A stretch of DNA of 64,000 nucleotides from positions 64,001-128,000 of the IMG/VR virus record IMGVR_UViG_3300028048_000059. One strand, given 5' to 3'. A program made the position numbers and the translations under genes. This DNA is from a virus. Lineage: Duplodnaviria > Caudoviricetes. Within the stretch, counting starts at the first letter, position 1, and each line of letters begins with the position of its first letter. The notes under the pieces are model-generated. The model had not been told where the DNA came from. It saw only the letters and a list, made by a program, of their open reading frames with translations, and made no database searches. Of this stretch, positions 1 to 64,000 are shown one piece after another.

Positions 1-193
1 GCACGCCTTGAATAGCATTTTCACGGATTGTATCTGTAAAAGCTCCGCGAACCATACCAGAGAACATTTCAATAGACTGCTCATTTAGCGATTCTTCTGG
101 TAGGGACATGATTTGTTCAATTAAATCTACAAGAGGACGTAGCTCAGGTTGTGAAGATAGCGCGTCCATTACATTTGTCGTATTTTCATCCAT
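1..193 (-). CDS. hypothetical protein (partial, runs off window start)
   Basis: Open frame MMENTTNVMDALSSQPELRPL... directly after the stop of 195-431, with upstream GAGG. Confidence 0.6.
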   Translation of the reverse strand, partial: MDENTTNVMDALSSQPELRPLVDLIEQIMSLPEESLNEQSIEMFSGMVRGAFTDTIRENAIQGV

Positions 194-194
194 A

Positions 195-431
195 TTACAT
201 TACCTCGTATTCCTTTGTTACACTAACAAGCCAATATTCATCAACGATGTCGCCAGTCTTGCGATCTTTCTTGCATTTATAGGTTGTATTGTATTTTGTT
301 AGTGTGTAGCCTTCAATGTTCTGGTTATTCTTATATTCTTCAATCGTATCCATCGCTAGCTGTTCGCTATCCACCTTAAAAGTTAGTGTTTCAATTTTTA
401 GTTGCTTATTCATTGTCTTTTTTCTCCTCAT
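195..431 (-). CDS. hypothetical phage protein
   Basis: ORF in a tightly packed minus-strand operon. Confidence 0.6.
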   Translation of the reverse strand: MRRKKTMNKQLKIETLTFKVDSEQLAMDTIEEYKNNQNIEGYTLTKYNTTYKCKKDRKTGDIVDEYWLVSVTKEYEVM

Positions 432-672
432 TCATTACTCTTAATTTTTGAATTAAATCTATATAAGCTAATTTTTTAGCTGTCTCAGAAATAGTTCCCA
501 TTTCTGCGCGCCCTTGTTTACCAAGTTTCTTAGCAAATTTTCGACGTTCTGCGCGATTATTGAATTGTAGCTGATTTACTTTGTTTTCAATCGCAGAAGT
601 AGTTTCTCCTACAATTTCTTCTATATTATCTTGGTCTGTTGTTAGACCTGTTACAAATACTTCATCATTCAT
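406..672 (-). CDS. hypothetical phage protein (NRAERR motif)
   Basis: ORF overlapping its neighbours; GGAG RBS. Confidence 0.65.
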   Translation of the reverse strand: MNDEVFVTGLTTDQDNIEEIVGETTSAIENKVNQLQFNNRAERRKFAKKLGKQGRAEMGTISETAKKLAYIDLIQKLRVMNEEKKDNE

Positions 673-968
673 ACTAAACTCTCCACTACGGAACAGATAT
701 GGTCGTATTCTTTTTTACTGTCTATTTTAATGTGAAAAAGGACATTATCTTCAATTATTTTAATAGGAATTTTTATTTCGAGAGTCTTTAAATGAGAAAA
801 AACTGTGTTGCTACAACAAGTTATATACTCTGTCAGCTGGTTTGCTTCTAATTCAATAGTTAACTTATCAGTTAAGGCATAAAATACGATCAGCTCATCT
901 TTTTCATCCAAACATAAAATACAAATATAATTTTCATTTCCTTGATACTTTAAAATTCTTTTAATCAT
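669..968 (-). CDS. hypothetical protein
   Basis: Translationally coupled ORF (start/stop overlaps on both sides). Confidence 0.6.
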   Translation of the reverse strand: MIKRILKYQGNENYICILCLDEKDELIVFYALTDKLTIELEANQLTEYITCCSNTVFSHLKTLEIKIPIKIIEDNVLFHIKIDSKKEYDHICSVVESLV

Positions 969-1996
969 TAACCTTCACCGCCTCCGGTTTTATTAAAACC
1001 GAAAGTATTTGATTTAAAGAAATCAATATAGTATTTTTCTAAATCACTTAGTTGCTCTTTTTCACAATAAATAATTGGTTCAATTGCCCAGTTCCAAAAA
1101 CCAGTTTGCCAAATGGCGTGATGAACGGCTTGGTCAGAAATTGTTTTAATTCCGATAGAACTTTTAAAGTGATCGATAATACGTTTTTTAATATTGGTAC
1201 TTTTACCAATATAGCATTTCCCGCTATCAATGTTGGTTATTTTATAAATGCCAGGTTTTTCTTCTATACCGACTCGTTTAAAAGTTTCATCAATATAAGG
1301 TTTTACATATTCTGCCCAGACCAATTTATTAATAATGTCAGGATGTTGTACTTTTTGTGAGACAGTCGTTACTAGAAAATTAATGTCTTCCTTGTACTCA
1401 TCTGGCACTTGAATTGTATAGAACAAACGTTCTTGCTGTTCTTTTTCATATTGTTGCAACGGGAGCAAAAGTCCTTCAAAACGTTTTTGTTGTTCCTGCG
1501 TTTCTGCAATTATTGCTGTTTGGCTCGCCGTCGCGGCCGCAATTGTTTGTTCCATTTCTTCTTGTGCATGATCTTTTTTATCTTGATATTCTTGTAACAA
1601 TTGCTTATATTTGAATTCAAGATTTTGTTGTTTTTCACGCCACAATTGATCAAAGGTTGTATCTAATTCTGACTGTCGTAATTGTTTTTGATTAATAAAA
1701 TAAGTGTCTAAATCACTAGTTTTACGATTTAATTCTTCTCGATACTTTTTTTGTACTTCAAGAATTTTATTATTATATTGCTCTATTTGCTCAGTTAAAG
1801 CAGTTTTTTCTTTGACTAATTGATTTGTTTCATAACAAATTGATTGCAGACGATCTTCATTGGTTTTTATTTCGGCTTGCAATTTACGCAATCCATCTCT
1901 ATTAATGGATTGCTTTTTATTTAATTTATAAATTAGGCAAATAATAATAATGGCGAGTATTAATATGGCCGCCATCCATAGCATCTGTACTTGCAT
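968..1996 (-). CDS. membrane-anchored coiled-coil protein with C-terminal GIY-YIG nuclease domain
   Basis: N-terminal hydrophobic helix, long Q/E/K heptad region, then PGIYKITN...CYIGKS...R...H...E...FGFN. Confidence 0.75.
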   Translation of the reverse strand: MQVQMLWMAAILILAIIIICLIYKLNKKQSINRDGLRKLQAEIKTNEDRLQSICYETNQLVKEKTALTEQIEQYNNKILEVQKKYREELNRKTSDLDTYFINQKQLRQSELDTTFDQLWREKQQNLEFKYKQLLQEYQDKKDHAQEEMEQTIAAATASQTAIIAETQEQQKRFEGLLLPLQQYEKEQQERLFYTIQVPDEYKEDINFLVTTVSQKVQHPDIINKLVWAEYVKPYIDETFKRVGIEEKPGIYKITNIDSGKCYIGKSTNIKKRIIDHFKSSIGIKTISDQAVHHAIWQTGFWNWAIEPIIYCEKEQLSDLEKYYIDFFKSNTFGFNKTGGGEG

Positions 1997-2028
1997 TTAC
2001 ATCACAACCACTCCTTTATTTATAATTT

Positions 2029-2057
2029 ATTATATCATGATTTTTAAAAAAAGTCAA
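2029..2057 (-). promoter_or_regulatory. sigma-A promoter
   Basis: TTGACT-17 nt-TATAAT with extended -10 TG. Confidence 0.85.
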
Positions 2058-2059
2058 AT

Positions 2060-2090
2060 AAAAAAAATAAGCGGGCAATTATGCCCGCTT
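2060..2090 (-). terminator. Rho-independent terminator after nrd operon
   Basis: AAGCGGGCA-TAAT-TGCCCGCTT followed by a U-run. Confidence 0.8.
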
Positions 2091-2283
2091 ATTCGTCTTT
2101 TATATATAAACCACAATGGCATGGCTCTCCAATTTTTACATTTAATCGCATATCTTCACAGATACATTTATATTTATCTTGCCCTAAACTATTCGCAATG
2201 CATGGACAATAACCATCATTTTCTTTTAGTCCTTGTCGAATAATTGCTGCTAATTCTTTATCTGGTGTTACGTGTATTTTCAT
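2089..2283 (-). CDS. ferredoxin-thioredoxin reductase catalytic-subunit-like small Fe-S protein
   Basis: GYCPC...CICE...CHCGLY motifs. Confidence 0.75.
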   Translation of the reverse strand: MKIHVTPDKELAAIIRQGLKENDGYCPCIANSLGQDKYKCICEDMRLNVKIGEPCHCGLYIKDE

Positions 2284-2816
2284 GAAATTCTCTCCGCATA
2301 TTGGTTATTTGAAGCTAATTGTATTCCTAATATATCATCATAATGGGGCTGTTGGTTCATTATGTATCGACCCCACTTAATGACAAGATTTTTATACTTA
2401 TGAACATTAATTAAATTATGAATAAAAGGAAAAAATAATTCAGATTTATCATATCCAGTATAAATAATAATTATATCATTACAGCCTTTATTATTTCTAA
2501 TATAAGAAATAAAATAAAATAATTCTAGCGGAGTGTCAAAAGGCTCTAATCCTTGACAGCAAAATCCTTTAGTTAATGGATTTGTTATATAAAGTTCCCA
2601 AATTTTATCAAATGATACAATAATATCAGGTTCTCGCGCTAAATTACTATTTTGACAAACTGGACATTTGTTTAATTTGTCGCACTTAAAATTACAAGAT
2701 GGAAATTCTAATGTAAGAACTGGTTCTTTATAATTAGTAAAATCACAATCAATAATTCCTTTAAGATTTATCGCTGTTTTTGATGAATTATCTAATTCAA
2801 TTTGAGTATATATCAT
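2280..2816 (-). CDS. nrdG: anaerobic ribonucleotide reductase activating enzyme (radical SAM)
   Basis: CNFKC...CQN, GLEP, IYTGY, LASNNQ; downstream of nrdD. Confidence 0.85.
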   Translation of the reverse strand: MIYTQIELDNSSKTAINLKGIIDCDFTNYKEPVLTLEFPSCNFKCDKLNKCPVCQNSNLAREPDIIVSFDKIWELYITNPLTKGFCCQGLEPFDTPLELFYFISYIRNNKGCNDIIIIYTGYDKSELFFPFIHNLINVHKYKNLVIKWGRYIMNQQPHYDDILGIQLASNNQYAERIS

Positions 2817-2862
2817 ATAATGCTCCTTTTATCATTTATAAAAATCATAATTAAGAACGTTC

Positions 2863-3054
2863 TTAACTATCATTTTCTTTTACTTCTTTTAAAGGACACC
2901 ATTCAGGTTTAGTGTATGGAGTTGTTTCTAAATAAGAACGTAATTCTTTACAATCATCTACAAGATGACCATGACAATATTCAAATTCATCATCAAGTAG
3001 GAAACATCCTACACATGCTTCTGGCATTGGTATATCAAGTTCAAGTTTAATCAT
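2863..3054 (-). CDS. small Cys-rich phage protein (MPxxCxxC...PxWCPL type)
   Basis: MPEACVGC...KPEWCPLKEV. Confidence 0.65.
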   Translation of the reverse strand: MIKLELDIPMPEACVGCFLLDDEFEYCHGHLVDDCKELRSYLETTPYTKPEWCPLKEVKENDS

Positions 3055-5799
3055 TTATATGCTCCCATTGCCGCATTTTAAATTCTGCTTTTCGCTCTTT
3101 ACTCCATGTTTTAATTGGAGTATAAAAACCTACAATTCTTGTATATTCAGTGGCCACTGGGCCGCCACAAATAGGGCATATTTTGCCATAAAAAGCATGA
3201 TTATTTGCGCAAGCTTGAATTTTTGTATTAAAAGCAAAATAAGTTAAACCTTGATCTGCGATATAATTAACTGCGTCCCATGCTTTTTCAAAACTATCAA
3301 AAGGTGCGTCAATATTTAAGTGAGCAATGGAGCCGCCATTGCAGTATGAATCAAACAAAGAAGCAATGCGAATACGTTCAATCATTGTTGTTTTAATACC
3401 TAGCGGGATGAATTGATTACCATATAATGGTAAATCTTTAACTACCGTTTCTGGGAAAAAGAATTCATCTGCTAATTGCATTTTTGCCGCGGCAGATTCG
3501 CCAGGAATTTGTTCAATATTAATTTTATAATTTTTTGTAGCGGCAAAAGCATCCTTAGTCTTATGAATCACTTGGAAAATTTTTTGTCCAAAACTGTCTG
3601 CCTCTTTGGTATAAAAAGTATTCCCTAACTCATCTTTTCTAGTATATCCAAAAGTTCGCATAGTTTCATAAATACCTATAATACCAACAGTATTATATAA
3701 ATGTTCAAAATCAACAATACCTTTTGAAAAATTAGGTAATAACCCTTTTTCAACATTACGTTCAATAATATGCCGCACACAATCTAATGCTTTGCAATCT
3801 AGCTCTACTAGATCTTTTAACGCAGTTAAGTAAGCTTGCTCATCTTTTGGATGCTCTAATGCTAATCTAGCCAGATTTATTGTTGATACTTTTACAGAGC
3901 CAACTTTTAATGCAGTGCCGCCAATACTATTAAAATATCCTAAATCCTCAATATTGCTTTTAAGTCTGCAACAATTGCTAAGTGAGTTTACACTGTCATC
4001 AATAAATAAATTTGAATCACTCCAAATTCTATTATGCTCAATACCCCACTTAGCAAATTCTTCATCAATAAACTTTCCATTTTTACGAAGTAAACTAATT
4101 GTTAATCCTATTTGTTTATATAGGTTCGTTATTCCTATACCATAGAGCTACATATTACTATGTAGAGCAGACTATATCATATACCTAATTACCATATTTT
4201 AGGTATCCTCGCACTTCGAACCACTTGGTTCTACTCTACTCGCTTCTTCAAACAAGATAGGTTCTTGTTCTATGCTTTCGATAGTCGTTGGACTTTCCCA
4301 CCGAAATGGGCTTAGTTCAGGATTGTCTGTATAGTGGATTTTTTTATGACATTGTTCACATACAACAATTAAATTATTTTTATTAGTAAAATCATCATAA
4401 GATAATATCTCATGATAGAAATTTTCAATATTGCCAGAGTAGGCATTCTGTATAAATTCATCAAATATTACATGAAATGGTTTTATATGATGTGTATGTA
4501 AATTACCACCATGCCGCCCACATATTTGACAAGTAAAATTACAATTTCTTAACATTTCTTTCGAAATTGTCTTAAACAGACCGCGAGCCAAAGTTTTTTC
4601 ATCGGTAAAACCTTTATAATTAGGATTATCTTCACCAATGTAACGACCTTTTAATGTATCGCTAATTCTGTTTCTCAAAGCAATATCATCAATTTTACTT
4701 TTTCTACTTTTAAATCCTGCTTTATTTAAGCGAATTGTTATATTCGATCGTTCGCACTCGTAAATAGCTGCGATTTCTTTATCATATAATCCTTGATTAT
4801 GTAAATCAATAATTTCTTGTAATGGAATATTTTTCTTTTTAGGCATTTATATCACCTCTTAAATATTCCACTATACAGATTTTCCCTGAGTTCACGAGGT
4901 TTACATAATGTATTACTACATTACGCCGCTATAACTTTAACGGGAAAAGTAAACATATTATGTTGTCTGATCTCTGCAATAACTTCCATAAATACTTTCT
5001 GGAACTCTTGAATTTCTTGTAATGAATCAATCATAAAACTACCATCAGGAAATTCACTACCAGAGAATAAAGCTTCAAGATATGGCATATCAAATACAGA
5101 GCAATTAGTAAAAGCAGATTGCATACCATCTCTTACATATGGCTGATTTACAGCGTAAACAAAGCGTTGAATTTGTTGACGTGCATAATAATCATTATCT
5201 TTTGTTGCATATCCGTTTTCGCAGTCTTTCTTCCAGAAATAATACATATATGGAATTAAATTTGGAAGACCGACTGCTCCTGAACTACGGTTCGCGGCAA
5301 AACTAATAAATTCTTTAACAAAATCAACAAAAGTGCTAAGATGCTTTGGCGGTTCTGCATTAAAGTTATTTAGAAAAAATAATCCTTTTTCTGCGACATC
5401 TTTTAGATCATAAGCAAAACAATAGTGTACATAAGTAGACGTATCAGCGTCATGTAAATATAGTGCTTTTGTCCACTCTTTTTCTAACCATTCATTTGCA
5501 GTTTGAAAGCCATATTTTTTATTTAACTCATAATAAATTTTATTATAAGCAAGTAATTTGCGATGTGGCTTTGGCATTTCATTCATTAGCGTGCGCATAT
5601 CTTTATTGCCAACATTTGAGTTGCCGTCAACAGAGACATCTGCCACGGTATCTTTATCAATAAAATTATCAATAAAGTCTGTATACGAAAGCTGTTTATC
5701 TCCAAAACCATTTAAATAAGCAATTTCTTCGCCATATTTTTCACTCATGCGATTATATGCTGTTGTGAAATTTTTATTTAATCGAACTCTTATATCCAT
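3047..5799 (-). CDS. nrdD: class III anaerobic ribonucleoside-triphosphate reductase, two exons (4940-5799 and 3047-4106)
   Basis: LYLHD, FTFPV|LT junction, SNCCRL, CPICG and glycyl-radical TRIVGF motif; frame restored by removing 4107-4939. Confidence 0.92.
4107..4939 (-). mobile_element. group I intron in nrdD carrying an HNH endonuclease
   Basis: Exon ends CCGU, P1 with GCGG; R = CAACGACTA, S = GATATAGTC; terminal G; splicing gives P-V-L-T. Confidence 0.9.
4199..4846 (-). CDS. intron-encoded HNH homing endonuclease
   Basis: N-terminal HTH, CQICG...LHTHHIKP...NLIVVCEQCHKKIH. Confidence 0.85.
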   Translation of the reverse strand: MPKKKNIPLQEIIDLHNQGLYDKEIAAIYECERSNITIRLNKAGFKSRKSKIDDIALRNRISDTLKGRYIGEDNPNYKGFTDEKTLARGLFKTISKEMLRNCNFTCQICGRHGGNLHTHHIKPFHVIFDEFIQNAYSGNIENFYHEILSYDDFTNKNNLIVVCEQCHKKIHYTDNPELSPFRWESPTTIESIEQEPILFEEASRVEPSGSKCEDT

Positions 5800-5810
5800 A
5801 ACTACCAACC

Positions 5811-6014
5811 TCATTGATTATTTATCCAATTATTTATTTCTATCGGAGAATTATATATATTCTCTGCTGTTTGTAATACCGGAGCCCGATCTGTTTGTAA
5901 AAATGATAAATAATCATTTAGATTGCGCTCTTCATATTGGATATTTTTTTGATCAAGTTTCTTTTTTATCATTTTACAAATACCACACGTTGGTAAAGTA
6001 TATAAAATAACCAT
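5811..6014 (-). CDS. glutaredoxin/NrdH-like redoxin
   Basis: LYTLPTCGICKM...APVL; upstream of nrdD. Confidence 0.8.
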   Translation of the reverse strand: MVILYTLPTCGICKMIKKKLDQKNIQYEERNLNDYLSFLQTDRAPVLQTAENIYNSPIEINNWINNQ

Positions 6015-6023
6015 ATTATCTCC

Positions 6024-6248
6024 TCAATCATTTATTTCTATCTGGAAACCACAATATGGACACGCCCCATTTTGATACCCTAAATTATATTTTTCACTAA
6101 AATGAGGGCATTGCTTTTGATTATCAATAATCTGTTGACGAATTTCCATGATTGTAGATTTACGCTCCATTGTTGAGAGAGCATGGGTTAGCTCTGTATC
6201 CAATTGTTTACGTCTGGCCATAATCTCTTCTATTGTCATATATTCCAT
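6024..6248 (-). CDS. small Zn-ribbon protein
   Basis: CPH...CPYCG. Confidence 0.6.
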   Translation of the reverse strand: MEYMTIEEIMARRKQLDTELTHALSTMERKSTIMEIRQQIIDNQKQCPHFSEKYNLGYQNGACPYCGFQIEIND

Positions 6249-7315
6249 CTCCCTCGTTGTTTTAAATCGTTAAAATTTTGATCGAATAAGTCCTTAGCAG
6301 AAGGGAAAAATTTCAACAATTCATCACGCTCATCACGTATGAAATTTTGTTTTTTCTTTTTTGGTATTCGATCATTTATTGTTTTATCTTGTTTTGCGGT
6401 CACACTAATGTTACCGCATATTTCTATTGTTTTAGATAGCGTAGCTATTGGATTCTTAAATCCAATATCTGGTTCGATATATTTAATTTTTATTGGTATT
6501 CCCTGCGCCCAAAAGCTGTAAAGAAGATTTAATTTATAAATTAAATCTTTATAATAAATTTGATTTGTTTTAAATGAGCCGCCTAGCGGCAAACATACCT
6601 TAGAGGTTTGCGTGATATCTGCTAAGAAAAGATGCTTATATTTTTTAAACATATAATGCGACTCTTCTAATGGAATATCTAAATCTAGAATAATTGTATT
6701 CGTTCGAGCAAAACGCTGATATTCACGTAATGTGAAATATTGTCCTAATGTATTGCAAATCACAGGGTGAATGCGGACAATACTGGATGGCGCGCGCATA
6801 CTAATTTCGTCTAATGTTTTTTGCCAGTCATCGTAAAAAAATTGTTTATCAAATAAAAAAATTCTTTTATTTTTTCTAATGGCTGGTATTGGCAATCGAT
6901 TGTCTCCTGCATAATTGCGATAATAACTATCATCTAACAAATGCTCTAATGTATTTATTTTTACATTGGTTTTAAATTTTTCTCTTAAAAAATCTACATA
7001 AATGTTGGGTTTAGGCAGAGTATAATCAATTACCGTATTATCAAAAGGAATATAATCTTTTGTAAAGGCGGAGCCGCCATAGATCACATTGTGGGCCCGC
7101 AAGTAGTTTTCTGGCACCTGCGGCCGCGCCTCTTTTTCGCTGAAAAAATAAATTTTTTCATATTGATTTAATTCTACTTCATCTAAGGATAGAAGGCGAC
7201 AAAACTGTTGCTCTTCTACCCTATAATAAGTAGCTAATTTCATAATCTCTACGTTGGGGATAAGCATAGAGTTGGTTTCTGTGGTTAACAAATCATAATC
7301 AACTAAACCTATCAT
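6236..7315 (-). CDS. hypothetical protein resembling phage radical-SAM-associated proteins but lacking CxxxCxxC
   Basis: IGLVDYD...PNVEIMKLATYY...YGGSAF N-terminus. Confidence 0.5.
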   Translation of the reverse strand: MIGLVDYDLLTTETNSMLIPNVEIMKLATYYRVEEQQFCRLLSLDEVELNQYEKIYFFSEKEARPQVPENYLRAHNVIYGGSAFTKDYIPFDNTVIDYTLPKPNIYVDFLREKFKTNVKINTLEHLLDDSYYRNYAGDNRLPIPAIRKNKRIFLFDKQFFYDDWQKTLDEISMRAPSSIVRIHPVICNTLGQYFTLREYQRFARTNTIILDLDIPLEESHYMFKKYKHLFLADITQTSKVCLPLGGSFKTNQIYYKDLIYKLNLLYSFWAQGIPIKIKYIEPDIGFKNPIATLSKTIEICGNISVTAKQDKTINDRIPKKKKQNFIRDERDELLKFFPSAKDLFDQNFNDLKQRGRWNI

Positions 7316-7316
7316 A

Positions 7317-10300
7317 CTAATCCTCCTCTTGCATTCTCTCAAATCGGAATGTTAAATTACCGTATTCATCCACTGATGTAATTTTTGAGATAATCGGATA
7401 AACTGATTGCTTGGTTTTCTTTGGAACAAAGTCTTGTCCTCTTCTGATTCCTTGAACCATTAATAATGTCCCGCGTTTAAACCAACTGCTTTCAACTACG
7501 TGTTTGACACCTTCGGCATCACGCTGTGAAATTTGTTTATCGTATAACGCAAATTGATTTTTATAAATCTTAACATTTACAACACCGGTTGGTGTTAATA
7601 ATGTGATTGTATTTCTCACCTTATCTTTATCAATTACGGTTCCAATCAAATGGTGCATTTTATAAATATTAATTTCCTGACCATCTTTTGACATAAAACT
7701 ATAATCGACCTCTGGCGTTTCACTTAATGAGAAGAAATCATCATAATCATTCATCGCCTTAATCAATTCATGATCATGATAATAGAATGAGATACTTTCC
7801 ATTTCCCAATGACTAATATTACCGTCTGCATATTTTTCCACTAATTCATCATAAAGAGATTTGTTTAATTTATTTAACATTTCATCTTTATGTTCTTTTA
7901 AATACGCGCGCATTGGCTCCATCGCCTTTTTATATGTATTATCCCAAACTCTCTGCTGAATTAATGAGCCATCTTCCGTTAAATCCAAAGAGAAATGTTT
8001 ATCAATAAAACCGATGGCGGCCGCATTTAATGTGTAATAAATACTTTTTTTACGTGTTTTTAAGAATTTATTGAAATAAAATAGCTGCGCATAAAATTTC
8101 ATATCATCAGGAATTAATTCCCTTTCAATTAATGCCGCCATATTTTGTAGGGTTAATCTTTGCTTTTTATCTGTGATTGAATCCAAATAATCGTGCATAA
8201 TTTGTTCACGACTTTTATTTTCTACGGAATCGAATGCACCAGATTTGATTAAATTTAAAGTTTGTAATTTATTCGTGTTATTTTTTCTCAAAAAATCTTG
8301 CAATGATTCATACGGACGATTTTCAATAATTTGATAAATCAATGATGGAGAAATTCGTGAAATACCGCGCAATCCATATGTAATTACATTTTCTTTTACA
8401 TTCGGAGTAAAAGTAAAATTTGATTCATTAACATTCGGTGGTAAAATTGTAATACCACGTTTTTGAAAATTACTAATTGCGGTTGAAATTTTTCCATAAT
8501 CAGTATTGCGGACTTTCTTTTTCTTCTCATTATCTTCATTATCGTCATCATCATCTTCATTATCATCATCTGTATCTTCATATTGGAACTCATTGCCGCC
8601 ACTATTTGTAATAAGACATGCACAATTCCAATAGATAACTGGATAATATGTTGTAAGAACAAGAATTTGAATGGCAATAAAACTATATGCAAGAGCATGA
8701 GGTTCTGCAAAAGCATATGATAGTTGTGGTAGAATTGCGCTCCACCAGACATATTCACCAAGCTCTTTTCTTGGACATTGACTTACAAACTTTTCTTTTA
8801 AATCTGCAATTTTATTCAATTGCTTCTTTGAACATACTTTTCTTGCCGCATTCGCTTCTGCAAGTGTAAAATGTCCAAGTTTTGGTTCCATACACAGCAA
8901 CATTAATTTTTCTTGTGTAGTTGGCACACCATCAACTGGAAGATAATATGGTTCAAGAATTTTAATTTCTTCATCAGTTAGACCCCAAGATTTGCATTCT
9001 TTATACCATAATTGAATGTTATTTTTAAAACGCACATATTTATCAATTGGACGTTCTTCGCCTTTCTCGCCAGCTAATCGAGTCAGGGCATTTGCCATCA
9101 TTAATTGTAATGGATTTTGTGGCAGAATAGAACGAATCGCTTGGCCGCCAACCGGTGTATCGAATTGAAACAAATCAACGACTTGTCCAGATGCTAGTGT
9201 GTCCCAAATTTTTGGGTCTTTAATATTTAAAACATTTGGATGTAGATATTTGTTATAAATTTCTCTTAATGTATTACATTCACTAAAATATCCATCTTTT
9301 TTTAATAGATTAATAGCATTTATAAGTTTATCACAAATTTCTGTAACCAAGAAGTCGAATTTTGTGCCACCTAATGCTTCTTCATCATGAAGTGAAAACT
9401 GCGTAATTAAATCTCCATTTGGGCTGCGCATAAATGCGCTTGTTACCCAAGGGTCCTCATTATATAAAATAACACCAGATGCGTGCTGACTTCTTTTATT
9501 AATCAGTCCATCAATACCATAAATAATATCAATTAAACCCGGATATCGATTAACTTCATTAATAAATTGTTGAGACGGTTTAATACCTTTTTCTTCATTG
9601 CCATACATTAAATCATTTAAGCTATAAAGGAATCCACGCTCCTGCGGCACAAGACTAGCAATGTATTGTGAAGTATCTACGTCAATTCCCTCTGGATAAT
9701 CGTCGCTGCGATAACCTCTACATGCAGTTAAAATTGCACTTTTTGTACCTTCTGTACCAAAAGTTGCTACTTGAATTAGATTTGTTTCACCATATAATTC
9801 ACGAATTCTTTTAAAGATTAATGGACGTTTTGACGGCGCTAAGTCAATATCAATATCCTTTATATACCCTCGGTTTCCCGATATTTATTAGGGGAATAGA
9901 CTATCTCTTTACAAATATTCTTATTTGTAACTGGCACTACGATATGGTGCTTATCTCCATATCTCTCGGAAGATTTTATTCTTCACAGTTAGTCGTTACA
10001 CCTTCTAAATAATAATTATTTAGCTTGGCACGGTATTGCCATGTTCTTTCGAATTTAGGTTTTTACCGTTAGCACATCATTTTATGATGCACACCGTTAA
10101 GCACGTTCACCAGTTTTTACTTGCCCAACTATTTTAGGCAATTCCATTCTTTCTTTGTTCAAAAAACGCCATTCTGGTAATGACCATTCAATTGGGTCCA
10201 ATTGTGTAATGCCCAATAATTGATTAGATAAATATGAGACGCTACTGCCGCGCCCCGGTCCAACGATACTGCCGCAATCCCAAAATAAGTCAATGAAATG

Positions 10301-11494
10301 TTGGAATGTGTTAAAATATTCAAACAGACAGTTACCAAGTTTTTGTCCAATCGTTTTAATAATATCCGCTTCTGTCTCTAATCGTTGTACATAATTAATT
10401 TTTTTATCAAGACCAAGCTCGACCATTTTATTCCAACATTCATTTACCCAATATCTTTCCTGCACTTCATAAGAATTAAATAATGAGCTTAAAACAGGGT
10501 ATTCAGTTAAGAATTGTTCTTTTTTGGGATAATTTTTAACTTCTACCCTTGGGATAATCGGATTTCTAAAAATATCATAAGATTGAATCTTATTATAAAT
10601 TTCCATTGAATTATTACATAACTCAATAAAAATTTTTTCATCATACGATTCTTTTAAATAAGACCAAGCTTCTTCATTATCCATTAAATGAGCGAACTCA
10701 TAAAAAGAATCAATTTCTCTTTCCCCTTCTTTTGAATTTAAATATGCTTTATGTACGTACCTGTCTTTCTTTTGAAGATAGTGTGCATCTGTACCATAAA
10801 TCATTTTAACTCCAAAAGCTTTTGCTAAACCAACAACTCTTTTATTGCAATATATTTGTTCTTTATTTGTGCTTGGCGCCACTTCTACATAAAAATCTTC
10901 TCCAAAAACATCTTTACAAAACAGAAAATATTCATTAATTTTTTCTCTAATGGCGGCCACATCATAGTCATTTCCTGCTTGCTCCGCTTCGCGTAACGCA
11001 AGTAGTAGCTGCGCATCTTCACCGGCAATACAAGCTGTCGTTGCAATTATATGCCCAGGATTACTTTTAACAACATTAGAAAGTTCGCTTTTCAGAGTCG
11101 GCACGCGCTCCATTCCTCTATCATAATAAGAATTATACCAACTATTCGAAGATAATTCACATAATTGATGAAAACCAATAGTATCTTTTGCAATGAGGAT
11201 GAAGTGATAATATTTTTGTTTTTTGTCTCGTGTCTCTGTTAAGTAAATTTCATTTCCGATACCGCATTTAAAAGTCTTTGGAATTTTCCCATCTTGCTTT
11301 AATTGCTTTTCTAATTTTAACCACTCTACGCTTCCAGACAAGCACTCATGATCTGTTAAACAAATACCACTCATACCAAGTTCATACGCAGTTAAAATTA
11401 AGTCTTTTGGGCGATTAATCGAATCAAGTAGCCTAATGTTACTATAATGCGAGTGAGCATGTGTCTCTAATCTTTGTATATTATTAACTCCCAC
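7317..11494 (-). CDS. dnaE: DNA polymerase III alpha subunit (family C), two exons (10136-11494 and 7317-9857)
   Basis: PHP HAHSHYS, TDH, GTDAHY; GPGRGS; ELP|DIDID restored on splicing; SQHASG, KFDFL, YAFAEPHALAY. Confidence 0.93.
9858..10135 (-). mobile_element. ORF-less group I intron in dnaE (278 nt)
   Basis: UUGCCU| pairs with GGGCAA; R = TAACGACTA, S = GAGATAGTC; ends in G before GAT ATT GAT. Confidence 0.92.
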
Positions 11495-11517
11495 TTTCTC
11501 CCCTCCTAACTATTTCT

Positions 11518-11546
11518 ATTATATCACAATATTTAAGAGAAGTCAA
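11518..11546 (-). promoter_or_regulatory. sigma-A promoter for dnaE (-35 overlaps recJ TGA)
   Basis: TTGACT-17-TATAAT. Confidence 0.85.
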
Positions 11547-13321
11547 AAGTCATATTTATGGTCGTCATCATTTTTTAACTCATAATCATCACAAAAGACT
11601 TGGATTGAAGTTCTATTATTAAAAACATTAATATTCGCGCGCCCATAAACCGTTAATGTCGCGGCGCGGTTTTCCATAATTTTTTTAACGAACTCTGGAT
11701 CTTTAAAACGCACATAGTCAATACCATTATATGTAATTTTCATGCTATCTTTATTTGTTCCCATTGGCATAACTTGTGCTAATTGGATGTTTTCAATTAC
11801 AATCTTAATTTCGTCAATGTGGTTTCCAAAATATTCTGGGCCATATGCTAATGCAAATAAAAGTTCTTTATTATCATAATCATTTGCATCTAATATATAG
11901 TCAACAAGATAGCAATTTTCAAAATCTTGCGGCTTAAATTTTTCATTCATCCATTTTACAAAGGAATCAACTTTCTTTCCTTGAATACCAACACCGCCGG
12001 CATTGTCATGCCCTGCTACATAATCAAAAAATCCACTATCTGTAAGACATTGCTTTAAATTTGGTAGAGCAGAAAAATTACCATTATTACGAAGAGAACC
12101 TTGCAATACATTTTGCTTATTACGGCGAACCATTAGACATGGTTTATTATATTTAGAAACAACTGCCATTGCGACCAAACCAGTTAGTTCTTGTGGAATA
12201 CCATCGCTTTCTTCAACTTCCACAATAATAATATTGTTTTGGTCTAGTGCTTCTTTTTGAATGCGGAAATCAATTAAATCCATGGCTTTTGTTTTAATTG
12301 AATTTTGCCGCGATTTTGCATTAGCGCCAACTCTCGCAATATGTGGGGCCGCCAGTTCCGTGTCTCCCTCTTTTGCTCCACGCTTTGTGCTTGGCACTTC
12401 TCGATCTGGCTCTACGAAACAATAAAATAGTTCTCGTTTTTCTTCTAGCGTACCAACACGAATTAAGGCATTAATAAGAGGCGCAATATAAAAAGCAACG
12501 TCGATAGGTGTTAGCCCATTATATGGATAAAATGCTTTTTCTTTTAAAGAATATTGTTGTGATTCAATTAAAGTTTTAAAGCCTTTATTTTTAATATGCT
12601 TTAATCCCTCTAACATAATATAATTTGTTTCAGAAAAACGTCTATCCATAACGTCGGCGATTTCTCCAAGCGCGGCCAAATCGATATACTCATGTGCAAT
12701 AGATATATCAAGTTTTTTATCTAGCACTTCACAGAATTTGTACACCATTCCTGCGCCACATAATGATTTGTTAGCATAATTTGGAGACAATTGATTATTA
12801 ATAATAATTGTGCGCGGCGCATCTGAAACAATTGGATTACCATTTTCATCGTAAGATAAATCGTGGTGATCAATAATCAAGCAATCCATGCCCAATTCAT
12901 TAATGCGGTGATGCTCTTCAACATCATAACTGCCTGCATCAGTGACGATAATTAAATCCCACTTATTTTTATCTTCAACCCAATCAATCATATCTTCAAG
13001 ACCATGCTGTTTATGATCATGCACACGGAACTCAAATTGTGCATCTGGATATATACGTTTACAGTATAGCCATAGAATTGATCCTGATGTAACTCCATCA
13101 ACGTCACAGTCAAGAATCCATAGAATGCGATGATTTTTTTGTAAATGCTCCAACAGCATATCAGCGCCAGCATCAATATTCTCTAAATCATATGGATTTA
13201 ACTCACAATCCTTAGATGGCATTATAAATGCATCAATGTCATGTACGCCGCGATCAATAAGGATTGCTCTCAAAGCTGATTCTGGATTTTTTGTATATAA
13301 TTTTCTTAGTTTATATTGCAT
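11543..13321 (-). CDS. recJ: RecJ-like ssDNA exonuclease (DHH/DHHA1)
   Basis: DCDVDG, TDAG, IIDHH, LGEIADVM, PLINA, GSLR, AGHDNAGG. Confidence 0.88.
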   Translation of the reverse strand: MQYKLRKLYTKNPESALRAILIDRGVHDIDAFIMPSKDCELNPYDLENIDAGADMLLEHLQKNHRILWILDCDVDGVTSGSILWLYCKRIYPDAQFEFRVHDHKQHGLEDMIDWVEDKNKWDLIIVTDAGSYDVEEHHRINELGMDCLIIDHHDLSYDENGNPIVSDAPRTIIINNQLSPNYANKSLCGAGMVYKFCEVLDKKLDISIAHEYIDLAALGEIADVMDRRFSETNYIMLEGLKHIKNKGFKTLIESQQYSLKEKAFYPYNGLTPIDVAFYIAPLINALIRVGTLEEKRELFYCFVEPDREVPSTKRGAKEGDTELAAPHIARVGANAKSRQNSIKTKAMDLIDFRIQKEALDQNNIIIVEVEESDGIPQELTGLVAMAVVSKYNKPCLMVRRNKQNVLQGSLRNNGNFSALPNLKQCLTDSGFFDYVAGHDNAGGVGIQGKKVDSFVKWMNEKFKPQDFENCYLVDYILDANDYDNKELLFALAYGPEYFGNHIDEIKIVIENIQLAQVMPMGTNKDSMKITYNGIDYVRFKDPEFVKKIMENRAATLTVYGRANINVFNNRTSIQVFCDDYELKNDDDHKYDF

Positions 13322-13322
13322 A

Positions 13323-14441
13323 TCATCTCACCTTTACTCTTGTTTTATATAAATATTCAAACACTTCTTTCCCCTTATCAAAAGGCGAATCTTTTTCATT
13401 TAATACATTATCATAATCCCATATATATGAAAATGACGCTTGATTTAAAAAACGTTTACACGCTTTTTCAATTTTAGCGCGATATTGCTGAGCTTTTTTA
13501 TCATGCCAATCTTCATATTCTTTATCCAAGGCAATGACAATTTCATTAACTCCTAAATAATTTGTTAGCAAACTAATATGATATTTATTAAAACTAGAAC
13601 CGCAACACGCAACACAATTACTGAGGCCGCCATAATACCCGTCATCAAGCATAACTGATTTTTCTGCCTCTGCGATAATTGCACTTTTACGTTTTCTTAT
13701 CCCATCTTGATGCTCATAAATACCATATAGATTAAATTGTAATGGATGTGAATACATTATTGTTCCAATCTGCATTGGATGATATTTTCCATATGTATTA
13801 ATTTCATCTTCCTCTAACGCGCGGGCGCGGATACCAACTAGTCTTCCATTAATATCAAAATGTGGAATAATAATTTTATTTTGCGCCAAAGAAAAACGAA
13901 TTTTAAATTTATCCATGCTTTCTTTTGTAATACCATCTTTTAACCAGTTAGGATGATAATATTTAGAAAAGCAGTCTAAAACTGTTGCTGGATAACTATC
14001 TAATGTAGGAATATTAATATCATATTTATATTTATGAATTTCTTCCTCACTAAGAATAGACGGCCTGCGAGCTGTAACTGCTATATGTTTTAAAAATTTC
14101 TTAACATAATCTTCTGCTTCTGCTAATGTCACCGGATATTCATTTAGAGCCATATATCTTTTATACAGCTCAAAAATAGACATTGCTTCATTGCATTCTG
14201 TATAACAACGAAAAATTTTATTATTTTGATACCAATATAATTTCATTGACGCGGCTTCATGAATAGGATTGTGGCAAATTGTTGGACAAATTAAATATTG
14301 TTTCTCTTCATTTACTACAATCTGTTCAACGCCAAGACTCTCTAAGAAATCTTTAACATCATACAAACTAATGGAATTAATAATATCTTTATAACTTAAT
14401 GATGCAAGATACCCCTCTTTATCATTAGTTCTAAAATCCAT
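13323..14441 (-). CDS. dnaG: DnaG-type DNA primase
   Basis: Zn finger CHN...CYTEC, IIIPHFD...GIRAR, TOPRIM EAEKS / ALDKE; follows the helicase. Confidence 0.8.
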   Translation of the reverse strand: MDFRTNDKEGYLASLSYKDIINSISLYDVKDFLESLGVEQIVVNEEKQYLICPTICHNPIHEAASMKLYWYQNNKIFRCYTECNEAMSIFELYKRYMALNEYPVTLAEAEDYVKKFLKHIAVTARRPSILSEEEIHKYKYDINIPTLDSYPATVLDCFSKYYHPNWLKDGITKESMDKFKIRFSLAQNKIIIPHFDINGRLVGIRARALEEDEINTYGKYHPMQIGTIMYSHPLQFNLYGIYEHQDGIRKRKSAIIAEAEKSVMLDDGYYGGLSNCVACCGSSFNKYHISLLTNYLGVNEIVIALDKEYEDWHDKKAQQYRAKIEKACKRFLNQASFSYIWDYDNVLNEKDSPFDKGKEVFEYLYKTRVKVR

Positions 14442-14443
14442 TG

Positions 14444-16433
14444 TTAGCTCTCCTCTCCGAACCAATTCCGCCAATCAATCGGATCTTCTACCGCAGAAGA
14501 AAATAAATCAAGTGGAGTATTAATTGGTTCATTCTCTGACGTTGTAATAAATAAGTCTTGTCTATCTCCATTGCCCAAATTCAGTCTAGTCCAAATACGG
14601 ACATTCTTGTATCTACCGCGTCTATTTTTATATACATCAATTACATGCGTAGGCTTAAAATCTACATCATCAATATATTTAGCATCAATTAAGCCCATTC
14701 TCGCGGCCTTACGCCATTCAGTTGCGTAACTATTCCAATTCTTTTGAGTGATTTTTGAAATAACAAATCCGATGTCGCATTTATCTGCAACTGCTTTACT
14801 AGAACGAATACTCATTTCATTTTTAAATTCTCCATCATCACCCATGGCGTTCATATTTACCTGAGTAGCAGAGAAAATAAAAAGGCCATAATCTTTTGCC
14901 AGTTGCTTTAATTGATTCGCCATCATCATGAGGATGGTTGCTTCATTCAAACTATTTTTTGAAAATTGATTTAACATACTCGCTGTCGAATGCACATAAT
15001 CAAAGCGCGTACTCCTTTTTTTCAAAAGGCGCTGACTATCTCTTACTATAATTATTTATAGGATACCTTTTCGAGTTGCGTGTCAATAGCAACCCTACTT
15101 CCCCGATCCGGGAATAGTCGATACAGGTTTAAGCATCTTTCCAAATTTTTTGTTGTCGAATATCATTAATTGTACTTCTTGATACCCCGTATAATTCACC
15201 TATTTCTCTGTATGTTAATTTGCCTTCTTTAATTAATTCTTTTCCTTTTTGTTTATTATAAAGATGCTTATTTCCCACGGGATTACCATGCGTTTAAACG
15301 TTTAGGTTTCCCCGTTAGCCATTATAAAATGACCCCGCTGACACACGGAAAAGTATTACACAGTCCTTTACCCTATGCGGGTTGAACACAAACCTAACAT
15401 TGTCCACAGTAGCATATTTTTTAATTGTGGCTTCTACATTAACTAAATTAGGATCACTAATTTCTTCAATATAAAAATAACCACTATATTCAGTCATAAT
15501 TCGAGCCGCAAATTTTACTCGCTCTAATTCACCTAATTCATATTTACCAGTCAATATGTGGCCTTCATCGACTCCTGATAAATATGCTAACATGATAGTT
15601 TGAAGTTCTTCCTTATCCATCTCAGTTACAATAAACAATACTTTTCTTGGTTTACGTTCTTGCCCTTGCGCATCAAGCTCTTCAATAAAAGTATGTAATT
15701 GATGTGAATAGCGAATCGGATATGCTAATCTACAAGCGTCAAAAACTGCCGTTCTCGTTTTACCTGAACCGCTACTTGCTGATTTTAGAAAAAAGCAACC
15801 TTGCCGCGCGCCTCTACAAACACTACTAAAAATCTTACCCTCTAAGCTTGGTCCAATATTTGGTGTGCGTTGTAATTCCTCAATTAAATCAAATACTCCA
15901 TCTGCTGGATTTTGTTTACTGCGGCCGCCCTTCAAAAATTCATTTCTAATAATATTATATTTACCTTCAACACTATTTAAAATATCTTCTAATGAGCTTT
16001 CTTCAAAGTGTTGCTGAATACGAGTCTCTTCTAATGGGTCTGTGACTTTTTCACTAGCAATATAAAAATCACTAACATCATACCCATCTTTGATTAAGCG
16101 TCGTAATAGAGAATATTTTTTTAATCTTATATAATAAAGATTAAAATTGCTTATTTCTGCAAATTCATAAGCAATTTTTAGAAATTCTAACCCATTATTT
16201 TGATTATATATTAGCGCGCTATTTTCATGTTTTTCAATCTCTTGATCTACTTCAATCGGAGTTAATTTTGTTGCACCTTCATTATATAATTTTTGAATAA
16301 TAATAAAACAAATTCGCGCAACTTTATTATCAAAATCCATAGGATAGATATCTGTGTATTCAATTAATAATAATGGATTTATCATCAAACATCCAATAAT
16401 TTGACGATAGGCCATTTTATCAGATAAAACCAT
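14444..16433 (-). CDS. dnaB: DnaB-like replicative helicase, two exons (15385-16433 and 14444-15005)
   Basis: Walker A ASSGSGKT, TEM, Walker B VFFDY restored on splicing, ATQVN, ADKCD, YKNRRG. Confidence 0.88.
15006..15384 (-). mobile_element. group I intron in dnaB (~379 nt) with homing endonuclease remnant
   Basis: GCTAACGG...AATCCCGTG core, R = ATCGACTA, S = GAGATAGTC; GTG TT|...G|C TTT GAT; 5' junction could be off by a base. Confidence 0.85.
15129..15278 (-). pseudogene. C-terminal HTH remnant of a homing endonuclease inside the dnaB intron
   Basis: Frame ...KELIKEGKLTYREIGELYGVSRSTINDIRQQKIWKDA* enclosed by the stem TAAGCATCTTT/AAAGATGCTTA. Confidence 0.7.
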
Positions 16434-16445
16434 CCTATCTCTCCT

Positions 16446-16934
16446 TTAATCATCAAGCCACTCATCTGGATCATATTCTGGCTTTACATTTTTTGTTTTT
16501 TGTTCATTGAGTGGCACAACATATTCTTGTGTTTTTGTATTTGTAGCTTGCGCTAATCGTTGACTTTTTGCACTTTCAGCACGCCGATATTGCATCATTT
16601 CCTCAACAGCAGGCGGCGTAATTAGACATAATGATTGTGCCAATTTTTTCATTTTCTTTATATTATATAAATAATCAAGACAATTTATAATTGTGCTATC
16701 TGTATAGCCATATTTTTCTTGCAGACGCTTACGCTCTGTCCAAATTTGCGGCCCCGGTGCTTTAATTCCAAAAATTTGGCATACTTTATCAGTGAACTCT
16801 TCTCGTTCTTGCTTTGCACGCATACATGCAGGACAATAATTATGCAAGATTTTCGCACGCGGAGATGCGTATTGAACCAATTCATTTCTTGGAAATTTTT
16901 GCTTACATTCATAACATTGTAAAGATAATTGCAT
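16446..16934 (-). CDS. Zn-finger protein upstream of the helicase
   Basis: CYECK...YCPAC, acidic C-terminus PDEWLDD. Confidence 0.6.
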   Translation of the reverse strand: MQLSLQCYECKQKFPRNELVQYASPRAKILHNYCPACMRAKQEREEFTDKVCQIFGIKAPGPQIWTERKRLQEKYGYTDSTIINCLDYLYNIKKMKKLAQSLCLITPPAVEEMMQYRRAESAKSQRLAQATNTKTQEYVVPLNEQKTKNVKPEYDPDEWLDD

Positions 16935-16957
16935 ATAATCATTCTCCTTTCTTTTTT

Positions 16958-16986
16958 AGTATACCATAATTTTTGAGAAAAGTCAA
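16958..16986 (-). promoter_or_regulatory. sigma-A promoter for the helicase-primase-recJ operon
   Basis: TTGACT-17-TATACT with TG. Confidence 0.8.
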
Positions 16987-18068
16987 TCTATATTTTCAAC
17001 GTATTTCCATTTATAACCATATGCAGTTTTTAATTTACCACGACATGCTTTGGTAATAGATGAGCCGCCTTGATTCTTACCCAAGGCTTTCGCCGCGTCC
17101 GCGGCACTATCATATTGCATAATAAAATTATCATTTAAGTCATATTGATTAATTTGCTTTTTATGATAGTCTTTTCGATGTTGATACCGATAAATTTTTT
17201 GTTCAATGGTTTCTGGATCGTCTACATAACGCCATAAAAATTTACCACACTGGTAAATTTCATTTTTTAATGCGGCCTCAATAGTTGCACGATGCATATT
17301 TATTTCATTCGCGGCCTCAATAATAGAATTATAAGTTTTAATTAATTTACCATTTAAATCATATTGTTCAATACTTTTTTTAGTTTTGGCTATTGGTATA
17401 TTCTCAATAATTTCTTGTATATTAACATCGTCTTCTTCATGCACCCAAATATACCCATAAGCTAAATGCGTTTGATTATTACACGCGACTCTTATATGAG
17501 TTTCGCTAAAAGGAGTGGAAGATAACACATCTTGTATACAGGAAAAACGATGCAGTAAAACGCCAGTTAAATCATATTGTAAAATAGGTTTTTTCCTTTT
17601 TTCGCCGGCCTTCAACATACTTCTAGAACGTATATTTTGTTCAGAAATATTATTATTATCTTTTAATATCATGCTAACCGTCACGACACTGCATGATAGG
17701 GTTTGAGCAATTTCTTGCGCAGTTAGTCCATCGTTCCAATATTCTATTGCAAGTGAATGATCAAATTTACAATTATTACTATTTCCGCCCATGGTAGAAT
17801 TATATCCATAATTATGATCATAACTTTTATATAATTTAATATAATATTGTTCGCGTTCATTTAACAGACTATCATCGCATTCTTCTAATTGCTCAATAGT
17901 AAAATTCTCAGTTCCATATTTTCTTAATGCACGAATAAAATATACGTCGGGTTTCAGACGCTTTGCTTCGCTTTTATGTTGCACCCATCTGGTATTAATA
18001 GAATTAACTGTTTGCCCGACATATTTTTTTTGATTTATGTTATTTGTGATTAAATAAATATATCCCAT
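16983..18068 (-). CDS. free-standing GIY-YIG homing endonuclease with three NUMOD1-like repeats
   Basis: YIYLITN...YVGQT...RW...H...ERE...GYN; repeated I.QYDL.G...S...A...AYGY.W. Confidence 0.88.
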   Translation of the reverse strand: MGYIYLITNNINQKKYVGQTVNSINTRWVQHKSEAKRLKPDVYFIRALRKYGTENFTIEQLEECDDSLLNEREQYYIKLYKSYDHNYGYNSTMGGNSNNCKFDHSLAIEYWNDGLTAQEIAQTLSCSVVTVSMILKDNNNISEQNIRSRSMLKAGEKRKKPILQYDLTGVLLHRFSCIQDVLSSTPFSETHIRVACNNQTHLAYGYIWVHEEDDVNIQEIIENIPIAKTKKSIEQYDLNGKLIKTYNSIIEAANEINMHRATIEAALKNEIYQCGKFLWRYVDDPETIEQKIYRYQHRKDYHKKQINQYDLNDNFIMQYDSAADAAKALGKNQGGSSITKACRGKLKTAYGYKWKYVENID

Positions 18069-18146
18069 ATTTACCTCCTAAATTATTGCATTCTACGGTC
18101 CCCAATAACATGTAGGAAAAATATGGGATATTCTATTTATTTTTTA

Positions 18147-19148
18147 TCACTTAAAAAGATCACGCATCTCCGTCAAGAACATTTGAACCAAATCTTTTTG
18201 AGATGGGACGGCTTGACTAATCTTAAAATCTGGTGAACCAAAGATACGATTAATAATATCTTTTAATATATTTAATCTGTGTTCTTTTTCTTCATCTGTC
18301 GCCGCGCCATTAAGATAGCGAACCCAATTATCTTTCGTCTCTTGCATGAGCTCGTCAAATGATTGCTCAACCGTAGTATCTGCTTCAATATGATCTACAA
18401 TGGTCGCTCCATCAAGCTTGCCTTGCATTTCAATAGCGTCTCCAATTGCTTCAACTAGCTCTGAATAGCCAAATGGGATTTTACTTTTTAGATATTTCCA
18501 CCTACTGCCAGCAAAAATTGTTGGAGTTTGTCTGGTGTAAAGCCATCTAGTAGCCTGACCATTTGCATCGAATTCAACTCCGATATAAGCAATTAAGTCA
18601 CAAATTGCATTACAAACGGTATAAATGTTTTTATTTAAATCTGGCTCTACACTTGTTAAAGCATTTCCTTCTGCATCAGTATATGGAGATTGCTTTTCTT
18701 TACTGTGGCAAATAAGAATTAATCCAAAACCAAGCATTGTAATTTCACGCAGTGTATCTGACAATTCTTTCGAAACCATCTTCCACCCTTGACCGTACGG
18801 AATTTCATTTAGCTTGGTGACGCCCTCTCTGGCTAAAATAAATTTTTCACAAAGGTCAGCAGCGATAGAAATTGTATCGATTGTCACCGTATCAAACAAT
18901 TCTCTCGCGCGTGGATCTTTTAGCTGTTTAATAACAGCACGAATGTCGCCCCATTTTGTTATCTTTTGAGCTGTGATGCCATTAATAGCATTATAACCAA
19001 TTTCTGTGGCAAGAAATAGATTTCTCGGTAGCTGAGCGGCAAAAGATGTTTTACCAACTTTTGGTTTAGAATATAATAGAATGTATTTAGCTGAGAGATC
19101 GCGGCTAATTACAGTTGGCTTAATTGAAAAGATATCGACATCAGCCAT
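18147..19148 (-). CDS. AAA_24-family P-loop ATPase (Sak4-like recombinase candidate)
   Basis: LLYSKPKVGKT, TIDT, YGQGW, LICH. Confidence 0.75.
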   Translation of the reverse strand: MADVDIFSIKPTVISRDLSAKYILLYSKPKVGKTSFAAQLPRNLFLATEIGYNAINGITAQKITKWGDIRAVIKQLKDPRARELFDTVTIDTISIAADLCEKFILAREGVTKLNEIPYGQGWKMVSKELSDTLREITMLGFGLILICHSKEKQSPYTDAEGNALTSVEPDLNKNIYTVCNAICDLIAYIGVEFDANGQATRWLYTRQTPTIFAGSRWKYLKSKIPFGYSELVEAIGDAIEMQGKLDGATIVDHIEADTTVEQSFDELMQETKDNWVRYLNGAATDEEKEHRLNILKDIINRIFGSPDFKISQAVPSQKDLVQMFLTEMRDLFK

Positions 19149-19178
19149 ACTATCACCCCATTATAAATATAGTTGGGA

Positions 19179-20069
19179 TTATTCCCAACTATACTTACTA
19201 GATTCGGCCGCAGGCTTGGCCGCAGGCTTATTTGTAGCATTGATTTGAAGCTGCTCGATATTGGCCTTGCGTACATTGAATGCCTTCTTAATATCCGCCG
19301 GATCATATGCAAACTCTTCTTCAAACGGCTCATCAGAACCACGAGTAATAATTAGTTCGCGGGCTGTACGTGTAGAAGTTTCTTCAACTTCCTCACCCCA
19401 AGAAGAATTTGAAGCAGTGCGCTTTTCTTCCACAGAAGTATAACGAATATGACCGCCAGCATGCACTGTATCATTCACATTCCAATTCCTCTGAACGAAA
19501 TCAATGTAATCTTGCTGCTCAACGACAAACTCAATAACATCAAGCTTACCGCCGTATTGTACAACGCCACCCTTTACAATGAAACGTCCAGTTGGGTCAC
19601 CTTCACGATCAAGTTCATCGTGCATATCCATAATGAAAATATCGATATCAAAGATCGCTGTGTCGGAAATATTTCCACCATTAGAAATGAATGGTGTATT
19701 AATCTGCCATCCACTGATAAGCTGACCACTACGTGTTACAAAATTATTTTCACGCACGTTCGCACTGGTTAGACTGATACGAGACGCGGCCGCTTCGCCT
19801 ACTTCCTGCACCGTCTTCATTTGCTTCATTTCTTGGATACAACGCCAACCAGGATGAGCCTTACCAGTTGATGTAGTCGGTGTCGCAAAAATGCTTACTG
19901 GAATTTCGCTTGTCTCTTCTCGACCACTATATGTATGAGTGGTTCGAATAGTAAAATTCACACTTTCATACTGAGACCCGGTTTTAAGAGTTCCATTACG
20001 GAAAGTACAATCAAGAAGCTTACCTACAATCTTTAACTTATTTGTTGCTTGTTCACCAATATTCTTCAT
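19179..20069 (-). CDS. putative single-stranded DNA-binding protein (two OB-like halves)
   Basis: Beta-rich sequence, flexible tail ending in aromatic/acidic YSWE, adjacent to the Sak4-like ATPase. Confidence 0.5.
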   Translation of the reverse strand: MKNIGEQATNKLKIVGKLLDCTFRNGTLKTGSQYESVNFTIRTTHTYSGREETSEIPVSIFATPTTSTGKAHPGWRCIQEMKQMKTVQEVGEAAASRISLTSANVRENNFVTRSGQLISGWQINTPFISNGGNISDTAIFDIDIFIMDMHDELDREGDPTGRFIVKGGVVQYGGKLDVIEFVVEQQDYIDFVQRNWNVNDTVHAGGHIRYTSVEEKRTASNSSWGEEVEETSTRTARELIITRGSDEPFEEEFAYDPADIKKAFNVRKANIEQLQINATNKPAAKPAAESSKYSWE

Positions 20070-20100
20070 ATAATTTCTCCTTTTGTTTTACTTTACTTTA

Positions 20101-20129
20101 ATTATACTATAATTTTTATTTTATGTCAA
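20101..20129 (-). promoter_or_regulatory. sigma-A promoter
   Basis: TTGACA-17-TATAAT. Confidence 0.85.
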
Positions 20130-20161
20130 ATAGAAAAAAGAAGCGGCTTATTCAGCCGCTT
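20130..20161 (-). terminator. Rho-independent terminator
   Basis: AAGCGGCT-GAATA-AGCCGCTT followed by CTTTTTT. Confidence 0.8.
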
Positions 20162-20165
20162 ACTT

Positions 20166-20516
20166 TTAAGCTTCTGCCTTCGCGGCCTTAGCAGCAGCAC
20201 GCTCGGCGGCCTTCGCAGCCTTTTCAGCAGCGAGAGCCTCAGCCTCAGCTACTGGGTCATAGGCTAGGCCAGCCTCAGTAAGCTGGTGATACTTTACAAC
20301 ACGGACCTTCGCCTTACGGGTATCGGTGGCGGGAACATCCTCAACAGTTTCTTCGCGGGTAACAGTGCAGAAACCACGACGGGTTAGACCATTAATAGTG
20401 CCAGTTACAGCGGAAACAGAAATACCAAGAGCCGCTGCGATGTCTTGCTTGCTAACGTCAGTACCATAATTTTGCTTTAGATAATTTAGAACCATTTCAC
20501 TATTTGCAGTTGCCAT
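20166..20516 (-). CDS. winged-HTH DNA-binding protein with Ala/Lys-rich tail
   Basis: SKQDIAAALGISVSAVTGTINGLTRRG...LTEAG; AAEKAAKAAERAAAKAAK tail; monocistronic. Confidence 0.75.
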   Translation of the reverse strand: MATANSEMVLNYLKQNYGTDVSKQDIAAALGISVSAVTGTINGLTRRGFCTVTREETVEDVPATDTRKAKVRVVKYHQLTEAGLAYDPVAEAEALAAEKAAKAAERAAAKAAKAEA

Positions 20517-20605
20517 AATTTTTTCTCCTTTTGCGTTTATAATCGCATTTTAATAATTTATTTTTAAAGCGGCCGGATTTCCTTTCCGTTCCTCTTTATG
20601 TATAT

Positions 20606-20634
20606 ATTATACATGAATTTTTATCAAAAGTCAA
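20606..20634 (-). promoter_or_regulatory. sigma-A promoter
   Basis: TTGACT-17-TATAAT. Confidence 0.8.
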
Positions 20635-21008
20635 GTATTTATCGTGAAAATTTTTTCACTTAAATTTTGAGTTTCTTCTTCTGTCTCACATTCATTAAGA
20701 ATACGCTGTAACTTGGGGATAATATCAATTTTATATCCCTCTAATGCAGTTTTTTCCGTTTCAATTCTGCGTTCCAACTGTTGAGACACAATCATCGCGC
20801 CAATTAGTAGTTTAGCAAAATCGGCGTGTGACAGTTGTTCATTTGCAAGAATTTTATTACGTAAATTTTTATAATTTTCTTGCATACCCTCAGCCGCAGC
20901 GACGCCCTTGTCGTCATTGCTTTGTCTATTAAAATCAATAACCTCGGCAGACAAGACATCAATTGTGCGGCTGATTTCTTCAAAAAGTTTTATATAATTT
21001 TTATCCAT
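20631..21008 (-). CDS. hypothetical helical protein
   Basis: ORF after gyrA with RBS. Confidence 0.6.
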   Translation of the reverse strand: MDKNYIKLFEEISRTIDVLSAEVIDFNRQSNDDKGVAAAEGMQENYKNLRNKILANEQLSHADFAKLLIGAMIVSQQLERRIETEKTALEGYKIDIIPKLQRILNECETEEETQNLSEKIFTINT

Positions 21009-21017
21009 AATAACACC

Positions 21018-23396
21018 TTACATAATTTCAATAGATGCTGTATTATTACGAGCATCAATGATGCGTACACCAGTTGTTGTCCTATTTTGCACAGGTACGT
21101 CTTCAATATTTAAAAGGACAGACTTTGTTCCTGTTGCAACAAATAAAGTATGCTGGTCTTCTGGAATAACACGTGCGGCCGCCACATAGTTGTTGTCTTT
21201 CAATAACATAATCGAGGAGCCTTTAACGCATCGTGACGTCATCGTGAAATCAGATAGTGGAGTAATTTTTCCATATCCTTCCGTAGAAATGGTCAGCAAT
21301 CCCTTGTAAGAAAATGCTTTTTTAACTAGTGTTGTTGCTGCAACAAACTCAGTTTCTTTTAGCTTAATAGCTTTTACTCCTTTTGTGTTACGCCCAGTGG
21401 CATTGATTTCGATTAAATTATAATAATTATAATTGCCACTGTTGCTAATAATAAAGATGGCGTCTTCATCGGTGGATGATAGAAAGGCATTGACTAGTGT
21501 ATCGCCGTCTTCAAGTTTTACCGCGGCGGCACCTTTTGTGGCGCGCACATTGTATTCAGAGATATAGCTTTTCTTGATATATCCTTTCTTACTTACGGTT
21601 ACTAAATTACGATAAGATTGGAATGTGGTGCCATCAATTAAGAATAGAACTTTTTCATCATTCTTCAAAGCAAGTAGTTCATAAATACTGTAATCTACTT
21701 CATACTCTAAGTCACTTAATGAAAAATTATACATGCGGCCGCCATTGGTCAACGCATTAACAATACTCAAATTTGTTGCATACAATGTATTAATTAGGTT
21801 TGCATTTTTTGGTGGCTTTAAATTAGTGCCTTTGCGTCCACGTTTTCCACCTTGTAGCTCTTCTTTTTTAATAATACGAATCATATTATTATCAAAAAGG
21901 AGAACGCCAACCTTTTCTTCAATGATTTCGGGTTTTTCTTCTTCACTTTCATGCAGATCAATAATTTTGGTTCTACGTTCATCGCCAAATTTGTCTGCAA
22001 TTTCTTGTAAAATTTTAATTAGTTCAGCGTCCAAAGCGGTGCTATCTGTTAATAGGTGCTGATACCAAGCAATTTTCTCATCAAGTTCTTTTGCCTCATT
22101 ATTCAATTTTACAATGTCTAATTTGGTTAAAGAAGACAATTTCATTGCAAGGATTGCTTTTGCCTGATCTTCATTAAAGCCATGCGTATTAATTAATTTG
22201 TTTGCGGCTTCTGTTGGATTCGCGGAGCTTCTAATTAATGCTACAACTTCATCAATAATTGAATAGGCTTTAATCAAACCATCTACAATATTCTTGCGGG
22301 CTAATGCTTTATCAAGGTCAAATTGGACTTCATTGTGCTTGCATTTTCTAATATGGGTGATATATGCTCTGCATGCATCTGCCCACCCAAAAATTTTAGG
22401 AAAACGTCCTTGATCAAGCAAAATCATATTAATAGAATACCAATATTCTAATGATGTATCTTTATATAATTTTTCAATGATGCGTTTAACATTTACTCCT
22501 TTTGATAAATAAATTCTAATATCGGCCTCTTTTTTTGTATGATCAACGACTTTCTCAATACCGTAATTTTCATTTTCACTAACAATTGCTGCCAATTGAT
22601 CGATAATAGTGTTTGTAAAAACACTGTATGGTAAATTAGTGGCTTGAATCATATTTTGATCAGGGTCATATTTTAATGTTGCTCTAATTCTAATAGATTC
22701 CCCTTTTCCATTTTTGAGCGATTGCTTTACAGCGGCAGCATTGATGATTGTGCCGCCACATGGAAAATCTGGCGAACAATAAATTTCATCGAAAGAAGCA
22801 TTTGAATTTTTAATGAGAGTAATTAAAGCATTATTAACCTCTTTAAGATTAAAAGTTGGTACGCTTGTAGCAAGTGCGACAGCAATGCCAGAGCATCCAT
22901 TCACGATATTCCAAAAGCCGATTGATGGGAATACACTAGGAATCATTTCTGTGTCATCATAATTTGAATAATATTCATCGCCAATCGCGTTTTTCTTTAA
23001 ACCAGCAAATAGAATATCAGAAATTTCCGCCGCCTTCATTTCAACATAACGCGCGGCCGCATGACTATCAGGTGATGATGGATTGCCATAGTTACCTTGT
23101 ACTGCTTCAAGCGGATAACGATAAGACCATGGCCTTGCAGCACGAATAAAAGTGTCATACATCGCTGCATCGCCATGGACATAAGCGAGACTCATTGCTG
23201 AGGCTACAGACTTCTGTGCCTTCTGGTACTTATCTTTATAAGTTAGCTTATTTGAATATTGTGCATACAAGCCTTGCCGCAAACCAATCTTTAAAAAATC
23301 CCTTACATCGGGCAACGCTCTCTCCTGTGCGACCGAAGCTCCATATTTGAGGAAAGCTGTTTCAACTGTCTGTTGAAAATCTACATTACGTATCAT
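21018..23396 (-). CDS. gyrA: type IIA topoisomerase A subunit (GyrA/ParC-like)
   Basis: RALPDVRD, HGD, QGNYG, catalytic AAARY, NGCSGIAV, PDFPCG, C-terminal pinwheel repeats. Confidence 0.9.
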   Translation of the reverse strand: MIRNVDFQQTVETAFLKYGASVAQERALPDVRDFLKIGLRQGLYAQYSNKLTYKDKYQKAQKSVASAMSLAYVHGDAAMYDTFIRAARPWSYRYPLEAVQGNYGNPSSPDSHAAARYVEMKAAEISDILFAGLKKNAIGDEYYSNYDDTEMIPSVFPSIGFWNIVNGCSGIAVALATSVPTFNLKEVNNALITLIKNSNASFDEIYCSPDFPCGGTIINAAAVKQSLKNGKGESIRIRATLKYDPDQNMIQATNLPYSVFTNTIIDQLAAIVSENENYGIEKVVDHTKKEADIRIYLSKGVNVKRIIEKLYKDTSLEYWYSINMILLDQGRFPKIFGWADACRAYITHIRKCKHNEVQFDLDKALARKNIVDGLIKAYSIIDEVVALIRSSANPTEAANKLINTHGFNEDQAKAILAMKLSSLTKLDIVKLNNEAKELDEKIAWYQHLLTDSTALDAELIKILQEIADKFGDERRTKIIDLHESEEEKPEIIEEKVGVLLFDNNMIRIIKKEELQGGKRGRKGTNLKPPKNANLINTLYATNLSIVNALTNGGRMYNFSLSDLEYEVDYSIYELLALKNDEKVLFLIDGTTFQSYRNLVTVSKKGYIKKSYISEYNVRATKGAAAVKLEDGDTLVNAFLSSTDEDAIFIISNSGNYNYYNLIEINATGRNTKGVKAIKLKETEFVAATTLVKKAFSYKGLLTISTEGYGKITPLSDFTMTSRCVKGSSIMLLKDNNYVAAARVIPEDQHTLFVATGTKSVLLNIEDVPVQNRTTTGVRIIDARNNTASIEIM

Positions 23397-24162
23397 ATCC
23401 TTCTCCTTCCATCAATCTGTTTATTTGTTTATCCCAAGCAGAAAAATCTGTTTTCATTTGTCCGCCAGAATAATCTAATATTAATAATGGAATATTATGA
23501 CTTTTACAATATTCTTGTTTCATTTTATCATGTTCTATTACGTCATAATTATACCAACCATTATTCGTATCATAATGCTGGCTGCCTTGTATTTCTATAC
23601 AGGCTGCTACTTTATTATTCTTTAATATAGCAAAATCAAATCGTAATGATTTAACATCACTTAAATCTTTAAAGGTATATTCTTCTTCAAAATCATAATT
23701 ATGATTTTTAAGAAAATCTCTTACATATAATTCTCCACGAGATTTATTATGCTTACCACAGCTACCTATTATACCATTTTTGATCCAATTCGCACGAATT
23801 TCCACTATATCGCCGCATAATAAACATTGACAAATTACTTTTCTACGTCTTTTATTATCAGCATCTACATCATAATCTCCAATACCTATAACTTTAAGAA
23901 AATTATAAGTTTGACCAATCATCTTTTCGCAAATATCATTACTTCTTCGTTCACTTATGCGCTTACGTCTGTCACATTGCCCGCAAGATTTAGTTCTGCC
24001 ACTACGTAAACTTTCACCTAACACAGTATAAAAATTACCGCAAGAGCATTGACAGTTCCAACAAACGCGACGTTTTCCACTTGGATTTATTTGGTCTTCA
24101 GCACGTGAAATAACTGTTAAATCTCCATACACATTCCCTATTTCATTTTTTAATTTTGCCAT
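23386..24162 (-). CDS. free-standing endonuclease: Zn-ribbon repeats plus PD-(D/E)XK/Vsr-like domain
   Basis: YGDLTVI...CQCSCG...LRSGRTKSCG repeated; SRGE...LRFDFA...IEIQGSQHY...D..KQEYC. Confidence 0.75.
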   Translation of the reverse strand: MAKLKNEIGNVYGDLTVISRAEDQINPSGKRRVCWNCQCSCGNFYTVLGESLRSGRTKSCGQCDRRKRISERRSNDICEKMIGQTYNFLKVIGIGDYDVDADNKRRRKVICQCLLCGDIVEIRANWIKNGIIGSCGKHNKSRGELYVRDFLKNHNYDFEEEYTFKDLSDVKSLRFDFAILKNNKVAACIEIQGSQHYDTNNGWYNYDVIEHDKMKQEYCKSHNIPLLILDYSGGQMKTDFSAWDKQINRLMEGEGYDT

Positions 24163-24167
24163 CACAA

Positions 24168-24413
24168 TCACCATCCTAATATTCTTTCTGCCATTTTTAG
24201 CCGTTCTAATTCTTGTTCTTCAAAGTATTTTAAAAGCATATCAAATTTATCACCTGATAAATTTGAAGAACCAGAGCGCCATTTATAGAGCATAGCAGAA
24301 CTTATACCTGTGGCTGCGGCAATATTTTCAATATTTTTCCCGTCACAAGTTTTTGGATTAATATTTGCCGCGGTTCGAAGCAATTCATTCATCTCTGCGA
24401 ATGTTTTATACAT
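24168..24413 (-). CDS. XRE/Cro-like HTH protein
   Basis: NIENIAAATGISSAMLYKWRSG. Confidence 0.75.
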   Translation of the reverse strand: MYKTFAEMNELLRTAANINPKTCDGKNIENIAAATGISSAMLYKWRSGSSNLSGDKFDMLLKYFEEQELERLKMAERILGW

Positions 24414-24512
24414 ATTACCGCCTCCTTTCATGGAATAAGTAGAATTATTAGAATGAGATTATAATAATTTACGCTTGATAAGAAAAATTTTCTTCCTTTT
24501 CTTATTTATTAT

Positions 24513-24541
24513 ATTATAACATAGTTTTAGAGAGAAGTCAA
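24513..24541 (-). promoter_or_regulatory. sigma-A promoter
   Basis: TTGACT-17-TATAAT. Confidence 0.8.
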
Positions 24542-24545
24542 ACTT

Positions 24546-24869
24546 TTATTCATTGCTTTTTGCTACATTACCAGTTTTAGATTTAAATAATTCTTCATAA
24601 TTTATAACGATAAAATAATCTCTTTTTTCTTCTGGCTCATAAAAATAATCGTCTGGATTATCATCATAAGCAAATGTTGAAGCTATAATGCTATATGGCC
24701 ATCTATTAGCAAGCTCAAAATCATTATAAGTAATACTAGGCGGTTCACTAATTCCGCAACAATCTATTTTAAGTTTACGTGGATAGTTTTCAATAAAATT
24801 TAAAAATTCTTGTTTAGATACTTTTTTCCTAATTGGTTTAGCCGTATAAAAAAATTCTTGAGGCTTCAT
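24546..24869 (-). CDS. hypothetical protein
   Basis: ORF with AGGAG RBS. Confidence 0.65.
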   Translation of the reverse strand: MKPQEFFYTAKPIRKKVSKQEFLNFIENYPRKLKIDCCGISEPPSITYNDFELANRWPYSIIASTFAYDDNPDDYFYEPEEKRDYFIVINYEELFKSKTGNVAKSNE

Positions 24870-24913
24870 TTAATTCTCCTTAATTACTCAAAATACTAAA
24901 ATTAACATAGGTT

Positions 24914-25114
24914 TTAAAAATCATCAATTACTTTACATTCTGTAATACTACAAATGCACCCATGCTTTTTAGAATAGTCTTGTAATGATTTTATTAAATT
25001 ATCGCAGCAATATGAACTATTATTTAAATAAAATTCAATTTCATTCGTATCCCACTCTTCTGGGAAATCCATCGGTAAATTTATTTTTATTTCTATATTC
25101 TTTATTTGTCTCAT
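24914..25114 (-). CDS. hypothetical protein
   Basis: ORF with IEFYLN.SSYC and CIC motifs. Confidence 0.55.
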   Translation of the reverse strand: MRQIKNIEIKINLPMDFPEEWDTNEIEFYLNNSSYCCDNLIKSLQDYSKKHGCICSITECKVIDDF

Positions 25115-25135
25115 ATAATAATTATTTTATAAAAT

Positions 25136-25306
25136 TTAATTATTGTCAATATTCAAAAGTTCTGGTGCATAATATTCCAACGCTTGAATTACTCGATACA
25201 TACTAATTAATTCAGAACCATTAGTATAAATTTCTTCTGTATCCTTAAAACTATAAAATTGTAAAAAATCTGTAATCTTATCAGGAAAATTCATTGTATC
25301 AGCCAT
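25136..25306 (-). CDS. small hypothetical protein (56 aa, not in ORF track)
   Basis: AAGGAGG RBS then MADTMNFPDKITDFLQFYSFKDTEEIYTNGSELIS... Confidence 0.65.
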   Translation of the reverse strand: MADTMNFPDKITDFLQFYSFKDTEEIYTNGSELISMYRVIQALEYYAPELLNIDNN

Positions 25307-25342
25307 ATTATCCTCCTTTAATTATTATATATAATTATATAT

Positions 25343-25660
25343 TTAAAACTGTTCATTCATTTCATGCATAATTGAATATTTCTTTTTTAAAAATTTTGCA
25401 GTCTCACTGTCATAAGTCCCCCATATTTTAGAACGTTTTACAATTTGAGGAACATCAAAATATCTATTATTATTATTGTTCTTATTAATTTCACCATACA
25501 TATATCGTTCATTTAATCCAGTTTTATTTAAAAATAAATTTATAGAATTTTTAACCCATACTGATTTTGAACCATAAGGCCCACCGCTATCTCCGCCATG
25601 AGCATACATAGCAAAAAGCATTTCATTAATTTCATTAATATAACAATCAATAGGTAACAT
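25343..25660 (-). CDS. hypothetical protein
   Basis: ORF with RBS; HGGDSGGPY. Confidence 0.6.
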   Translation of the reverse strand: MLPIDCYINEINEMLFAMYAHGGDSGGPYGSKSVWVKNSINLFLNKTGLNERYMYGEINKNNNNNRYFDVPQIVKRSKIWGTYDSETAKFLKKKYSIMHEMNEQF

Positions 25661-25672
25661 TATATTCTCCTT

Positions 25673-28600
25673 TCACCTATTCAAAACACTAAAATCAACA
25701 TTTTCAAACAAGAAATCTCGTCTGCCATCAACTTCTGGCCCCATGAGCATCGTGATACTTTCAGACGCGGCTTCAACGTCATGAATTGTTAGCACTTCGA
25801 GCCGACGCTCAGTAGGATGAAGCATTGATTTCTCCATATCATCTGCTGAGAGTTCGCCCAACCCTTTTGCGCGTGTAATTTCCCAAGTTTCTCTACCCTT
25901 ACGAATTTTAGCTAATTCTTCATCATTATAGGCAAATAATTTATTATTACCTTTTTCAATTTTATAAAGTGGCGCGCGAAGCCAGCAAAGCCTTCCTTCT
26001 TCAATGAACTTAGGCATCAATACATAAAATAGAGTAGAAATTAGACACATAATTGAAAAACCATCTACCATTTATACCCTGACTTTAGTCATATTTTTCT
26101 AAAAGTTCTTGGAATTTATTATACTTTCTATCCATCCAGATTGTTGCATTATCATATAAATAATGATAAAATTTTATAACTTGCTGATTACCATCTAATC
26201 TCCAATACCAAGTATGCTCACGTCGTTCTTCTTTATAAACACGCCCCATTTTTATTACAGAATATATCCATTCTACAACCGGCTTTGTAGTTGTAAAACT
26301 AACGTTAAAACTTATATGGGTTGAATCCTTTCTCGGGCACCTGCAAAGCGCTCCATCTCCATCAAAGAATCCACGTAAGAAATGTCTGATTAGAGCTTCT
26401 GGAACATGTTTTGGTGGTTCTAGAATAAGAGTTTTTTGTTTAACACAACCTTTATCAATTAAATCATTTACAGTTTTTTGAGAACATAATACTAACTTAT
26501 GTAGTGTTTGTTTGCCATATCTATTTCCACTATAATCATATAGAATCGGATTCGTTGCTTTTAAACTCACTTTAAATTTTTCAATTACGTCAGCACTATC
26601 TTCAGCAACGGTAATTCCAAAATGATCTTGCCCATAATTATTTTCATTATTGACAATATAACCGTCAGCAAACATAAAGCCTAGCCAATAAGCTTTTTCT
26701 TCAGTATCAATTGTCTCAAAAAAATTTTCATCATGAAAATATTTTCTGTAATGATTACCTTTTGTTGTTTTAACCCCTATGCTTTCTAACCATTTACTTA
26801 TTCTTAATCTAGTATGATGGTATTTCTTTTCTAATTCTCGTAATGAGACATTATTTTTATAATCAGCAATTATATTTTGTTTTTCTTCTTCGGATAGTAA
26901 TTGTTCTAAGGTTTTTCCTGCCATACTATCACCTCCAATTCTAAGGTGATATAGATGGGTAGTGGTTCGTATAATTTCTTCCAAAAATTTTATCGGGATT
27001 AGACTATACCATCTTCTTATTTCTAAGAAGTCCTTATTATAGTCGTTGAACGTCTCTCCTGTGGGGAGATTTCGCTGCGTTTGGTTACCCAATCCTTTAT
27101 GATTTTACCATACCGAAGCCGTTACTCTTCGCCGCATTTATATTACTATAAATGTTTGGTTATAAAGGCTCTAAGGGAGTTCCCGCAATTTAAAGGATTT
27201 AAAGCGGACCTAGAAGGTTAATCCGCATCAGTGGCAATAGCAACTTTACCATAATTTAATTTTTTACTATTATATCTTTCTTGAATGCCGCATCCAAGTG
27301 CCATAATAATATCAGACACTTCTTGGTTTTCTAGGCACTCGTCAAGCGGATGCTTTAACAGATTTTTTACTTTACCTCTAACTGCATATAGGGCTTCATT
27401 CATTACATTTCGAGCAGGCATAAGGCCGCCAAGGGCTGAATTTCCCTCGCATATAATAAGCATAGAATCCTGTCCATGCTTTTCGCAATCTTTAAATTTA
27501 TCAGAAGAAGTGATTTTTTGCTTTTTATGTTCAACCTCTTTCTTTTCCATATTAAGAACCGCTTCTCTTGCTTTATCAGCGGCCTGCTCTGCTTTCTGTT
27601 CCTTTACTAGCATAGCAAGAATTTTTTCAAAATCAGCACGATTTTTAACAATCCAATCCTTAATTGCATCAGTAAACACAGTTTGTGTCATTCCACGCAA
27701 TTCTTGATTTTGAATTTTATCCTTAACCTGATTCTGGTATACCGGATGCGGATGCTTAATATTAATAATTGTGACAAGACCTTTACGAATCATATCACCA
27801 TCAAAGCTCTCTTTTACTTGATCATTGATAGTCCGCGTAAATGCGGCCTTCATACCAGAACTTGGAGTGCCGCCGCCACTATTTAAAGCGCCATTCGAAA
27901 AAACATAGCACTTTTCTTTTCCAGAAGTCCACTGCGCAAAAACTTCAATATCGATATCTCCATCAAAATGCTTATTAGCATAAATATAGTTTTTATGTAA
28001 TGGATTGCGAATTTTTGTCGCGGCGAAATCTCTTAGTCCGTTCTTTGATAAAAAGACTTCTACATTCTCCATATTATTATAAAGAACAAAGCTAACATTT
28101 GGAATAAAATAACTAGTTAATTCCAATTCTTCTTTGATACGTTTAAAATCGAATGCAGGAGTAGATTCATCAATGTGAAAAATTTTCTTATCTGGTTTAA
28201 AATAAATATGCGTGCCAGTTTCTTTCGTTGCGCGCTTACGAACGGCTTTTTTTGATTGCGGAATGCCATCTTTAAATTCCATATACCATTCAGCGCCATC
28301 TCTCATAGTCCATACTTTAAATTCTTCTGAACATACGCATACAGTAGAGGCGCCAACACCGTGCATTCCACGAACACGAGAATAGTTACTGCTTTCAAAT
28401 TTTCCCGATGAGTGAGCGGTTGTGTATAATTCAATAAGTACTTCTTCGCAATCTTTATTCGCTCCTCTTGGCACTCCCGCGCCATGATCAAAAATATCAA
28501 TTGCGTTATCTTGTACATTCACTTCAATACGGTCGCCGCGTCCCATGATGGCTTCATCGCATGAATTGTTAAGAATTTCAAGGAAACAATTAAAAACTGC

Positions 28601-28693
28601 ATCCTGTCCATCAGCACCGATATACATGCCCGGCGTCATGCGGGCCGCAGTCCGAAAGTCTCTTACTTGAATTGAATTTGCATCATAAGCCAC
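25673..28693 (-). CDS. gyrB: type IIA topoisomerase B subunit (GyrB/ParE-like), two exons (27221-28693 and 25673-26068)
   Basis: PGMYIG, EILNNS, GMHGVG, EGNSA, RGK, TDAD|VDG restored on splicing, PLY, KGLGE. Confidence 0.92.
26069..27220 (-). mobile_element. group I intron in gyrB carrying a LAGLIDADG endonuclease
   Basis: GCGGAU| pairs with GUCCGC; P = AATTGCGGGAA, Q = CGCAGC, R = CAACGACTA, S = GGTATAGTC; terminal G. Confidence 0.92.
26085..26924 (-). CDS. intron-encoded two-motif LAGLIDADG homing endonuclease
   Basis: KAYWLGFMFADG and HFLRGFFDGDG; GGAGGTG RBS before MAGKTLE. Confidence 0.88.
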   Translation of the reverse strand: MAGKTLEQLLSEEEKQNIIADYKNNVSLRELEKKYHHTRLRISKWLESIGVKTTKGNHYRKYFHDENFFETIDTEEKAYWLGFMFADGYIVNNENNYGQDHFGITVAEDSADVIEKFKVSLKATNPILYDYSGNRYGKQTLHKLVLCSQKTVNDLIDKGCVKQKTLILEPPKHVPEALIRHFLRGFFDGDGALCRCPRKDSTHISFNVSFTTTKPVVEWIYSVIKMGRVYKEERREHTWYWRLDGNQQVIKFYHYLYDNATIWMDRKYNKFQELLEKYD

Positions 28694-28716
28694 ACTATCA
28701 ACCTCCTTATATTATT

Positions 28717-28745
28717 ATTATATCATAAATTAAAAAAAGAGTCAA
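28717..28745 (-). promoter_or_regulatory. sigma-A promoter for gyrB
   Basis: TTGACT-17-TATAAT; -35 lies in the AGAGTCAA/TTGACTCT hairpin. Confidence 0.8.
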
Positions 28746-28787
28746 ATGTTTTGACTCTTAAAATGAACATATTATTTCTCCTTTTTG

Positions 28788-29027
28788 TTAAACCCTATCG
28801 CCATAATTGTCGCCGTGACCGGCGTAATCAAACGATTTAAATTGCTTCCCCTTGTTCGCGATGATATAATCTGATGCTTCGCCCCTTGTTTTTCCTGTGA
28901 ATCGAGGAAGAGGAATAGCACCATTGATGCCTGCATCCTCTTGCATCTGCATAATATATGCTATTTGCTTTTCAGTCGGCGGTTTATTTCGCCAATTCAG
29001 TTCCACAGCGTTGCCTCCTCTATTCAC
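28788..29027 (-). CDS. hypothetical protein
   Basis: PTEKQIAYI...TRGEASDYI motif. Confidence 0.6.
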   Translation of the reverse strand: MNRGGNAVELNWRNKPPTEKQIAYIMQMQEDAGINGAIPLPRFTGKTRGEASDYIIANKGKQFKSFDYAGHGDNYGDRV

Positions 29028-29424
29028 CCTTCGGTTTTAGTCCAAGCTTCTTGGCGATGTCGGCGGGGATTCTTGTTCGCCTCACGTACTCCTCTACTGA
29101 TTGCGGATTATGCGTTTTGCCATCTCGCATATCCGCGGTCATCCTTTCAGCCAGATACATTTCCCACGTTGGGTAAACCGGCTCTGGATGATCTTTCGCC
29201 CAATTTATAACTGTGTCTTCAATGGTTTTTATATTAAGGCTCGTACGGCTCTCAGGGTATTTCGCTCCACAATCCACATATATATCACATGAGGCACAAC
29301 CGTCATCATGCAGTTCGCACATTCTACTCCATTGCCGCATTACTTCTTGAAATTCAGCCACCCTGCTTACCTCCCGTACTGGTCGCGCAGCTCTTGCAGC
29401 AGCGAAATAATGTCGTTCTGACAA
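29020..29424 (-). CDS. Cys-containing phage protein, paralog of 29367-29771
   Basis: EFQEVMRQWSRMC...C..C...WAKDHPEPV. Confidence 0.6.
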   Translation of the reverse strand: MSERHYFAAARAARPVREVSRVAEFQEVMRQWSRMCELHDDGCASCDIYVDCGAKYPESRTSLNIKTIEDTVINWAKDHPEPVYPTWEMYLAERMTADMRDGKTHNPQSVEEYVRRTRIPADIAKKLGLKPKGE

Positions 29425-29771
29425 TCGGCATATCCAGTCAGATAATCACTGAGTGCCCGCAGGTTCTTTCCTCTCGGCGGGTCAAACTGTCGGTTCACAA
29501 TCCGCTCGATAATTTGATCAAACCCAATCTTTGTTAGTCCTTCCATATTACTACGCATCCTTTCTACTGCAACGTCCGCGTGAACAGGCTCCGGATGTTC
29601 ATCTGCCCATTTCACTATCAGTTCTTCAAGCATCCGTATATCCGTGTCCGTTCGAACATCCGGGTTGAAACCACAATAAAAGCCTAGCGGGCATGAGCCG
29701 CAGCCGCCGTGACCATTTTGCGCTTTGCACATTCTGCGCCACTGCCGCATCACTCCCTGAAATTCATACAT
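29367..29771 (-). CDS. Cys-containing phage protein, paralog of 29020-29424
   Basis: EFQGVMRQWRRMC...C..C...WADEHPEPV. Confidence 0.6.
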   Translation of the reverse strand: MYEFQGVMRQWRRMCKAQNGHGGCGSCPLGFYCGFNPDVRTDTDIRMLEELIVKWADEHPEPVHADVAVERMRSNMEGLTKIGFDQIIERIVNRQFDPPRGKNLRALSDYLTGYADCQNDIISLLQELRDQYGR

Positions 29772-30009
29772 TGTACTCGCGCTCCTTAATATCATCTCTA
29801 ATTATAGATGGCAAAATTTTCGATAAACATACTTCGACGAATTCATTGCTCATATGCTCTGCGTCCATATGTACTTTTCCGTCATCTTTCAATTCAATAT
29901 TAATGTCCCCGAATCCTATCGTAGGATCGCTCCATTCGATACAAAATCCTTTATAGTGAGGATTTTTAAATACCTGTACGTCATCAATTTCTAAATTTTC
30001 GTATTTCAT
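29764..30009 (-). CDS. hypothetical protein
   Basis: Coupled ORF. Confidence 0.6.
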   Translation of the reverse strand: MKYENLEIDDVQVFKNPHYKGFCIEWSDPTIGFGDINIELKDDGKVHMDAEHMSNEFVEVCLSKILPSIIRDDIKEREYNV

Positions 30010-30011
30010 AA

Positions 30012-30413
30012 TTACTCCTTCGGCGGCATAAAAGCTTTCAATAGTATTAAAATTTGTGTATCTTGCACCGTATCAAGCAATGCTTCTCTACGTTCTTGCG
30101 GCAGAATAGCAAGCAGCGCGCCGCTTAATCTAACCGCAGAAGCTAAGTGCATAAAGTCTTTTGTTGCATTCATTGCGGCCGCCACACGTTCTTCTCCAAA
30201 CCATTTTGTAAAAAGCTGCTTCGTGTGTTCTTCTCCTTCTGTAATTGTTTGCTCATATTTTTCAATATAATTATTGCTATTGGTTCCATTAATATACTTA
30301 TCAAAAATATATTGAAGTAGAGCTTGACCAGAAGGTGATACGGTATACATGCCGTTTTTGATTTTTGCTTTAATCCACTGTTCTTTAATCCACTTTTTAA
30401 GTTGCGCGATCAT
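30012..30413 (-). CDS. hypothetical protein
   Basis: Coupled ORF. Confidence 0.6.
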   Translation of the reverse strand: MIAQLKKWIKEQWIKAKIKNGMYTVSPSGQALLQYIFDKYINGTNSNNYIEKYEQTITEGEEHTKQLFTKWFGEERVAAAMNATKDFMHLASAVRLSGALLAILPQERREALLDTVQDTQILILLKAFMPPKE

Positions 30414-30783
30414 GTAGGATGCCCTCTTTCTTCATTTCTTGAATGATTTCAAAAATGGCGGCTGGCAGTAGATGAATTCGAATAATGCAATCAAGATATT
30501 GCATGAAATACGTACGATTGCGCTTGATATCTTCAATTTCAAGACCTAAATCATCGTATGCATCAAAAGCAAGTTCAATATTAGAACATACATATTCTGC
30601 CGCAGTTTGTGCATCTGTATAATAATCACCACCATTACCAGTAACGCTATCTACTGCCCAAACTTCATCAAATAGAAAATCTTCTAACTCATCATAATCA
30701 TCGAATTGATCTAAATCAACATCAACACTAATATAATCACGCACATCGTTTTTTAGTGCTTCTAAATAATCATATTTAATCAT
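30397..30783 (-). CDS. acidic hypothetical protein
   Basis: DSVTGNG motif, D/E-rich. Confidence 0.6.
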   Translation of the reverse strand: MIKYDYLEALKNDVRDYISVDVDLDQFDDYDELEDFLFDEVWAVDSVTGNGGDYYTDAQTAAEYVCSNIELAFDAYDDLGLEIEDIKRNRTYFMQYLDCIIRIHLLPAAIFEIIQEMKKEGILHDRAT

Positions 30784-31060
30784 CTATGTCCTCCATTGTG
30801 GCGGAAAATCCTTTTACTGTGTAACCTGGAAAGCACCATTGAACAAATTTATTTACATCATGAACTACAATCGGTTCTTTTCCTTTACCAGAAAGTTCAT
30901 CATTAAAACCATAAATTTCAATATTATCATAACCGTAAGCATGCGCTTTTACGCGAAGCGATCGTGCATCGGTTGTAAAAACAGCATAATTATTATCAGA
31001 CGCAAACTTCAATAGTTCTTTGGTCTTGCCGCTACCTCGCGGCCCAATAATTGTTTTCAT
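30776..31060 (-). CDS. small P-loop-containing protein
   Basis: IIGPRGSGKTKEL; only about 94 aa. Confidence 0.6.
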   Translation of the reverse strand: MKTIIGPRGSGKTKELLKFASDNNYAVFTTDARSLRVKAHAYGYDNIEIYGFNDELSGKGKEPIVVHDVNKFVQWCFPGYTVKGFSATMEDIDD

Positions 31061-31605
31061 TGTGTTACTCCTAATTCTTGATAGTATACAATTAATTTCC
31101 AATTCCATGAGAGAGTTTCTTTATTAGCAATAAATTCATAAGAGGCGGCCGTACCATCGGAGACATCTTCATATCCAGCACCTTTGTCGCATTGCCATTG
31201 ATAATAGACCTCACAATTTTCAAAGCCAGTGAGTACAGAAGTTAGATAAATTGTATCGCCATAGGTAACAACTGGTCCGCGAGAAGAAGAGATTGTAACG
31301 GTTTTTTCAATTGGATGCAGCGTTATAGATGGTTCTTCCACAACAGGAAACGTTAGTTCTGGTTCTGGTTCTGGCTCTTGAATTACTACATAATTTTCAC
31401 TAAATGGCGGCGCCACTGATATCTCCGCATATGCGGAAAAAGTTGCTTCTTCAACAACGATTTCTGCTTCAATTTCAACTTCAAATTCTGTTGGTTCTTC
31501 TGTTGATTCAACTATAAAATCAATTTCATTTTCAATTAATTGTGGTTCCTCTGCCATGCTAGTGAGTGCTAACATGCAGGCAATAATGAATGGAATTTTC
31601 TTCAT
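31057..31605 (-). CDS. secreted acidic protein with C-terminal Ig-like domain
   Basis: Signal peptide MKKIPFIIACMLALTSMA, Glu/Pro linker, GDTIYLTS...YYQWQ...WKLIV. Confidence 0.65.
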   Translation of the reverse strand: MKKIPFIIACMLALTSMAEEPQLIENEIDFIVESTEEPTEFEVEIEAEIVVEEATFSAYAEISVAPPFSENYVVIQEPEPEPELTFPVVEEPSITLHPIEKTVTISSSRGPVVTYGDTIYLTSVLTGFENCEVYYQWQCDKGAGYEDVSDGTAASYEFIANKETLSWNWKLIVYYQELGVTQ

Positions 31606-31624
31606 AAGTCTCTCCTTTTTCTTT

Positions 31625-31653
31625 ATTATAGCATGAATTTTAGTTGCTGTCAA
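31625..31653 (-). promoter_or_regulatory. sigma-A promoter
   Basis: TTGACA-17-TATAAT with TG. Confidence 0.85.
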
Positions 31654-31682
31654 GCTCTTTTTGCGCGAAGTGGAAACTCTTA

Positions 31683-32357
31683 TCAAAGACTACCATCTAT
31701 ATAAAATTTTTTAATTTCTTTTTTAGCTTTTTCATTCTTCATATACTTTAATCCATTTAACCATCCTTCTTTCACTGTCCACCAAGTATTTTTATTTTTA
31801 ATAATTAAACTTGCTAGGGGATCTCCGATCCACAGTCTCCAACTAACATTATATTGTCCAAGAACGGGCCCGCATCCTCCTTCATATTCATCTATTAAAA
31901 TACTATTAATTTTTTTTACAGTCATACTATCAATTCCTATATATCTATCTTCATATATTAAAGAAAAATCTGGATATTTTTCTAAAAGTATTAAAAATTC
32001 TTCAAAAGTAATTATTCTTGGTTCAGTATTATTAATAATATTATCTGCACGATTATCAATTAAAATTCCTTTTTCCATTTGTATTTCTTTTTCTCCCATT
32101 TTATTATAACCATTAGAAACTGTTTGATATTTTGTAATATAGTGCTGTTCTAATTTAAGAGCTTGTTCTTTAGATAAATTTGTATGTAAAATTTCTTTTT
32201 TAATATTATCCCAACCAAATAAAATTATTGGAATATAAACTTCTTGTCCTTTATAACCTTCACCGTTTGCCCATCTGTCTTTGGGATTTTGTTTAGTTAA
32301 TCCTATATATAATTTTCCATCAGGAAAAGTGAATTTATAAATACTATAATTTTCCAT
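31683..32357 (-). CDS. GIY-YIG endonuclease-domain protein
   Basis: YSIYKFTFPDGKLYIGLT...RWANGEGY...GWDN...LE...NGYN. Confidence 0.8.
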   Translation of the reverse strand: MENYSIYKFTFPDGKLYIGLTKQNPKDRWANGEGYKGQEVYIPIILFGWDNIKKEILHTNLSKEQALKLEQHYITKYQTVSNGYNKMGEKEIQMEKGILIDNRADNIINNTEPRIITFEEFLILLEKYPDFSLIYEDRYIGIDSMTVKKINSILIDEYEGGCGPVLGQYNVSWRLWIGDPLASLIIKNKNTWWTVKEGWLNGLKYMKNEKAKKEIKKFYIDGSL

Positions 32358-32384
32358 ATCTTTCCTCCATAATTTCGCGAAGCG

Positions 32385-32656
32385 TCTCAATATTTGCCGT
32401 GAAGCCCAACGGGCGGAGCGGCAAATATTGAGAGAAAGTAGGAAAATCCTACTTGCCCATGATAATTATTTTTATTGTTATTATTATGTTCTTTTATTAT
32501 GTTTTTATTATGTTATAGGTAGGAATTTCGGACAATTTTTCGGTAGGAATTTCTTACTTAATAATAAGTAGGAAAATCCTACTTGTCCGAGAAAAATTTC
32601 CTACCTAAAATATAGAACGATTTTCCTACCTAATAATAAGTAGAAAAATCCTACTA
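32385..32656. repeat. palindromic repeat array with AT-rich tract and 15-bp hairpin (candidate origin or operator array)
   Basis: AAGTAGGAAAATCCTACTT at 32436 and 32566, variant at 32638, several GTAGGAA/TTCCTAC half-sites, TTATTATGTT tandem tract, TCTCAATATTTGCCG inverted repeat. Confidence 0.8.
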
Positions 32657-33010
32657 ATTTTCCAAAGCTTCTAAATTGATAGTAATTGATTCATACTCTT
32701 TAAATTCAATTATACCTTTTGCCGCGAGAGATTTACGCCGCTCTATATATGTATCATGTGACATACCTGTTCTATCTCTTATCCATTTTTCGGATGGATG
32801 AAAAGGACGTGTGGGATCATCAGTTTGTCCTATTAAAACTATAAGTAGTAGTCTGTCATTTGCTGTCAACCCTTTTTTCCCGCCTATTGCCACCAATAGT
32901 CTATCCGCGACACTTATACGTTGTTCGTTTTGTTGTTTCCATTTTTGCCCATTTATATATAAAGCTGGAGCATTGTTTTTACCTGTAATCATCCTGAATT
33001 CCTCCTGCAA
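32654..33010 (-). CDS. winged-HTH protein (phage initiator-like)
   Basis: LTANDRLLLIVL...FHPSEKWIRDRTGMS...RKSLAAKGII. Confidence 0.6.
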   Translation of the reverse strand: MQEEFRMITGKNNAPALYINGQKWKQQNEQRISVADRLLVAIGGKKGLTANDRLLLIVLIGQTDDPTRPFHPSEKWIRDRTGMSHDTYIERRKSLAAKGIIEFKEYESITINLEALEN

Positions 33011-33196
33011 TTAGTGCTTTTTTGCTATTGTTGCTGCTTGAGGAATGGCTGCGCGCAACTCAGGGGTATCTTCAAACCAATAAACATCATATTGAGGTTT
33101 TTTTATATTAGCAGTCGTCTTTATTAGTTTAAACCCTAAATCGCGTAATGCCGCTGCGACCCTTGGCATATAAATTATATAAAGTTTATCTTCCAT
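33011..33196 (-). CDS. small protein (DUF5659-like)
   Basis: IIY...A..L...GF.L....N.KKP...VY.FEDTPEL pattern. Confidence 0.55.
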   Translation of the reverse strand: MEDKLYIIYMPRVAAALRDLGFKLIKTTANIKKPQYDVYWFEDTPELRAAIPQAATIAKKH

Positions 33197-33389
33197 TTTT
33201 CATTACCTCTTCCATTTTTTCTAATACTTTTATTGATGGATTTCTTGCACCAGAAAAAATCTTTGAAATATGAGAACGGCTGCACTCTAATTTTTCGGCT
33301 ATTTGTTCTTGAATCCATCCTTCTTTTTCACAAAAATTTTTAAATTGTTCTATAATATCTTTTACCATACCTTTGTGACTTAGAGTCAC
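33186..33389 (-). CDS. XRE-family HTH regulator
   Basis: QEQIAEKLECSRSHISKIFSGARNPS; AGGAGG RBS before a GTG start. Confidence 0.8.
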   Translation of the reverse strand: MTLSHKGMVKDIIEQFKNFCEKEGWIQEQIAEKLECSRSHISKIFSGARNPSIKVLEKMEEVMKNGR

Positions 33390-33447
33390 ATTCCTCCTAT
33401 AAAGAAATAATCCTATCATAAGATAGGTATTATTTCTAATTTATTCT

Positions 33448-33666
33448 TTAATTATTTTTTTCAATTTTTTTAATTTCACATTCACTCATATATGGAAAAT
33501 AAATAACATTATCTGCCCGATTATCTATGCGATCTGCCATTTCATATAATGAATTTTTTATATGCTGTTCAGCCTCGTCTGGCGAATATCCATCTTCAAT
33601 TAATGAGTCATAATATTCTTGTTCATCTGCGATAAAGGTGTAAGTTATTGATACTTGATATTTCAT
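33448..33666 (-). CDS. hypothetical protein
   Basis: ORF with AAGGAG RBS. Confidence 0.6.
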   Translation of the reverse strand: MKYQVSITYTFIADEQEYYDSLIEDGYSPDEAEQHIKNSLYEMADRIDNRADNVIYFPYMSECEIKKIEKNN

Positions 33667-33678
33667 ATTATCTCCTTT

Positions 33679-34068
33679 TTAATACGACATCCAAAAAAAC
33701 AACTTAACGCCTTGCGCAATCATGTCATCATAATTTTTATATAATTCGCACAATCTAGGAAGGCCGCTAAAACCATCAAAATAATCAGCATGATAGCAAT
33801 AAAAATCAATCATGTTTGCTAGATCCTTCTTGCTAATACGAACGTAATCGCCATCTTCTGCTTCAATTAGAGTTGGGATACTATTTACCATATCCCAAAA
33901 TTTGCGGGCGTACCATACCTCACATACATCTGGCCATTGAAAAGTGCCATTTTCATCATAGAAATTATTATTGAGAACGATTTCATCATATTCAAAGCGA
34001 TCGTCGTAGTCATAAGTGTCAAGGTATTCGCGCTTCTTTGTTGCAACAAGTCCCATGTCGAGTCCCAT
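33679..34068 (-). CDS. conserved phage protein (MGLDM family)
   Basis: MGLDM...YARK N-terminal pattern. Confidence 0.65.
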   Translation of the reverse strand: MGLDMGLVATKKREYLDTYDYDDRFEYDEIVLNNNFYDENGTFQWPDVCEVWYARKFWDMVNSIPTLIEAEDGDYVRISKKDLANMIDFYCYHADYFDGFSGLPRLCELYKNYDDMIAQGVKLFFWMSY

Positions 34069-34098
34069 AGTTTTGCTCCTTTCTTTTCTCTTATGTTA

Positions 34099-34127
34099 AT
34101 TATAATATGATTTTTATTTGTTGTCAA
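34099..34127 (-). promoter_or_regulatory. sigma-A promoter
   Basis: TTGACA-17-TATAAT. Confidence 0.85.
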
Positions 34128-34146
34128 ATATATAAATAAGAAGACA

Positions 34147-35412
34147 TTAGGTTGTCTTCTTATTTTTTAAGATGAGATTTAGAATGATGCCAACAATCAT
34201 CGCCAGTGCCGTAGTTCCAATACTTACAACCCCAAAATTACACACAGTGCCAGAAACGCCAAGCGTTAGGATTGCCGCAATAATTGTTACATTTTTATTG
34301 TCATTCAAATCAATATTGCTGTCCTTAATAGTGCGAATACCAGAAAGAGTGATATATCCATACAGAATCGCTGCGCACCCACCAAAAATACAACTGGGAA
34401 TACTAACGAGGAAAGCTTGTAGCGGCCCGATAAAAGCTGCAATGCCCATAATAATTGCTGCTAATGTAATAACATATTTAGAACAAATCTTACTAAAACC
34501 AGTTGTGCCAACGCTTTCTCCATAGCTCGTATTTGGCATCGCGCCAATGAGTGCGCCAAGAGCTGTGGCGGCGCCATCGCCCATGAGAGTAAAACCAAGT
34601 CCAGGATTTTGCGTTAAATCAGTGTTAATTACTGCACTTAATGCCTTATGGTCAGATGTATGTTCGCAAATTGTTACTAATGCTAACGGGAGGAACAGTA
34701 ATAGAATTTGTGGGAGCCAACTCCAATTCCACTGATTAAAATGAGTGAAGGCAAAATCTGGCATTTGAAATAGATGCACATTGTTAAATGCGCTAAAATC
34801 AATAATCTTAACTCCACAAACAGTTAATACAGCCGCGAAAGCATAAACAATTAAAATCGAAATTAAAAATGGTAAGTTTTTAATAAATCCCTTTCCATAC
34901 TGTGAGATAAGAGCAGTGATGAGCAGCGTCAGAATACCTAAACCGAAACCAATTAAACTATATTGACCATTGATCTGAAAATATGTAGGGATAAAAGTGG
35001 CAAGATTCAGACCAATTACGGCTACAATTGGACCAATTACGACAGGTGGAAGCAACTTATTAATCCACGCTGTTCCAAAGTGATTGATGGCGGCGCCAAC
35101 TGCAAAATATACAATGCATACAATAATACCACCAATAAATACTGCAAAATAATTTGGGACTGCGCCTAATGCTAGTGCGCCAGTAACTGCCGCGACAAAT
35201 GCGCCAGATGAAGAAATAAACATTGGGCTTTGGCCGCGGGTAATCAGTTGATATAATAGTGTACCAAGCGCTGCGCCAAGCATGGCAGGCGCAATTGGCA
35301 CGCCGCAAATAGTAGGAATTAGAATCGTGGCAACAAAGCAAGCAACTACTTGTTGTAGCGCTGCGACGACGAGCCGTCGCATGGGTAGTTTATCATTAAT
35401 ATTATATAACAT
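34147..35412 (-). CDS. NCS2-family uracil/xanthine permease (UraA/PyrP-like)
   Basis: About 12 hydrophobic segments; SSSGAF, PPVVIG, EH..D, GDG, PNTSYGE, YGYITLSG. Confidence 0.9.
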   Translation of the reverse strand: MLYNINDKLPMRRLVVAALQQVVACFVATILIPTICGVPIAPAMLGAALGTLLYQLITRGQSPMFISSSGAFVAAVTGALALGAVPNYFAVFIGGIIVCIVYFAVGAAINHFGTAWINKLLPPVVIGPIVAVIGLNLATFIPTYFQINGQYSLIGFGLGILTLLITALISQYGKGFIKNLPFLISILIVYAFAAVLTVCGVKIIDFSAFNNVHLFQMPDFAFTHFNQWNWSWLPQILLLFLPLALVTICEHTSDHKALSAVINTDLTQNPGLGFTLMGDGAATALGALIGAMPNTSYGESVGTTGFSKICSKYVITLAAIIMGIAAFIGPLQAFLVSIPSCIFGGCAAILYGYITLSGIRTIKDSNIDLNDNKNVTIIAAILTLGVSGTVCNFGVVSIGTTALAMIVGIILNLILKNKKTT

Positions 35413-35586
35413 ATTATTCTCCTTCAATAAATTTCTTAATATATTCAATAAACTCTTGATCTTCCATATAAAAACAATCTCGTGTTCTAAAAACATTCGA
35501 CATAAGTTGAGCAAGACGCCAGTCTGGCACTTTATGCCAAATTTCTCCGAGCTGTTGACAAATATTTTCAATACGATTTGGGTTTC

Positions 35587-35946
35587 TCATACCTTATTCC
35601 TCTTATTCCAAGCAGTAATTGTTGCGTAATAAGGAAGTTGATCATAATGAACACAAAACGCATCCGTATCATCATTAGTAATAGGTAGCTCTTGTTCAAG
35701 TGGCTTATTTGGGTCGCAAGTTATCGTACAGTAATCGCGCCACCATTCTTTTGTTGGAGCCGTATCAATAGTTGGCGGCATAACATTATTATTACCACAA
35801 TATAGGCATGTTGGAGTTAAAGGAGAATAAACTTTTCCGCATTTTGGGCATATCCATCCATACTCTCGTGATACAGGAAAGTTATACTCACTACTATTAG
35901 TAGCTGTAACAGGTGGACCATCAACTGGGATATGATTAAAATTCAT
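35587..35946 (-). CDS. Zn-ribbon phage protein
   Basis: GWICPKCGKVYSP...CLYC. Confidence 0.65.
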   Translation of the reverse strand: MNFNHIPVDGPPVTATNSSEYNFPVSREYGWICPKCGKVYSPLTPTCLYCGNNNVMPPTIDTAPTKEWWRDYCTITCDPNKPLEQELPITNDDTDAFCVHYDQLPYYATITAWNKRNKV

Positions 35947-36448
35947 TTTCTTTCTCCTTTATAAATGCTATTGCATCTTCAATATTGCTAACAAGAATGC
36001 CGCCTTGTTTGATTAGTCCAGTAACATAAAGATTCTGATAACTATATTGTTGTTCACCAAGTGCCGTGGCGCCGCCTTTGTCCTTGGCTTCACTATGCGT
36101 TAGATACATCTGTCGATTATCTGTGCAAATACCGACAATATATTTATGGTCACCGCGCTCGATTTTTTCGTGGAATTTCCCGATTTCTGCGCAACTTCCT
36201 GCTGGTAAAATGTCTCCATCTATACATGCAACAAGAATATCTGTATTATTCAATCGAATGTTATCACCGTTGGCGATTTCTTGTGAACCTGCAAATTTCT
36301 TTTTCCCTTCTGCGCCATTAATATCGCTGTTTTCAATTGGGCTGTACAAGTCTGCATTAGGTATTGCCGCTCTAATTTTTTGTGCCCATTCTGTATTCCT
36401 TAGTACATCACCATAATAAAAAATTGAACCTGCAAGATAAATTTTCAT
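35936..36448 (-). CDS. nucleoside 2-deoxyribosyltransferase-family protein
   Basis: KIYLAGSIF, YSP, D...D, G...EIG, NLYVTG. Confidence 0.85.
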   Translation of the reverse strand: MKIYLAGSIFYYGDVLRNTEWAQKIRAAIPNADLYSPIENSDINGAEGKKKFAGSQEIANGDNIRLNNTDILVACIDGDILPAGSCAEIGKFHEKIERGDHKYIVGICTDNRQMYLTHSEAKDKGGATALGEQQYSYQNLYVTGLIKQGGILVSNIEDAIAFIKEKENEF

Positions 36449-36449
36449 A

Positions 36450-36635
36450 TTATTCCTCCATTTTATCAGTAGCCTTATAATTATGAATAAAGGCGTTAAT
36501 TTCTTTATAACATTCGGGGCAGATGTCATACCACTCGTCTTTATCATCTTGCATCATAAGTCGTACATATAACCATCTTAAAGATTTTCTTGCTTTTATT
36601 TGTTTATGACAACGATCACAATATTGTTTTGTCAT
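36450..36635 (-). CDS. small Zn-finger protein
   Basis: CDRC...DICPEC. Confidence 0.6.
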   Translation of the reverse strand: MTKQYCDRCHKQIKARKSLRWLYVRLMMQDDKDEWYDICPECYKEINAFIHNYKATDKMEE

Positions 36636-36673
36636 TAAATTCTATTCCCCTTGTTCATTCCACATAAATTGTC

Positions 36674-37561
36674 TTATATTTCATAATTTGTTACCACGAT
36701 TTCTCTTGTCTTGTTGCCGCCATCATTTACTGTATGTGTACAATGAGAATATGCAGGATTGTTGATGTCATGCACAAATAGATTGCCTTCATAACCATCT
36801 ATCCATTGCTCTAAAATAGTATTGGTTTTGCCATGATGTTCAATAACATTCGATAATGCCCATTTAAACCCGAGGCTATGCGCATTATCTAAATAATTTA
36901 GAAGTTCTTTCTCATCATACTCATCCCATTTCTGCCATACTTCTAGCAATCCATTATTATATACTTGATTAGTAATAAGATATGGCGGGTCGAAATACAA
37001 TAGCGTATTTTTTGGGTTGAATTTTATTAAATCAATTTGTGAAAAACTTGCATTATGTAATTCAACACCTTGAATCAGATTGTAAAATTTTTCAATGCTG
37101 TTGCGCTGTCTTGCAGAAAAATTAGAGTAACCGCGGCCAAATCCTGCATTAAATTGTAGGTTTTTGTTAAAACGCATTGTAAAATGGAAGCTAAATCTAG
37201 TTAAAGTATATAAATCCAATGGTGTATGATATTCAGAAATGTTATTATATGCATCACGATACGCTAAGAACCCTTCTTCATTTTCTTTGGATAATTCAAA
37301 TTCATCGATACGTTTTTCAATAAAATTTAGAATTTCTGAAAATGAATATTGTTGAAAGGCTTGCATGATTTCAATTAAAAAACTATTGGCATCAACTGCA
37401 ATTTTTTTATTTGCTGTCGCATTAATAGATACATCGCATCCACCACAAAAGAAATCAATTAATGTATCAATTTTTTGTGGAAATAGCGGCATTAATTGTT
37501 TCATAATTTGATATTTATTACCAACCCAATTAAATGGAGATTTTACATAAATCGCACTCAT
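36674..37561 (-). CDS. N6-adenine DNA methyltransferase (D12/Dam class)
   Basis: SPFNWVGNK, DFFCGG, FN..FG, YFDPPY, ALSN, EIVVTNY. Confidence 0.88.
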   Translation of the reverse strand: MSAIYVKSPFNWVGNKYQIMKQLMPLFPQKIDTLIDFFCGGCDVSINATANKKIAVDANSFLIEIMQAFQQYSFSEILNFIEKRIDEFELSKENEEGFLAYRDAYNNISEYHTPLDLYTLTRFSFHFTMRFNKNLQFNAGFGRGYSNFSARQRNSIEKFYNLIQGVELHNASFSQIDLIKFNPKNTLLYFDPPYLITNQVYNNGLLEVWQKWDEYDEKELLNYLDNAHSLGFKWALSNVIEHHGKTNTILEQWIDGYEGNLFVHDINNPAYSHCTHTVNDGGNKTREIVVTNYEI

Positions 37562-37581
37562 ATGTCCTCCTTTTTTCTTTT

Positions 37582-37610
37582 ATTATATCATGAATTTTTA
37601 AAAAAGTCAA
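37582..37610 (-). promoter_or_regulatory. sigma-A promoter
   Basis: TTGACT-17-TATAAT. Confidence 0.85.
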
Positions 37611-37612
37611 GA

Positions 37613-37644
37613 TAAAAGAAAAAAGGGAGCAAAAGCTCCCTTTT
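37613..37644 (-). terminator. Rho-independent terminator
   Basis: GGGAGC-TTTT-GCTCCC followed by a U-run. Confidence 0.8.
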
Positions 37645-37646
37645 AA

Positions 37647-38885
37647 TCATTTAGGTGGAATCATTTTGTCGCACAGTTGTGGAATACGGCCTCTTTCTGA
37701 TTTAATCAATTTAACTGTGCCAAAGAGTGGGTCGCCGCTTAAATGATCTAACATAGATTTTATACCATTATTTTTTTCAAATTTCTTATTATCAATTTGA
37801 GCTACATCGCCGCAGAAGATAATTTCACTATTATCCTCCATACGACTTAATAATAAGGTAACTAATTTATCATTTAAATTTTCACATTCATCGCAAAGCA
37901 ATATAGAATTTTTAATACTGCGGCCGCGAATGTGAGAGATTGGATAAATTTCAATTATTCCATCTTCTATCATTTGCTCTAATACGTCTGTGCCGCCAAG
38001 ATGATCAGCGATGGGGCCGCCCCAAATTGACATTTTTTCTGTCATAGTTCCGGGGAGAAAACCAATATCATTTGTATCTGCAACAATAATATTATTGCGA
38101 ACAAACACCAATTTTTTATATACGCCACGATAGATTTGTTCAAGCGCATAATTTAACGCAATCATTGTCTTGCCGCTGCCCCATGCAGAAGTTAATAATT
38201 TCACCTTAATTGAATCATTTTGTAAGAGATCAAAAGCCATTTTTTGCTCTAAGTTACGTGGTTTAATTGTCTCATTTAAAAAATGATTCTTGATTTCTTT
38301 ATATTTTAATGGCCTATAACGTTCGCCAGTCCAAAATAATATATCTTTTAAATCATCGCCTTCGTAAATTTTTGCAAATTCATTAGTAATACAATGCAAA
38401 ACATTGGCTGTTGGGTCAGAATACAATGAAGCCAATTGCGCGTTAGAAGGTGTATAATTTTTCCATCCTTGGTTTTCTTCATATTCCATCAGGGCGTTGT
38501 CTTTCCATAAACGCCAACCAAGCTGTGGAAAGCAAGAATGGAGCAAATATAGAGCATAATCACTTGTAACAAATGTGACAGATTCATGCATTTCTTCTTG
38601 CAGAAGACATGCGGCCGCCACTAATTTGTGATCTGCTATATCTGATAGATATTTATTTTTCTTTATAATTTTATTTATTTTCTTTGTTTCAGGAATATAA
38701 TATTTATAATTCGATGATGTAATCATATCACGAGTTAATTTTCTTGCACGATATTTTACTTCATCATTTTTTTGTGAATTTTTGATATTTTCTAACTCTG
38801 AAACAATTAAAGGAGTAATCCATATATTTGGATAGTGTTCTGTGCATCCATTTAGAAGCGCAGACGTATCACAAAAATATATCAT
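37647..38885 (-). CDS. phoH: PIN-domain plus PhoH-family ATPase
   Basis: DTSALL...EL...D..L...TSD (PIN); GSGKT, IGFLPG, IRGRS, DECEN, GDVAQID. Confidence 0.88.
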   Translation of the reverse strand: MIYFCDTSALLNGCTEHYPNIWITPLIVSELENIKNSQKNDEVKYRARKLTRDMITSSNYKYYIPETKKINKIIKKNKYLSDIADHKLVAAACLLQEEMHESVTFVTSDYALYLLHSCFPQLGWRLWKDNALMEYEENQGWKNYTPSNAQLASLYSDPTANVLHCITNEFAKIYEGDDLKDILFWTGERYRPLKYKEIKNHFLNETIKPRNLEQKMAFDLLQNDSIKVKLLTSAWGSGKTMIALNYALEQIYRGVYKKLVFVRNNIIVADTNDIGFLPGTMTEKMSIWGGPIADHLGGTDVLEQMIEDGIIEIYPISHIRGRSIKNSILLCDECENLNDKLVTLLLSRMEDNSEIIFCGDVAQIDNKKFEKNNGIKSMLDHLSGDPLFGTVKLIKSERGRIPQLCDKMIPPK

Positions 38886-38898
38886 ACAATCACTTCCG

Positions 38899-39498
38899 TT
38901 ATTCAAGTATTTGATCAACTATACCAAGTTCAAGCATATCCTTTGCAGTAAGGAACCATTGTTTACGCGCCTTGCTGTCATATAATTCTGGTGTGATTTT
39001 TGTATTATCTAGAATAAATTGACGAATATCTTGATCTACTTGATCATTAAAAGCCATAATATCAGCAGCAGTTTTTGATTCTGATGGCGCAATGGTAATA
39101 TATCCATCATGTAGTAGTGCATATGAGCTAGGATAGCACATACGTGTTACGTTCGGATTTTTGCCTGCACCGGCAAGAATAACTGCGGCCATACTAGCGG
39201 CATAACCGGTAACAATAATTTTTAGAGGCTTCTTGTATTGTTGCAGATAGTGCGCAAGGAAGAAACCGTCAGAAACACTACCGCCAGGCGAGTTGAGAAT
39301 TAATGTAACAGGAGTATTAATGTCATCATTCTCAAAGTCGCGTAAAGGCAGATACACACATTCTACCAATGATTCTTCAACCTCTTGATTAAAAATAACT
39401 GTACGGTTATGGAATAGTTGATGAAAATATTGATAATCAACAGCGTCAAGTGCTGAAAACTTTTCAACTACTCCTAGAAAATCGATATCTGTATTCAT
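38899..39498 (-). CDS. clpP: ClpP-like serine protease
   Basis: LNSPGGSV, AASMAAVIL, LLHDG, LELGIVDQI. Confidence 0.85.
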   Translation of the reverse strand: MNTDIDFLGVVEKFSALDAVDYQYFHQLFHNRTVIFNQEVEESLVECVYLPLRDFENDDINTPVTLILNSPGGSVSDGFFLAHYLQQYKKPLKIIVTGYAASMAAVILAGAGKNPNVTRMCYPSSYALLHDGYITIAPSESKTAADIMAFNDQVDQDIRQFILDNTKITPELYDSKARKQWFLTAKDMLELGIVDQILE

Positions 39499-39528
39499 GA
39501 GTCCTCCTACTTACTACAAAGTAAGATG

Positions 39529-40638
39529 TTAGTTAATAATTTTACTTAATGTACAATCCTCAATATTAATATCATTCTTTCGAATTGATTTAATGTAAGG
39601 ATGCCGAATAGAAACACCATTAGCTTGACTTACCATCATGCCGCCAATTGTCAGCGGGCACATGTGCCATTCGTCATAATTGTCGCGAAGCTCTGTCTTG
39701 AATTCATCCGTCAGTCCTGCGACCTTGCAAAGCATTACAACATCATGATTATTATTATAAACGCCCGTATAAACTGCACCCGGCCAATTATAATAATAGC
39801 CTTTTGTCACTGGCTCATATGGCTCACCAAGCTGATATTGTTCAAAATATGGCCCATATACCTTTTCTTTGGTACGAACATTCTCCCAAAATTGCCATGT
39901 GCCAATATCTTTACCAGTATAACTACGCACTGCCGGCTCAATACCAATGATGAAGCAATCAATGTCGCTAGAAATTTCTTGCTTCACCTTAACTGTCGTC
40001 CATGCGCTACTACGTTTATCGGGAGTATATTTTACACCCTTTTTGTAACAAACTGCGCCTTCGCCGCCAGCAGCAAAAATATCGTTAATATCATCAAAGA
40101 AGCTGTCATCCATTTCATGATAGGGAATACCTTGCACTAGTGGATTGTTAATACGAGAGACAACTTCTGGAATATATTTAATTCGCTCTTCGATAGGGCT
40201 ATTAATCATATCGCGGCCGTCGAGAGCAAGAACATCAAAAATGCGCCATTCAAGTTTTTGTTCCTTTTGGCGCGCTCGCGCTTTTTCTGTTAGGCATCTA
40301 ACAATAGATCCAACATCACGATCAATACCACCAGGAAGATATAACTCTCCAAGAATAACGGTGTCACCATTTTGAAAAGCAGAGACAACGCTATCCCAAA
40401 AGAAAACACGGTCTTGAACCTCTCCATATGTTCCAGTTACTTTGGAAATACCACGAGTTTGAAGGGCATTGCGCTTGCTGGTAATGACAGCACGTGTAAA
40501 ATTGCCATCAAACTTTTGTGACCATAGATACTGGCCACTGGCGGCCATATCTTCAAGGTGTTGCCGCCGCACATCCGACGACATTGCAGATGTTGGACTC
40601 CAATACTTTTGAATTCCCATAGAAAAATAATCGGTCAT
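39529..40638 (-). CDS. ATP-dependent DNA ligase
   Basis: KFDG, GELY, FDVL, EGAV, VKVK, SIRHP. Confidence 0.88.
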   Translation of the reverse strand: MTDYFSMGIQKYWSPTSAMSSDVRRQHLEDMAASGQYLWSQKFDGNFTRAVITSKRNALQTRGISKVTGTYGEVQDRVFFWDSVVSAFQNGDTVILGELYLPGGIDRDVGSIVRCLTEKARARQKEQKLEWRIFDVLALDGRDMINSPIEERIKYIPEVVSRINNPLVQGIPYHEMDDSFFDDINDIFAAGGEGAVCYKKGVKYTPDKRSSAWTTVKVKQEISSDIDCFIIGIEPAVRSYTGKDIGTWQFWENVRTKEKVYGPYFEQYQLGEPYEPVTKGYYYNWPGAVYTGVYNNNHDVVMLCKVAGLTDEFKTELRDNYDEWHMCPLTIGGMMVSQANGVSIRHPYIKSIRKNDINIEDCTLSKIIN

Positions 40639-40664
40639 TTATTTTTCTCCTTTGTTTTTCTTTT

Positions 40665-40693
40665 ATTATACCACAATTTTACTTAGATGTCAA
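40665..40693 (-). promoter_or_regulatory. sigma-A promoter
   Basis: TTGACA-17-TATAAT with TG. Confidence 0.85.
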
Positions 40694-41230
40694 TTGTGTG
40701 ATAAATTTATTTACTTTTTCTTCCAATTGATTTATATCGCCATCATTAATGATGCAATAATCAAAAAAGGCGTTATCAAGCTCTGTTTCACTTATGTGTG
40801 TAAGTTGAGTATAAGTCATTAATGGATTTTCATATATACTACCATCTGGATTAAGGCGAGTGATGCGCACAGTAGTTACGTCATCGTTGTAACGCTCGAT
40901 TGCGGTTTTCTCGCTAAAAAAACGCCAGTCTGGAATAAGCGTATATGTGAAATCATTACTTGCGGCCGCCACAAACTCGCCAATAATGCGGCCCCAATAG
41001 AATTGATCGTATGTGCGCATCATGGTTGTCCCAATATATTGCAGAAGAGCGCGCCCATCTTTGTCTTTCTTTCCATCCCAATTATAAAAATCACGTGCAA
41101 ACCATTTAACTGGATCTGCAAAATGAATTGTTAAAACTTTTTCGCCGCGTTCTTCTAGTTGATTTTTCATTAGTGCGGCCGCGGCATCCTTTCCATGCTG
41201 GCTTTTTGCAGAAATTAAAATAGTTTTCAT
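40679..41230 (-). CDS. deoxynucleoside monophosphate kinase
   Basis: SAKSQHGKD, HFADPVK, R.LLQYIGT, PDWRF..E, HISETELD. Confidence 0.85.
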   Translation of the reverse strand: MKTILISAKSQHGKDAAAALMKNQLEERGEKVLTIHFADPVKWFARDFYNWDGKKDKDGRALLQYIGTTMMRTYDQFYWGRIIGEFVAAASNDFTYTLIPDWRFFSEKTAIERYNDDVTTVRITRLNPDGSIYENPLMTYTQLTHISETELDNAFFDYCIINDGDINQLEEKVNKFITQLTSK

Positions 41231-41427
41231 TCTTCTTTCAATGCCTCTAATCTCATATTAAAGTAAAAATCTACGAATTCTTTTTCTTCTTCGTTATAGC
41301 ATGAATCTCGATATTCTTTAATCATACGGATAGTATCAGCGGGATACTTTTGTTGTAACGCAAGATCAACCCAATATTTAAGTTGCTGCTTAATAAAATC
41401 GGGAATATCATTAAAAATTTCAGTCAT
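41227..41427 (-). CDS. hypothetical protein
   Basis: Coupled ORF. Confidence 0.6.
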   Translation of the reverse strand: MTEIFNDIPDFIKQQLKYWVDLALQQKYPADTIRMIKEYRDSCYNEEEKEFVDFYFNMRLEALKEE

Positions 41428-41761
41428 TTTTATGCTCCTTCTGATATTTGCTCAGTGCGTCGAAGAAAGCTTGCACTTCTTCTTTTGTCTCTAATTTGAG
41501 TTCGGCAACTGGTGTTGGCGGAACGCTTTCTTCTGCCGTTGGCGATGCAAAAATAAAATATTTTTCTGGCTCCCTATCTTCGCCTTCGATTGTATGCGTG
41601 AGGCGACTCGCAAGACAAATATTGCGATCTTTACTAAAAATTTTTGTTGCTTTGTGCCAACGATCTACTTGTACTTCTTTAACTTCACACTTGTTTAAAT
41701 TAAGGCCGCGCACAAAATATTTGTAATCTGCACGATCAACCTCATAAAGATTAACCATCAT
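41420..41761 (-). CDS. hypothetical protein
   Basis: Coupled ORF. Confidence 0.6.
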   Translation of the reverse strand: MMVNLYEVDRADYKYFVRGLNLNKCEVKEVQVDRWHKATKIFSKDRNICLASRLTHTIEGEDREPEKYFIFASPTAEESVPPTPVAELKLETKEEVQAFFDALSKYQKEHKND

Positions 41762-42269
41762 TTTTAATACCTCTCCAATTTAATTTTAGTTTTTCAGCCT
41801 CATTTTGCGCTAATGCGTCGCATCTTTCATTCCAAATTACTCCTGAGTGTCCGGGAATTTTACGGAATTCATACCAAAAATTATCGAAGAATGGTATTAA
41901 TTTGAACCATAATTCCATATTTGCAACTGGTACGCCTTTGGAATTATGCCACCCATTTTCAAGCCATTTTTTATACCATTTTTGTCCCCAACAATTTACT
42001 AAATAAGCTGAATCACTATATATAATAACTTTTTCAGAGGGGCGCCTAATTTTTTGGATATATTCCAAAGCATTTGCTACTGCGGTTAATTCCATGCGTT
42101 GGTTTGTTGCGCCGTATTCGCTATTACAATCTTGATGAATTATATTGCTGTCATATAAAACGATATAAGCCCAGCCGCCAAAACGCATAACTTGACCATA
42201 TTGTTTTGATGATCCGTCTGTATAAATTTCAATTGTAATAACACGTTCCTTGCTTCGTCTTTCTTCCAT
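41751..42269 (-). CDS. rnhA: ribonuclease HI
   Basis: YTDGS, TNQRMELTA, SDSAY, W..NGW, GHSG...NERCDALA. Confidence 0.92.
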   Translation of the reverse strand: MEERRSKERVITIEIYTDGSSKQYGQVMRFGGWAYIVLYDSNIIHQDCNSEYGATNQRMELTAVANALEYIQKIRRPSEKVIIYSDSAYLVNCWGQKWYKKWLENGWHNSKGVPVANMELWFKLIPFFDNFWYEFRKIPGHSGVIWNERCDALAQNEAEKLKLNWRGIKNDG

Positions 42270-42286
42270 AGACGCCCCTCCTTTAA

Positions 42287-42487
42287 TTACTTATCTTCCA
42301 ACTCGGGTAGACCAGCCACACTTGTTAATAGACTAAGAATGCCAGCTAGGATGGACGCAGATGCAACCATTACCCAATTTACTTCGGAAATTACTGCGCT
42401 TGTGCCAATTGTGGCTACGGCAGTTTGTGCTACGGTTTTAATGGCGCGAACACCTGCGGCCGCTAACCAACGTTTAAAATCGGTCAT
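42287..42487 (-). CDS. holin (r1t-like)
   Basis: AAGVRAIKTVAQTA...W....SASILAGILSLLTSVAGLPE. Confidence 0.85.
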   Translation of the reverse strand: MTDFKRWLAAAGVRAIKTVAQTAVATIGTSAVISEVNWVMVASASILAGILSLLTSVAGLPELEDK

Positions 42488-42499
42488 AATAATTCCTCC

Positions 42500-42958
42500 T
42501 TACTTCAAAAAACTATCAGTACGAATGAGTTCTTTGTATAACTCTACGATGTACGCATATTCTAATTCAAATACACCGTTTTCATCATTCGTATGTTCTA
42601 ATAGTCTGCGATATTTGGTGTTTAATGTAATGATATGATCAAATTCGTCTTTGGTATGTTTTCTGCCGTTGTGGCATGAATTAGCAAAATCTAAAATTTC
42701 CCAACGAATTCGATCTTTTTCGTTCTCTCGAACTTCTGTTTCTAGTTTTTTTAGGGAATTCGCTACACCATCGATTTTTCCGCAAGCATCACCTACAAGG
42801 ATTTTACCTGCCCATTTAATTAACGATGATAATGGATTCCACTTAATCGGCGTTATTTGTATAAAAATGGAAAGGAAAATAATTACTGTCCAAAGATTAT
42901 TCCCAATCCACTCCCACACTTGTTGCGCCGTCTGTGTGGTTGACATTTTTGTTTTCAC
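42500..42958 (-). CDS. membrane protein adjacent to the holin
   Basis: TM helix, IQITPIKWNP, RWEILDFAN...Y...NG. Confidence 0.7.
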   Translation of the reverse strand: MKTKMSTTQTAQQVWEWIGNNLWTVIIFLSIFIQITPIKWNPLSSLIKWAGKILVGDACGKIDGVANSLKKLETEVRENEKDRIRWEILDFANSCHNGRKHTKDEFDHIITLNTKYRRLLEHTNDENGVFELEYAYIVELYKELIRTDSFLK

Positions 42959-43033
42959 CTCGTTGTGAAGAGTGGAAGGGTGACCCTTCCCATAAATATG
43001 TGGTAAAGGTTTTGGAGATTCTTCTTAGTATAT

Positions 43034-43062
43034 ATTATAGCATAGATTTAGGGTGAAGTCAA
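43034..43062 (-). promoter_or_regulatory. sigma-A promoter
   Basis: TTGACT-17-TATAAT with TG. Confidence 0.85.
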
Positions 43063-45440
43063 GATAAAGGGTCCTTCATTGCTTCTTGTAGCTCAGTTAT
43101 TATATCAGCTAATCCTGCTAAAAAAGTTACATGTATACTAGTAATATTTGGGTTAGTTGCTTTTGTATATACATCTTCCCAACGTTTCTGTAAATCTTTA
43201 ATATCTTTATTAATTAAGCCGGGGTTTGCAGTAGCACGAATGCGAACACCGTCTTTATTTGAATCTGCTTTGCCTTCCACTGTTGACATAACTTTTGTTA
43301 AACGGTCATAGACTCGTTGTAGAATATATGACCCTGGAAAGTAAATGCCATTTAATTCATATATATGTATAATTTTAGCAGTAACAAAAGTTTTTGATCT
43401 GCTGCTTATTTGTATATGAGCTTTCCATGTGTTTGCTATTTGTCCTATTTCAGCTCCGCCTTCATCAAAAATTGCAAAAGATCCTAATAAACTTAAATAT
43501 TTTTCTATTGGATCTTTTAACTCTTCGCCATGCGTAAATCTAGAACAATTAATTACGGCAGTATATAACCATTCATGTAAGTTATCACTAAACGGCACTC
43601 CTGCTTGTTCAAATATTTTTGCAAAATTATCGATTTGTGCAAAGATATTTGGTCCCAAAGATCCAGCAACAAAACCAATATCTGGGTTATATTGTGTGAA
43701 ATTTTTTGCGGTGCCTGTTACTAAGATAGTTTTTTCCAAAAAATCTTTAAAGTCTTTTAATGGATTATCGCTAGACTCTCTCGTAGATGTATATGTATCA
43801 TACATTTTTTGTAGTCCTTGTTGTAGAGCTACCATACCATTTGCAATATTGAATTGTGCTGTTGCTTTTTTTGAAGTTGAATTGACATTTGGATCAATTG
43901 GAGTTAAAAGCTGCGCGTTAAAAGCATCGGTAAAATTTTCTAGGATTCGTTGCTGCATTCTTTGAATAGTGCGTGGATCTCCACCATCGATATCAACAGA
44001 TGTTATTAAATTTAAAAAATCTGCTCTACGATTTGCATTATGTGGAACCACGCCTGCGGCGCCAAGTGCCATTTGTACTAATGCACTAATATCCTCAATT
44101 ATTGACCATTTTTGAACTGTAAATTTTGCTTTGTAGCCGCGCACCCAAAAATATTCATCTGTTGGATTGTTTGAAATTACTTGTCTAGCCAATCGTGATA
44201 AAGAATTTTTAAAATTTTTAATAGATTTTTTTAGAGCCTCTATATCTGTTGGTTTTGATGTATTTGATAAGTCTTGTTGAGCCTTTTTTATTTCATTAAT
44301 TAATTTTTGCATTTGTGTGACTCCACTATTAACATCGTTTATCGTTTTATTTATTACGTTTCCTTTTTTATCTAAAACTTGAATTGTAAAAGTGTGGTTT
44401 ATAATTTTTTGTATAAACGGATCTTTTTCACATGCAAGTATTATATCAGCTGCGCCTTCGAATAACGAAGACGTCGCGCTGTGTCCTGAATAATTATAAT
44501 CTTGTCCATAAATCATATCTGGTAAAATATTCAATATTTTTGGTGTAATAGCAAATAAATCATCAATTAATTTTTCCCCACGCTGCTGTATTGACGGATT
44601 ACTGCTAGCATCTTTTATTATAGTTGAAATATCATCTTTTAATTTTTGTTCTAAATAGGTAATAAAACGACTACTGTCTACGAAATCTAAAAATTGATAT
44701 TGATAATTTTGTATTGCTCGCATTAATCCTTTTTTAACATTATCTGCTACTAATGCGCTAACTTCTGGTTTTAAATCTTTAAAATAATCTTCAATTTGTT
44801 CTACCCCACTATATCCATGACTACGTAAGTATTCTTCTTCAAAAAAAGATGGGTCTAACGTCCCATCTTTTGTTAAATAACGATTATATCTTCTATTTGT
44901 TCTAGTTTTCTTATATCCATTTTTTTCTCCTTTTGTAGAGAACTGTTCGAAATGTGCATTTCGTATTTGTGTTAATATATCTTTTAAACTTTCCTGGCGA
45001 TCTTTTTCATATTTTAATATCGCATCATAGTTATCTTGGCCTTGTAATAAAAGATTTAATATATTGATAAAATCTGGATAATTAAAAGAGCTATCATCTT
45101 TAAAGAGCGCGTTAAGCTGCACGATTAAACCGTCTACGAAATCTGCATAACGTTCGTCTTGTTTTAATGTTTTTGCACGATCAATGAGTTGAACGACATA
45201 CTCTCTTTCAATTGATTTCTCTGTCTCAACAGATTGTTTTAACAATTCAAGAGCTTTGGTTACATTATTTGCTTCTTTTGGTTGACCGACGCCAAAAAAA
45301 CCAGTTCCAGAGCTGAGAAGGCCCTCTTTATTTTTAATTCTTGTGCTAAAAAAGCTCATTTTATTTACATCAGATTGTACCTCTTCTTTTTTAAAATAAT
45401 CATCTAGACTATCAAAATATACATATCTAGGAGTAGACAT
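43059..45440 (-). CDS. large hypothetical protein (793 aa)
   Basis: Long ORF with GGGGGTG RBS; no motif recognised. Confidence 0.75.
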   Translation of the reverse strand: MSTPRYVYFDSLDDYFKKEEVQSDVNKMSFFSTRIKNKEGLLSSGTGFFGVGQPKEANNVTKALELLKQSVETEKSIEREYVVQLIDRAKTLKQDERYADFVDGLIVQLNALFKDDSSFNYPDFINILNLLLQGQDNYDAILKYEKDRQESLKDILTQIRNAHFEQFSTKGEKNGYKKTRTNRRYNRYLTKDGTLDPSFFEEEYLRSHGYSGVEQIEDYFKDLKPEVSALVADNVKKGLMRAIQNYQYQFLDFVDSSRFITYLEQKLKDDISTIIKDASSNPSIQQRGEKLIDDLFAITPKILNILPDMIYGQDYNYSGHSATSSLFEGAADIILACEKDPFIQKIINHTFTIQVLDKKGNVINKTINDVNSGVTQMQKLINEIKKAQQDLSNTSKPTDIEALKKSIKNFKNSLSRLARQVISNNPTDEYFWVRGYKAKFTVQKWSIIEDISALVQMALGAAGVVPHNANRRADFLNLITSVDIDGGDPRTIQRMQQRILENFTDAFNAQLLTPIDPNVNSTSKKATAQFNIANGMVALQQGLQKMYDTYTSTRESSDNPLKDFKDFLEKTILVTGTAKNFTQYNPDIGFVAGSLGPNIFAQIDNFAKIFEQAGVPFSDNLHEWLYTAVINCSRFTHGEELKDPIEKYLSLLGSFAIFDEGGAEIGQIANTWKAHIQISSRSKTFVTAKIIHIYELNGIYFPGSYILQRVYDRLTKVMSTVEGKADSNKDGVRIRATANPGLINKDIKDLQKRWEDVYTKATNPNITSIHVTFLAGLADIITELQEAMKDPLS

Positions 45441-45472
45441 TTTTTCACCCCCTTAACAAAAAAAACGTCCGC

Positions 45473-45721
45473 TTAGCGGACGTCATGTTCATGAAAAAAT
45501 TTTAGCAAATTAGCTTCATCTGTGGCGAATTGACAGAAAACTTCATAATCGCTGCCATGATCTTCGCAAAGTCTTCCTAGCGCAATATACTGGCTAAGTT
45601 GTGACTTCAAGTTAAATTCTTCTGTCCCGTCGTTCTTCCTTAGCCACACATCGCCATGGCAACTTAGCACTGCCTTTCGAAAAGCGTCTAAATCTTGGAT
45701 ATTCTTTAAAAACCTGCTCAT
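45473..45721 (-). CDS. HPr-fold-like small protein
   Basis: F..AV..C.GDVWL...FNLKS pattern; no HPr His15. Confidence 0.55.
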   Translation of the reverse strand: MSRFLKNIQDLDAFRKAVLSCHGDVWLRKNDGTEEFNLKSQLSQYIALGRLCEDHGSDYEVFCQFATDEANLLKFFHEHDVR

Positions 45722-45996
45722 AGAATAACATCCCTCACAATTCGCGCATAATGAAGATCATCCATCTTTTGATAGGTGTCCCATTCGACCATATCATCGG
45801 TTAGCTCTTGTACGCCAGCCCAATCAAAAAGCATTCCATAGTAACTATATAGGAAATGCCCATTAACTAAGTCATAATAAATAATACCACCGGGAAAACG
45901 TGCTTCTAGAATTTTTGCAAAATAATAGCAATTACCAGTTAGCCACATATCCTCCTCGGGAAAACGCCGCTTAATAAAATCTAATACTTCTACCAT
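45718..45996 (-). CDS. hypothetical phage protein
   Basis: GNCYYFA.IL..RF...GHF...FDWAG. Confidence 0.6.
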   Translation of the reverse strand: MVEVLDFIKRRFPEEDMWLTGNCYYFAKILEARFPGGIIYYDLVNGHFLYSYYGMLFDWAGVQELTDDMVEWDTYQKMDDLHYARIVRDVIL

Positions 45997-45997
45997 A

Positions 45998-47146
45998 TCA
46001 AATCTCCGTAATACCATCAATAATTAGAGCAAAACTGGGTGCAGATTGTAGTTCAGACTCATGGAAATAGCCATCATAAACATATGGAGCATATTCCTCG
46101 TCCTCTGCAATAATTTCTTCCATTGTCTTACCGCCAACAGTAAATGTGGAAGTATCAAATACATGTAGCGAGCCATCCATAATTGCTCCTTCTACTTCTG
46201 CAACCTTTTCAGCAGTACCTTCTGCAATAACATTCTCATTTAGCTCAGTAATATGTACCGCGCCATCAATATAGCCTTGGCACCAATCGGTAGCAATGGG
46301 CTCACCTTCGATTACGCACTGAACCGCATAGGTATAATATGGCGCCCAATCAATGGCGGCCGAAGTAAGTGAGGTGGTTGGCGCGACAGAATTCATCGAC
46401 ACATTATAACCTACACATGGTACACCTGCGGCCTCACATGCAGTTGGCGCGCCGGTAGTATCGGCATGCTGGCTAATAAGTACGCATCCTTGCGCAATAA
46501 GAGCCTCGGCGGCTTCCTTTTCAAGATCAAATGATGCCCAACTACCAGTATACTTAACAATCATAGTTGCGCAAGGGCACTGCGAACGCACGCCAAGGAA
46601 AAATGCAGTAAAGCCGCTAATAACTTCTGCATATGGATGCGCCCCAACATAACCAATAAGGCAATTATCTTCTGTTACCTTACCGTCAGCAATCATTTCA
46701 GCAAGTTTCATACCTGCTACTACACCAGACACATAACGAGACTCGTGTACAGAGGTAAAATAATTATGGAAATTTGGGATATTAGCTAGCGCCGCATTAA
46801 ATCCAGTAGCATGACAAAATTCAACGTCTGGATATTCATATGCCGCATTCAGTAGGTAGCTTTCGTGGCCAAATGAATTAGCAAATACAATATCACATCC
46901 ACCATCTACTAGGTCAATTGCAGCATCATAACATGCTTCTGTTTCTGGAACTAGCCACTTTGTAACAAGTTGGTCGTCAGTTAGTCCTAGGGCCTCTTGC
47001 ATTTCTAGCGCGCCATTATAGTGCGCGGCGGTATATCCTTCATTTTCGTCTCCGACAAAAATAAAACCTACACGCACATTGGGAGCAGCGAAAGCAACAT
47101 TAAAAGTTAGTAGAGAAATGAGAAATAGTACGACAATCTTCTTCAT
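45998..47146 (-). CDS. BMP-family (PnrA-like) ABC substrate-binding protein
   Basis: VGFIFVGD..EGY..AH, ANSFGH, HATG, YVSGVVAG, SQHAD, DWAPYY; signal peptide. Confidence 0.9.
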   Translation of the reverse strand: MKKIVVLFLISLLTFNVAFAAPNVRVGFIFVGDENEGYTAAHYNGALEMQEALGLTDDQLVTKWLVPETEACYDAAIDLVDGGCDIVFANSFGHESYLLNAAYEYPDVEFCHATGFNAALANIPNFHNYFTSVHESRYVSGVVAGMKLAEMIADGKVTEDNCLIGYVGAHPYAEVISGFTAFFLGVRSQCPCATMIVKYTGSWASFDLEKEAAEALIAQGCVLISQHADTTGAPTACEAAGVPCVGYNVSMNSVAPTTSLTSAAIDWAPYYTYAVQCVIEGEPIATDWCQGYIDGAVHITELNENVIAEGTAEKVAEVEGAIMDGSLHVFDTSTFTVGGKTMEEIIAEDEEYAPYVYDGYFHESELQSAPSFALIIDGITEI

Positions 47147-47241
47147 AAGGTTCTCCTTTTTTATATAAATTGCCGCAGTTAAACGTCGCGGCTTACGCGC
47201 TCCCCAAGGTACGCATTGTTAAGAGGCGTGGGCAAGTCTAT

Positions 47242-47315
47242 TGGCTGGGGACGAAGGAATTGAACCTTCACGCTTCGGGTCAAAGCCGAATGCCCTCCCA
47301 TTAGGCTAGTCCCCA
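47242..47315 (-). tRNA. tRNA-Gln(UUG)
   Basis: Cloverleaf, TTCGG-CT TTG AC-CCGAA, GGTTCAATTCC, CCA. Confidence 0.9.
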
Positions 47316-47319
47316 TTGT

Positions 47320-47390
47320 TGGTGGCGAGGATAGGATTCGAACCTCGTGCTTATTAGGCACGCGAGCTGACTACATGCTCAATCCTCGCG
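47320..47390 (-). tRNA. degenerate initiator-like tRNA, anticodon AAU, shortened variable/T-stem junction
   Basis: CGCGAGG...GAGC/GCTC D-stem, CGTGC-CT AAT AA-GCACG, AGG TTCGAAT CCT, ACCA. Confidence 0.55.
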
Positions 47391-47709
47391 ATATGCAGAC
47401 GGTTTTTCCACAGCATATAGTGAGGAAGTACCGACAAACCCCGATGCATCGTGAGCGCAATTATTAGTCTTTCACCCAGATTTTCACTGGGACTACCTAC
47501 TGCGTATCGCTCAGCCGCCACAGTGCCAGAGACTTCTTTTTTGGGTTCTAACGCGACCCGTGGTGAGGATCTGTGCAGGCAATCTCCACGAAGACGGTTG
47601 GTTCTTTTATATACCGCATCTCTAACTACGGTTCCTAACCTGCCCTCTATTGACTTACCATACTGGCAGGTCGCAAAGACAGCGAAGGGATTAAATGCCC
47701 TATTGGGCA
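47391..47709 (-). ncRNA. unclassified structured RNA between tRNA-Lys and the degenerate tRNA
   Basis: GC-richer stretch with many stems (TGCCC/GGGCA, CCTGCC/GGCAGG, ACCGTA/TGCGGT, CGTGG/CCACG, TAGTC-CCAG/CTGG-GACTA, TGAGCG/CGCTCA). Confidence 0.55.
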
Positions 47710-47784
47710 TGGTGGGAGCACGGGTACTCGAAACCCGAAGGGCAGATTAAAAGTCTGTAATGTTTCCTATTACATCATACTCCC
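47710..47784 (-). tRNA. tRNA-Lys(UUU)
   Basis: CAGA-CT TTT AA-TCTG, TTCGAGT T-loop, GGGAGTA/TGCTCCC, CCA. Confidence 0.85.
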
Positions 47785-47804
47785 ATAGAAAATAATAACT
47801 TATT

Positions 47805-48113
47805 TTACACACCCATCATGCAATTATTGCAAATTGGTAGAATCCATCCGGTTGTATAGTGAGCCGCAGGTGCGCCGCATTTTACACAAACTTTTCCACT
47901 CTTACTTTCGTACCGCTCTTCGATAGCTTCGATGGCAGAAAAGCAACCAGTTGCGCACTCACTATATACACGCATTTGTCCCCACTTCTCTTTTAGCTCT
48001 ATGATACGATAAGTAGGGTCGGCCGCCATGCATTCGTCAATCATAGCTTTTGCAAGTGAATGCCAACCATCTGGTAGTAGTTCAATCCATTCATAATTAC
48101 TCATTTCTTCCAT
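47805..48113 (-). CDS. conserved phage protein
   Basis: PDGW...KEKWGQMRVY...C.KCG...GWI..IC..C. Confidence 0.7.
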   Translation of the reverse strand: MEEMSNYEWIELLPDGWHSLAKAMIDECMAADPTYRIIELKEKWGQMRVYSECATGCFSAIEAIEERYESKSGKVCVKCGAPAAHYTTGWILPICNNCMMGV

Positions 48114-48535
48114 TCGCTTACCTCAATTCCATGCTCACAAAGCCATTGTTGAATTATACGTCTCTCACTACATGGATTTTGCGGAGTTTCATACACTAAG
48201 AATGCAAAATCTACATGTGATAAATTTTCTTCTTGTTTAATTTGTTCTTCTAAGCGCGATAAATTTGTAATAAATTTTTGAAAATCAATTTTATCCAATT
48301 GCTTCTTATAAGCAATTAAAAATTGACAATCATTTGGATGCTTTGGATTACATTTACCATTACACAATCCATCACAACTATGTCCCGGTTTAAGCGGCGG
48401 ACAGTCAATCCATAGCGCGCCATTTTTATCGCGGCCCTTTTGGAGCCACTTAGGATTCCAAACTGCGGTTGAACATCCTACCAACGTTGGCGGAAAATTT
48501 CTTAATTGAGCAAAATATGATGTATATAATTTCAT
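48101..48535 (-). CDS. DUF488-like protein
   Basis: LYTSYFA...P.W...L.P...YE.P...CSER..I..WL. Confidence 0.6.
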   Translation of the reverse strand: MKLYTSYFAQLRNFPPTLVGCSTAVWNPKWLQKGRDKNGALWIDCPPLKPGHSCDGLCNGKCNPKHPNDCQFLIAYKKQLDKIDFQKFITNLSRLEEQIKQEENLSHVDFAFLVYETPQNPCSERRIIQQWLCEHGIEVSEWKK

Positions 48536-48544
48536 AATCGATGC

Positions 48545-49126
48545 GAAAATACCCGTCTTAATAAAATCATTGCGGCCTTCGCCATACTTGTATTATTCTT
48601 CTAACATATTCAGTCACGTTGCAGATAGAGGCTGAGCAACAGGTGATCGGCCTGCACTTCTCTACCCTTTGAACCAACGAGGAGGTTGCTTACTCCCAAA
48701 TTTCACCCGAACCATTCAGCAAATAACGCAAAATGCGCAACTTATTATACTACTTTCTCGCTGCTTTGGGCTACTTTCACCCCAAACCTTACTTATAGAC
48801 CATTTCTGGCTTTCAACAGCAAAAACATCTTATGGATTTTCTTGAGTTTGATACAGTCTCCGGCTAAACCCTTATCAAGATTCAGTCTACGCTTTTAACG
48901 CCTGACTTCTATTATGATGCCGTAAGGAATGGTACTTTTGTTAGCGAATAACCAAGCGCATGCTCATAACATTAGAAATTTCTTCCTATCGCTCATCATC
49001 GCTGATTTTGCGGCCGCGTTAAGTAAGTATCCCAACCTAACGTATGGCTGTTTTGCGAGCATCCTAAGCAGTGTGGTTAGCACTTCTGCACTTAGTTCAA
49101 TCATTTTATTAAGACGAGTATTTTCA
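48545..49126 (-). ncRNA. large ornate ncRNA, ROOL-like (~582 nt)
   Basis: 28-bp terminal inverted repeat closing a 580-nt ORF-free region, internal GCCATAC/GTATGGC pairing, own sigma-A promoter, phage tRNA neighbourhood. Confidence 0.65.
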
Positions 49127-49147
49127 TCCTCTCTTTGTTATGTATTT

Positions 49148-49176
49148 ATTATACCATAAATTTTAAATAAAGTCAA
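49148..49176 (-). promoter_or_regulatory. sigma-A promoter of the large ncRNA
   Basis: TTGACT-17-TATAAT with TG. Confidence 0.85.
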
Positions 49177-49400
49177 CTCTTTTTTGTAATAAATTTCATC
49201 TCAATTTTAGTTCCCCCTGGAATATCAAAATCAGAGAAATAATCTGGTGGAAGCTCACAAATAATACTGGAACCTTCGATATTGAATCTATTACAATACT
49301 TTTCAAAACCGTTGCCAATAAGAGTTTTCATTAGCCACTTGTGAATAGATTTAATAAACTCAGTCTTAGTGGCGGCCGCAGTAAGAACTTTCTTTTCCAT
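49173..49400 (-). CDS. hypothetical protein
   Basis: ORF behind its own promoter. Confidence 0.6.
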   Translation of the reverse strand: MEKKVLTAAATKTEFIKSIHKWLMKTLIGNGFEKYCNRFNIEGSSIICELPPDYFSDFDIPGGTKIEMKFITKKS

Positions 49401-49424
49401 ACTCTATCCCCTTTCAACATATTT

Positions 49425-49453
49425 ATTATAACATAATTTTTATTTAAAGTCAA
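49425..49453 (-). promoter_or_regulatory. sigma-A promoter
   Basis: TTGACT-17-TATAAT. Confidence 0.8.
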
Positions 49454-49458
49454 ATATT

Positions 49459-49533
49459 TGGAGCCACAGACCGGAGTCGAACCAGTAACCTAATCATTAC
49501 AAGTGATTTGCGCTGCCATTGCGCCACTGTGGC
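49459..49533 (-). tRNA. tRNA-Thr(UGU)
   Basis: AATCA-CT TGT AA-TGATT, GGTTCGACTCC, CCA. Confidence 0.92.
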
Positions 49534-49558
49534 ATAGAATGCGGGATGGGCCCGCATT

Positions 49559-50095
49559 TTAGAAGGGAAGTACCATATCGTCTGTGCTCGCCTTATAAGA
49601 AACTGGCTTATCTGTGCAATAAAATACACCTTCGCGTTCTACAAAAATTTCCTTTGCGATCTCTTGATATAGAGTTGAGCATTGTCCATAATAGTCTCCG
49701 AGGTCATCCGTATAGAACTGTACTACACGATTTTGGAAAACGATATAATACATATTGTTTGAAAATACACAAGGGAGAACTCGGGTAAAATTTAACGCAG
49801 GATTACCCTCAAAGGCCGTAATGAAAAGCTCATCAATGTCCATCTTTGTCGGACGGCGTAGGGCCGCCACGCCATTGGCCGGCACGACAGTCACCTTGAC
49901 AGTAACATTGCCAAAAGTCTTCTCTGGAAGCAGAATCTGCGCAATTGCATCTGCCTTTTCGCCATCTTCTACATATACCTTAATTTCAGGAGTAGCCTCA
50001 TCATAAATTACATGCACCTGATCATCATTCTTAAACATTGCATGAATCTGGCGGTAAAAAATTGTCCATGGAGCAGAGAGTTGAAACGTTGCCAT
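49559..50095 (-). CDS. conserved phage protein of unknown function
   Basis: LSAPW...FGNV...AFEGNP...VVQFY.DDL.D. Confidence 0.7.
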   Translation of the reverse strand: MATFQLSAPWTIFYRQIHAMFKNDDQVHVIYDEATPEIKVYVEDGEKADAIAQILLPEKTFGNVTVKVTVVPANGVAALRRPTKMDIDELFITAFEGNPALNFTRVLPCVFSNNMYYIVFQNRVVQFYTDDLGDYYGQCSTLYQEIAKEIFVEREGVFYCTDKPVSYKASTDDMVLPF

Positions 50096-50200
50096 AATTA
50101 TTTTACCTCATTTCTTAATTATAAATAGGAGCATATTGTGCTTGCTTAACACGTGACCAAGAAGAAGAAAAAACAAGATGAGTGCGGCGCTTAGTCATAA

Positions 50201-50491
50201 TTAATTATCCTCCTCAATATCCTTGAATCGGTCCTTATTACGTCTATCACGAATAGGCGCGGTGTCAGCCCGCGGCGGCTTGTTTGGATTTTCCTTTCGA
50301 TCAAATTGCTCTTTAAGCCGCGGCTCAATAGGCGAATTTTTTGAATAAAAATGTCTTGGCTTACGGAATTCAGTCACATCGTACTTGTCACGTAGAATGT
50401 TTTCACGCTTACGCGCATACTTCCACGCTTGCTTACGCTTCTTTGAGATTTCATCAACAAAAACAGGTGCCTCAAAAATATTGTCTTCCAT
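50201..50491 (-). CDS. basic hypothetical protein
   Basis: ORF with AAGGAG RBS. Confidence 0.6.
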   Translation of the reverse strand: MEDNIFEAPVFVDEISKKRKQAWKYARKRENILRDKYDVTEFRKPRHFYSKNSPIEPRLKEQFDRKENPNKPPRADTAPIRDRRNKDRFKDIEEDN

Positions 50492-50500
50492 AATTACTCC

Positions 50501-50713
50501 TTAAAATTCATCTTCTAGATCTTCATCTGTGACAACACCATCACGATCATCCATAATATAGAACTGAACAGTATCGACTGCATCTCCGCCATAATAATGA
50601 ATAAGCTTATCAATGGCTTCACCACAGCTATAACCATAGCAGAAACCTTTTTCTTCCACATTATCATGCTTGATAACATCATCGAAATATTTAATTTTGT
50701 AACGAAGCGTCAT
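50501..50713 (-). CDS. hypothetical protein
   Basis: ORF behind promoter 50749-50777. Confidence 0.6.
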   Translation of the reverse strand: MTLRYKIKYFDDVIKHDNVEEKGFCYGYSCGEAIDKLIHYYGGDAVDTVQFYIMDDRDGVVTDEDLEDEF

Positions 50714-50748
50714 TTTATTTTCTTTTCCTTTCTCTCGTTTATATAATT

Positions 50749-50777
50749 ATTATACTATAATTTGGGCAAGAAGTCAA
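50749..50777 (-). promoter_or_regulatory. sigma-A promoter
   Basis: TTGACT-17-TATAAT. Confidence 0.8.
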
Positions 50778-50989
50778 ATATTTTGTTGCATCCAATTCCA
50801 AAGAGCTGCGCTTGAACAAGTATAAGTTAGCATATCATTTAGATTCCGTACCAACCTAACTCCTTCTACTGCTGAATACTTACCAGAACGAACATCTTGC
50901 ATAACCCAATAATAAAGATTAAATACTTTCTGTTCATAAGTGAGTTTATTCCAAGAATCTCTGTCCATCATCTTGTTTGCTCCCTTCAT
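50774..50989 (-). CDS. hypothetical protein
   Basis: ORF behind promoter 51001-51029. Confidence 0.55.
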   Translation of the reverse strand: MKGANKMMDRDSWNKLTYEQKVFNLYYWVMQDVRSGKYSAVEGVRLVRNLNDMLTYTCSSAALWNWMQQNI

Positions 50990-51000
50990 TTGATATATTT

Positions 51001-51029
51001 ATTATACCAGAATTTTTATGGTAAGTCAA
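51001..51029 (-). promoter_or_regulatory. sigma-A promoter
   Basis: TTGACT-17-TATAAT with TG. Confidence 0.8.
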
Positions 51030-51468
51030 ATAAATATTTTTCAAAATTCTCTAATATGAATTCTTCTTCTAAGATTCGTTTACCCCAACTGAATCTTTCA
51101 TTATAATAGCCTTCGTTTAGCAGCGAAATGACAACTTTATGTTTCCCGCTAGAACAGTGAATAAAATAATTATTGCCAATATAAATACCAACATGATCTG
51201 AGAGGTCGCCATCTCCGCGATTTGTATTAAAACACACAATATCGCCTTCTTTTAATTGCGCAATTTCATTTATGGTGCAATAATTATTTGAATAGCCAAT
51301 TTTCTTTGCAGAATGTGGTAAATCAATATCAAAAGTTTGTTTATAACAAAAAACCACAAAACCAGAACAATCAAATGTTTTTGGTCCTGCGGCGGCAAAC
51401 CTATACGGTTTATCTAATTGTTGAGTGCATAAAGTGAGCAACATTACGATTAATGTAATGAATTTCAC
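51016..51468 (-). CDS. NlpC/P60 (C40) peptidase
   Basis: PY...GP..FDCSGFV, GDIVCF, HVGIYIG, FIHCSS. Confidence 0.9.
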   Translation of the reverse strand: MKFITLIVMLLTLCTQQLDKPYRFAAAGPKTFDCSGFVVFCYKQTFDIDLPHSAKKIGYSNNYCTINEIAQLKEGDIVCFNTNRGDGDLSDHVGIYIGNNYFIHCSSGKHKVVISLLNEGYYNERFSWGKRILEEEFILENFEKYLFDLP

Positions 51469-51929
51469 TGCTCTTGCTCCTCTAACATTTTTATTGTATT
51501 TAACATAATTTGTTTTAATTGATTGTCAATTCCAAAGCGTTCAGCATTGAGTTCAATGCTTTTTAATAAATTTCCATTTTTATATCGCTCACTAGATGCT
51601 TTCCAGTCGGCAATCATTTCCATAATATCCACTAAATTCATTCCTTCAATTCCATCAGGAAAATGTTGCGGATGATGCCTATTAACAGCATAATGATGTT
51701 CCAATGCCGGCTGCAATTCTTTTAAATTTTTTTTATATTCTTCTGATCCATATTCTAATTGAGAAATATTATCAGAATGATCTGCAAAGAGTTGAAGTTC
51801 TGGGGCAGTTAGTTTGCTCGCGTCATGTGATAAACCACGATCGGTTAGTTTGTCGGTAAATATGCGTAAATATTTACGGACTTTCTCAATGTGATCGTAT
51901 ATATCAAGACGACAACTATTAATGTCCAT
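51465..51929 (-). CDS. HD-like phage protein (DUF5662-like)
   Basis: HI..V...HDASK...E...HHY..NRHHP.H...M.L.D..EM.ADW. Confidence 0.75.
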   Translation of the reverse strand: MDINSCRLDIYDHIEKVRKYLRIFTDKLTDRGLSHDASKLTAPELQLFADHSDNISQLEYGSEEYKKNLKELQPALEHHYAVNRHHPQHFPDGIEGMNLVDIMEMIADWKASSERYKNGNLLKSIELNAERFGIDNQLKQIMLNTIKMLEEQEQ

Positions 51930-51972
51930 ATATCTTCCTCCTTTAAATAAAAAAGCACAGCTAAAAGCTGTG

Positions 51973-52293
51973 CTAAATTTCCTTATATCCGTAATGAGTA
52001 AGAAGCTGCCGCATATTTGCCGCGCCAACAGGGTTCATGCTGTGTATGCGGAAATACAGATGCGGAAAATTGTGTTTAATAATCCACATACAAACATCAT
52101 ATCCAGTTCGTGCAGATTCACCAAGGTCATGATCTAAATCAATAATAACTTGATGCCCTTGCGCCTGAGCAAGAATATGAACGGCTTCTTCATAAGAGCG
52201 GACAACATAAGGAATCCAATGTTCAGTATTTAAATATTGACGGAACCAAGTATCATCCTCACGAATATCGTCAAGATAGATATAATAATTCAT
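51973..52293 (-). CDS. cyclic-phosphate-processing receiver-like domain protein
   Basis: YLDDIR...VRSYEEA...DLDHDLG...TGYD...IHSMNPVG..NM. Confidence 0.75.
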   Translation of the reverse strand: MNYYIYLDDIREDDTWFRQYLNTEHWIPYVVRSYEEAVHILAQAQGHQVIIDLDHDLGESARTGYDVCMWIIKHNFPHLYFRIHSMNPVGAANMRQLLTHYGYKEI

Positions 52294-52320
52294 ACTTTTA
52301 GTTCCTTTCTTTGTTACATG

Positions 52321-52395
52321 TGGTAGGACGTGAAGGAGTCGGACCTTCGTAACGATCTTATAAGGATCGCGCACTGACCGTTATGCGAACGTCCC
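52321..52395 (-). tRNA. tRNA-Ile(UAU)
   Basis: CGATC-CT TAT AA-GATCG; GAAGG TCCGACT CCTTC; CCA. Confidence 0.85.
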
Positions 52396-52399
52396 ATAA

Positions 52400-52764
52400 A
52401 ATGCGGTTCCTCGCAAGCGAGTCGCCGCAAGTGTAAGTTTTAATCGCGTATTAAAACCTACGGGTGCCAAAGATTTACTCCTCTGGCTTAGCGACTATAT
52501 CAGTAGTTCTACTGCCAACCTCTCAATTACGCCCAAGTTGGTGAGCGGGTAGCTTGCTTGTGGTATTTCCGGATATACCTATCGTCGTAAGCAACGACGG
52601 CTTCTCATAACGAGGGAAATATATCAATAACGCTTTCCATTTTTATTGATATTCGCATTGCTCGCAAGCCTATTTACTGCGCGCTAGATGGGCGGCTTGA
52701 TTCCCTAAAACTGTGAACCGTGTTGGAATTGCACCAACAATATAATGACTTTCTGAGCGGTTCA
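52400..52764 (-). ncRNA. unclassified multi-hairpin RNA beginning with a tRNA-minihelix-like element
   Basis: About ten consecutive stems, no ORF, located between two tRNAs. Confidence 0.55.
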
Positions 52765-52848
52765 TGGTCCTCCTACTCAGAGTTGCACTGAGACGCCTTT
52801 CGGCACTTGATTTTGAGTCAAGCGTGGCTGCTATTACACCATAGGAGG
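52765..52848 (-). tRNA. tRNA-Leu(CAA)
   Basis: CTTGA-CT CAA AA-TCAAG, variable arm GCC-GAAA-GGC, CCTCCTA/TAGGAGG, ACCA. Confidence 0.85.
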
Positions 52849-52910
52849 TTAAACGAGAGCGTATGTACAGACGGTCTCTCCGCTCTTTCTACACATGGCA
52901 GATGAGCTAA

Positions 52911-53255
52911 TGGTGCCGGTGACCGGACTTGAACCGGTACGACCTCGCGGTCAGCGGATTTTCTTACTACTCCATATTACTATGGCCGTATAATTACGTT
53001 GTAGTCTGGACTATGTTTTTACCATATCTTGCGACTTAGGTAGTTCCTATATAGTCTCTACACATTTAAATTGGCTGAGGAGACTCTTGTACACTCATTT
53101 AATTGCTTACATTTATCTGTCTAGCAAACCAATTATTTAGCTCGGCGTAATCCAAATTGGACTTCCGCCGAATTAGGGAACATTCACATTAGAACTTTCG
53201 TATCTAAGTGCTCAATTTAATAAGTCCGCTGTGTCTGCCATTCCACCACACCGGC
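52911..53255 (-). tRNA. tRNA-Leu(UAA), split by a group I intron (exons 53222-53255 and 52911-52962)
   Basis: Exons join to GCGGA-CT TAA AA-TCCGC, with variable arm, GGTTCAAGTCC and ACCA. Confidence 0.92.
52963..53221 (-). mobile_element. group I intron in the anticodon of tRNA-Leu(UAA) (259 nt)
   Basis: CUU| pairs with GAG; R = TAGAGACTA, S = ACATAGTCC; terminal G. Confidence 0.9.
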
Positions 53256-53356
53256 ATAATACCTGATGTAATTTTAAATTACTTTACTGCATAATCTTAT
53301 ATTACAAAGAAAATGCTCTGATGGCTATCAGGTGTAGCCTTCTTTCTTATAAAATT

Positions 53357-53385
53357 ATTATATCATAATTTCACAAGCAAGTCAA
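53357..53385 (-). promoter_or_regulatory. sigma-A promoter of the tRNA cluster
   Basis: TTGACT-17-TATAAT with TG. Confidence 0.85.
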
Positions 53386-53386
53386 G

Positions 53387-53704
53387 TTAAAACCAACCGA
53401 AGAAATCAAAAAGAGTTGGAATATCATCTACCGAATGGGAAGTATAATGATAACTACCATAATCCTTTGTGAACTGCTCAATGGCTTCTCTGTACTGATG
53501 CTGCGCACTCACCATTGCCTTACGAAGTTCTTCAATCTTTGCAGCACGAGACTTACGTTCGGCCGCCAGACGTTCCTTCTCAGCCTTTTCGCGTTCTTCC
53601 TTAATCTTCGCGCGGTTTTCTTGTTCCTTAGCTGCAAATTCAGCCTTTTCGCAAGCTTCTACACTATCGTAGAGCTTCTTAGTTCTTTCACCATAATACT
53701 TCAT
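53387..53704 (-). CDS. conserved coiled-coil phage protein
   Basis: KYY.E.TKKLYDS...AE...RK.RA..IE...F.KDYGSYH. Confidence 0.7.
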   Translation of the reverse strand: MKYYGERTKKLYDSVEACEKAEFAAKEQENRAKIKEEREKAEKERLAAERKSRAAKIEELRKAMVSAQHQYREAIEQFTKDYGSYHYTSHSVDDIPTLFDFFGWF

Positions 53705-53784
53705 ATAGTATCCTCTCCTATAATTGTATTGTTGCGTTGTGTTAGGGAGAAAGTTCCTTTCCTTTTCTCCCTCACAACATATAT

Positions 53785-53813
53785 ATTATAGCAGAATTTT
53801 AGATGAAAGTCAA
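53785..53813 (-). promoter_or_regulatory. sigma-A promoter
   Basis: TTGACT-17-TATAAT with TG. Confidence 0.8.
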
Positions 53814-54226
53814 ATATTTTCTGAGATAAGAGTCCACCCAGCAGGGTAATCCGCTGGCGACCAAATATTATTATCAATTGCTGATTCATAAATTTGGCCG
53901 TTGTAACGTACCTTATCTCCTTTCATATATGGATTTGTGCTATCCGGCTGTTCCCAATCAGGAATAACCTCTGGATCTGGGATTAATACTTTGGCAAACA
54001 ATCCCGTCGCCGCGACTGGTGTCCATACTGGTTGAGACTTGTGGTTTTGTAATACCTTATAAAGCACATCGTCATAACGCACTTTTTCTCCGGCTGTGTA
54101 TTGTACTCCGTCGCCAGACCATAGGGGGTAAAGTAATTTACCCTCTAAGGCATCTGCATCATCAAGCGACTGTGCCGCTTTTTCTATCAGCGCGCGCATT
54201 TTAGTTGCTAATTCTAATAAAGTCAA
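53810..54226 (-). CDS. CBM5/12-like carbohydrate-binding tail accessory protein
   Basis: W...Y..GEKVRY...LYKVLQ.H.SQ..WTP; WEQP...Y.KGDKV.YNG..YES..DNN.WSP..YP.GW. Confidence 0.8.
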   Translation of the reverse strand: MTLLELATKMRALIEKAAQSLDDADALEGKLLYPLWSGDGVQYTAGEKVRYDDVLYKVLQNHKSQPVWTPVAATGLFAKVLIPDPEVIPDWEQPDSTNPYMKGDKVRYNGQIYESAIDNNIWSPADYPAGWTLISENI

Positions 54227-54481
54227 TTACTCCACCCCCAATATAATCTTGGCGGCCTTTAATTCTTCTGCTAACGAAGCGTTTTCATTGGCAAGAATTT
54301 CTAAATATTCATCTTTTGTGTAACCAACTAGGTTATATTGATAGCCGTGAACAGTTACATCATCAAATGTTTTTTCATATTCTTGAATATCTGATGCTAC
54401 CAATACTTCATTTGGAGTAATATCAACTGTTTTGGGGGTTGCCTCTCCATAAATTATACCATAGTTTTTCATGTAAGTCAA
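54227..54481 (-). CDS. tail-fibre-associated small protein
   Basis: Y.YN...YTKDEY..IL pattern, next to a fibre gene. Confidence 0.6.
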   Translation of the reverse strand: MTYMKNYGIIYGEATPKTVDITPNEVLVASDIQEYEKTFDDVTVHGYQYNLVGYTKDEYLEILANENASLAEELKAAKIILGVE

Positions 54482-54486
54482 CCTCC

Positions 54487-56229
54487 TTATTTGGTCGTTG
54501 GCGCCAACATTAAACGCGCACCCTTACTATAAGCACTATTATTCATTCCGTAATCATATGCATAATTAAAAAGGCCGCAATTATCACCATGAGTGGGTGC
54601 GCCGCCAACGTATATAACATGAGGTTCGGAGAATGAACTAGATGCCCATACATAGTCGCCGACAGGCAATAGAGAAGTTGCACCACTCGCTTCTGTCGGG
54701 AAGTAAATGTGATCTTGTTCTTCATCATAACCAAAACGAGAAATCCATGAGCTTGTTTTTGAAACCGCTAATGTACTATCTGTAAGCGCGCCATTCGTTT
54801 CAACTGTGATATCACCCACAAAACGCCAACCATTGCCCCAAAGATTTTCGGCACCGCGGTAAGAAACAGAACGTTTACCAGATTCATTAAAAGTTGTAGT
54901 ATTATTACCAGTGACAAGAGTAGAGCTTGTGGCCTCACCACTAGCATTACCAAGATTAGCTGTTGCACCAGTTTGCACGCTATTGTTAGTGTTTGAAGTA
55001 GACGGCAGATCCACTACGCCGCGCCCTAATGCAACTTGCGCATTTAATGAAGCATACTCAATGATAAATAACATTTGGTTGGCGCTTTCAAAAGCCATAT
55101 TAGTTAATTGCCACCTACTACCACGATTGGCCGCCATGCGTTGTGCATTAGCATAAGTAAATGTACGTGATCCGCCGGCTAATGGTTTTGCGTCTGCCAC
55201 AGAAGATAATTTATCATTATTAAAATCTACTGTAATACTATCATTTGTCGCATAGCGATTTTCTGACACGTCATAGCAAGACCCTTGATATGCAGAGAAA
55301 TATACTGGCATCTTCTCATCTACAAATATTGGATGTAGATGAAAACTGGCCTGTGCTATATCAGAAATTTCCAGCCGTTCTTTTTGTATCTTTCCATCGG
55401 TAGCCAGTAAAATAGACCTATGATAATAGAAAGGCGGCTGCTCGACCATAACCTGACCATTGCTACCATCTTCACGATAATTACTATCACCATAATATGC
55501 TAGCACGTTGCCTAAGTCATCAACATTGCAACGACGACGTTTGTACATTGAGAAATTATCGAATGCTGCACCAGGTGTTAAATTTTCATCATCACGTGTA
55601 ACTGTACGGTTCACATAGTCAATTGTAACACCAAGTGTGATACCAGTTGGTGTTGGTGTTGGTGTTGGAGTATCGCCGCCACCATCAATATCTGTTTCGT
55701 CATGTGTACCAGCAACAATATGTCCATCACTGCCAACAACAACGACCTTGCCAGCATTTTGTGACCCAAGATTGGGATTACCTTCAATTTGGGACATTGC
55801 CGTTTCAAGTGCATTCAATTCAGTAGTAATGGCTTTTTGCGTCATTGTGCCGTCTTCATTCGTACCTTTTTGCTTATAATATTTAGATGTCTCTATATCA
55901 TAAGTAATTAAATCGCCGGGGTATTGGAAAAGAATGGAGTTAGTTATTGCGGTGTCCGTTCTTTGATCATTATTTGCTGGTGTAAACTCAGCAATTTCTT
56001 GATCAATAACTTCTGTTAAATTAGTATCTAAACGCTCTAATATATCATTCGCTGTCGCAAGCGTCTCTTGCGCCAATTCGTTATTAGCTTGCGTTTGCTC
56101 GGTAATTGTATCAATATTAGCTACGGCCGCATTTGCATTTTTAACAGCCTGCTCGGCTTTTTTAGCATAAGAGTCGATTTGTCCAGTGGAACTCATACTC
56201 TTAGCAAGAATAATGTCTAGTATGTCCAT
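54487..56229 (-). CDS. tail fibre / receptor-binding protein with C-terminal C-type-lectin-like fold
   Basis: Coiled coil, MTQKAIT, PT linker, YRGAENLWGN...GG...CGLF...GARL. Confidence 0.7.
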   Translation of the reverse strand: MDILDIILAKSMSSTGQIDSYAKKAEQAVKNANAAVANIDTITEQTQANNELAQETLATANDILERLDTNLTEVIDQEIAEFTPANNDQRTDTAITNSILFQYPGDLITYDIETSKYYKQKGTNEDGTMTQKAITTELNALETAMSQIEGNPNLGSQNAGKVVVVGSDGHIVAGTHDETDIDGGGDTPTPTPTPTGITLGVTIDYVNRTVTRDDENLTPGAAFDNFSMYKRRRCNVDDLGNVLAYYGDSNYREDGSNGQVMVEQPPFYYHRSILLATDGKIQKERLEISDIAQASFHLHPIFVDEKMPVYFSAYQGSCYDVSENRYATNDSITVDFNNDKLSSVADAKPLAGGSRTFTYANAQRMAANRGSRWQLTNMAFESANQMLFIIEYASLNAQVALGRGVVDLPSTSNTNNSVQTGATANLGNASGEATSSTLVTGNNTTTFNESGKRSVSYRGAENLWGNGWRFVGDITVETNGALTDSTLAVSKTSSWISRFGYDEEQDHIYFPTEASGATSLLPVGDYVWASSSFSEPHVIYVGGAPTHGDNCGLFNYAYDYGMNNSAYSKGARLMLAPTTK

Positions 56230-56242
56230 AAAATCGCCTCCT

Positions 56243-56473
56243 TTAATCTTTGGGTTCTTGGTCAGCTGCACTATCTCCATTCATTAATGATATCCATTCT
56301 TTATTAGAATTTGCCATATATACATTTAAGGAATCTGGATCCTTTAATACAATTGCTACCGACCCAAGCGTAATATATTGTGGATCTATATTTTCCATGT
56401 CGGCAGCAGTATCGCAAACATGTTCATATGTAACAACATTATCCAAAGAACCTCTCTTTGTCATTATATTCAT
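56243..56473 (-). CDS. small virion-associated protein, paralog of the 56506 N-terminus
   Basis: IMTKRGSLDNVVTYEHVCDT...TLGSVAIV...VYMAN. Confidence 0.7.
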   Translation of the reverse strand: MNIMTKRGSLDNVVTYEHVCDTAADMENIDPQYITLGSVAIVLKDPDSLNVYMANSNKEWISLMNGDSAADQEPKD

Positions 56474-56505
56474 ATTAATTCACCACCTAATGAGAATAGA
56501 AAGGT

Positions 56506-57129
56506 TTATACTGCTGTATCCGCTGTATAGGTTATGTGGTCACTTAGTACAGCGGTAGATCCATTTAATCCATTTGCAGTATCAATGATTGTCCATTTCT
56601 GTTTTATAATTCCACCATATAGTTCACTTGGTGAAAAAATTAATTGATCAAATGTTAATAAATATTGCGTGCCAGTTTGATTCACAGAGCTATTATAATA
56701 AGAAGATATTATATAACCGTGACTATCATCATAAAGGCCCACAAGAACTGGCCTTTTTCCTTGTTGTCGCCAACTAGAAATTTCTTCTCCACTCACTGGT
56801 TCAACCAACGGATACTCTATGCCGATGTCATAGCCATCTTCTTCTATTGGGTGTATTTTAATAAATTTATAATCTTTTAATAAGCTATCGGTTTCATCTG
56901 CTTCGCTTCCTCCGCCAGATGAAGAAGCAGTAGATAACAAAATCCATTGATGTTCACCGTTCGCAATATAAACTTCCAATTCCCCAGATGCACCTTGTAC
57001 AACAATAGCAACTGACCCCAGTGTTGAATATTCATATGCAATATTATTTAAATCATTGATGGTGTCGCAATAATGTTCGTAAGTAACAACATTATCAGCG
57101 CTGCCCCGCTTTGACATTATATGTGCCAT
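56506..57129 (-). CDS. virion-associated protein
   Basis: IMSKRGSADNVVTYEHYCDT...TLGSVAIV...VYIAN plus a C-terminal extension. Confidence 0.7.
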   Translation of the reverse strand: MAHIMSKRGSADNVVTYEHYCDTINDLNNIAYEYSTLGSVAIVVQGASGELEVYIANGEHQWILLSTASSSGGGSEADETDSLLKDYKFIKIHPIEEDGYDIGIEYPLVEPVSGEEISSWRQQGKRPVLVGLYDDSHGYIISSYYNSSVNQTGTQYLLTFDQLIFSPSELYGGIIKQKWTIIDTANGLNGSTAVLSDHITYTADTAV

Positions 57130-57130
57130 A

Positions 57131-58798
57131 TTACATCACTCCAACATATTTGCCGCTAATCCAGCCAATTTGTCCAAGAATACTAATAGCATACCATCCA
57201 TTATCAGTAATTAGCGGTTCACCCTGTGCGTTAACTAGTGGATCTAACTTTGTATTCTTTGCCAGTGTAGTTAAAATAGCATACGATGCACTATTACCAG
57301 CGCGTACATTTACTGAGCCAGTCGTTTTATATCCATTAATTACTGGAATTGGCTCATCCTTTGGCTCGTCTGGCTCTGGCTCGCGATCTGCAATGGCAGA
57401 CATAAGCGCGAGATGCGATTTTTCACCATAAATTCCATCTGCATTTAGGCCATATTTGCCTTGGAATTTTTTAACTGCTTCAAATGTGGCATTACCAAAA
57501 TCACCGTCTTCAACCAAATTAGTACCAATTAATTCATTTAACAAGTGCTGCAATTCTTTAACGTCATCGCCTTTCAATCCCTTTTTAAGAAGGCGCGCGC
57601 CGAGTTGTTGTGTTGCAACACTATTCACTTCTATATATTTAAGTCCCGGAATTCTATACCAATGTAACCAATTGCGGTCCTTTAATTTTGTTATTACGCA
57701 TCCGTAATTGAAGCCGCGTTCTTCTACGACTTCGCCATTACCAATATATACCCCTACGTGGCCAGAATAACGCACTGCCACACCAGGTAATTCTGGAATA
57801 GTATCAATAGTGCCCCAATCTAAGCCTTGCTTTTTTGCATATTCAAATAAATCGTTCGCACTTTTATCTGGCATACCATTGCTAGCATATTTTGTGGTGA
57901 ATTTTGGAGTGGATTGACCAATTGATTCAATTACTCCTTCGCCGCCATTTGTCCAAAAGTATCCTTTTAGAAGACCGCAACAGTCTGAGCATACCTTATG
58001 TTCACTCACATGCTTTTTATAAGTGGCCATGCGGCCAGATGTATAGTGCGTTGAATATTGACTCTTTTTAGAATTTAGTAAAGAAGTGGTGCATGGCTGC
58101 ACATATGTCCCATACCAATATGGTTGTCCGACAAACTTTTTACAAAATTCTACAAAATTGATATTAGTAAATTCTGCCATAGTTTCTTCCTCCTTTTCTA
58201 AAACCGACGTGTCAGTAAACCACGACAAGGATTTTGTTCCATTTAAAACATTTAAATCTACCTGTTCTTTGCAACCGGCTAATTTGCCCTTATCCGTATA
58301 TTGCCATAACTCACATGGATAAATTGGTTTATATTTGGTATTGATCGCACCATTGTTTAATCCGTAACGCGGAATCCAAATAAAATCAAAATCATCTAAT
58401 AAGGACTCAATATATGAGTATTTATCTTGCGGTATATATAAACCAATTTTCTTACACCCAAGCACTCGTAATTCATTTAAAAACGCTTCTGTAACATTTA
58501 ATACAGTGGTTCGTGTTTGAGTGCTATGTTCTATGTCTGCAACGTAGAAAAGCGGCCGCAGTCCATTTTTTCGTGCTTGTTGCACAAAATATTGTGCTTC
58601 TTTACGCGCGCCACTAGATGTGCCACTTTTTACATAGTGGTATACACCATATGGTATGCCGCATTCAGCAGCATATTGCGCATATTTATTATCGGCATCA
58701 AGACCAACGCTCGCGCGGAAAATAACTAAATCTAGTTCTTTCCGCGCAAGTTCCCAGTCAATTTTGCCTTCATAATGACTAATATCGGCTATTTTCAT
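57131..58798 (-). CDS. multi-domain endolysin: GH25 muramidase + NlpC/P60-like peptidase + PG-binding + SH3
   Basis: DISHYEG, YHY, DIE, WQYTD; DCCGL...HVGVYIG; GDDVKELQ...DGDFG..T..AVK.FQ...DGIYG; VNVR...GWISGKY. Confidence 0.88.
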   Translation of the reverse strand: MKIADISHYEGKIDWELARKELDLVIFRASVGLDADNKYAQYAAECGIPYGVYHYVKSGTSSGARKEAQYFVQQARKNGLRPLFYVADIEHSTQTRTTVLNVTEAFLNELRVLGCKKIGLYIPQDKYSYIESLLDDFDFIWIPRYGLNNGAINTKYKPIYPCELWQYTDKGKLAGCKEQVDLNVLNGTKSLSWFTDTSVLEKEEETMAEFTNINFVEFCKKFVGQPYWYGTYVQPCTTSLLNSKKSQYSTHYTSGRMATYKKHVSEHKVCSDCCGLLKGYFWTNGGEGVIESIGQSTPKFTTKYASNGMPDKSANDLFEYAKKQGLDWGTIDTIPELPGVAVRYSGHVGVYIGNGEVVEERGFNYGCVITKLKDRNWLHWYRIPGLKYIEVNSVATQQLGARLLKKGLKGDDVKELQHLLNELIGTNLVEDGDFGNATFEAVKKFQGKYGLNADGIYGEKSHLALMSAIADREPEPDEPKDEPIPVINGYKTTGSVNVRAGNSASYAILTTLAKNTKLDPLVNAQGEPLITDNGWYAISILGQIGWISGKYVGVM

Positions 58799-58810
58799 TG
58801 GCCTTTCTCC

Positions 58811-59989
58811 TTATTTGTAGAATATGAAGAATTGTTTACGTGCTTTTTGAACTTCTGAACTCGTGCCTTTCGCGCGATTAGATGCTGCGGAAGCTGGGTC
58901 GTTTATATAGAAGTATTTACCGTCCCATTTCCAAATGCAGCAGAAATGCATAATCCATCTATTTTCATAGTGGCCAGACCATCTCTTTCATATTATTAAT
59001 ATAATACTAGTTGATGCTTCCACGCTGGAATTGCACCAGACGTGTACGAGTAAAACTCTGGTCGTTACACCTTCCATTAGGCTCGGCACGGTATTACCAT
59101 GTCCTTTTAGGATTTAGGTTCCCTTACTCATAATGTAATTGCTTACTTCTGAACCGTTAGCCGCTTACGCGACACCCTAGATTTCTAGGTTCATCAACTT
59201 TTACAACGGCCATTTCCCTTAACCGTTTTTTGTCCATTTGCTAGGCCCAAAGCTTACAACAGCAAGTGCTCCATTGCTTAATGCATTCTTCAAAGTCTCT
59301 ACTGACGTTGTTTGCACAAATTTACTAGCGCCATATTTTTCTGCGCAATAACGGAAAAATGTCCAAGCAGTACCACTATCATAAGTACGATACCCCTTTT
59401 GCACTGATAACGCACATAATTCACGAGGTGTGACGTTTTTATCCCACCATGTAGCTACTATATCTGCCATAGACGTTGGGCCACATCCTGAATTCTTAAT
59501 TGTCTGACTCTTAGTGTGAGTAGAATACTTAACGCTACCCCAACGAGAATCGTATTGTTTGTAATCTACTGGTTTTTTCGTATTTGTTCCAGATGTTTTT
59601 GGAGCCGGCGCTGCGGTCGCAGAGAAAGCCATCTTCCACACATCTTTTGTCACAATACCAGTAATTATTAATTTGGAAGCAATTTGATAAGCGCGTGTGG
59701 AAGCTCGTGTTTTTGTACCAAAAATACCATCTACATCAACGCCTAAGAATGCTTGCCACATTTTAACTTCTTTCCCTCGCGATCCTACTTTTAATTCTGG
59801 CATTTGCGCCGCAATTAAATTCCAATCGCTTTCAGAAAACACGCCATCTTTCTCCATTCCGTTCTTTTCTTTCCAATTATTTACTGCTGCCTCAGTTTTT
59901 GTGCCAAAAATACCATCAGCGCTAACGCCAAGGAAAAATTGAAGGACACGCACTTCTGTGCCATTACTCTTGCGTTTTAATGCTTTCAT
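58811..59989 (-). CDS. PG-binding x2 + C39-like cysteine peptidase lysin, two exons (59222-59989 and 58811-58948)
   Basis: DGIFGTKT repeats; Q.D.RW...GCGPTSMA; NG|HF...INDP restored on splicing. Confidence 0.85.
58949..59221 (-). mobile_element. ORF-less group I intron in the C39 lysin (273 nt)
   Basis: AACGGU| pairs with GCCGUU; P7 GACCA/TGGTC; terminal G before CAT TTC. Confidence 0.9.
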
Positions 59990-60118
59990 TGCTATCATCC
60001 TCCAATTTGATGAAACGTCCATCTTCTGTACGAATCCAAATTTCATCTTCCGTTTCTTTCTCATAGTTATTTGCTTCTGTTGCTACACCAATGTTAAATA
60101 TATTCATATTATCACCCC

Positions 60119-60829
60119 TTATGTTGGGATTCGTGGATACACAATGTTTGAATCGATTGAATAGGTTCCGTTACTAATTGTGCATTTTGTTTGCATACCG
60201 TCATATTGCGCGGCCATTTTCATAGAACGATATTTTGGATCACTGCCTTGCCAGACCTGCCAATTTGTATCGGTGGTTCTTTTATAAGTCCAAACTACTG
60301 TGACGTCTGAATCTGCCATATAATCTATATCAAAGCGAGCCGTTTCCCCAACCGCTGCATATACGTCTACTGGCTGTGATGTTATTTCAATACCAGTATC
60401 AATCGCTCTTGGGATATTGTCTCCCCAATATGTTGTTGTGCCATTAGAAGTAAGAACTTGGTTTTCAGTTCCTAAACCAATTGGATCGGCCCATGCGCCG
60501 TCATTTCGTAAGAATGTCGTTGTGCTTGAACCGAGTTGCGGCCCACTTGTTACAGTGTTTGTGCCATTGAATTTTGCCAAGTAGCCACTTGTACCACTAC
60601 CAGTGATATTGTTGGCGATACTTGGAGTAACAGTAACGTCTTGCGCAGTGCCACCTAATGGCGTCACTGTAAATTTATTGGTGCCGCCGCTAAATGTATA
60701 TGTAGTATCAGTTAAAGAGGGACTAGAAACGCCATTGATAATCCATTTTTTTGTACTAGTACCAAGATTATATGTGTCAGTAATTGCTGGTAACAAATCA
60801 ACACCAAAATTCATATTATCATTCGCCAT
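60119..60829 (-). CDS. virion/tail protein with C-terminal Ig-like domain
   Basis: YNLGTSTKKW, FLRNDGAW, QVLTSNG..TYW, ITSQPVD...A.F...W...DG...KC.ISN. Confidence 0.7.
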   Translation of the reverse strand: MANDNMNFGVDLLPAITDTYNLGTSTKKWIINGVSSPSLTDTTYTFSGGTNKFTVTPLGGTAQDVTVTPSIANNITGSGTSGYLAKFNGTNTVTSGPQLGSSTTTFLRNDGAWADPIGLGTENQVLTSNGTTTYWGDNIPRAIDTGIEITSQPVDVYAAVGETARFDIDYMADSDVTVVWTYKRTTDTNWQVWQGSDPKYRSMKMAAQYDGMQTKCTISNGTYSIDSNIVYPRIPT

Positions 60830-60840
60830 ATTATCCCTCC

Positions 60841-61341
60841 TTAACCTGATGTTACAGTAGTATTACCGTTGTTGTCAACGGAAAAATGAAATGTAATTGC
60901 TGGCTCTGCGCCATTTGGTACAGTTATGTCAAAACTTTTTCCATTTGTAAGAGTGACGCCAGTAATATAAACATTTGTTCCATCCCAACTCGCAGACGTG
61001 GAAGCGCCGCCTGATGGGCTTATATTGATAGCTTTTTCTACCCAACCGCTAACCGCGGCGGCATACATAAAACTTGACCGCGTGACCGAAGCATGCGGTA
61101 CTAATGAAACACCTGACGTATCTGTTGTGCTGGTGGTTGCATTGGTAAAAGTCCCGGTAGCCGTTTTATCAGTAAGATCGCCGCCTTTAAAGGTGGGTGT
61201 TGCGCTTTTTGCAGATAAATTTAAAACAATCGGTTTATCCACATATTGTGTAGATGTGGCTAATGTAACCGCTGTCCCAGATTGCTTTGTTAATTGAATA
61301 TTGCCAGTCCATTTACCATCTTGATTAACTAGTGTCGCCAT
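60841..61341 (-). CDS. Thr/Ser-rich virion protein
   Basis: Composition; N-terminus resembles that of 61378-63681. Confidence 0.65.
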   Translation of the reverse strand: MATLVNQDGKWTGNIQLTKQSGTAVTLATSTQYVDKPIVLNLSAKSATPTFKGGDLTDKTATGTFTNATTSTTDTSGVSLVPHASVTRSSFMYAAAVSGWVEKAINISPSGGASTSASWDGTNVYITGVTLTNGKSFDITVPNGAEPAITFHFSVDNNGNTTVTSG

Positions 61342-61377
61342 TTAATCATCTCCTTTATCTCATCATATGAAGATAGA

Positions 61378-63681
61378 TTAAGTGGTTGTTATAGTATATG
61401 CACCAGCGTATGTCGCCATTGTACCTGTGATGAGCGCGCCATTGTTATCAAATGCAGTATAACCGCTTAAAATGTAGTTGGCTGGGGCGTTTGCGCCTTC
61501 TGCGTCTGGCACCAATTTTGCCAAACTAATTTTAGAAGCGGGGACATAACCTGGGTTGATGTATAAATAATCGCCAGAAATAAGAACTGGTGCGGTACTT
61601 GATATATCTGTATAGGTGGTGCCGCTAGTTGCGCTATTGGCGAAGGTAGCTTGGGAGATTGGAATATACATAACATCCGAAGCAGCAGCGCCGTAAGTAT
61701 ATTGATTGCCTGTGGCAACAGTATATTCCCCAGCATCGTTGCCGCCATAGCCGGACATGTTAACTTGCGCACTTGGACGCACAGTGCCAGTAACTGCGCT
61801 AGACGCCACAGCAATATAATAATTTCCAGAGCCTGGTTTAGTTTTAGTTGCTGTGCCCGCTTGCGCGATGTTTGTGTCTGAGTGCTTGCCTATTAACGGC
61901 TTTTGTGTCAATGCCCCGCTAATAGTGCCTTGAATGGTAATCTTGCGTAAAGCAACGTTAGTTGTGGCAGTGTTAGTATTTTTTGTACCTATACTATCAC
62001 TTACATATCCTTCATTTGTGATTGACGGTGCCGCTATTGTGGTAGTTACTGTTGCAGAAAAATTCCCTTGATTAGAATCATATTCCAACAGTGAATCAGT
62101 TATGGAAGTTGTTGCAGATCCAGATTGAATCGTGCCAACTTTAATTGGTACATAAGTCGCTGTTGCTGCGTTGCTACCAACACTTAATACAGTCGCAGTT
62201 GCTGTATTATAATTACTAGTCGTACCATAACCTGCCGTTGTAACAGTACCTGTAATATTAACATTACTTGATTTGGCCGCCGCATCAACACGAACATAAG
62301 CACCGCTGGTGGGCTTTGTCGTAGTAACTGCGCCACTTGCAGCATCAGTCCAAGTATCTGAACCTGGTTTTGCCGTGCGAGAAATAGCAGGAGTAACTTT
62401 TAGTGTGCCTGTATAACTTGCCCCTACTTCAACTTTATTCAATGTTTGTGTTGCTTCAACAGCACCGGTCTGCTTTGTGCCCTCAGAAGAACTAACATAG
62501 CCAGCAGTGCTAACAGTTGGCGCTGGCACAGTCCCAGTAATAGCAACAGTAAAGTTATCATTTGTGCTATCATAAATTGGGGTGCCATAAGTTAAAGTAG
62601 ATACATTACCACTCTTTACAGTACCGAGATCCACTGATGTTGAACCTGCACTTACCCAGCCATCTGTATAGCTAACCGTGCGGCCGCTTACTGTTGGAGT
62701 GGTTGTTGTAATTGGGATATAATAGATATCAGATTGCGCAGCGCCGACTGCTACTAAGTTTTGTGAAGAGACAAAATTACTTGTTGTACCATAACCAGAT
62801 TTTAAAACTTCTGGTATAAATGCAGCATTATCTATATTACTATTAGAGCGCACAGCAACATATACGCCGCTAGTAGGAGCAGTGGATGTGCTTGCGCCAC
62901 TTGCTGCATCAGTTACACCTGTAATACTAATTGTTTGTTTTGTTAACGTTGGCTTTCTAGTGGTTGCTGCTGAACCATCTGCTAGTCGAGCGGCTAATTG
63001 AATTGCGTCAACAGTTGTGGTTACAACCGCACCACCAGTATTAGCATTTTTCGTACCTTTTGTGCTAGAAATATAACCTGGAATATTAATCGTTGGCGCG
63101 CTTACATCAGCAGAACCAGTAATATTAAATTTAGAGGTAGAGCTATCATATGCATAAGACAATGAACTAATTGTCGCACTACCAGATGTAATTTCACCTG
63201 CTGCGCCAGAGTCCGCGGCTCCAATAACTAATGTGCGGGCCGCATTGTAGCCCTCTGTGATTGTAATTGTTTGATTTGAATCTGTCGGAACAATAGTTGA
63301 ACCAGACGCTATTGTGCTAGTTCCTTGTTGCATAATAGATTGGCTTACCTTACCAATTCCTATACTGTCAGATTCATTATATCCAGATGTTTCAACCCAC
63401 CCAGCCGTTGAAACATTTAAATTTGCACTAATATTATTAGTAGGATAATAATATCCACTTGTGGCGGTTCCCCAAGTCGGTGATTGTGTTGTATTCCCAG
63501 TAAGAGTAAGCTCTGCGGTCGCTGGGCGGGCCGTCAATTGTAATCTAATTTCTTTATCAATAAATTGGTCAGTTGTATTAAAGTCAATAACTGTACCGGT
63601 TTGTTGAGTCAAAGTATGGTCTAAAACAAATTTTCCGCCAACTACTGACATCTGACCAGTTGTACTTGCCATATTATTCAC
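61378..63681 (-). CDS. long Thr/Ser/Gly/Ala-rich virion fibre protein with internal repeats
   Basis: About three repeats of SG.A.I...YDS....F......AP.....GY.S...GTK...P.SG.YV.V...GYG...Y.PI; ILSGYTAFD.NG.LITGTM. Confidence 0.7.
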   Translation of the reverse strand: MNNMASTTGQMSVVGGKFVLDHTLTQQTGTVIDFNTTDQFIDKEIRLQLTARPATAELTLTGNTTQSPTWGTATSGYYYPTNNISANLNVSTAGWVETSGYNESDSIGIGKVSQSIMQQGTSTIASGSTIVPTDSNQTITITEGYNAARTLVIGAADSGAAGEITSGSATISSLSYAYDSSTSKFNITGSADVSAPTINIPGYISSTKGTKNANTGGAVVTTTVDAIQLAARLADGSAATTRKPTLTKQTISITGVTDAASGASTSTAPTSGVYVAVRSNSNIDNAAFIPEVLKSGYGTTSNFVSSQNLVAVGAAQSDIYYIPITTTTPTVSGRTVSYTDGWVSAGSTSVDLGTVKSGNVSTLTYGTPIYDSTNDNFTVAITGTVPAPTVSTAGYVSSSEGTKQTGAVEATQTLNKVEVGASYTGTLKVTPAISRTAKPGSDTWTDAASGAVTTTKPTSGAYVRVDAAAKSSNVNITGTVTTAGYGTTSNYNTATATVLSVGSNAATATYVPIKVGTIQSGSATTSITDSLLEYDSNQGNFSATVTTTIAAPSITNEGYVSDSIGTKNTNTATTNVALRKITIQGTISGALTQKPLIGKHSDTNIAQAGTATKTKPGSGNYYIAVASSAVTGTVRPSAQVNMSGYGGNDAGEYTVATGNQYTYGAAASDVMYIPISQATFANSATSGTTYTDISSTAPVLISGDYLYINPGYVPASKISLAKLVPDAEGANAPANYILSGYTAFDNNGALITGTMATYAGAYTITTT

Positions 63682-63684
63682 CCC

Positions 63685-64000
63685 TTAACCATATATACCT
63701 TGATAAACAGGAACTATAACATCTTGACTGCCATCAAACGTATAATTTTGATTAGAACCAAAAGTAATACTATGTTCCAATTTTTTTGGTATGAGTTCTT
63801 CTGCTGTCTTACCATTCAATGTACCAGCGTCTATGAAAGCTAATGACGAGACAGTTGTTGTACCATCACCAAGCTTCATACTCGGCACTTTAATGAGGCC
63901 GCCACTTGGTGATTGCACTGTCCGCCAATCGCTATAAATAATTACTTCACCTTGCTCTGGTACATATGTAGAATGGTCAGACCAATATTCTTTTGTATGC
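63685..64000 (-). CDS. tail-fibre protein with Mtd-N-like domain (partial)
   Basis: Frame open to the window end: W....YVPEQGEVIIY...MKLGDGTT.V..L.F; YTFDGSQDV. Confidence 0.65.
   Translation of the reverse strand, partial: HTKEYWSDHSTYVPEQGEVIIYSDWRTVQSPSGGLIKVPSMKLGDGTTTVSSLAFIDAGTLNGKTAEELIPKKLEHSITFGSNQNYTFDGSQDVIVPVYQGIYG

Follow-up and report, generated by a model that had tools for sequence, protein, structure and literature searches.

GCGGCCGC as a highly iterated DNA word in the genomes of a phage and its clade

Introduction

To our knowledge, no function has been agreed for HIP1 and other iterated palindromes in the thirty years since they became known, and nearly all the work on HIP of which we are aware concerns cyanobacterial chromosomes with cognate methylases. 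HIP1 is GCGATCGC, the highly iterated palindrome of cyanobacteria (PMC5861425, PMC4390886). An 'exceptional HIP', GCsGC, was described in Cyanothece PCC 7822, with duplicated genes for GCSGC-specific methylases in the same genome (Elhai 2015, PMC4390886). Genomes filled at the DNA level with one short palindrome likewise occur among Rak2-like jumbo phages (AGTACT) and in Chloroflexota (ACGGCCGT). Chi and Chi-like sites, which resemble the word studied here in being short, dispersed and over-represented, with density taking precedence over position, are enriched in phages without nuclease inhibitors.

Here we analysed GCGGCCGC (hereafter also NotI site or NotI locus) in a 64,000-nucleotide window, bases 64001–128000 of a 157,489-bp IMG/VR virus record, and in the whole record. 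The phage is probably one of a Gram-positive rumen or gut host. In this phage and its clade, GCGGCCGC is truly a highly iterated DNA word, and codon usage, repeat elements and restriction avoidance all fail to account for it. The original prediction had likened it to HIP1, and the comparison is apt. The two words are 8-base palindromes with GC flanks, many-fold over-represented at the DNA level. They occur in all frames and in non-coding DNA and are imposed on protein sequences; between related genomes, their conservation exceeds background (the criterion of Xu et al. 2018; for the phage, in pairs of its relatives); and neither has an established function. By contrast, GCGGCCGC contains no A or T, so that a GATC/Dam component is impossible, its carrier is a phage and not a bacterial chromosome, and it is less dense, at ~1 per 4 kb. 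Its excess derives largely from two shorter words, GCSGC and GCGGCC, and its carrier encodes no cognate cytosine methylase (the criterion of Elhai 2015). The pentamer of Cyanothece is over-represented across the whole phage clade; the phage differs there too in the missing cytosine methylase, and adds an octamer and hexamer layer. A signature of this kind in a phage that otherwise strongly purges palindromes offers a small system, comparative and open in principle to manipulation, in which a selected signal could be told apart from a repair ratchet.

Results

The excess of GCGGCCGC is a DNA-level feature

The 18 octamers that had been reported in the window are each an exact GCGGCCGC:

1533–1540, in a minus-strand 342-aa gene, GCG-GCC-GCG (Ala-Ala-Ala)
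7120–7127, GCG-CGG-CCG-CAG (Ala-Arg-Pro-Gln)
8017–8024, in a DnaE-like gene (Pol III alpha C-terminal part), Ala-Ala-Ala; relatives have Asn-Glu-Ser-Ala or Asn-Asp-Ala-Ala
15921–15928, GGC-GGC-CGC (Gly-Gly-Arg); relatives have Gly-Gly-Lys or Gly-Gly-His
19786–19793, Ala-Ala-Ala; relatives have Asp-x-Ala
21175–21182, in a GyrA-like topoisomerase gene, Ala-Ala-Ala; relatives have Ala-Leu-Val
21735–21742, in the GyrA-like gene, GGC-GGC-CGC; some relatives are one base off (AGC-GGC-CGA)
23053–23060, in the GyrA-like gene, at a conserved His-Ala-Ala-Ala-Arg-Tyr
30175–30182, Ala-Ala-Ala
37920–37927, in a PhoH/PIN gene, CGC-GGC-CGC (Arg-Gly-Arg); common to relatives G002 and G005
38611–38618, in the PhoH/PIN gene, Ala-Ala-Ala; relatives have Ser-Glu-Ala or Cys-Glu-Ala
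40962–40969, in a dNMP-kinase-like gene, Ala-Ala-Ala; relatives have Lys-Ala-Thr and similar
41175–41182, in the dNMP-kinase-like gene, Ala-Ala-Ala-Ala
42456–42463, in an r1t-type holin gene, Ala-Ala-Ala
49010–49017, in the ROOL RNA gene (48554–49119, minus strand), at a two-hairpin junction, with consensus pairs broken
49372–49379, near the start of a 76-aa ORF, Ala-Ala-Ala
58552–58559, in a GH25 endolysin gene, CTG-CGG-CCG-CTT (Leu-Arg-Pro-Leu)
62680–62687, in a 767-aa structural gene, AGC-GGC-CGC (Ser-Gly-Arg)

The window has a GC content of 35.9% (31.5%–41.6% in 4-kb bins), and its dinucleotide shuffles contained 0.25 sites on average (s.d. 0.48, maximum 2), in agreement with the earlier estimate of well under one. 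The whole record holds 38 copies, compared with 0 of the reversed control word CGCCGGCG and with Markov expectations of 0.9 (order 1), 1.9 (order 2) and 7.5 (order 3). Codon-aware whole-genome nulls, in all of which 5 non-shuffled sites were held fixed, yielded 8.3 ± 1.7 copies (maximum 14) upon synonymous shuffling, 6.6 upon codon permutation and 12.6 ± 2.3 (maximum 19) when amino acids, codon usage and dinucleotides were preserved together. In genes called with a crude longest-ORF caller, 32 sites stand against 3.3 ± 1.8 from synonymous shuffles, a ~10-fold excess. The enrichment therefore survives the shuffling by which the original prediction was to be judged, whether codons, dipeptide context or dinucleotides are preserved.

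GCGGCCGC tops all 65,536 octamers by observed-minus-expected excess. Two of the 16 octamers that are palindromic and GC-only are frequent, GCGGCCGC (38 copies) and the clustered GGCCGGCC (20 copies); the others have 0–5 copies. Palindromes are otherwise purged from the genome: CTGCAG, CTATAG, CTCGAG, GTCGAC and GTGCAC have 0 copies each, and AGGCCT has 1. CGGCCG is the most enriched palindromic hexamer of the genome. The excess of GCGGCCGC is a DNA-level feature that neither codon usage nor amino-acid content explains.

Frames, flanks and spacing of the sites

As had been claimed, the sites lie in different frames and in a non-coding RNA. On the coding strand, the window contains 11 GCG-GCC-GCN (Ala-Ala-Ala), 4 xGC-GGC-CGC (x-Gly-Arg) and 2 CGG-CCG-C (Arg-Pro) sites, besides the one in the ROOL RNA gene. 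The 38 sites of the whole record comprise 20 Ala-Ala-Ala, 8 xGC-GGC-CGC, 5 CGG-CCG, 4 in spacers and the ROOL RNA site. Alanine follows the GCG-GCC codon pair in 20 of 50 cases, compared with 25 of 296 for other Ala-Ala pairs (Fisher p = 1e-7).

The flanks of GCGGCCGC are ordinary AT-rich DNA and unrelated to each other, with only a T/A preference at −1 and +1. The largest inter-site gap in the 157-kb record is 9.7 kb, against ~17 kb expected (p = 0.002), and the coefficient of variation of the spacing is 0.76, against 0.97 expected (p = 0.05). This evenness was seen only in the studied genome; spacing is random-like in its relatives G001, G004, G002 and G005. A dispersed repeat element (REP/MITE-like) was rejected, as no conserved sequence extends past the core and orthologous alignments show substitution, not insertion.

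Shorter words lie beneath the octamer

GCSGC (GCGGC/GCCGC) is the top-ranked enriched pentamer (z = 18). It is in excess across the clade in frames 0, 1 and 2 (1.4–1.8-fold, dicodon null) and in spacers, which contain 82 GCSGC and 26 GCWGC. These relatives of the octamer are as plentiful as had been claimed (622, against 327 in the synonymous and 426 in the dicodon null); GCGCGC, also put forward as enriched, is not notable (53, against 39–52 expected). In the studied genome, the hexamer GCGGCC/GGCCGC is additionally over-used 2.7-fold in both orientations, with 51 GCGGCC and 67 GGCCGC on the coding strand outside the octamer. Two opposed, overlapping GCGGCC hexamers make up GCGGCCGC, and squaring the hexamer excess gives a value close to the octamer excess in genes; a hexamer model predicts 23 in-gene sites, compared with 32 observed and 3.3 in the null. 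Keeping each codon with its next dinucleotide raised the whole-genome expectation from 8 to 21 ± 2.7, against 38 observed (z = 6.4). Much of the octamer signal thus resides in short words, because this conditioning accounts for most octamers in G001 (z = 2.2) and G004 (z = 1.1) and for about half in the studied genome (21 of 38). The original prediction had missed that clade-wide GCSGC and genome-specific GCGGCC supply much of the excess. Three layers can be distinguished: GCSGC throughout the clade, GCGGCC/GGCCGC in the studied genome, and the retention of the octamer.

Restriction avoidance, whereby GCWGC would be avoided and GCSGC substituted, was rejected. GCWGC is low in frame 0 only, where it is the synonymous alternative (GCAGC reaches 1.0–1.2-fold in frames 1 and 2), and GCSGC is high in all frames.

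A broader passive reading combines Ala-Ala(-Ala) codon pairs, avoidance of GCWGC (TseI/BbvI-type) and other sites, and G/C clustering, with no force on the octamer itself. It is consistent with the Ala-Ala-Ala context of 20 of the 38 sites, with the first codons of Ala-Ala pairs ending in G/C in 72% of cases compared with 39% overall, and with the rise in expectation upon context conditioning. Phage SPO1, which displays the true avoidance pattern (3 GCWGC in 50 kb; 94% of Ala-Ala first codons ending in G/C), demonstrates that GCWGC avoidance can force GCS-GC. However, GCWGC is undepleted in frames 1 and 2 of our phage, and GCSGC is enriched there and in spacers. The sites left after context conditioning, the rarity of other GC-only palindromes and flanks that are not GC-rich also speak against it, as does the far better retention of NotI loci than of sister octamers with the same codon context (see below). 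In our view, both the counts resolved by frame and the retention test contradict a passive by-product, which we consider very unlikely.

Retention and turnover in relatives

No close relative of the studied genome was found, and retention was measured in two close pairs of its relatives, G001/G004 (82.7% nucleotide identity) and G002/G005 (89.2%). NotI windows were conserved in 11/20, 11/12, 5/5 and 5/6 cases in the two pairs, compared with fractions of 0.33–0.52 for all octamers. Within orthologous genes, 11 of only 14 NotI loci were shared, against 32.5% of octamers with at least 7 G/C (p = 5e-4) and 7 of 32 sister octamers (p = 6e-4). Four-fold third positions within NotI sites were identical in 49 of 52 cases, against 54% at S-ending four-fold sites. 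Once present, the octamer thus appears to be retained far better than GC-rich octamers of other sequence, the sister forms among them (GCCGCGGC and GCCGCCGC). The selected dispersed signal that had been proposed agrees with the DNA-level excess and with this above-control retention; elevated retention, however, is predicted equally by a selected signal and by a restoring repair process, and the original interpretation as a whole is partly supported.

Turnover of the sites is seen at long distances, and they often occupy positions at which relatives carry other amino acids. In a sister clade, GCCGCGGC is favoured in place of GCGGCCGC. At the 23053 site, the octamer is present in 6 of 13 aligned sequences (the studied genome and five relatives), with GCCGCGGC there in L006, L081 and L099.

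Methylases and the host

The main rival to a selected word is a methylation/repair ratchet (Elhai's HIP model). A host cytosine methylase for GCSGC, CGGCCG or GCGGCCGC, together with biased mismatch correction, would create and restore the word, resulting in functionless accumulation and apparent conservation. GCsGC in Cyanothece PCC 7822 is tied to a cognate methylase (PMC4390886). In the phage, the pentamer excess spans the clade and every position of the word, spacing is random in relatives and sites turn over over long distances, all in keeping with a ratchet; so is the preference of sister clades for different octamers (GCGGCCGC and GCCGCGGC), as differing host methylases might dictate.

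By contrast, searches of the phage for a cytosine methylase (C5 or N4), Vsr, an HhH-GPD/mismatch glycosylase and UDG found none, and PF00145, PF01555 and PF05869 had no match in its genome. Its sole methylase is a Dam-family N6-adenine enzyme (TIGR00571, 127 bits), which is absent from the other five genomes; NotI-rich relatives lack it. The reader of the word is not a phage-encoded cytosine methylase, and the suggestion that the sites are the footprint of DNA modification finds no backing in the phage's own genes. A host-wide ratchet should also mark the host chromosome; among 401 sampled Clostridia genomes, none showed a comparable excess of NotI sites or GCGGCC over the reversed control word. 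Moreover, enrichment of one-off variants of GCGGCCGC peaks where the GGCCGC hexamer is kept, not where the CGGCCG core is kept, and differences between close relatives reveal no single hot C-to-T position. On balance, we regard the ratchet as a serious but rather unlikely explanation.

Discussion

The best explanation we can offer, which falls a little short of being probable, is that GCGGCCGC is a DNA word under selection and that a putative protein reads it on both strands. We infer that selection would keep the word as a recognition site for a two-fold symmetric or strand-indifferent protein on phage DNA. The word could then serve as a dispersed 'handling' mark, for which density would matter and not the exact position of each site. 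Candidate roles are attenuation of a host end-processing nuclease (Chi-like), a loading or condensation site, or a self mark on the DNA. No evidence ties the sites to the wHTH protein encoded at 20166, previously suggested as a binder, which is weakly MarR-like, with all Pfam hits below curated cut-offs.

Chi-like mimicry proper would be a sub-case of the selected word. The hexamer or pentamer would be a Chi-type sequence of the host AddAB/RecBCD, carried both ways to protect linear ends. The Firmicutes Chi-like motifs AGCGG, GAAGCGG and GCGCGT share a GCGG or GCGCG core (PMC8022716), the enriched unit in the phage is an asymmetric hexamer, equal on both strands, and such a role would need density and not fixed positions. 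However, Chi is asymmetric and strand-oriented, whereas the phage word is palindromic. The strand or orientation bias that would define the Chi-like mark of the original prediction was looked for relative to genome arms and genes, and none was found. A-GCGGC, in addition, is the least enriched 5′ extension of GCGGC, and the sampled Clostridia lack such a hexamer excess, the lone outlier (G347) reflecting a GGC-GGC-C codon-pair effect. We therefore consider Chi mimicry improbable.

In a more comprehensive version of the selected word, a clade of large rumen or gut phages would have its own 'HIP', either the octamer or its half-site, a hexamer present on both strands, and selection would hold this 'HIP' at a set density. 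A putative protein reading it would serve to process phage DNA or tell it apart; for instance, it might restrain a host nuclease that degrades ends, load a factor for condensation or packaging, or label the DNA as self. In sister lineages, the system would have shifted to GCCGCGGC, and the whole would be independent of a carrier-encoded cytosine methylase. Taken with all its parts, this version is doubtful. If the word is indeed read, by a nuclease of the host or by a DNA-handling protein of the phage, this would constitute a new kind of phage–host interface and, at the same time, a simple sequence marker of the phage clade in metagenomes.

Sister lineages use another word or none.

Genomic setting of the octamer

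The source record (157,489 bp, 91% complete by CheckV) represents a novel, large phage, and the window, positions 64001-128000 of that IMG/VR virus record, has a GC content of 35.9%. The phage encodes a split DnaE-type polymerase, RecJ, a GyrA/GyrB-like topoisomerase, PhoH, a GH25/SH3 endolysin, a xanthine/uracil permease and five tRNA genes. We found no isolate with nucleotide-level relatedness to it; its closest relatives are uncultivated contigs of viral or metagenomic origin, several of them from rumen or gut according to their record names. The window features relevant here are as follows.

7317-9650 and 10097-11494, minus strand: DnaE-type polymerase III alpha as two ORFs with a 450-bp gap between them, one comprising the PHP and N-terminal part, the other the C-terminal NTPase, finger and HhH domains
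34147-35571, minus strand: xanthine/uracil permease, 77-83% conserved across all six phage genomes compared
36674-37561, minus strand: Dam-family N6-adenine DNA methyltransferase (TIGR00571, 127 bits) with a DPPY motif
48554-49119, minus strand: full-length ROOL RNA (Rfam RF03087, 283 bits) in a tRNA-rich stretch

The octamer excess survives codon-aware null models

All 18 copies of the palindrome GCGGCCGC (a NotI site) listed in the original prediction are exact, compared with 0.25 expected from dinucleotide shuffles of the window (largest value 2). The whole record holds 38 copies and none of the reversed control word, while Markov models of orders 1, 2 and 3 predict 0.9, 1.9 and 7.5. Codons were then shuffled within genes, which were called by a simple and crude longest-ORF procedure (211 ORFs, 89% coverage), with the five GCGGCCGC sites outside the shuffled sequence held fixed.

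Expected and observed copies of GCGGCCGC under codon-aware null models
Null model; expected; observed
Synonymous shuffle; 8.3 ± 1.7; 38
Codon permutation; 6.6; 38
Amino acids, codon usage and dinucleotides kept; 12.6 ± 2.3 (largest 19); 38

With 38 copies against 6.6-12.6, and 32 in-gene sites against 3.3, the enrichment survives codon-aware nulls; its disappearance under codon- and dipeptide-preserving shuffling, which would have spoken against the original prediction, was not observed. Among all octamers, the excess of GCGGCCGC is the largest.

Protein sequence contributes mildly. Of 46 called Ala-Ala-Ala tripeptides, 21 are spelled GCG-GCC-GCN, and Ala comes next after 20 of 50 GCG-GCC pairs compared with 25 of 296 other Ala-Ala pairs (p = 1e-7). 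Relative to within-protein shuffles, Ala-Ala-Ala is enriched only 2.1-fold here and 1.5-fold in an octamer-poor relative; since other homotripeptides behave similarly, the protein effect is mild, and we rejected a protein-level cause.

We likewise rejected overall clustering of GC, or an overall surplus of palindromes, as the cause. Only 2 of the 16 GC-only palindromic octamers are common, GCGGCCGC (38 copies) and GGCCGGCC (20 copies), the others occurring 0-5 times, and the flanks of GCGGCCGC are not GC-rich. These flanks are unrelated AT-rich sequence, and GCGGCCGC is therefore not part of a repeat element. The GGCCGGCC copies cluster beyond the window, within a repeat array and small-gene region (genome positions 638-17176 and 155970-156830); two spacer GCGGCCGC sites near this cluster (18728 and 19666) carry TTAAC/GTTAA repeats on their flanks. 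One GCGGCCGC copy falls within the ROOL RNA, where consensus pairs are broken. Sites are uniform along genes, with no bias towards either gene end, and are spread more evenly over this genome than expected by chance (largest gap 9.7 kb, p = 0.002); even spacing was not seen in the relatives.

Short words within the octamer

The pentamer GCSGC (GCGGC/GCCGC) is the most enriched against a dicodon null (622 versus 426, z = 18) and GCWGC the most depleted (198 versus 283). Avoidance of a TseI/BbvI-type GCWGC site could push Ala-Ala codons to GCS-GC; phage SPO1, with 3 GCWGC in 50 kb, is a dramatic case. Frame-resolved counts rule this out here. GCSGC is in excess in all three reading frames (0, 1 and 2) as well as in spacers. 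Depletion of GCWGC is confined to frame 0, the frame in which the two words are direct synonymous alternatives; the pressure thus favours GCSGC and does not act against GCWGC.

When conditioned on the codon and the next two bases, 21.0 ± 2.7 copies of GCGGCCGC are expected versus 38 observed (z = 6.4), and 146 copies of the hexamer GCGGCC/GGCCGC versus 210. Two opposed copies of this hexamer overlap to form GCGGCCGC. Outside the octamer, it is enriched 2.66-fold in genes in either orientation; squaring this factor predicts 23 in-gene octamers, between the null value of 3.3 and the 32 observed. One-off variants of GCGGCCGC show the highest enrichment where GGCCGC is kept. We consider it unlikely, and give it little credence, that the octamer is a passive by-product of sequence context.

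Word usage among relatives

Five whole relatives were retrieved (G001-G005).

Octamer counts in the related phages
Genome; size; GCGGCCGC; GCCGCGGC
G001; 180 kb; 29; 11
G004; 101 kb; 14; 4
G002; 179 kb; 13; 35
G005; 82 kb; 6; 16
G003; 164 kb; 1; 5

GCCGCGGC, with its own specific hexamer GCCGCG, predominates among the GC-only palindromes of G002 and G005. A preference for GCS before GC in Ala-Ala pairs is found in all six phage genomes (59-77% versus a 28-44% baseline) and is absent from two bacterial MAG samples. In a GyrA-like tree, the NotI-rich, GCCGCGGC-rich and poor clades are each well supported. The present genome occupies a long branch adjacent to the poor clade, so its richness in GCGGCCGC is not simply inherited. 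In alignments with orthologs from these distant relatives (~50% amino-acid identity), just 0-2 of 8-13 sites occupy the same column, and at most sites the relatives have other residues. The few widely shared sites encode His-Ala-Ala-Ala-Arg-Tyr (topoisomerase), Cys-Gly-Arg and Arg-Gly-Arg.

The octamer is retained between close relatives

For a direct retention test, no relative of this genome closer than ~70% nucleotide identity was found in IMG/VR or the metagenome collection. The test, of the kind used for HIP1, was made between relatives, with small n: G001/G004 (82.7% identity over 68 kb) and G002/G005 (89.2% over 53 kb). The partner genome carried an identical NotI window in 11/20, 11/12, 5/5 and 5/6 cases, compared with fractions of 0.33-0.52 for all octamers and with 1/12, 1/8, 1/5, 1/4, 6/13, 3/7 and 3/5 for sister octamers. 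In orthologous genes, 11 of 14 NotI loci (the union of both genomes) are shared, versus 32.5% of octamers with at least seven G/C (p = 5e-4) and 7 of 32 loci of GCCGCGGC and GCCGCCGC/GCGGCGGC (p = 6e-4). Within NotI sites, 49 of 52 four-fold third positions agree, a count made in both directions that roughly halves the effective n; the corresponding values are 54% for S-ending four-fold sites and 71% for GCS before GC outside octamers. Since NotI loci and their synonymous positions outlast the controls, the octamer itself is retained, even in the clade in which GCCGCGGC is more abundant.

Selection, ratchet or Chi-like signal

These results are consistent with a site-specific force that maintains the word. 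The reading we favour, tentatively, is that GCGGCCGC would be under selection as a site recognised on both DNA strands. Its main rival, possible yet rather doubtful, is a host methylation/repair ratchet of the kind proposed by Elhai for HIPs, among them GCsGC of Cyanothece (PMC4390886), the same pentamer as that enriched here. Such a ratchet predicts the same retention as selection, but it should mark the host too, and none of 401 Clostridia genomes, sampled from this one class, showed a phage-like excess of GCGGCCGC or GCGGCC over the reversed control.

The strongest outlier, G347 (34% GC; contigs C1-C4), has 136 GCGGCC versus 6 for the reversed control. The majority, when read along the coding strand, are GGC-GGC-Cnn (Gly-Gly-x), and the strand pattern therefore follows gene orientation; we rejected a Chi-like signal in this genome in favour of a codon-pair effect. 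In the phage, a strict Chi-like role for the word is possible: Chi-like motifs of Firmicutes have a GCGG core in common (PMC8022716). Orientation bias is expected of Chi, however, and we found none for the phage word.

The permease gene matched two Clostridia MAGs at 78-81%, which have 0-7 NotI sites per Mb. Host assignment on this basis was rejected. The contigs (L018 and L019) are short (1.7 and 7.6 kb), the gene is conserved across the six phages and L018 has a further match to phage DNA, upstream of the permease gene. Both contigs are therefore probably pieces of phage genome wrongly binned into bacterial MAGs.

The wHTH at 20166, originally suggested as a nucleoid/packaging protein that might bind the word, gave only sub-threshold MarR-like matches and no link to the sites. 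The genes that track octamer type are an HNH homing nuclease, a cREC_REC protein, tail/adsorption-like proteins and a holin, none of them a plausible reader.

Methylases and purged words

We found no C5 or N4 cytosine methylase, Vsr, HhH-GPD or UDG in the phage, and rejected a phage-encoded cytosine methylase, Vsr or T:G glycosylase as the cause of the excess. The sole methylase is the Dam-family adenine enzyme, present in this genome only among the six compared (0/5 relatives).

The genome experiences strong pressure to avoid restriction. The palindromic hexamers CTGCAG, CTATAG, CTCGAG, GTCGAC and GTGCAC are absent, AGGCCT occurs once and CTTAAG, ACGCGT, GGTACC and GAGCTC twice each, versus 8-26 expected for these purged words; CCWGG and GATC are also low across the whole genome. 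Despite this purge, CGGCCG is the most enriched palindromic hexamer.

CTNNAG is ~15-fold depleted (36 copies in 157 kb versus ~546 from composition), with member words such as CTAAAG, CTGAAG, CTACAG, CTCCAG, CTGCAG and CTATAG at 0-9 copies each versus 14-62 expected. Among relatives' loci, L011, L012 and L084 have 0.2-0.3 CTNNAG per kb, versus 1.3-4.9 in non-depleted relatives; the L017 locus has 0.3 per kb, compared with 1.8 over the whole of G005, the genome it belongs to. The pattern resembles avoidance of a CTNNAG restriction specificity, or of a CTxxAG enzyme set, that varies with host strain. Sister phages differ sharply in word usage: G002 (L039-L047) has 1028 CGCG, versus 289-459 in G000, G001 and G003 of comparable size, and 35 GCCGCGGC with just 81 GATC, while G001 has just 194 GCGC.

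Follow-up and report, generated by a model that had tools for sequence, protein, structure and literature searches.

This island, where a ~157-kb phage groups its tRNA genes with accessory RNAs, is probably a mosaic of independent modules rather than one machine. It occupies about 6 kb of phage DNA, at positions 47166-53385 of the window (the whole 64,000-nucleotide stretch that was analyzed), which correspond to positions 111166-117385 of the 157,489-bp genome, and all of its features lie on the minus strand. Its most likely function is to supply tRNAs for the phage's A-ending codons, and perhaps also to replace and repair tRNAs under host attack. The preliminary description had proposed an integrated translation-takeover or counter-defense system. 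The predicted RNA-end-processing genes of the island, one of which (cREC) appears to be co-transcribed with tRNAs, preserve part of that idea, but the single integrated system fares poorly, since the parts are gained and lost independently in related phages. What is new is the RNA B family of ~300-nt structured RNAs, without a match in Rfam 15; the presence of ROOL RNA beside phage tRNA islands has already been described (PMC5737381; 10.1101/2024.12.08.627333).

tRNA genes, codon usage, and decay

Five intact tRNA genes were called by both ARAGORN and Rfam: tRNA-Gln(UUG) at 47242-47315 (61.9 bits), tRNA-Lys(UUU) at 47710-47784 (50.4 bits), tRNA-Thr(UGU) at 49459-49533 (66.3 bits), tRNA-Ile(UAU) at 52321-52395 (55.8 bits), and tRNA-Leu(CAA), with an unusual T loop, at 52765-52848 (44.1 bits). 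Together with the intron-split tRNA-Leu(UAA) at 52911..53255, they account for the six tRNAs announced earlier and for all the tRNAs of the genome. The codons read by these tRNAs are UUA, UUG, AUA, ACA, AAA, and CAA. Across 99 long ORFs of the phage, TTA and TTG make up 41% and 16% of the Leu codons, AAA 72% of Lys, CAA 79% of Gln, ACA 38% of Thr, and ATA 21% of Ile. Since four of the six served codons are the phage's most used for their amino acid, the island tRNAs appear to top up decoding. From published work on other phages, they could also stand in for host tRNAs destroyed by anticodon nucleases.

The two exons of tRNA-Leu(UAA) (53222-53255 and 52911-52962) flank a 259-nt group I intron (52963-53221) inserted between U34 and A35. 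Joining them in silico yields a perfect 86-nt tRNA, and the splice-site rules are respected, exon 1 ending in U and the intron in G. The intron scores just under the gathering threshold of the Rfam Intron_gpI model (RF00028; 46.4 versus 50 bits), with an E value of 1.5e-9 in 8 kb. The tRNA intron claimed previously is therefore present, and its self-splicing is a prediction from the perfect in silico splice, according to which the precursor would excise its own intron. Homologues of this tRNA carry a longer intron in L052 and L056 and are intronless in at least eight other relatives; within this clade, the intron thus behaves like a mobile element.

The degenerate tRNA of the preliminary description was also recovered, as a decayed, tRNA(CAU)-derived pseudo-tRNA at 47324-47389. 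It falls just below the gathering score of the tRNA model RF00005 (28.5 versus 29 bits), lacks the variable loop, has an incomplete cloverleaf, and carries the anticodon AAU, with A at position 34; an intact tRNA-Met(CAU) stands at its place in L086, a 94% identical relative. Turnover extends to the intact genes. tRNA-Lys(UUU) is missing in the near relatives L086, L090, and L091, and tRNA-Leu(CAA) in L009, L084, and L085, where another segment with a GIY-YIG gene is found; in L084, this segment also carries a different tRNA-Leu(CAA). The phage has 6 tRNAs versus 12 to 25 in the comparable stretch of its relatives, in which tRNA wreckage takes the form of 3' fragments (L018, L086, and L090) and an acceptor-stem stub (L009).

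Structured RNAs between the tRNA genes

The three large structured RNAs claimed earlier are all borne out. RNA B (47390-47709) scores 225.9 bits with the covariance model R2. Of 43 related records searched over their full length, 11 contain matches to the whole model (that of G017 spans 203 nt), as do two additional IMG/VR contigs. The covariation score of the family is 0.417, versus 0.204±0.022 in shuffled alignments (0 of 500 reach it) and at most 0.17 in slid controls; 88.5% of the alignment cells are paired, and 12 pairs change on both sides. RNA B and six other family members have no match in Rfam 15, and the 118-aa ORF that overlaps RNA B shows neither a ribosome-binding site nor a coding GC3 pattern. 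RNA B is thus a member of a structured RNA family that is supported by covariation and new relative to Rfam 15. The members examined are always beside tRNA genes, in 10 of 11 cases just 5' of one.

RNA A, a 369-nt noncoding RNA (52396-52764), spans exactly the interval from one tRNA to the next and opens with the tRNA-like minihelix proposed earlier (52714-52764), a 7-bp stem with a T-arm-like hairpin in which one A-U pair is compensatorily changed to G-C among relatives. Its fold z-score is -2.35, and it has no Rfam match at an E value of ≤10. RNA A is found at about 95 to 98% identity in L009, L084, L085, and L091, with no homologue detectable beyond near-identical genomes. Its 19 substituted sites comprise 12 in unpaired positions, 5 where pairing is kept (including one true compensatory pair), and 2 where it is broken; for 8 random substitutions to break no pair has a probability of 0.007. 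RNA A is therefore lineage specific, and its substitutions spare the predicted stems.

ROOL is full length (48554-49119; RF03087, 283 bits versus a gathering score of 99.1, model positions 1 to 574) and has its own promoter (49148-49176). Other members of this family form homo-oligomeric cages, as seen by cryo-EM, which were suggested to enclose tRNAs (10.1101/2024.12.08.627333).

At the far end of the island, a conserved 77-nt motif with two hairpins (47166-47244) scores 88.4 bits with model R1, which gives 80 to 99 bits in the loci of 12 relatives; in 10 of these 12, the motif adjoins the 5' end of tRNA-Gly(UCC). Its alignment has 97.5% paired cells and 6 pairs altered on both sides, with a covariation score of 0.30 versus 0.163 in shuffles. 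An assignment to abiF RNA (RF03085) was rejected, with 29.4 bits falling below the gathering score of 37 and no abiF gene in the context. A short block (52871-52909) within the spacer 52849..52910 is 90 to 97% identical in at least eight relatives' loci, where its copies sit between tRNA-Ser(GCU) and the 77-nt motif.

Protein genes and predicted RNA repair

The gene described as cyclic-phosphate receiver-like is a cREC_REC gene (51973..52293, 106 aa; PF20274, E value of 3.5e-21, 76.1 bits versus a cutoff of 27). The processing of 2',3'-cyclic phosphates by cREC is so far a published prediction only (PMC7824862, PMC9503650), the family being still experimentally uncharacterized according to PMC9503650. 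The HD-like gene encodes a 155-aa DUF5662 protein (51465..51932; PF18907, E value of 1.8e-34, 119 bits versus a cutoff of 27) with invariant or near-invariant columns at H14, H36, D37, H79, H80, H86, H87, D102, and D109. Its family assignment is clear; its predicted all-helical model (pLDDT 72.5) has HD domains as its only full-length fold matches, with weak Z scores (4.6 to 5.6), and an HD fold is a possible reading.

The DUF488-like gene is the 144-aa member of a conserved pair in overlapping frames (47805..48535), the other encoding a Cys-rich protein of 102 aa. A language-model Atlas lead (score, 0.91) is the sole support for DUF488. The 144-aa protein has no Pfam (E value of ≤0.01) or NCBIfam match, and hence no match to a DUF488 profile (PF04343 or PF22751), and none of 120 of its at least 436 listed homologues carries a Pfam domain. 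Its model (pLDDT 84) has weak best PDB matches (Z ≤ 4.8), including PTP-like phosphatases and RapZ-C, and we retain DUF488 only as a lead. In relatives, the 75-aa gene (49173..49400), which has its own promoter and matches DNA in 28 loci, accompanies the 144-aa gene. The remaining genes encode an NlpC/P60 peptidase (51016..51468; Pfam E value of 7.6e-23), with no evident tie to RNA, and four small proteins of 71, 70, 96, and 178 aa (49559..50989), with no Pfam, NCBIfam, or PHROG match.

An Rnl1-type ligase (genome positions 152482-153096; PF09511, 60.3 bits) and a kinase-only PNK-like protein of the AAA_33 family (150489-150875; PF13671, 85.2 bits) are encoded ~35 kb from the island and not with it; at 165 aa, the kinase ORF is, judging by its length, too short for a fused phosphatase domain. 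In relatives, DUF5662, cREC, PTH2, DUF2828, and RNA ligase genes are set within arrays of 12 to 20 tRNAs, and cREC is tied to an RNA_ligase (PF09414) gene. If these family predictions hold, cleaved RNA ends would be cleaned up by cREC, perhaps together with the HD-like DUF5662, and then resealed by the distant kinase and Rnl1 ligase. cREC, DUF5662, and the island RNAs could conceivably have a joint function.

A probable mosaic of independent modules and its parallels

A promoter motif scan points to at least five separately promoted units in the island, five of whose promoters match 11 of 12 consensus positions. The motif, TTGACT-17-TATAAT with a TG, occurs 14 times in the window, versus 0.02 expected, and is also found genome wide. 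Promoter P1 (53357..53385) begins the first unit, two promoters serve the small-gene stretch (51001-51029 and 50749-50777), and one lies ahead of the 75-aa gene (49425-49453); a terminator-like hairpin is located 3' of the cREC gene (51954-51974), inside the island. Host sigma-70-type RNA polymerase would start at these strong phage promoters, five or more in number, with ROOL transcribed from its own. RNase P and 3'-end processing would cut out the tRNAs and, in doing so, would also free the RNAs lying exactly between them, namely, RNA A, RNA B, and the 77-nt motif. One predicted transcription unit comprises cREC, three tRNAs, and RNA A, and some linkage among the island parts therefore exists.

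Comparison with related phages shows independent gain, loss, and exchange of modules, often at the sites of homing-endonuclease genes. Among 11 complete related genomes, ROOL is present in 7, cREC in 4, and DUF5662 in 9; with this phage included, 5 of the 12 genomes have an RNA B family member, 8 have ROOL, and 2 have both. These four components assort independently. Near-identical genomes keep the island core (52777-47805), and in genomes with 94 to 97% identity, GIY-YIG/HNH genes or tRNA fragments take the place of both ends, the one with the Leu tRNA and intron and the one with the Lys tRNA and RNA B. Independent assortment across relatives, the first of two outcomes named beforehand as speaking against a joint system, is thus what was found. 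In two relatives (G004 and G040), ROOL sits upstream of cREC, at distances of about 30 nt and 480 nt; it is also present in all four complete cREC-positive relatives, an association that is not significant (hypergeometric probability of about 0.1, ignoring shared ancestry).

It could be argued that the RNAs and proteins jointly protect, repair, or scaffold tRNAs against host anticodon nucleases, with ROOL and RNA B assemblies, for example, holding tRNAs that cREC, DUF5662, the kinase, and Rnl1 repair. The unit shared by cREC and tRNAs, the adjacency of ROOL and cREC in G004 and G040, the unbroken core among near relatives, the constant association of the RNA B family with tRNA genes, and the suggested tRNA-enclosing cages are in line with this proposal, as is the presence of tRNA-Lys(UUU), a published anticodon-nuclease target (PMC12409363). 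However, the several promoters and the internal terminator, the independent assortment, the absence of RNA B and tRNA-Lys from genomes with 94 to 97% identity, the confinement of RNA A to one narrow lineage, and the distance of the ligase and kinase make such a single system, in our judgment, quite improbable.

At the other extreme, the island would be a plain codon-supplement cluster in decay, in which the tRNAs only top up decoding and RNA A, RNA B, and the small motifs are functionless processing spacers or wreckage of dead tRNAs and mobile elements. The match of the tRNAs to preferred A-ending codons, their low number compared with relatives, the clear wreckage (pseudo-tRNA, minihelix, 3' fragments, and acceptor-stem stub), and the near relatives that do without RNA B all fit. 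Nevertheless, in the RNA B family, both sequence blocks and covarying helices persist among phages that share only 52 to 69% identity in their 144-aa proteins, which is not expected of neutral DNA; moreover, the 77-nt motif covaries, the RNA A substitutions avoid stems, and ROOL is a bona fide conserved RNA. We therefore find simple decay unlikely and favor the mosaic of independent modules.

Several known systems offer parallels to this mosaic. That phages use tRNAs of their own to counter anticodon nucleases, such as PARIS AriB (PMC12409363), is an established idea (PMC10264068, PMC11555353, PMC12409363), and evasion of tRNA-targeting host defenses by anticodon-loop mutations has been proposed in this literature. 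Like such tRNA sets, the island encodes tRNA-Lys(UUU) and other U34 tRNAs, but here codon matching alone accounts for the set. The intron resembles the cyanobacterial and plastid trnL(UAA) group I intron in host gene, U34/A35 insertion site, and group I fold signal, although it is phage borne, patchy among relatives, and just below the Rfam gathering score. As in the cREC RNA-repair neighborhoods of jumbo and medium phages (PMC7824862; PMC9503650), a stand-alone cREC coexists with a T4-like ligase and a nucleotide kinase; here, in contrast, cREC is predicted to be co-transcribed with tRNAs and adjoins DUF5662, and no sirtuin, Nudix, or 2H partner was seen within the island.

T4 itself has a tRNA cluster, the SegB homing endonuclease in its tRNA region, and Pnkp and Rnl1, which repair PrrC-cut tRNA-Lys (PMC13096335). 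This phage likewise has a tRNA cluster whose variable points are occupied, in near relatives, by GIY-YIG and HNH homing-endonuclease genes, and its genome encodes, reminiscent of the T4 heal-and-seal pathway, an Rnl1-family ligase and a polynucleotide-kinase-like protein. Unlike in T4, the ends would be healed by cREC and the HD-like DUF5662, if their predicted roles are correct, and the ligase and kinase lie outside the island. Finally, the full-length ROOL within a phage tRNA island follows the pattern of ROOL and GOLLD beside phage and prophage tRNA islands. RNA A and RNA B share this context as large, GC-richer noncoding RNAs between tRNA genes, but they match neither family, nor any other in Rfam 15, and are about half the size of ROOL; moreover, a tRNA gene directly follows the RNA B family members, while ROOL has its own promoter.

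Genome setting, predicted transcription units, and tRNAs

The window covers bases 64001-128000 of a 157,489-bp virus record (CheckV completeness, 91%; GC content, 38%). Within it, the island occupies window positions 47166-53385 on the minus strand, the strand that holds nearly all of the long ORFs of the window. Tail, CBM_5_12, and endolysin genes lie upstream and a Bmp-family binding-protein gene lies downstream, and relatives carry far bigger tRNA arrays at the same position. The motif TTGACT-N17-TATAAT is present 14 times in the window against 0.02 copies expected, always on the minus strand and mostly combining an A-rich spacer with a TG one base upstream of TATAAT (for example at 2029-2057, 11518-11546, and 43034-43062). 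Since it also recurs genome-wide, it is, on sequence grounds, the phage-wide consensus of a standard host-type promoter. Five sites in the island share 11 of its 12 positions, and the extended -10 TG is present in four. The first unit would run from promoter P1 (53357-53385) through tRNA-Leu(UAA) with its intron, tRNA-Leu(CAA), RNA A, tRNA-Ile, and the cREC gene to a terminator-like hairpin (51954-51974), while the last would start at 49148-49176, comprise ROOL, the 144-aa and 102-aa genes, tRNA-Lys, RNA B, a pseudo-tRNA, tRNA-Gln, and a 77-nt motif, and continue in the direction of the Bmp gene. This promoter and terminator layout suggests several transcription units rather than a single operon.

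The preliminary description had listed six tRNAs, a tRNA intron taken to be self-splicing, and a degenerate tRNA; we recovered the six tRNAs, an intron in one of them, and the degenerate tRNA. ARAGORN and Rfam directly call Gln-UUG, Lys-UUU, Thr-UGU, Ile-UAU, and Leu-CAA. The sixth, Leu(UAA), is split into exon 1 (53222-53255) and exon 2 (52911-52962) by a 259-nt group I-type intron (52963-53221) that follows U34 and ends in G, and its in silico removal leaves a perfect 86-nt tRNA. The intron scores 46.4 bits (E 1.5e-9), slightly under the Rfam gathering score of 50; it is missing from the tRNA-Leu(UAA) genes of at least eight other relatives and has a longer homologue in two contigs, L056 (7177-7995) and L052 (7266-8080), where the additional ~475 nt may represent an inserted ORF or an extra domain. 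Another group I intron (26980-27257, minus strand; 56.4 bits, exceeding the gathering score) lies between ORFs 26085-27092 and 27218-28693 and overlaps both in part, so that it probably interrupts a protein gene. The degenerate tRNA (47324-47389; 28.5 bits) has no variable loop, and its anticodon reads AAU; since the 94% identical contig L086 has an intact tRNA-Met(CAU) at the same place, it is a decayed tRNA(CAU) gene.

These six tRNAs, the entire set of the genome, read UUA, UUG, AUA, ACA, AAA, and CAA. Codon supply is their simplest role, because four of the six match the phage's commonest codon for the respective amino acid (TTA, AAA, CAA, and ACA), ATA and TTG being minority codons. The alternative, published in PMC10264068, PMC11555353, and PMC12409363, is that such tRNAs may replace host tRNAs cut by defence nucleases. 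A tRNA with the anticodon CUA (labeled Pyl by ARAGORN) is found in the 170-kb relative L006 (7724-7799) and in L007 (4039-4114), another contig that shares its gene order; it may be an amber suppressor and hint at TAG recoding there.

RNA elements beside the tRNAs

Three large structured RNAs had also been described in the island. ROOL (48554-49119; Rfam RF03087) is unambiguous, matching at full length with 283 bits. For RNA B (47390-47709) and RNA A (52396-52764), megablast and blastn found no match in GenBank phages, exact 21- to 23-mers had none in the JGI metagenomes and IMG/VR, and Rfam 15 returned no family at E≤10, nor any family overlapping RNA B in six other members. A blast of both against 42 whole related records gave tRNA T-arm matches only, missing RNA B homologues later detected by nhmmer and a covariance model. 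An HMM built from the copies in the window and L086 retrieved a homologue in the related contig L058, and a second round retrieved more. The resulting covariance model, R2 (seven sequences, 308 positions, 26 pairs), matches across its whole length in 11 of 43 records searched whole (203 nt in the case of G017), including five members outside the training set (G034, 196.7 bits; G004, 126.8; G005, 55.9; G037, 42.6; G017, 37.3). Two more IMG/VR contigs, reached through a conserved 17-mer, score 60-61 bits against R2.

Across the 12 aligned sequences, 88.5% of cells are paired, and both sides change in 12 of the 26 pairs. The covariation score is 0.417, compared with 0.204±0.022 for shuffled alignments (none of 500 as high) and no more than 0.17 for slid partners; fitting the alignment to R2 biases it towards structure, a bias tempered by the slid controls and the out-of-training members. 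One helix is long-range, and the conserved blocks include CGGUAUAUAAAA, CACAAUGCAUUGGGGUU, and GGAAAA. Judged by these alignments, RNA B represents a structured family without a match in Rfam 15. We used the family consensus in place of a single-sequence fold, which found no support (z-score, -0.83; pairs broken by 9 of 15 L086 substitutions at paired positions). A protein gene was likewise dismissed: the overlapping 118-aa ORF has neither a ribosome-binding site nor a Pfam match, and its GC content at codon positions 1/2/3 is 0.56/0.47/0.46, versus 0.47/0.37/0.30 in real genes.

Of the 11 RNA B members examined outside the window, 10 have a tRNA gene close behind them, anywhere between overlapping by 6 nt and 161 nt away: seven times Ser-GCU or Ser-ACU, twice Met-CAU, and once Ile-UAU. 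No tRNA lies downstream of the partial G017 match within its locus, and the window's copy precedes the decayed CAU tRNA. In two relatives, L095 (1348-1384) and L099 (1880-1916, minus strand), a weak abiF-like match (~27 bits) immediately precedes the RNA B member.

RNA A fills exactly the interval between the CCA end of tRNA-Leu(CAA) and the 5' end of tRNA-Ile. Its first part is an acceptor-plus-T-arm minihelix, the minihelix-like element noticed earlier. Sequence searches found no homologue of RNA A outside near-identical genomes, in which three variant haplotypes differ at 19 substituted sites. Its stems are largely spared: 12 sites are unpaired, 5 keep pairing, and 2 break it. The pair-keeping changes include one in the minihelix stem where both bases differ, A-U against G-C, and L091 has the G-U intermediate. 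For the eight differences of L009 alone, the probability of zero pair disruption is 0.007. These patterns are modest evidence for selection on the RNA A stems; RNA A may also be only a processing spacer.

The 77-nt motif (47166-47244) keeps 87-92% identity among relatives with proteins ~70% identical, and both of its hairpins covary. Its covariance model, R1, matches in 13 sources including the window, and the motif adjoins tRNA-Gly(UCC) in 10 of the 12 relatives' loci. Within IMG/VR, only contigs of this clade carry it (14 of them), the species genomes of genome_contigs lack it, and its resemblance to abiF is under threshold. The spacer behind tRNA-Leu(UAA) contains a 39-nt block (52871-52909, minus strand) that is 90-97% identical in at least eight relatives (for example L012, 9323-9361; L031, 10835-10873; L026, 12022-12052). 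In those relatives the block has tRNA-Ser(GCU) on one side and the 77-nt motif on the other, so that the two elements are adjacent there and 5.6 kb apart here. Relatives' tRNA islands also show recurrent sub-threshold matches to YrlA (Y RNA-like; 30-36 bits, gathering score 69) in L015 (3817-3889), L020 (135-208), L028 (42-141), L033 (1039-1137), L061 (826-890), and L100 (1417-1478), in some cases together with DUF2828/DUF7788, PTH2, and RNA-ligase genes, and a drum RNA in L008 (16136-16247; 70.8 bits, gathering score 43).

Island proteins and independent assortment

The cyclic-phosphate receiver-like protein is a clear Pfam member (cREC_REC, PF20274; 51973-52293), predicted to open 2',3'-cyclic phosphates. 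The supposed HD-like protein is equally clearly a DUF5662 member (PF18907; 51465-51932) with conserved His and Asp columns, on which the HD-like label rests; the fold support is limited to weak HD-domain matches over its whole length (Z 4.6-5.6). As for the DUF488-like protein, the 144-aa product has no profile match, and the assignment rests on a language-model lead (score 0.91) and weak fold matches. A PDB sequence search matched neither DUF5662 nor the 144-aa protein. Invariant Cys, Ser, Glu, and Arg make up a C-S-E-R motif in the 144-aa family, which also has a Cys-rich insert. Its gene overlaps the 102-aa gene by 13 bases (47805-48535, minus strand), a pairing retained in near and distant relatives.

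The preliminary description had further suggested that these parts form one integrated system. Co-occurrence and synteny argue against this reading, since the components assort independently. Among 42 IMG/VR loci retrieved with the 144-aa family alignment, mostly from 130-190-kb phages, 11 complete genomes contain ROOL in 7 cases, cREC in 4, DUF5662 in 9, and the 144-aa gene in all 11, the last because the genomes were found through it; order and spacing vary by genome. A search of IMG/VR through the 178-aa and tail proteins gave no useful match. ROOL lies directly upstream of cREC in two records (G004 and G040) and 6-16 kb away in five others. RNA B does not track ROOL: among 12 complete genomes including this one, 5 have RNA B, 8 have ROOL, and 2 have both. 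On 107-185-kb contigs with DUF5662 homologues of 62-70% identity, DUF5662, PTH2, DUF2828/DUF7788, cREC, and RNA_ligase (PF09414) genes are scattered among arrays of 12-20 tRNAs. DUF2828 had no match in the genome studied here, a negative without weight because the control genomes gave none as well.

Closer pairings were also rejected. The 144-aa gene loses its adjacency to ROOL at 88% identity and in distant relatives, and the 75-aa gene (49173-49400) is no ROOL partner, since it travels with the 144-aa gene. Nor are RNA A, RNA B, and ROOL paralogues, the repeats among them being promoters only.

All spanning contigs at 94-97% identity retain 52777-47805. The segment holding tRNA-Leu(UAA), its intron, the spacer, and tRNA-Leu(CAA) is swapped in L084, L085, and L009 for one with a GIY-YIG gene, which in L084 also carries another tRNA-Leu(CAA). 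The interval of tRNA-Lys, RNA B, and the pseudo-tRNA occurs in four forms: that of the window; tRNA-Lys with an HNH_3 gene and the 3' fragment of a tRNA (L018 and L084); tRNA fragments only, ~105 nt (L090 and L091); and tRNA fragments, RNA B, and the intact tRNA-Met (L086). Natural presence/absence variants, including near-identical genomes that have or lack RNA B, the Leu tRNAs, or ROOL, are ready comparisons for the function of these RNAs.

Comparison with known phage loci

That the island parts are not inherited as one system is a clear negative, and it argues against viewing islands of this type as one operon for defence or counter-defence. The genome has the predicted components of a heal-and-seal pathway, namely cREC, the putative HD-like phosphohydrolase, an Rnl1 ligase, and a kinase ORF of 165 aa, whose genes are dispersed.

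To our knowledge, GOLLD and ROOL beside phage tRNA genes are a long-standing puzzle, with shapes now known and functions not. As a phage region of tRNAs, ROOL, and RNA-repair genes, the island belongs to a known kind of locus; beyond that kind, it contains one structured RNA family without a match in Rfam 15 and two smaller RNA elements that are conserved or constrained. It is conceivable, if improbable, that RNA B is a new class of ~300-nt structured phage RNA forming the 5' extension of a tRNA precursor, that RNA A and the 77-nt motif are further such classes, and that all of them, like ROOL and GOLLD, take an active part in the tRNA biology of infected cells, serving, for instance, to divert tRNA-targeting nucleases as decoys, to shield tRNAs from them, or to scaffold the processing or repair of tRNAs. 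The island and its relatives show at least three further conserved RNA elements in a GOLLD/ROOL-type setting within a single clade of 130-190-kb phages, among them the ~300-nt family with covarying helices.

Follow-up and report, generated by a model that had tools for sequence, protein, structure and literature searches.

A conserved candidate non-coding RNA bracketed by tRNA genes in the tRNA islands of gut and rumen phages

What does a phage encode in a stretch of 319 nucleotides that fills the gap between two tRNA genes and leaves no base over on either side? The stretch in question, here termed RNA X, lies at positions 47391–47709 (minus strand) of a 64,000-nucleotide window, which comprises bases 64001–128000 of a 157-kb IMG/VR virus record. 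Genes of this cattle-rumen phage include those for DNA polymerase III alpha, gyrase, RecJ, and a GH25 lysin, and DNA that is near-identical to it is present in bovine and sheep gut runs. The original prediction held that an unclassified structured RNA of ∼320 nt, bracketed exactly by tRNA genes, is either a novel non-coding RNA or a domain of a GOLLD-class RNA. Read on the minus strand, the locus extends from tRNA-Thr through a 75-aa ORF, a ROOL RNA (48554–49119), ORF144, and ORF102 to tRNA-Lys(UUU) (47710–47784), and then from RNA X through a tRNA-like gene (47320–47390) and tRNA-Gln(UUG) (47242–47315, in the same orientation) to a gene for a BMP-family lipoprotein. The bounds of the flanking tRNAs given by ARAGORN and the Rfam tRNA model bear out the predicted bracketing to the base: RNA X opens with the nucleotide that follows the encoded CCA of tRNA-Lys and closes with the one preceding position +1 of the tRNA-like gene. 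The stretch is also richer in G+C than the genome, as had been noted: the fraction is 0.489 in RNA X, 0.379 in the genome, and 0.359 in the window. Searches with blastn, nhmmer, and covariance model R1 (305 positions) find it once in the 157-kb genome, R1 scoring 372.8 bits at 47391–47694.

Other features of the window were recorded alongside. A weak match to the abiF RNA motif (47203–47232, minus strand; 29.4 bits against a gathering score of 37) lies between tRNA-Gln and the BMP-family gene. Some 370 gene-free nucleotides between tRNA-Leu(CAA) and tRNA-Ile(UAU) (52396–52764, minus strand) bear no similarity to RNA X. An Rfam group I intron match (26980–27257, minus strand; 56.4 bits against a gathering score of 50) is situated between two ORFs with gyrase B domains, and the gyrB gene of this phage appears to be split by an intron.

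The original prediction would have been abandoned had there been no homologs with covariation, or had an overlapping 118-aa ORF been translated and conserved. Homologs with covariation exist (see below), and the relatives do not preserve the ORF as a protein. It occupies 47354–47710 on the minus strand, starting in the CCA of tRNA-Lys and ending inside the next tRNA. The notion that it, or its counterparts in relatives, is a protein-coding gene draws on one frame that is nearly stop-free in three of the four lineages, with 0–1 stops where the other forward frames have 7–9. However, indels of 1 and 2 nt break this frame in L005 and shift it in the window. Variable columns fall at codon positions 1, 2, and 3 in the numbers 28, 15, and 15, with no excess at the third, and non-synonymous codon changes outnumber synonymous ones by 8 to 1 and by 17 to 1, against a random expectation of ∼26% synonymous. 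A Pfam search of the ORF gave no match, and an exhaustive HMMER search of 1.84 billion representatives returned only spurious ORFs over the same DNA and one unrelated repeat protein. We judge the ORF spurious and a coding gene at this position hardly credible.

Relatives of RNA X were reached through the spurious ORFs that gene callers place over it in metagenome assemblies, together with one 20-mer scan. A nucleotide search of 50,697 phage records returned tRNA similarity only, ORF102 and the BMP-family protein as queries gave no relatives in viral_contigs, and none of three exact motifs of 20–32 nt from RNA X occurs in that collection. Two matches of the 20-mer scan in genome_contigs, both in G+C-rich Proteobacteria, and two of the six in metagenome_contigs, likewise G+C-rich, show no similarity past the word and were discarded as chance; a second protein search, with P0002, yielded mostly translations of tRNA-Met genes. 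Relatives were found in four other contexts on gut and rumen metagenome contigs, making about five contexts in all. Contig L003 has the same context as the window, with an RNA X that is 98% identical. Contigs L004, L007, L008, L011, and L012 represent one phage type that carries at least 26 tRNAs, among them one with a CUA anticodon; L005 and L006 are further carriers, and a sheep-gut contig holds a variant known only as a list of differences. The full form of RNA X measures 374–375 nt in L004, L005, and L006. L004 and L005 have tRNA-Glu(CUC) upstream of it, L006 and the window have tRNA-Lys(UUU), and in every lineage RNA X starts directly after the CCA of that tRNA and ends directly before a gene of the tRNA-Met(CAU) type.

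The protein neighbors of these islands provide observations of their own. ORF144 (window 48101–48535, minus strand; L004:1443–1913; L002:6001–6501; also in L016–L026) sits in tRNA or ROOL islands, matches no Pfam family, and has more than 430 relatives in gut metagenomes. In Phass-1, it is located directly before an initiator-type tRNA-Met; in relatives, its neighbors include PTH2, a KTI12/AAA_33 kinase, a metallophosphoesterase, and a DUF2828 protein, a setting that looks like an RNA-repair neighborhood. A phage that lacks RNA X has, in the equivalent position (L016:5102–5545, between tRNA-Ser and tRNA-Gly and just upstream of tRNA-Gln), a gene-free 444 nt without sequence similarity to RNA X and without an Rfam match, which may be another unclassified RNA. 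Between tRNA-Thr and ORF144 of the same contig (L016:3323–3990), where the gene order would lead one to expect ROOL, there is instead a 151-aa ORF call, and no ROOL match reaches the gathering score. The tRNA with the CUA anticodon in the L004-type phage is encoded at L011:4932–5024 (minus strand), and Phass-1 (L002) is filed under a code-15 clade; TAG may therefore be a sense codon in some carriers of RNA X or in phages akin to them.

Comparison with catalogued RNAs places RNA X in none of the families tested. Rfam 15 has no family that matches inside it, even at E ≤ 10, in a search of 47100–49700, and the long form in L004 likewise gives no match at E ≤ 10. In keeping with the original prediction, no tmRNA signature was detected by ARAGORN (in the window and its relatives) or by Rfam, and no Rfam RNase P model matches at E ≤ 10. 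Its alternative proposal, that the stretch is a domain of a GOLLD-class RNA, is not supported. The GOLLD model (RF01998) has no match in the window at its gathering score and none at E ≤ 10 in 47100–49700 or the L004 long form, and the GOLLD features of ∼800 nt with a conserved 3′ half differ from an RNA of 319–375 nt that is bounded by tRNAs on both sides. The ROOL model (RF03087) matches 48554–49119 at 283 bits (gathering score 99), a separate gene ∼850 nt upstream, and not RNA X. The group I intron model (RF00028) gives no match at E ≤ 10; such an intron would have a final G and a U before its 5′ splice site, whereas RNA X ends in U, is preceded by A, and sits between complete tRNAs rather than within a gene. 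With the tRNA model (RF00005), the sole matches are the flanking genes, which speaks against a run of decayed tRNAs. Within the reach of covariance models, membership in the GOLLD, ROOL, RNase P RNA, group I intron, T-box, and tRNA families is thus excluded.

Several resemblances were followed beyond the models. Bacterial RNase P RNA is similar in length (∼375 nt), in its link to tRNA, and in a few motifs spotted by eye in the window copy (GGUAAGUC, AUAGAGGGCAGG, and GGGUGAAAG). In the consensus, however, the GGUAAGUC segment of RNA X is predicted to pair locally and not in a long-range P4-type helix; inspection by eye revealed no complementary 3′ segment that could act as the P4-type CR-I/CR-V partner, and GGGUGAAAG is not conserved, the relatives reading GGCGAAGG. 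Likenesses to a T-box and to helix 45 of 16S rRNA were seen by eye only and are unsupported by Rfam models or conservation. Mimicry of rRNA was dismissed, RNA X sharing only words of 8–11 nt with the E. coli rrnH operon, as was the 8-nt palindrome GAUGCAUC as a dimerization site, given that we estimate ∼1.4 such palindromes by chance in 375 nt. Alignment revealed no copy of the initiator-tRNA anticodon arm within RNA X. A published survey that presents 10,006 candidates for structured viral RNAs mentions neither the rumen nor ROOL or GOLLD (PMC10690425). RNA X appears to be a new family within a known kind of phage tRNA-island RNA, and the proposal of a novel non-coding RNA is supported: neither the short nor the long form matches Rfam, the sequence is kept in four other contexts, and its compensatory changes exceed the controls.

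The consensus structure was derived with RNAalifold from seven sequences (columns are those of alignment A2; window coordinates are on the minus strand). It comprises, in order, a long irregular hairpin (columns 77–134, 47633–47690), a short hairpin ACCGUA-loop-UGCGGU (columns 135–154, 47613–47632), a nearly invariant multibranch core (columns 163–336, 47436–47604), and a 3′ hairpin (columns 337–374, 47398–47435), followed by a tail that ends in AUAU directly before the tRNA. The long forms add a 5′ domain of ∼70 nt with two hairpins. The window copy lacks ∼55 nt at its 5′ end and has in place of this domain a single 14-nt hairpin, UGCCC-AAUA-GGGCA (47696–47709). The core is predicted to consist of a long-range closing helix around two subdomains, one of which contains the TAGTC/CCAG...CTGG/GACTA stems. 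All stems quoted in the original prediction exist in the sequence, and TAGTC/GACTA and CCAG/CTGG recur in the consensus. Instead of the outer TGAGCG/CGCTCA pairing, the consensus adopts the competing CGCAGT/ATTGCG; every base involved is invariant, so that both pairings are predictions.

Substitutions among the relatives bear on this model. In the long forms, eight pairs have changed on both sides and are still paired, against 1.7 ± 1.2 in shuffled alignments, none of 500 of which reached that count; slid controls gave 0–2. With the window copy included, such pairs number five; the shuffles give 1.3 ± 1.0, a single one of 500 reaching that count, and slid controls give 0–1. The changes are confined to the outer helices and one inner hairpin: two lie in the 5′ domain of the long forms, pairs 79–132 and 91–121 are in the long irregular hairpin, pair 139–150 of the short hairpin occurs as U-A, U-G, and C-G, and pair 341–370 of the 3′ hairpin goes from G-C to A-U in L006. 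Within the core, the inner hairpin pair 211–223 (G-C to A-U) provides the sole compensatory change; since the 175-nt core otherwise never varies, its remaining helices are predictions only. Altogether, 97–98% of alignment cells at predicted pairs remain paired, and every difference between the window copy and its relatives falls in a loop or yields a G-U pair. The covariation appears to provide moderate support for the structure, drawn as it is from about four independent lineages and judged against shuffles that are blind to relatedness. Folding energy is no better than that of shuffled sequence, the window copy having z = −0.81 and the long form z = −0.47, and so the case for structure rests on the comparison of relatives. 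For the opposite strand of the window copy, z = −0.44. The reverse strand also folds (−84.8 kcal/mol, compared with −93.5 kcal/mol for the RNA X strand), and the strand assignment therefore depends mainly on the tRNA context.

The constant downstream partner of RNA X is a gene of the tRNA-Met type. At the position of the tRNA-like gene of the window, the relatives carry an intact tRNA-Met(CAU) whose 5′ sequence is CGCGGGG or differs little from it. Its D stem is G10-A11-G12-C13, positions 1 and 72 are mismatched in three of the four lineages (L008 has U1-A72), and it lacks the three G-C pairs of the anticodon stem. The marks of bacterial initiator tRNA are such a D stem, a 1–72 mismatch, and three anticodon-stem G-C pairs. 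Judged by its sequence, the linked tRNA is probably of the initiator type. The window gene is a decayed version, which has AAU rather than CAU as its anticodon and has lost 7 nt from the variable loop and T stem; its Rfam match (47389–47324) scores 28.5 bits, just below the gathering score of 29, and ARAGORN makes no call. Neither lesion is present in the sheep-gut variant, which retains both the 7 nt and the anticodon C.

The arrangement of the locus also suggests how RNA X could be made. A strong promoter-like site (TTGACT-17-TATAAT with a TG extension; 49148–49176, minus strand), recognized by its match to the consensus only, lies just before ROOL, and another consensus match of this strength precedes the tRNA-Glu pair in L004. 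Between these sites and RNA X, in both the window and L004, we found neither a further promoter-like site of comparable quality nor a terminator-like site, and within the RNA X of the window there is only a weak promoter-like match (9/12, at 47487–47460). The region from the promoter-like site through RNA X may constitute a single transcription unit. Contigs of a bovine metatranscriptome library cover 47445–49100 and 47150–47467; these are assembled contigs, whose depth and termini are no guide to transcription, RNA level, or RNA ends, and the library may contain DNA.

We consider it probable that RNA X is the gene for a structured non-coding RNA of an uncatalogued family, ∼375 nt in its full form, that is processed with its neighboring tRNAs, acts in trans, and is exchanged as a cassette. 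RNA X would be transcribed together with the tRNAs of the phage tRNA operon, and its 3′ end would be generated by an RNase P cut at +1 of the following initiator-type tRNA, where base −1 is U. Its 5′ end would arise as the CCA end of the tRNA before it is matured, a step that is harder to assign, since tRNAs that encode their CCA are not RNase Z substrates and depend on other nucleases. Release by tRNA-processing punctuation would fit this anatomy, given that conserved sequence reaches exactly to the neighboring tRNAs whichever tRNA lies upstream. Once released, RNA X could act in trans as a stable folded RNA, as ROOL, GOLLD, and T4 RNAC and RNAD are thought to do. The weakest step concerns its target, which may be some conserved component of the tRNA or translation-initiation machinery of the host, bound as a decoy or scaffold; the constant initiator-type tRNA partner and the near-invariant core are the only hints of such a target. 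The cassette itself is optional and has probably been exchanged between unrelated rumen phages.

A function in cis is an alternative: RNA X precedes a tRNA of the Met(CAU) type, with the initiator-like features described above, in every lineage and might be a 5′ leader governing how that tRNA is matured or expressed. RNA X persists intact, however, beside a dead tRNA in the window, in L003, and probably in L006, in which the acceptor stem is unpaired, and this survival argues against a purely cis role. It is also far more conserved than the tRNA that it would serve: RNA X is 85–93% identical between lineages, and the linked tRNA is 68–76% identical (74% between the window and the L004-type phage). 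We therefore regard the leader model as quite improbable. Functionless debris, in the form of a decayed tRNA run or the remnant of an intron, might be suspected from a length of about four tRNAs, from the decay of the adjacent tRNA, and from the absence of the region in a close strain. Yet neither the tRNA model nor that for group I introns gives a match within RNA X at E ≤ 10, RNA X is more conserved than working tRNAs, and the window copy keeps every predicted pair despite the decay of its partner, leaving debris a very improbable origin.

More weight attaches to the view that RNA X is a selfish or mobile cassette spread by recombination or insertion, whose conservation reflects recent transfer and whose hairpins are the element's own. 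A 26-kb contig that is ∼97% identical to the window on both flanks joins 47325 to 47805 through 104 other bases; in that phage, 47326–47804 is replaced, and tRNA-Lys, RNA X, and the tRNA-like gene are missing. Relatives that carry ORF144 and ROOL lack RNA X, which was not found with blastn, nhmmer, or R1 in the Phass-1 record or in eleven loci of ORF144-carrying phages. Between the window phage and the L004-type phage, the matching Gln, Thr, Leu, and Lys tRNAs are 58–72% identical and the ORF144 proteins 41%, and ROOL is 63% identical between the window and the nearer relative L025; RNA X, up to 93% identical across such phages, is together with its tRNA all that aligns at the nucleotide level when the 157-kb genome is compared with the other loci. 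The L008 and L004 copies of RNA X are 99.2% identical (0.8% differ), but their linked tRNAs are only ∼84% identical (∼16% differ), a contrast that suggests a recombination boundary. Such identities require a strongly constrained sequence, an exchange between phages in the recent past, or the two together, and identity this high in unrelated phages might stem from recent transfer instead of constraint. Exchange is favored by the patchy distribution, constraint by the pattern of substitutions. As an account of RNA X, a selfish cassette is nevertheless unlikely. No terminal inverted repeats are seen by eye and no associated gene was found, there is one copy per genome, the abutment of both ends on tRNAs without a spacer fits processing better than insertion, and the substitutions spare pairing. 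Mobility and function do not exclude each other. A more ambitious form of the trans-acting reading that we favor would make RNA X a large phage RNA machine of a new class, either a ribozyme or, like ROOL and GOLLD, a complex that assembles itself from RNA only, acting on initiator tRNA or host translation initiation and traveling as a mobile cassette between unrelated rumen phages. It would explain both a core more conserved than the tRNAs and the constant place before an initiator-type tRNA, and we consider it rather improbable.

Between phages that have diverged beyond alignment, the core of RNA X changes less than the tRNAs, which points to a demanding function or to active exchange, and either outcome would be informative. 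Natural controls are at hand in a near-identical phage without the cassette, a copy with a dead tRNA, and a copy without the 5′ domain, and RNA X is small enough to lend itself to in vitro transcription, RNase P assays, pull-downs, and cryo-EM.

Several large RNAs are encoded in phage tRNA islands, among them ROOL, GOLLD, and T4 RNAC and RNAD, and decades after the first of them was seen their functions are still unknown. RNAC and RNAD are encoded among the tRNA genes of T4 and are cut from the same precursors as the tRNAs. RNA X, which is much longer, shares with them its location within a tRNA cluster on the same strand, a likeness of arrangement and not homology. RNAC and RNAD have been described as small phage RNAs 'of yet unknown functions' (PMC9697503). 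ROOL and GOLLD, large structured RNAs of unknown function from phages and prophages, are often close to tRNA islands (PMC12286853). Like them, RNA X resides in a tRNA island and combines a variable 5′ domain with a conserved 3′ part, and a true ROOL shares its island. Unlike them, it is compact (319–375 nt, compared with ∼580 nt for ROOL and more than 800 nt for GOLLD), its ends abut tRNAs exactly, and it is found in only about five contexts. ROOL and GOLLD form multimers, and RNA X might do so too. To the RNAs of phage tRNA islands, RNA X thus adds a compact family with ends defined by the neighboring tRNAs and a fixed initiator-type tRNA partner.
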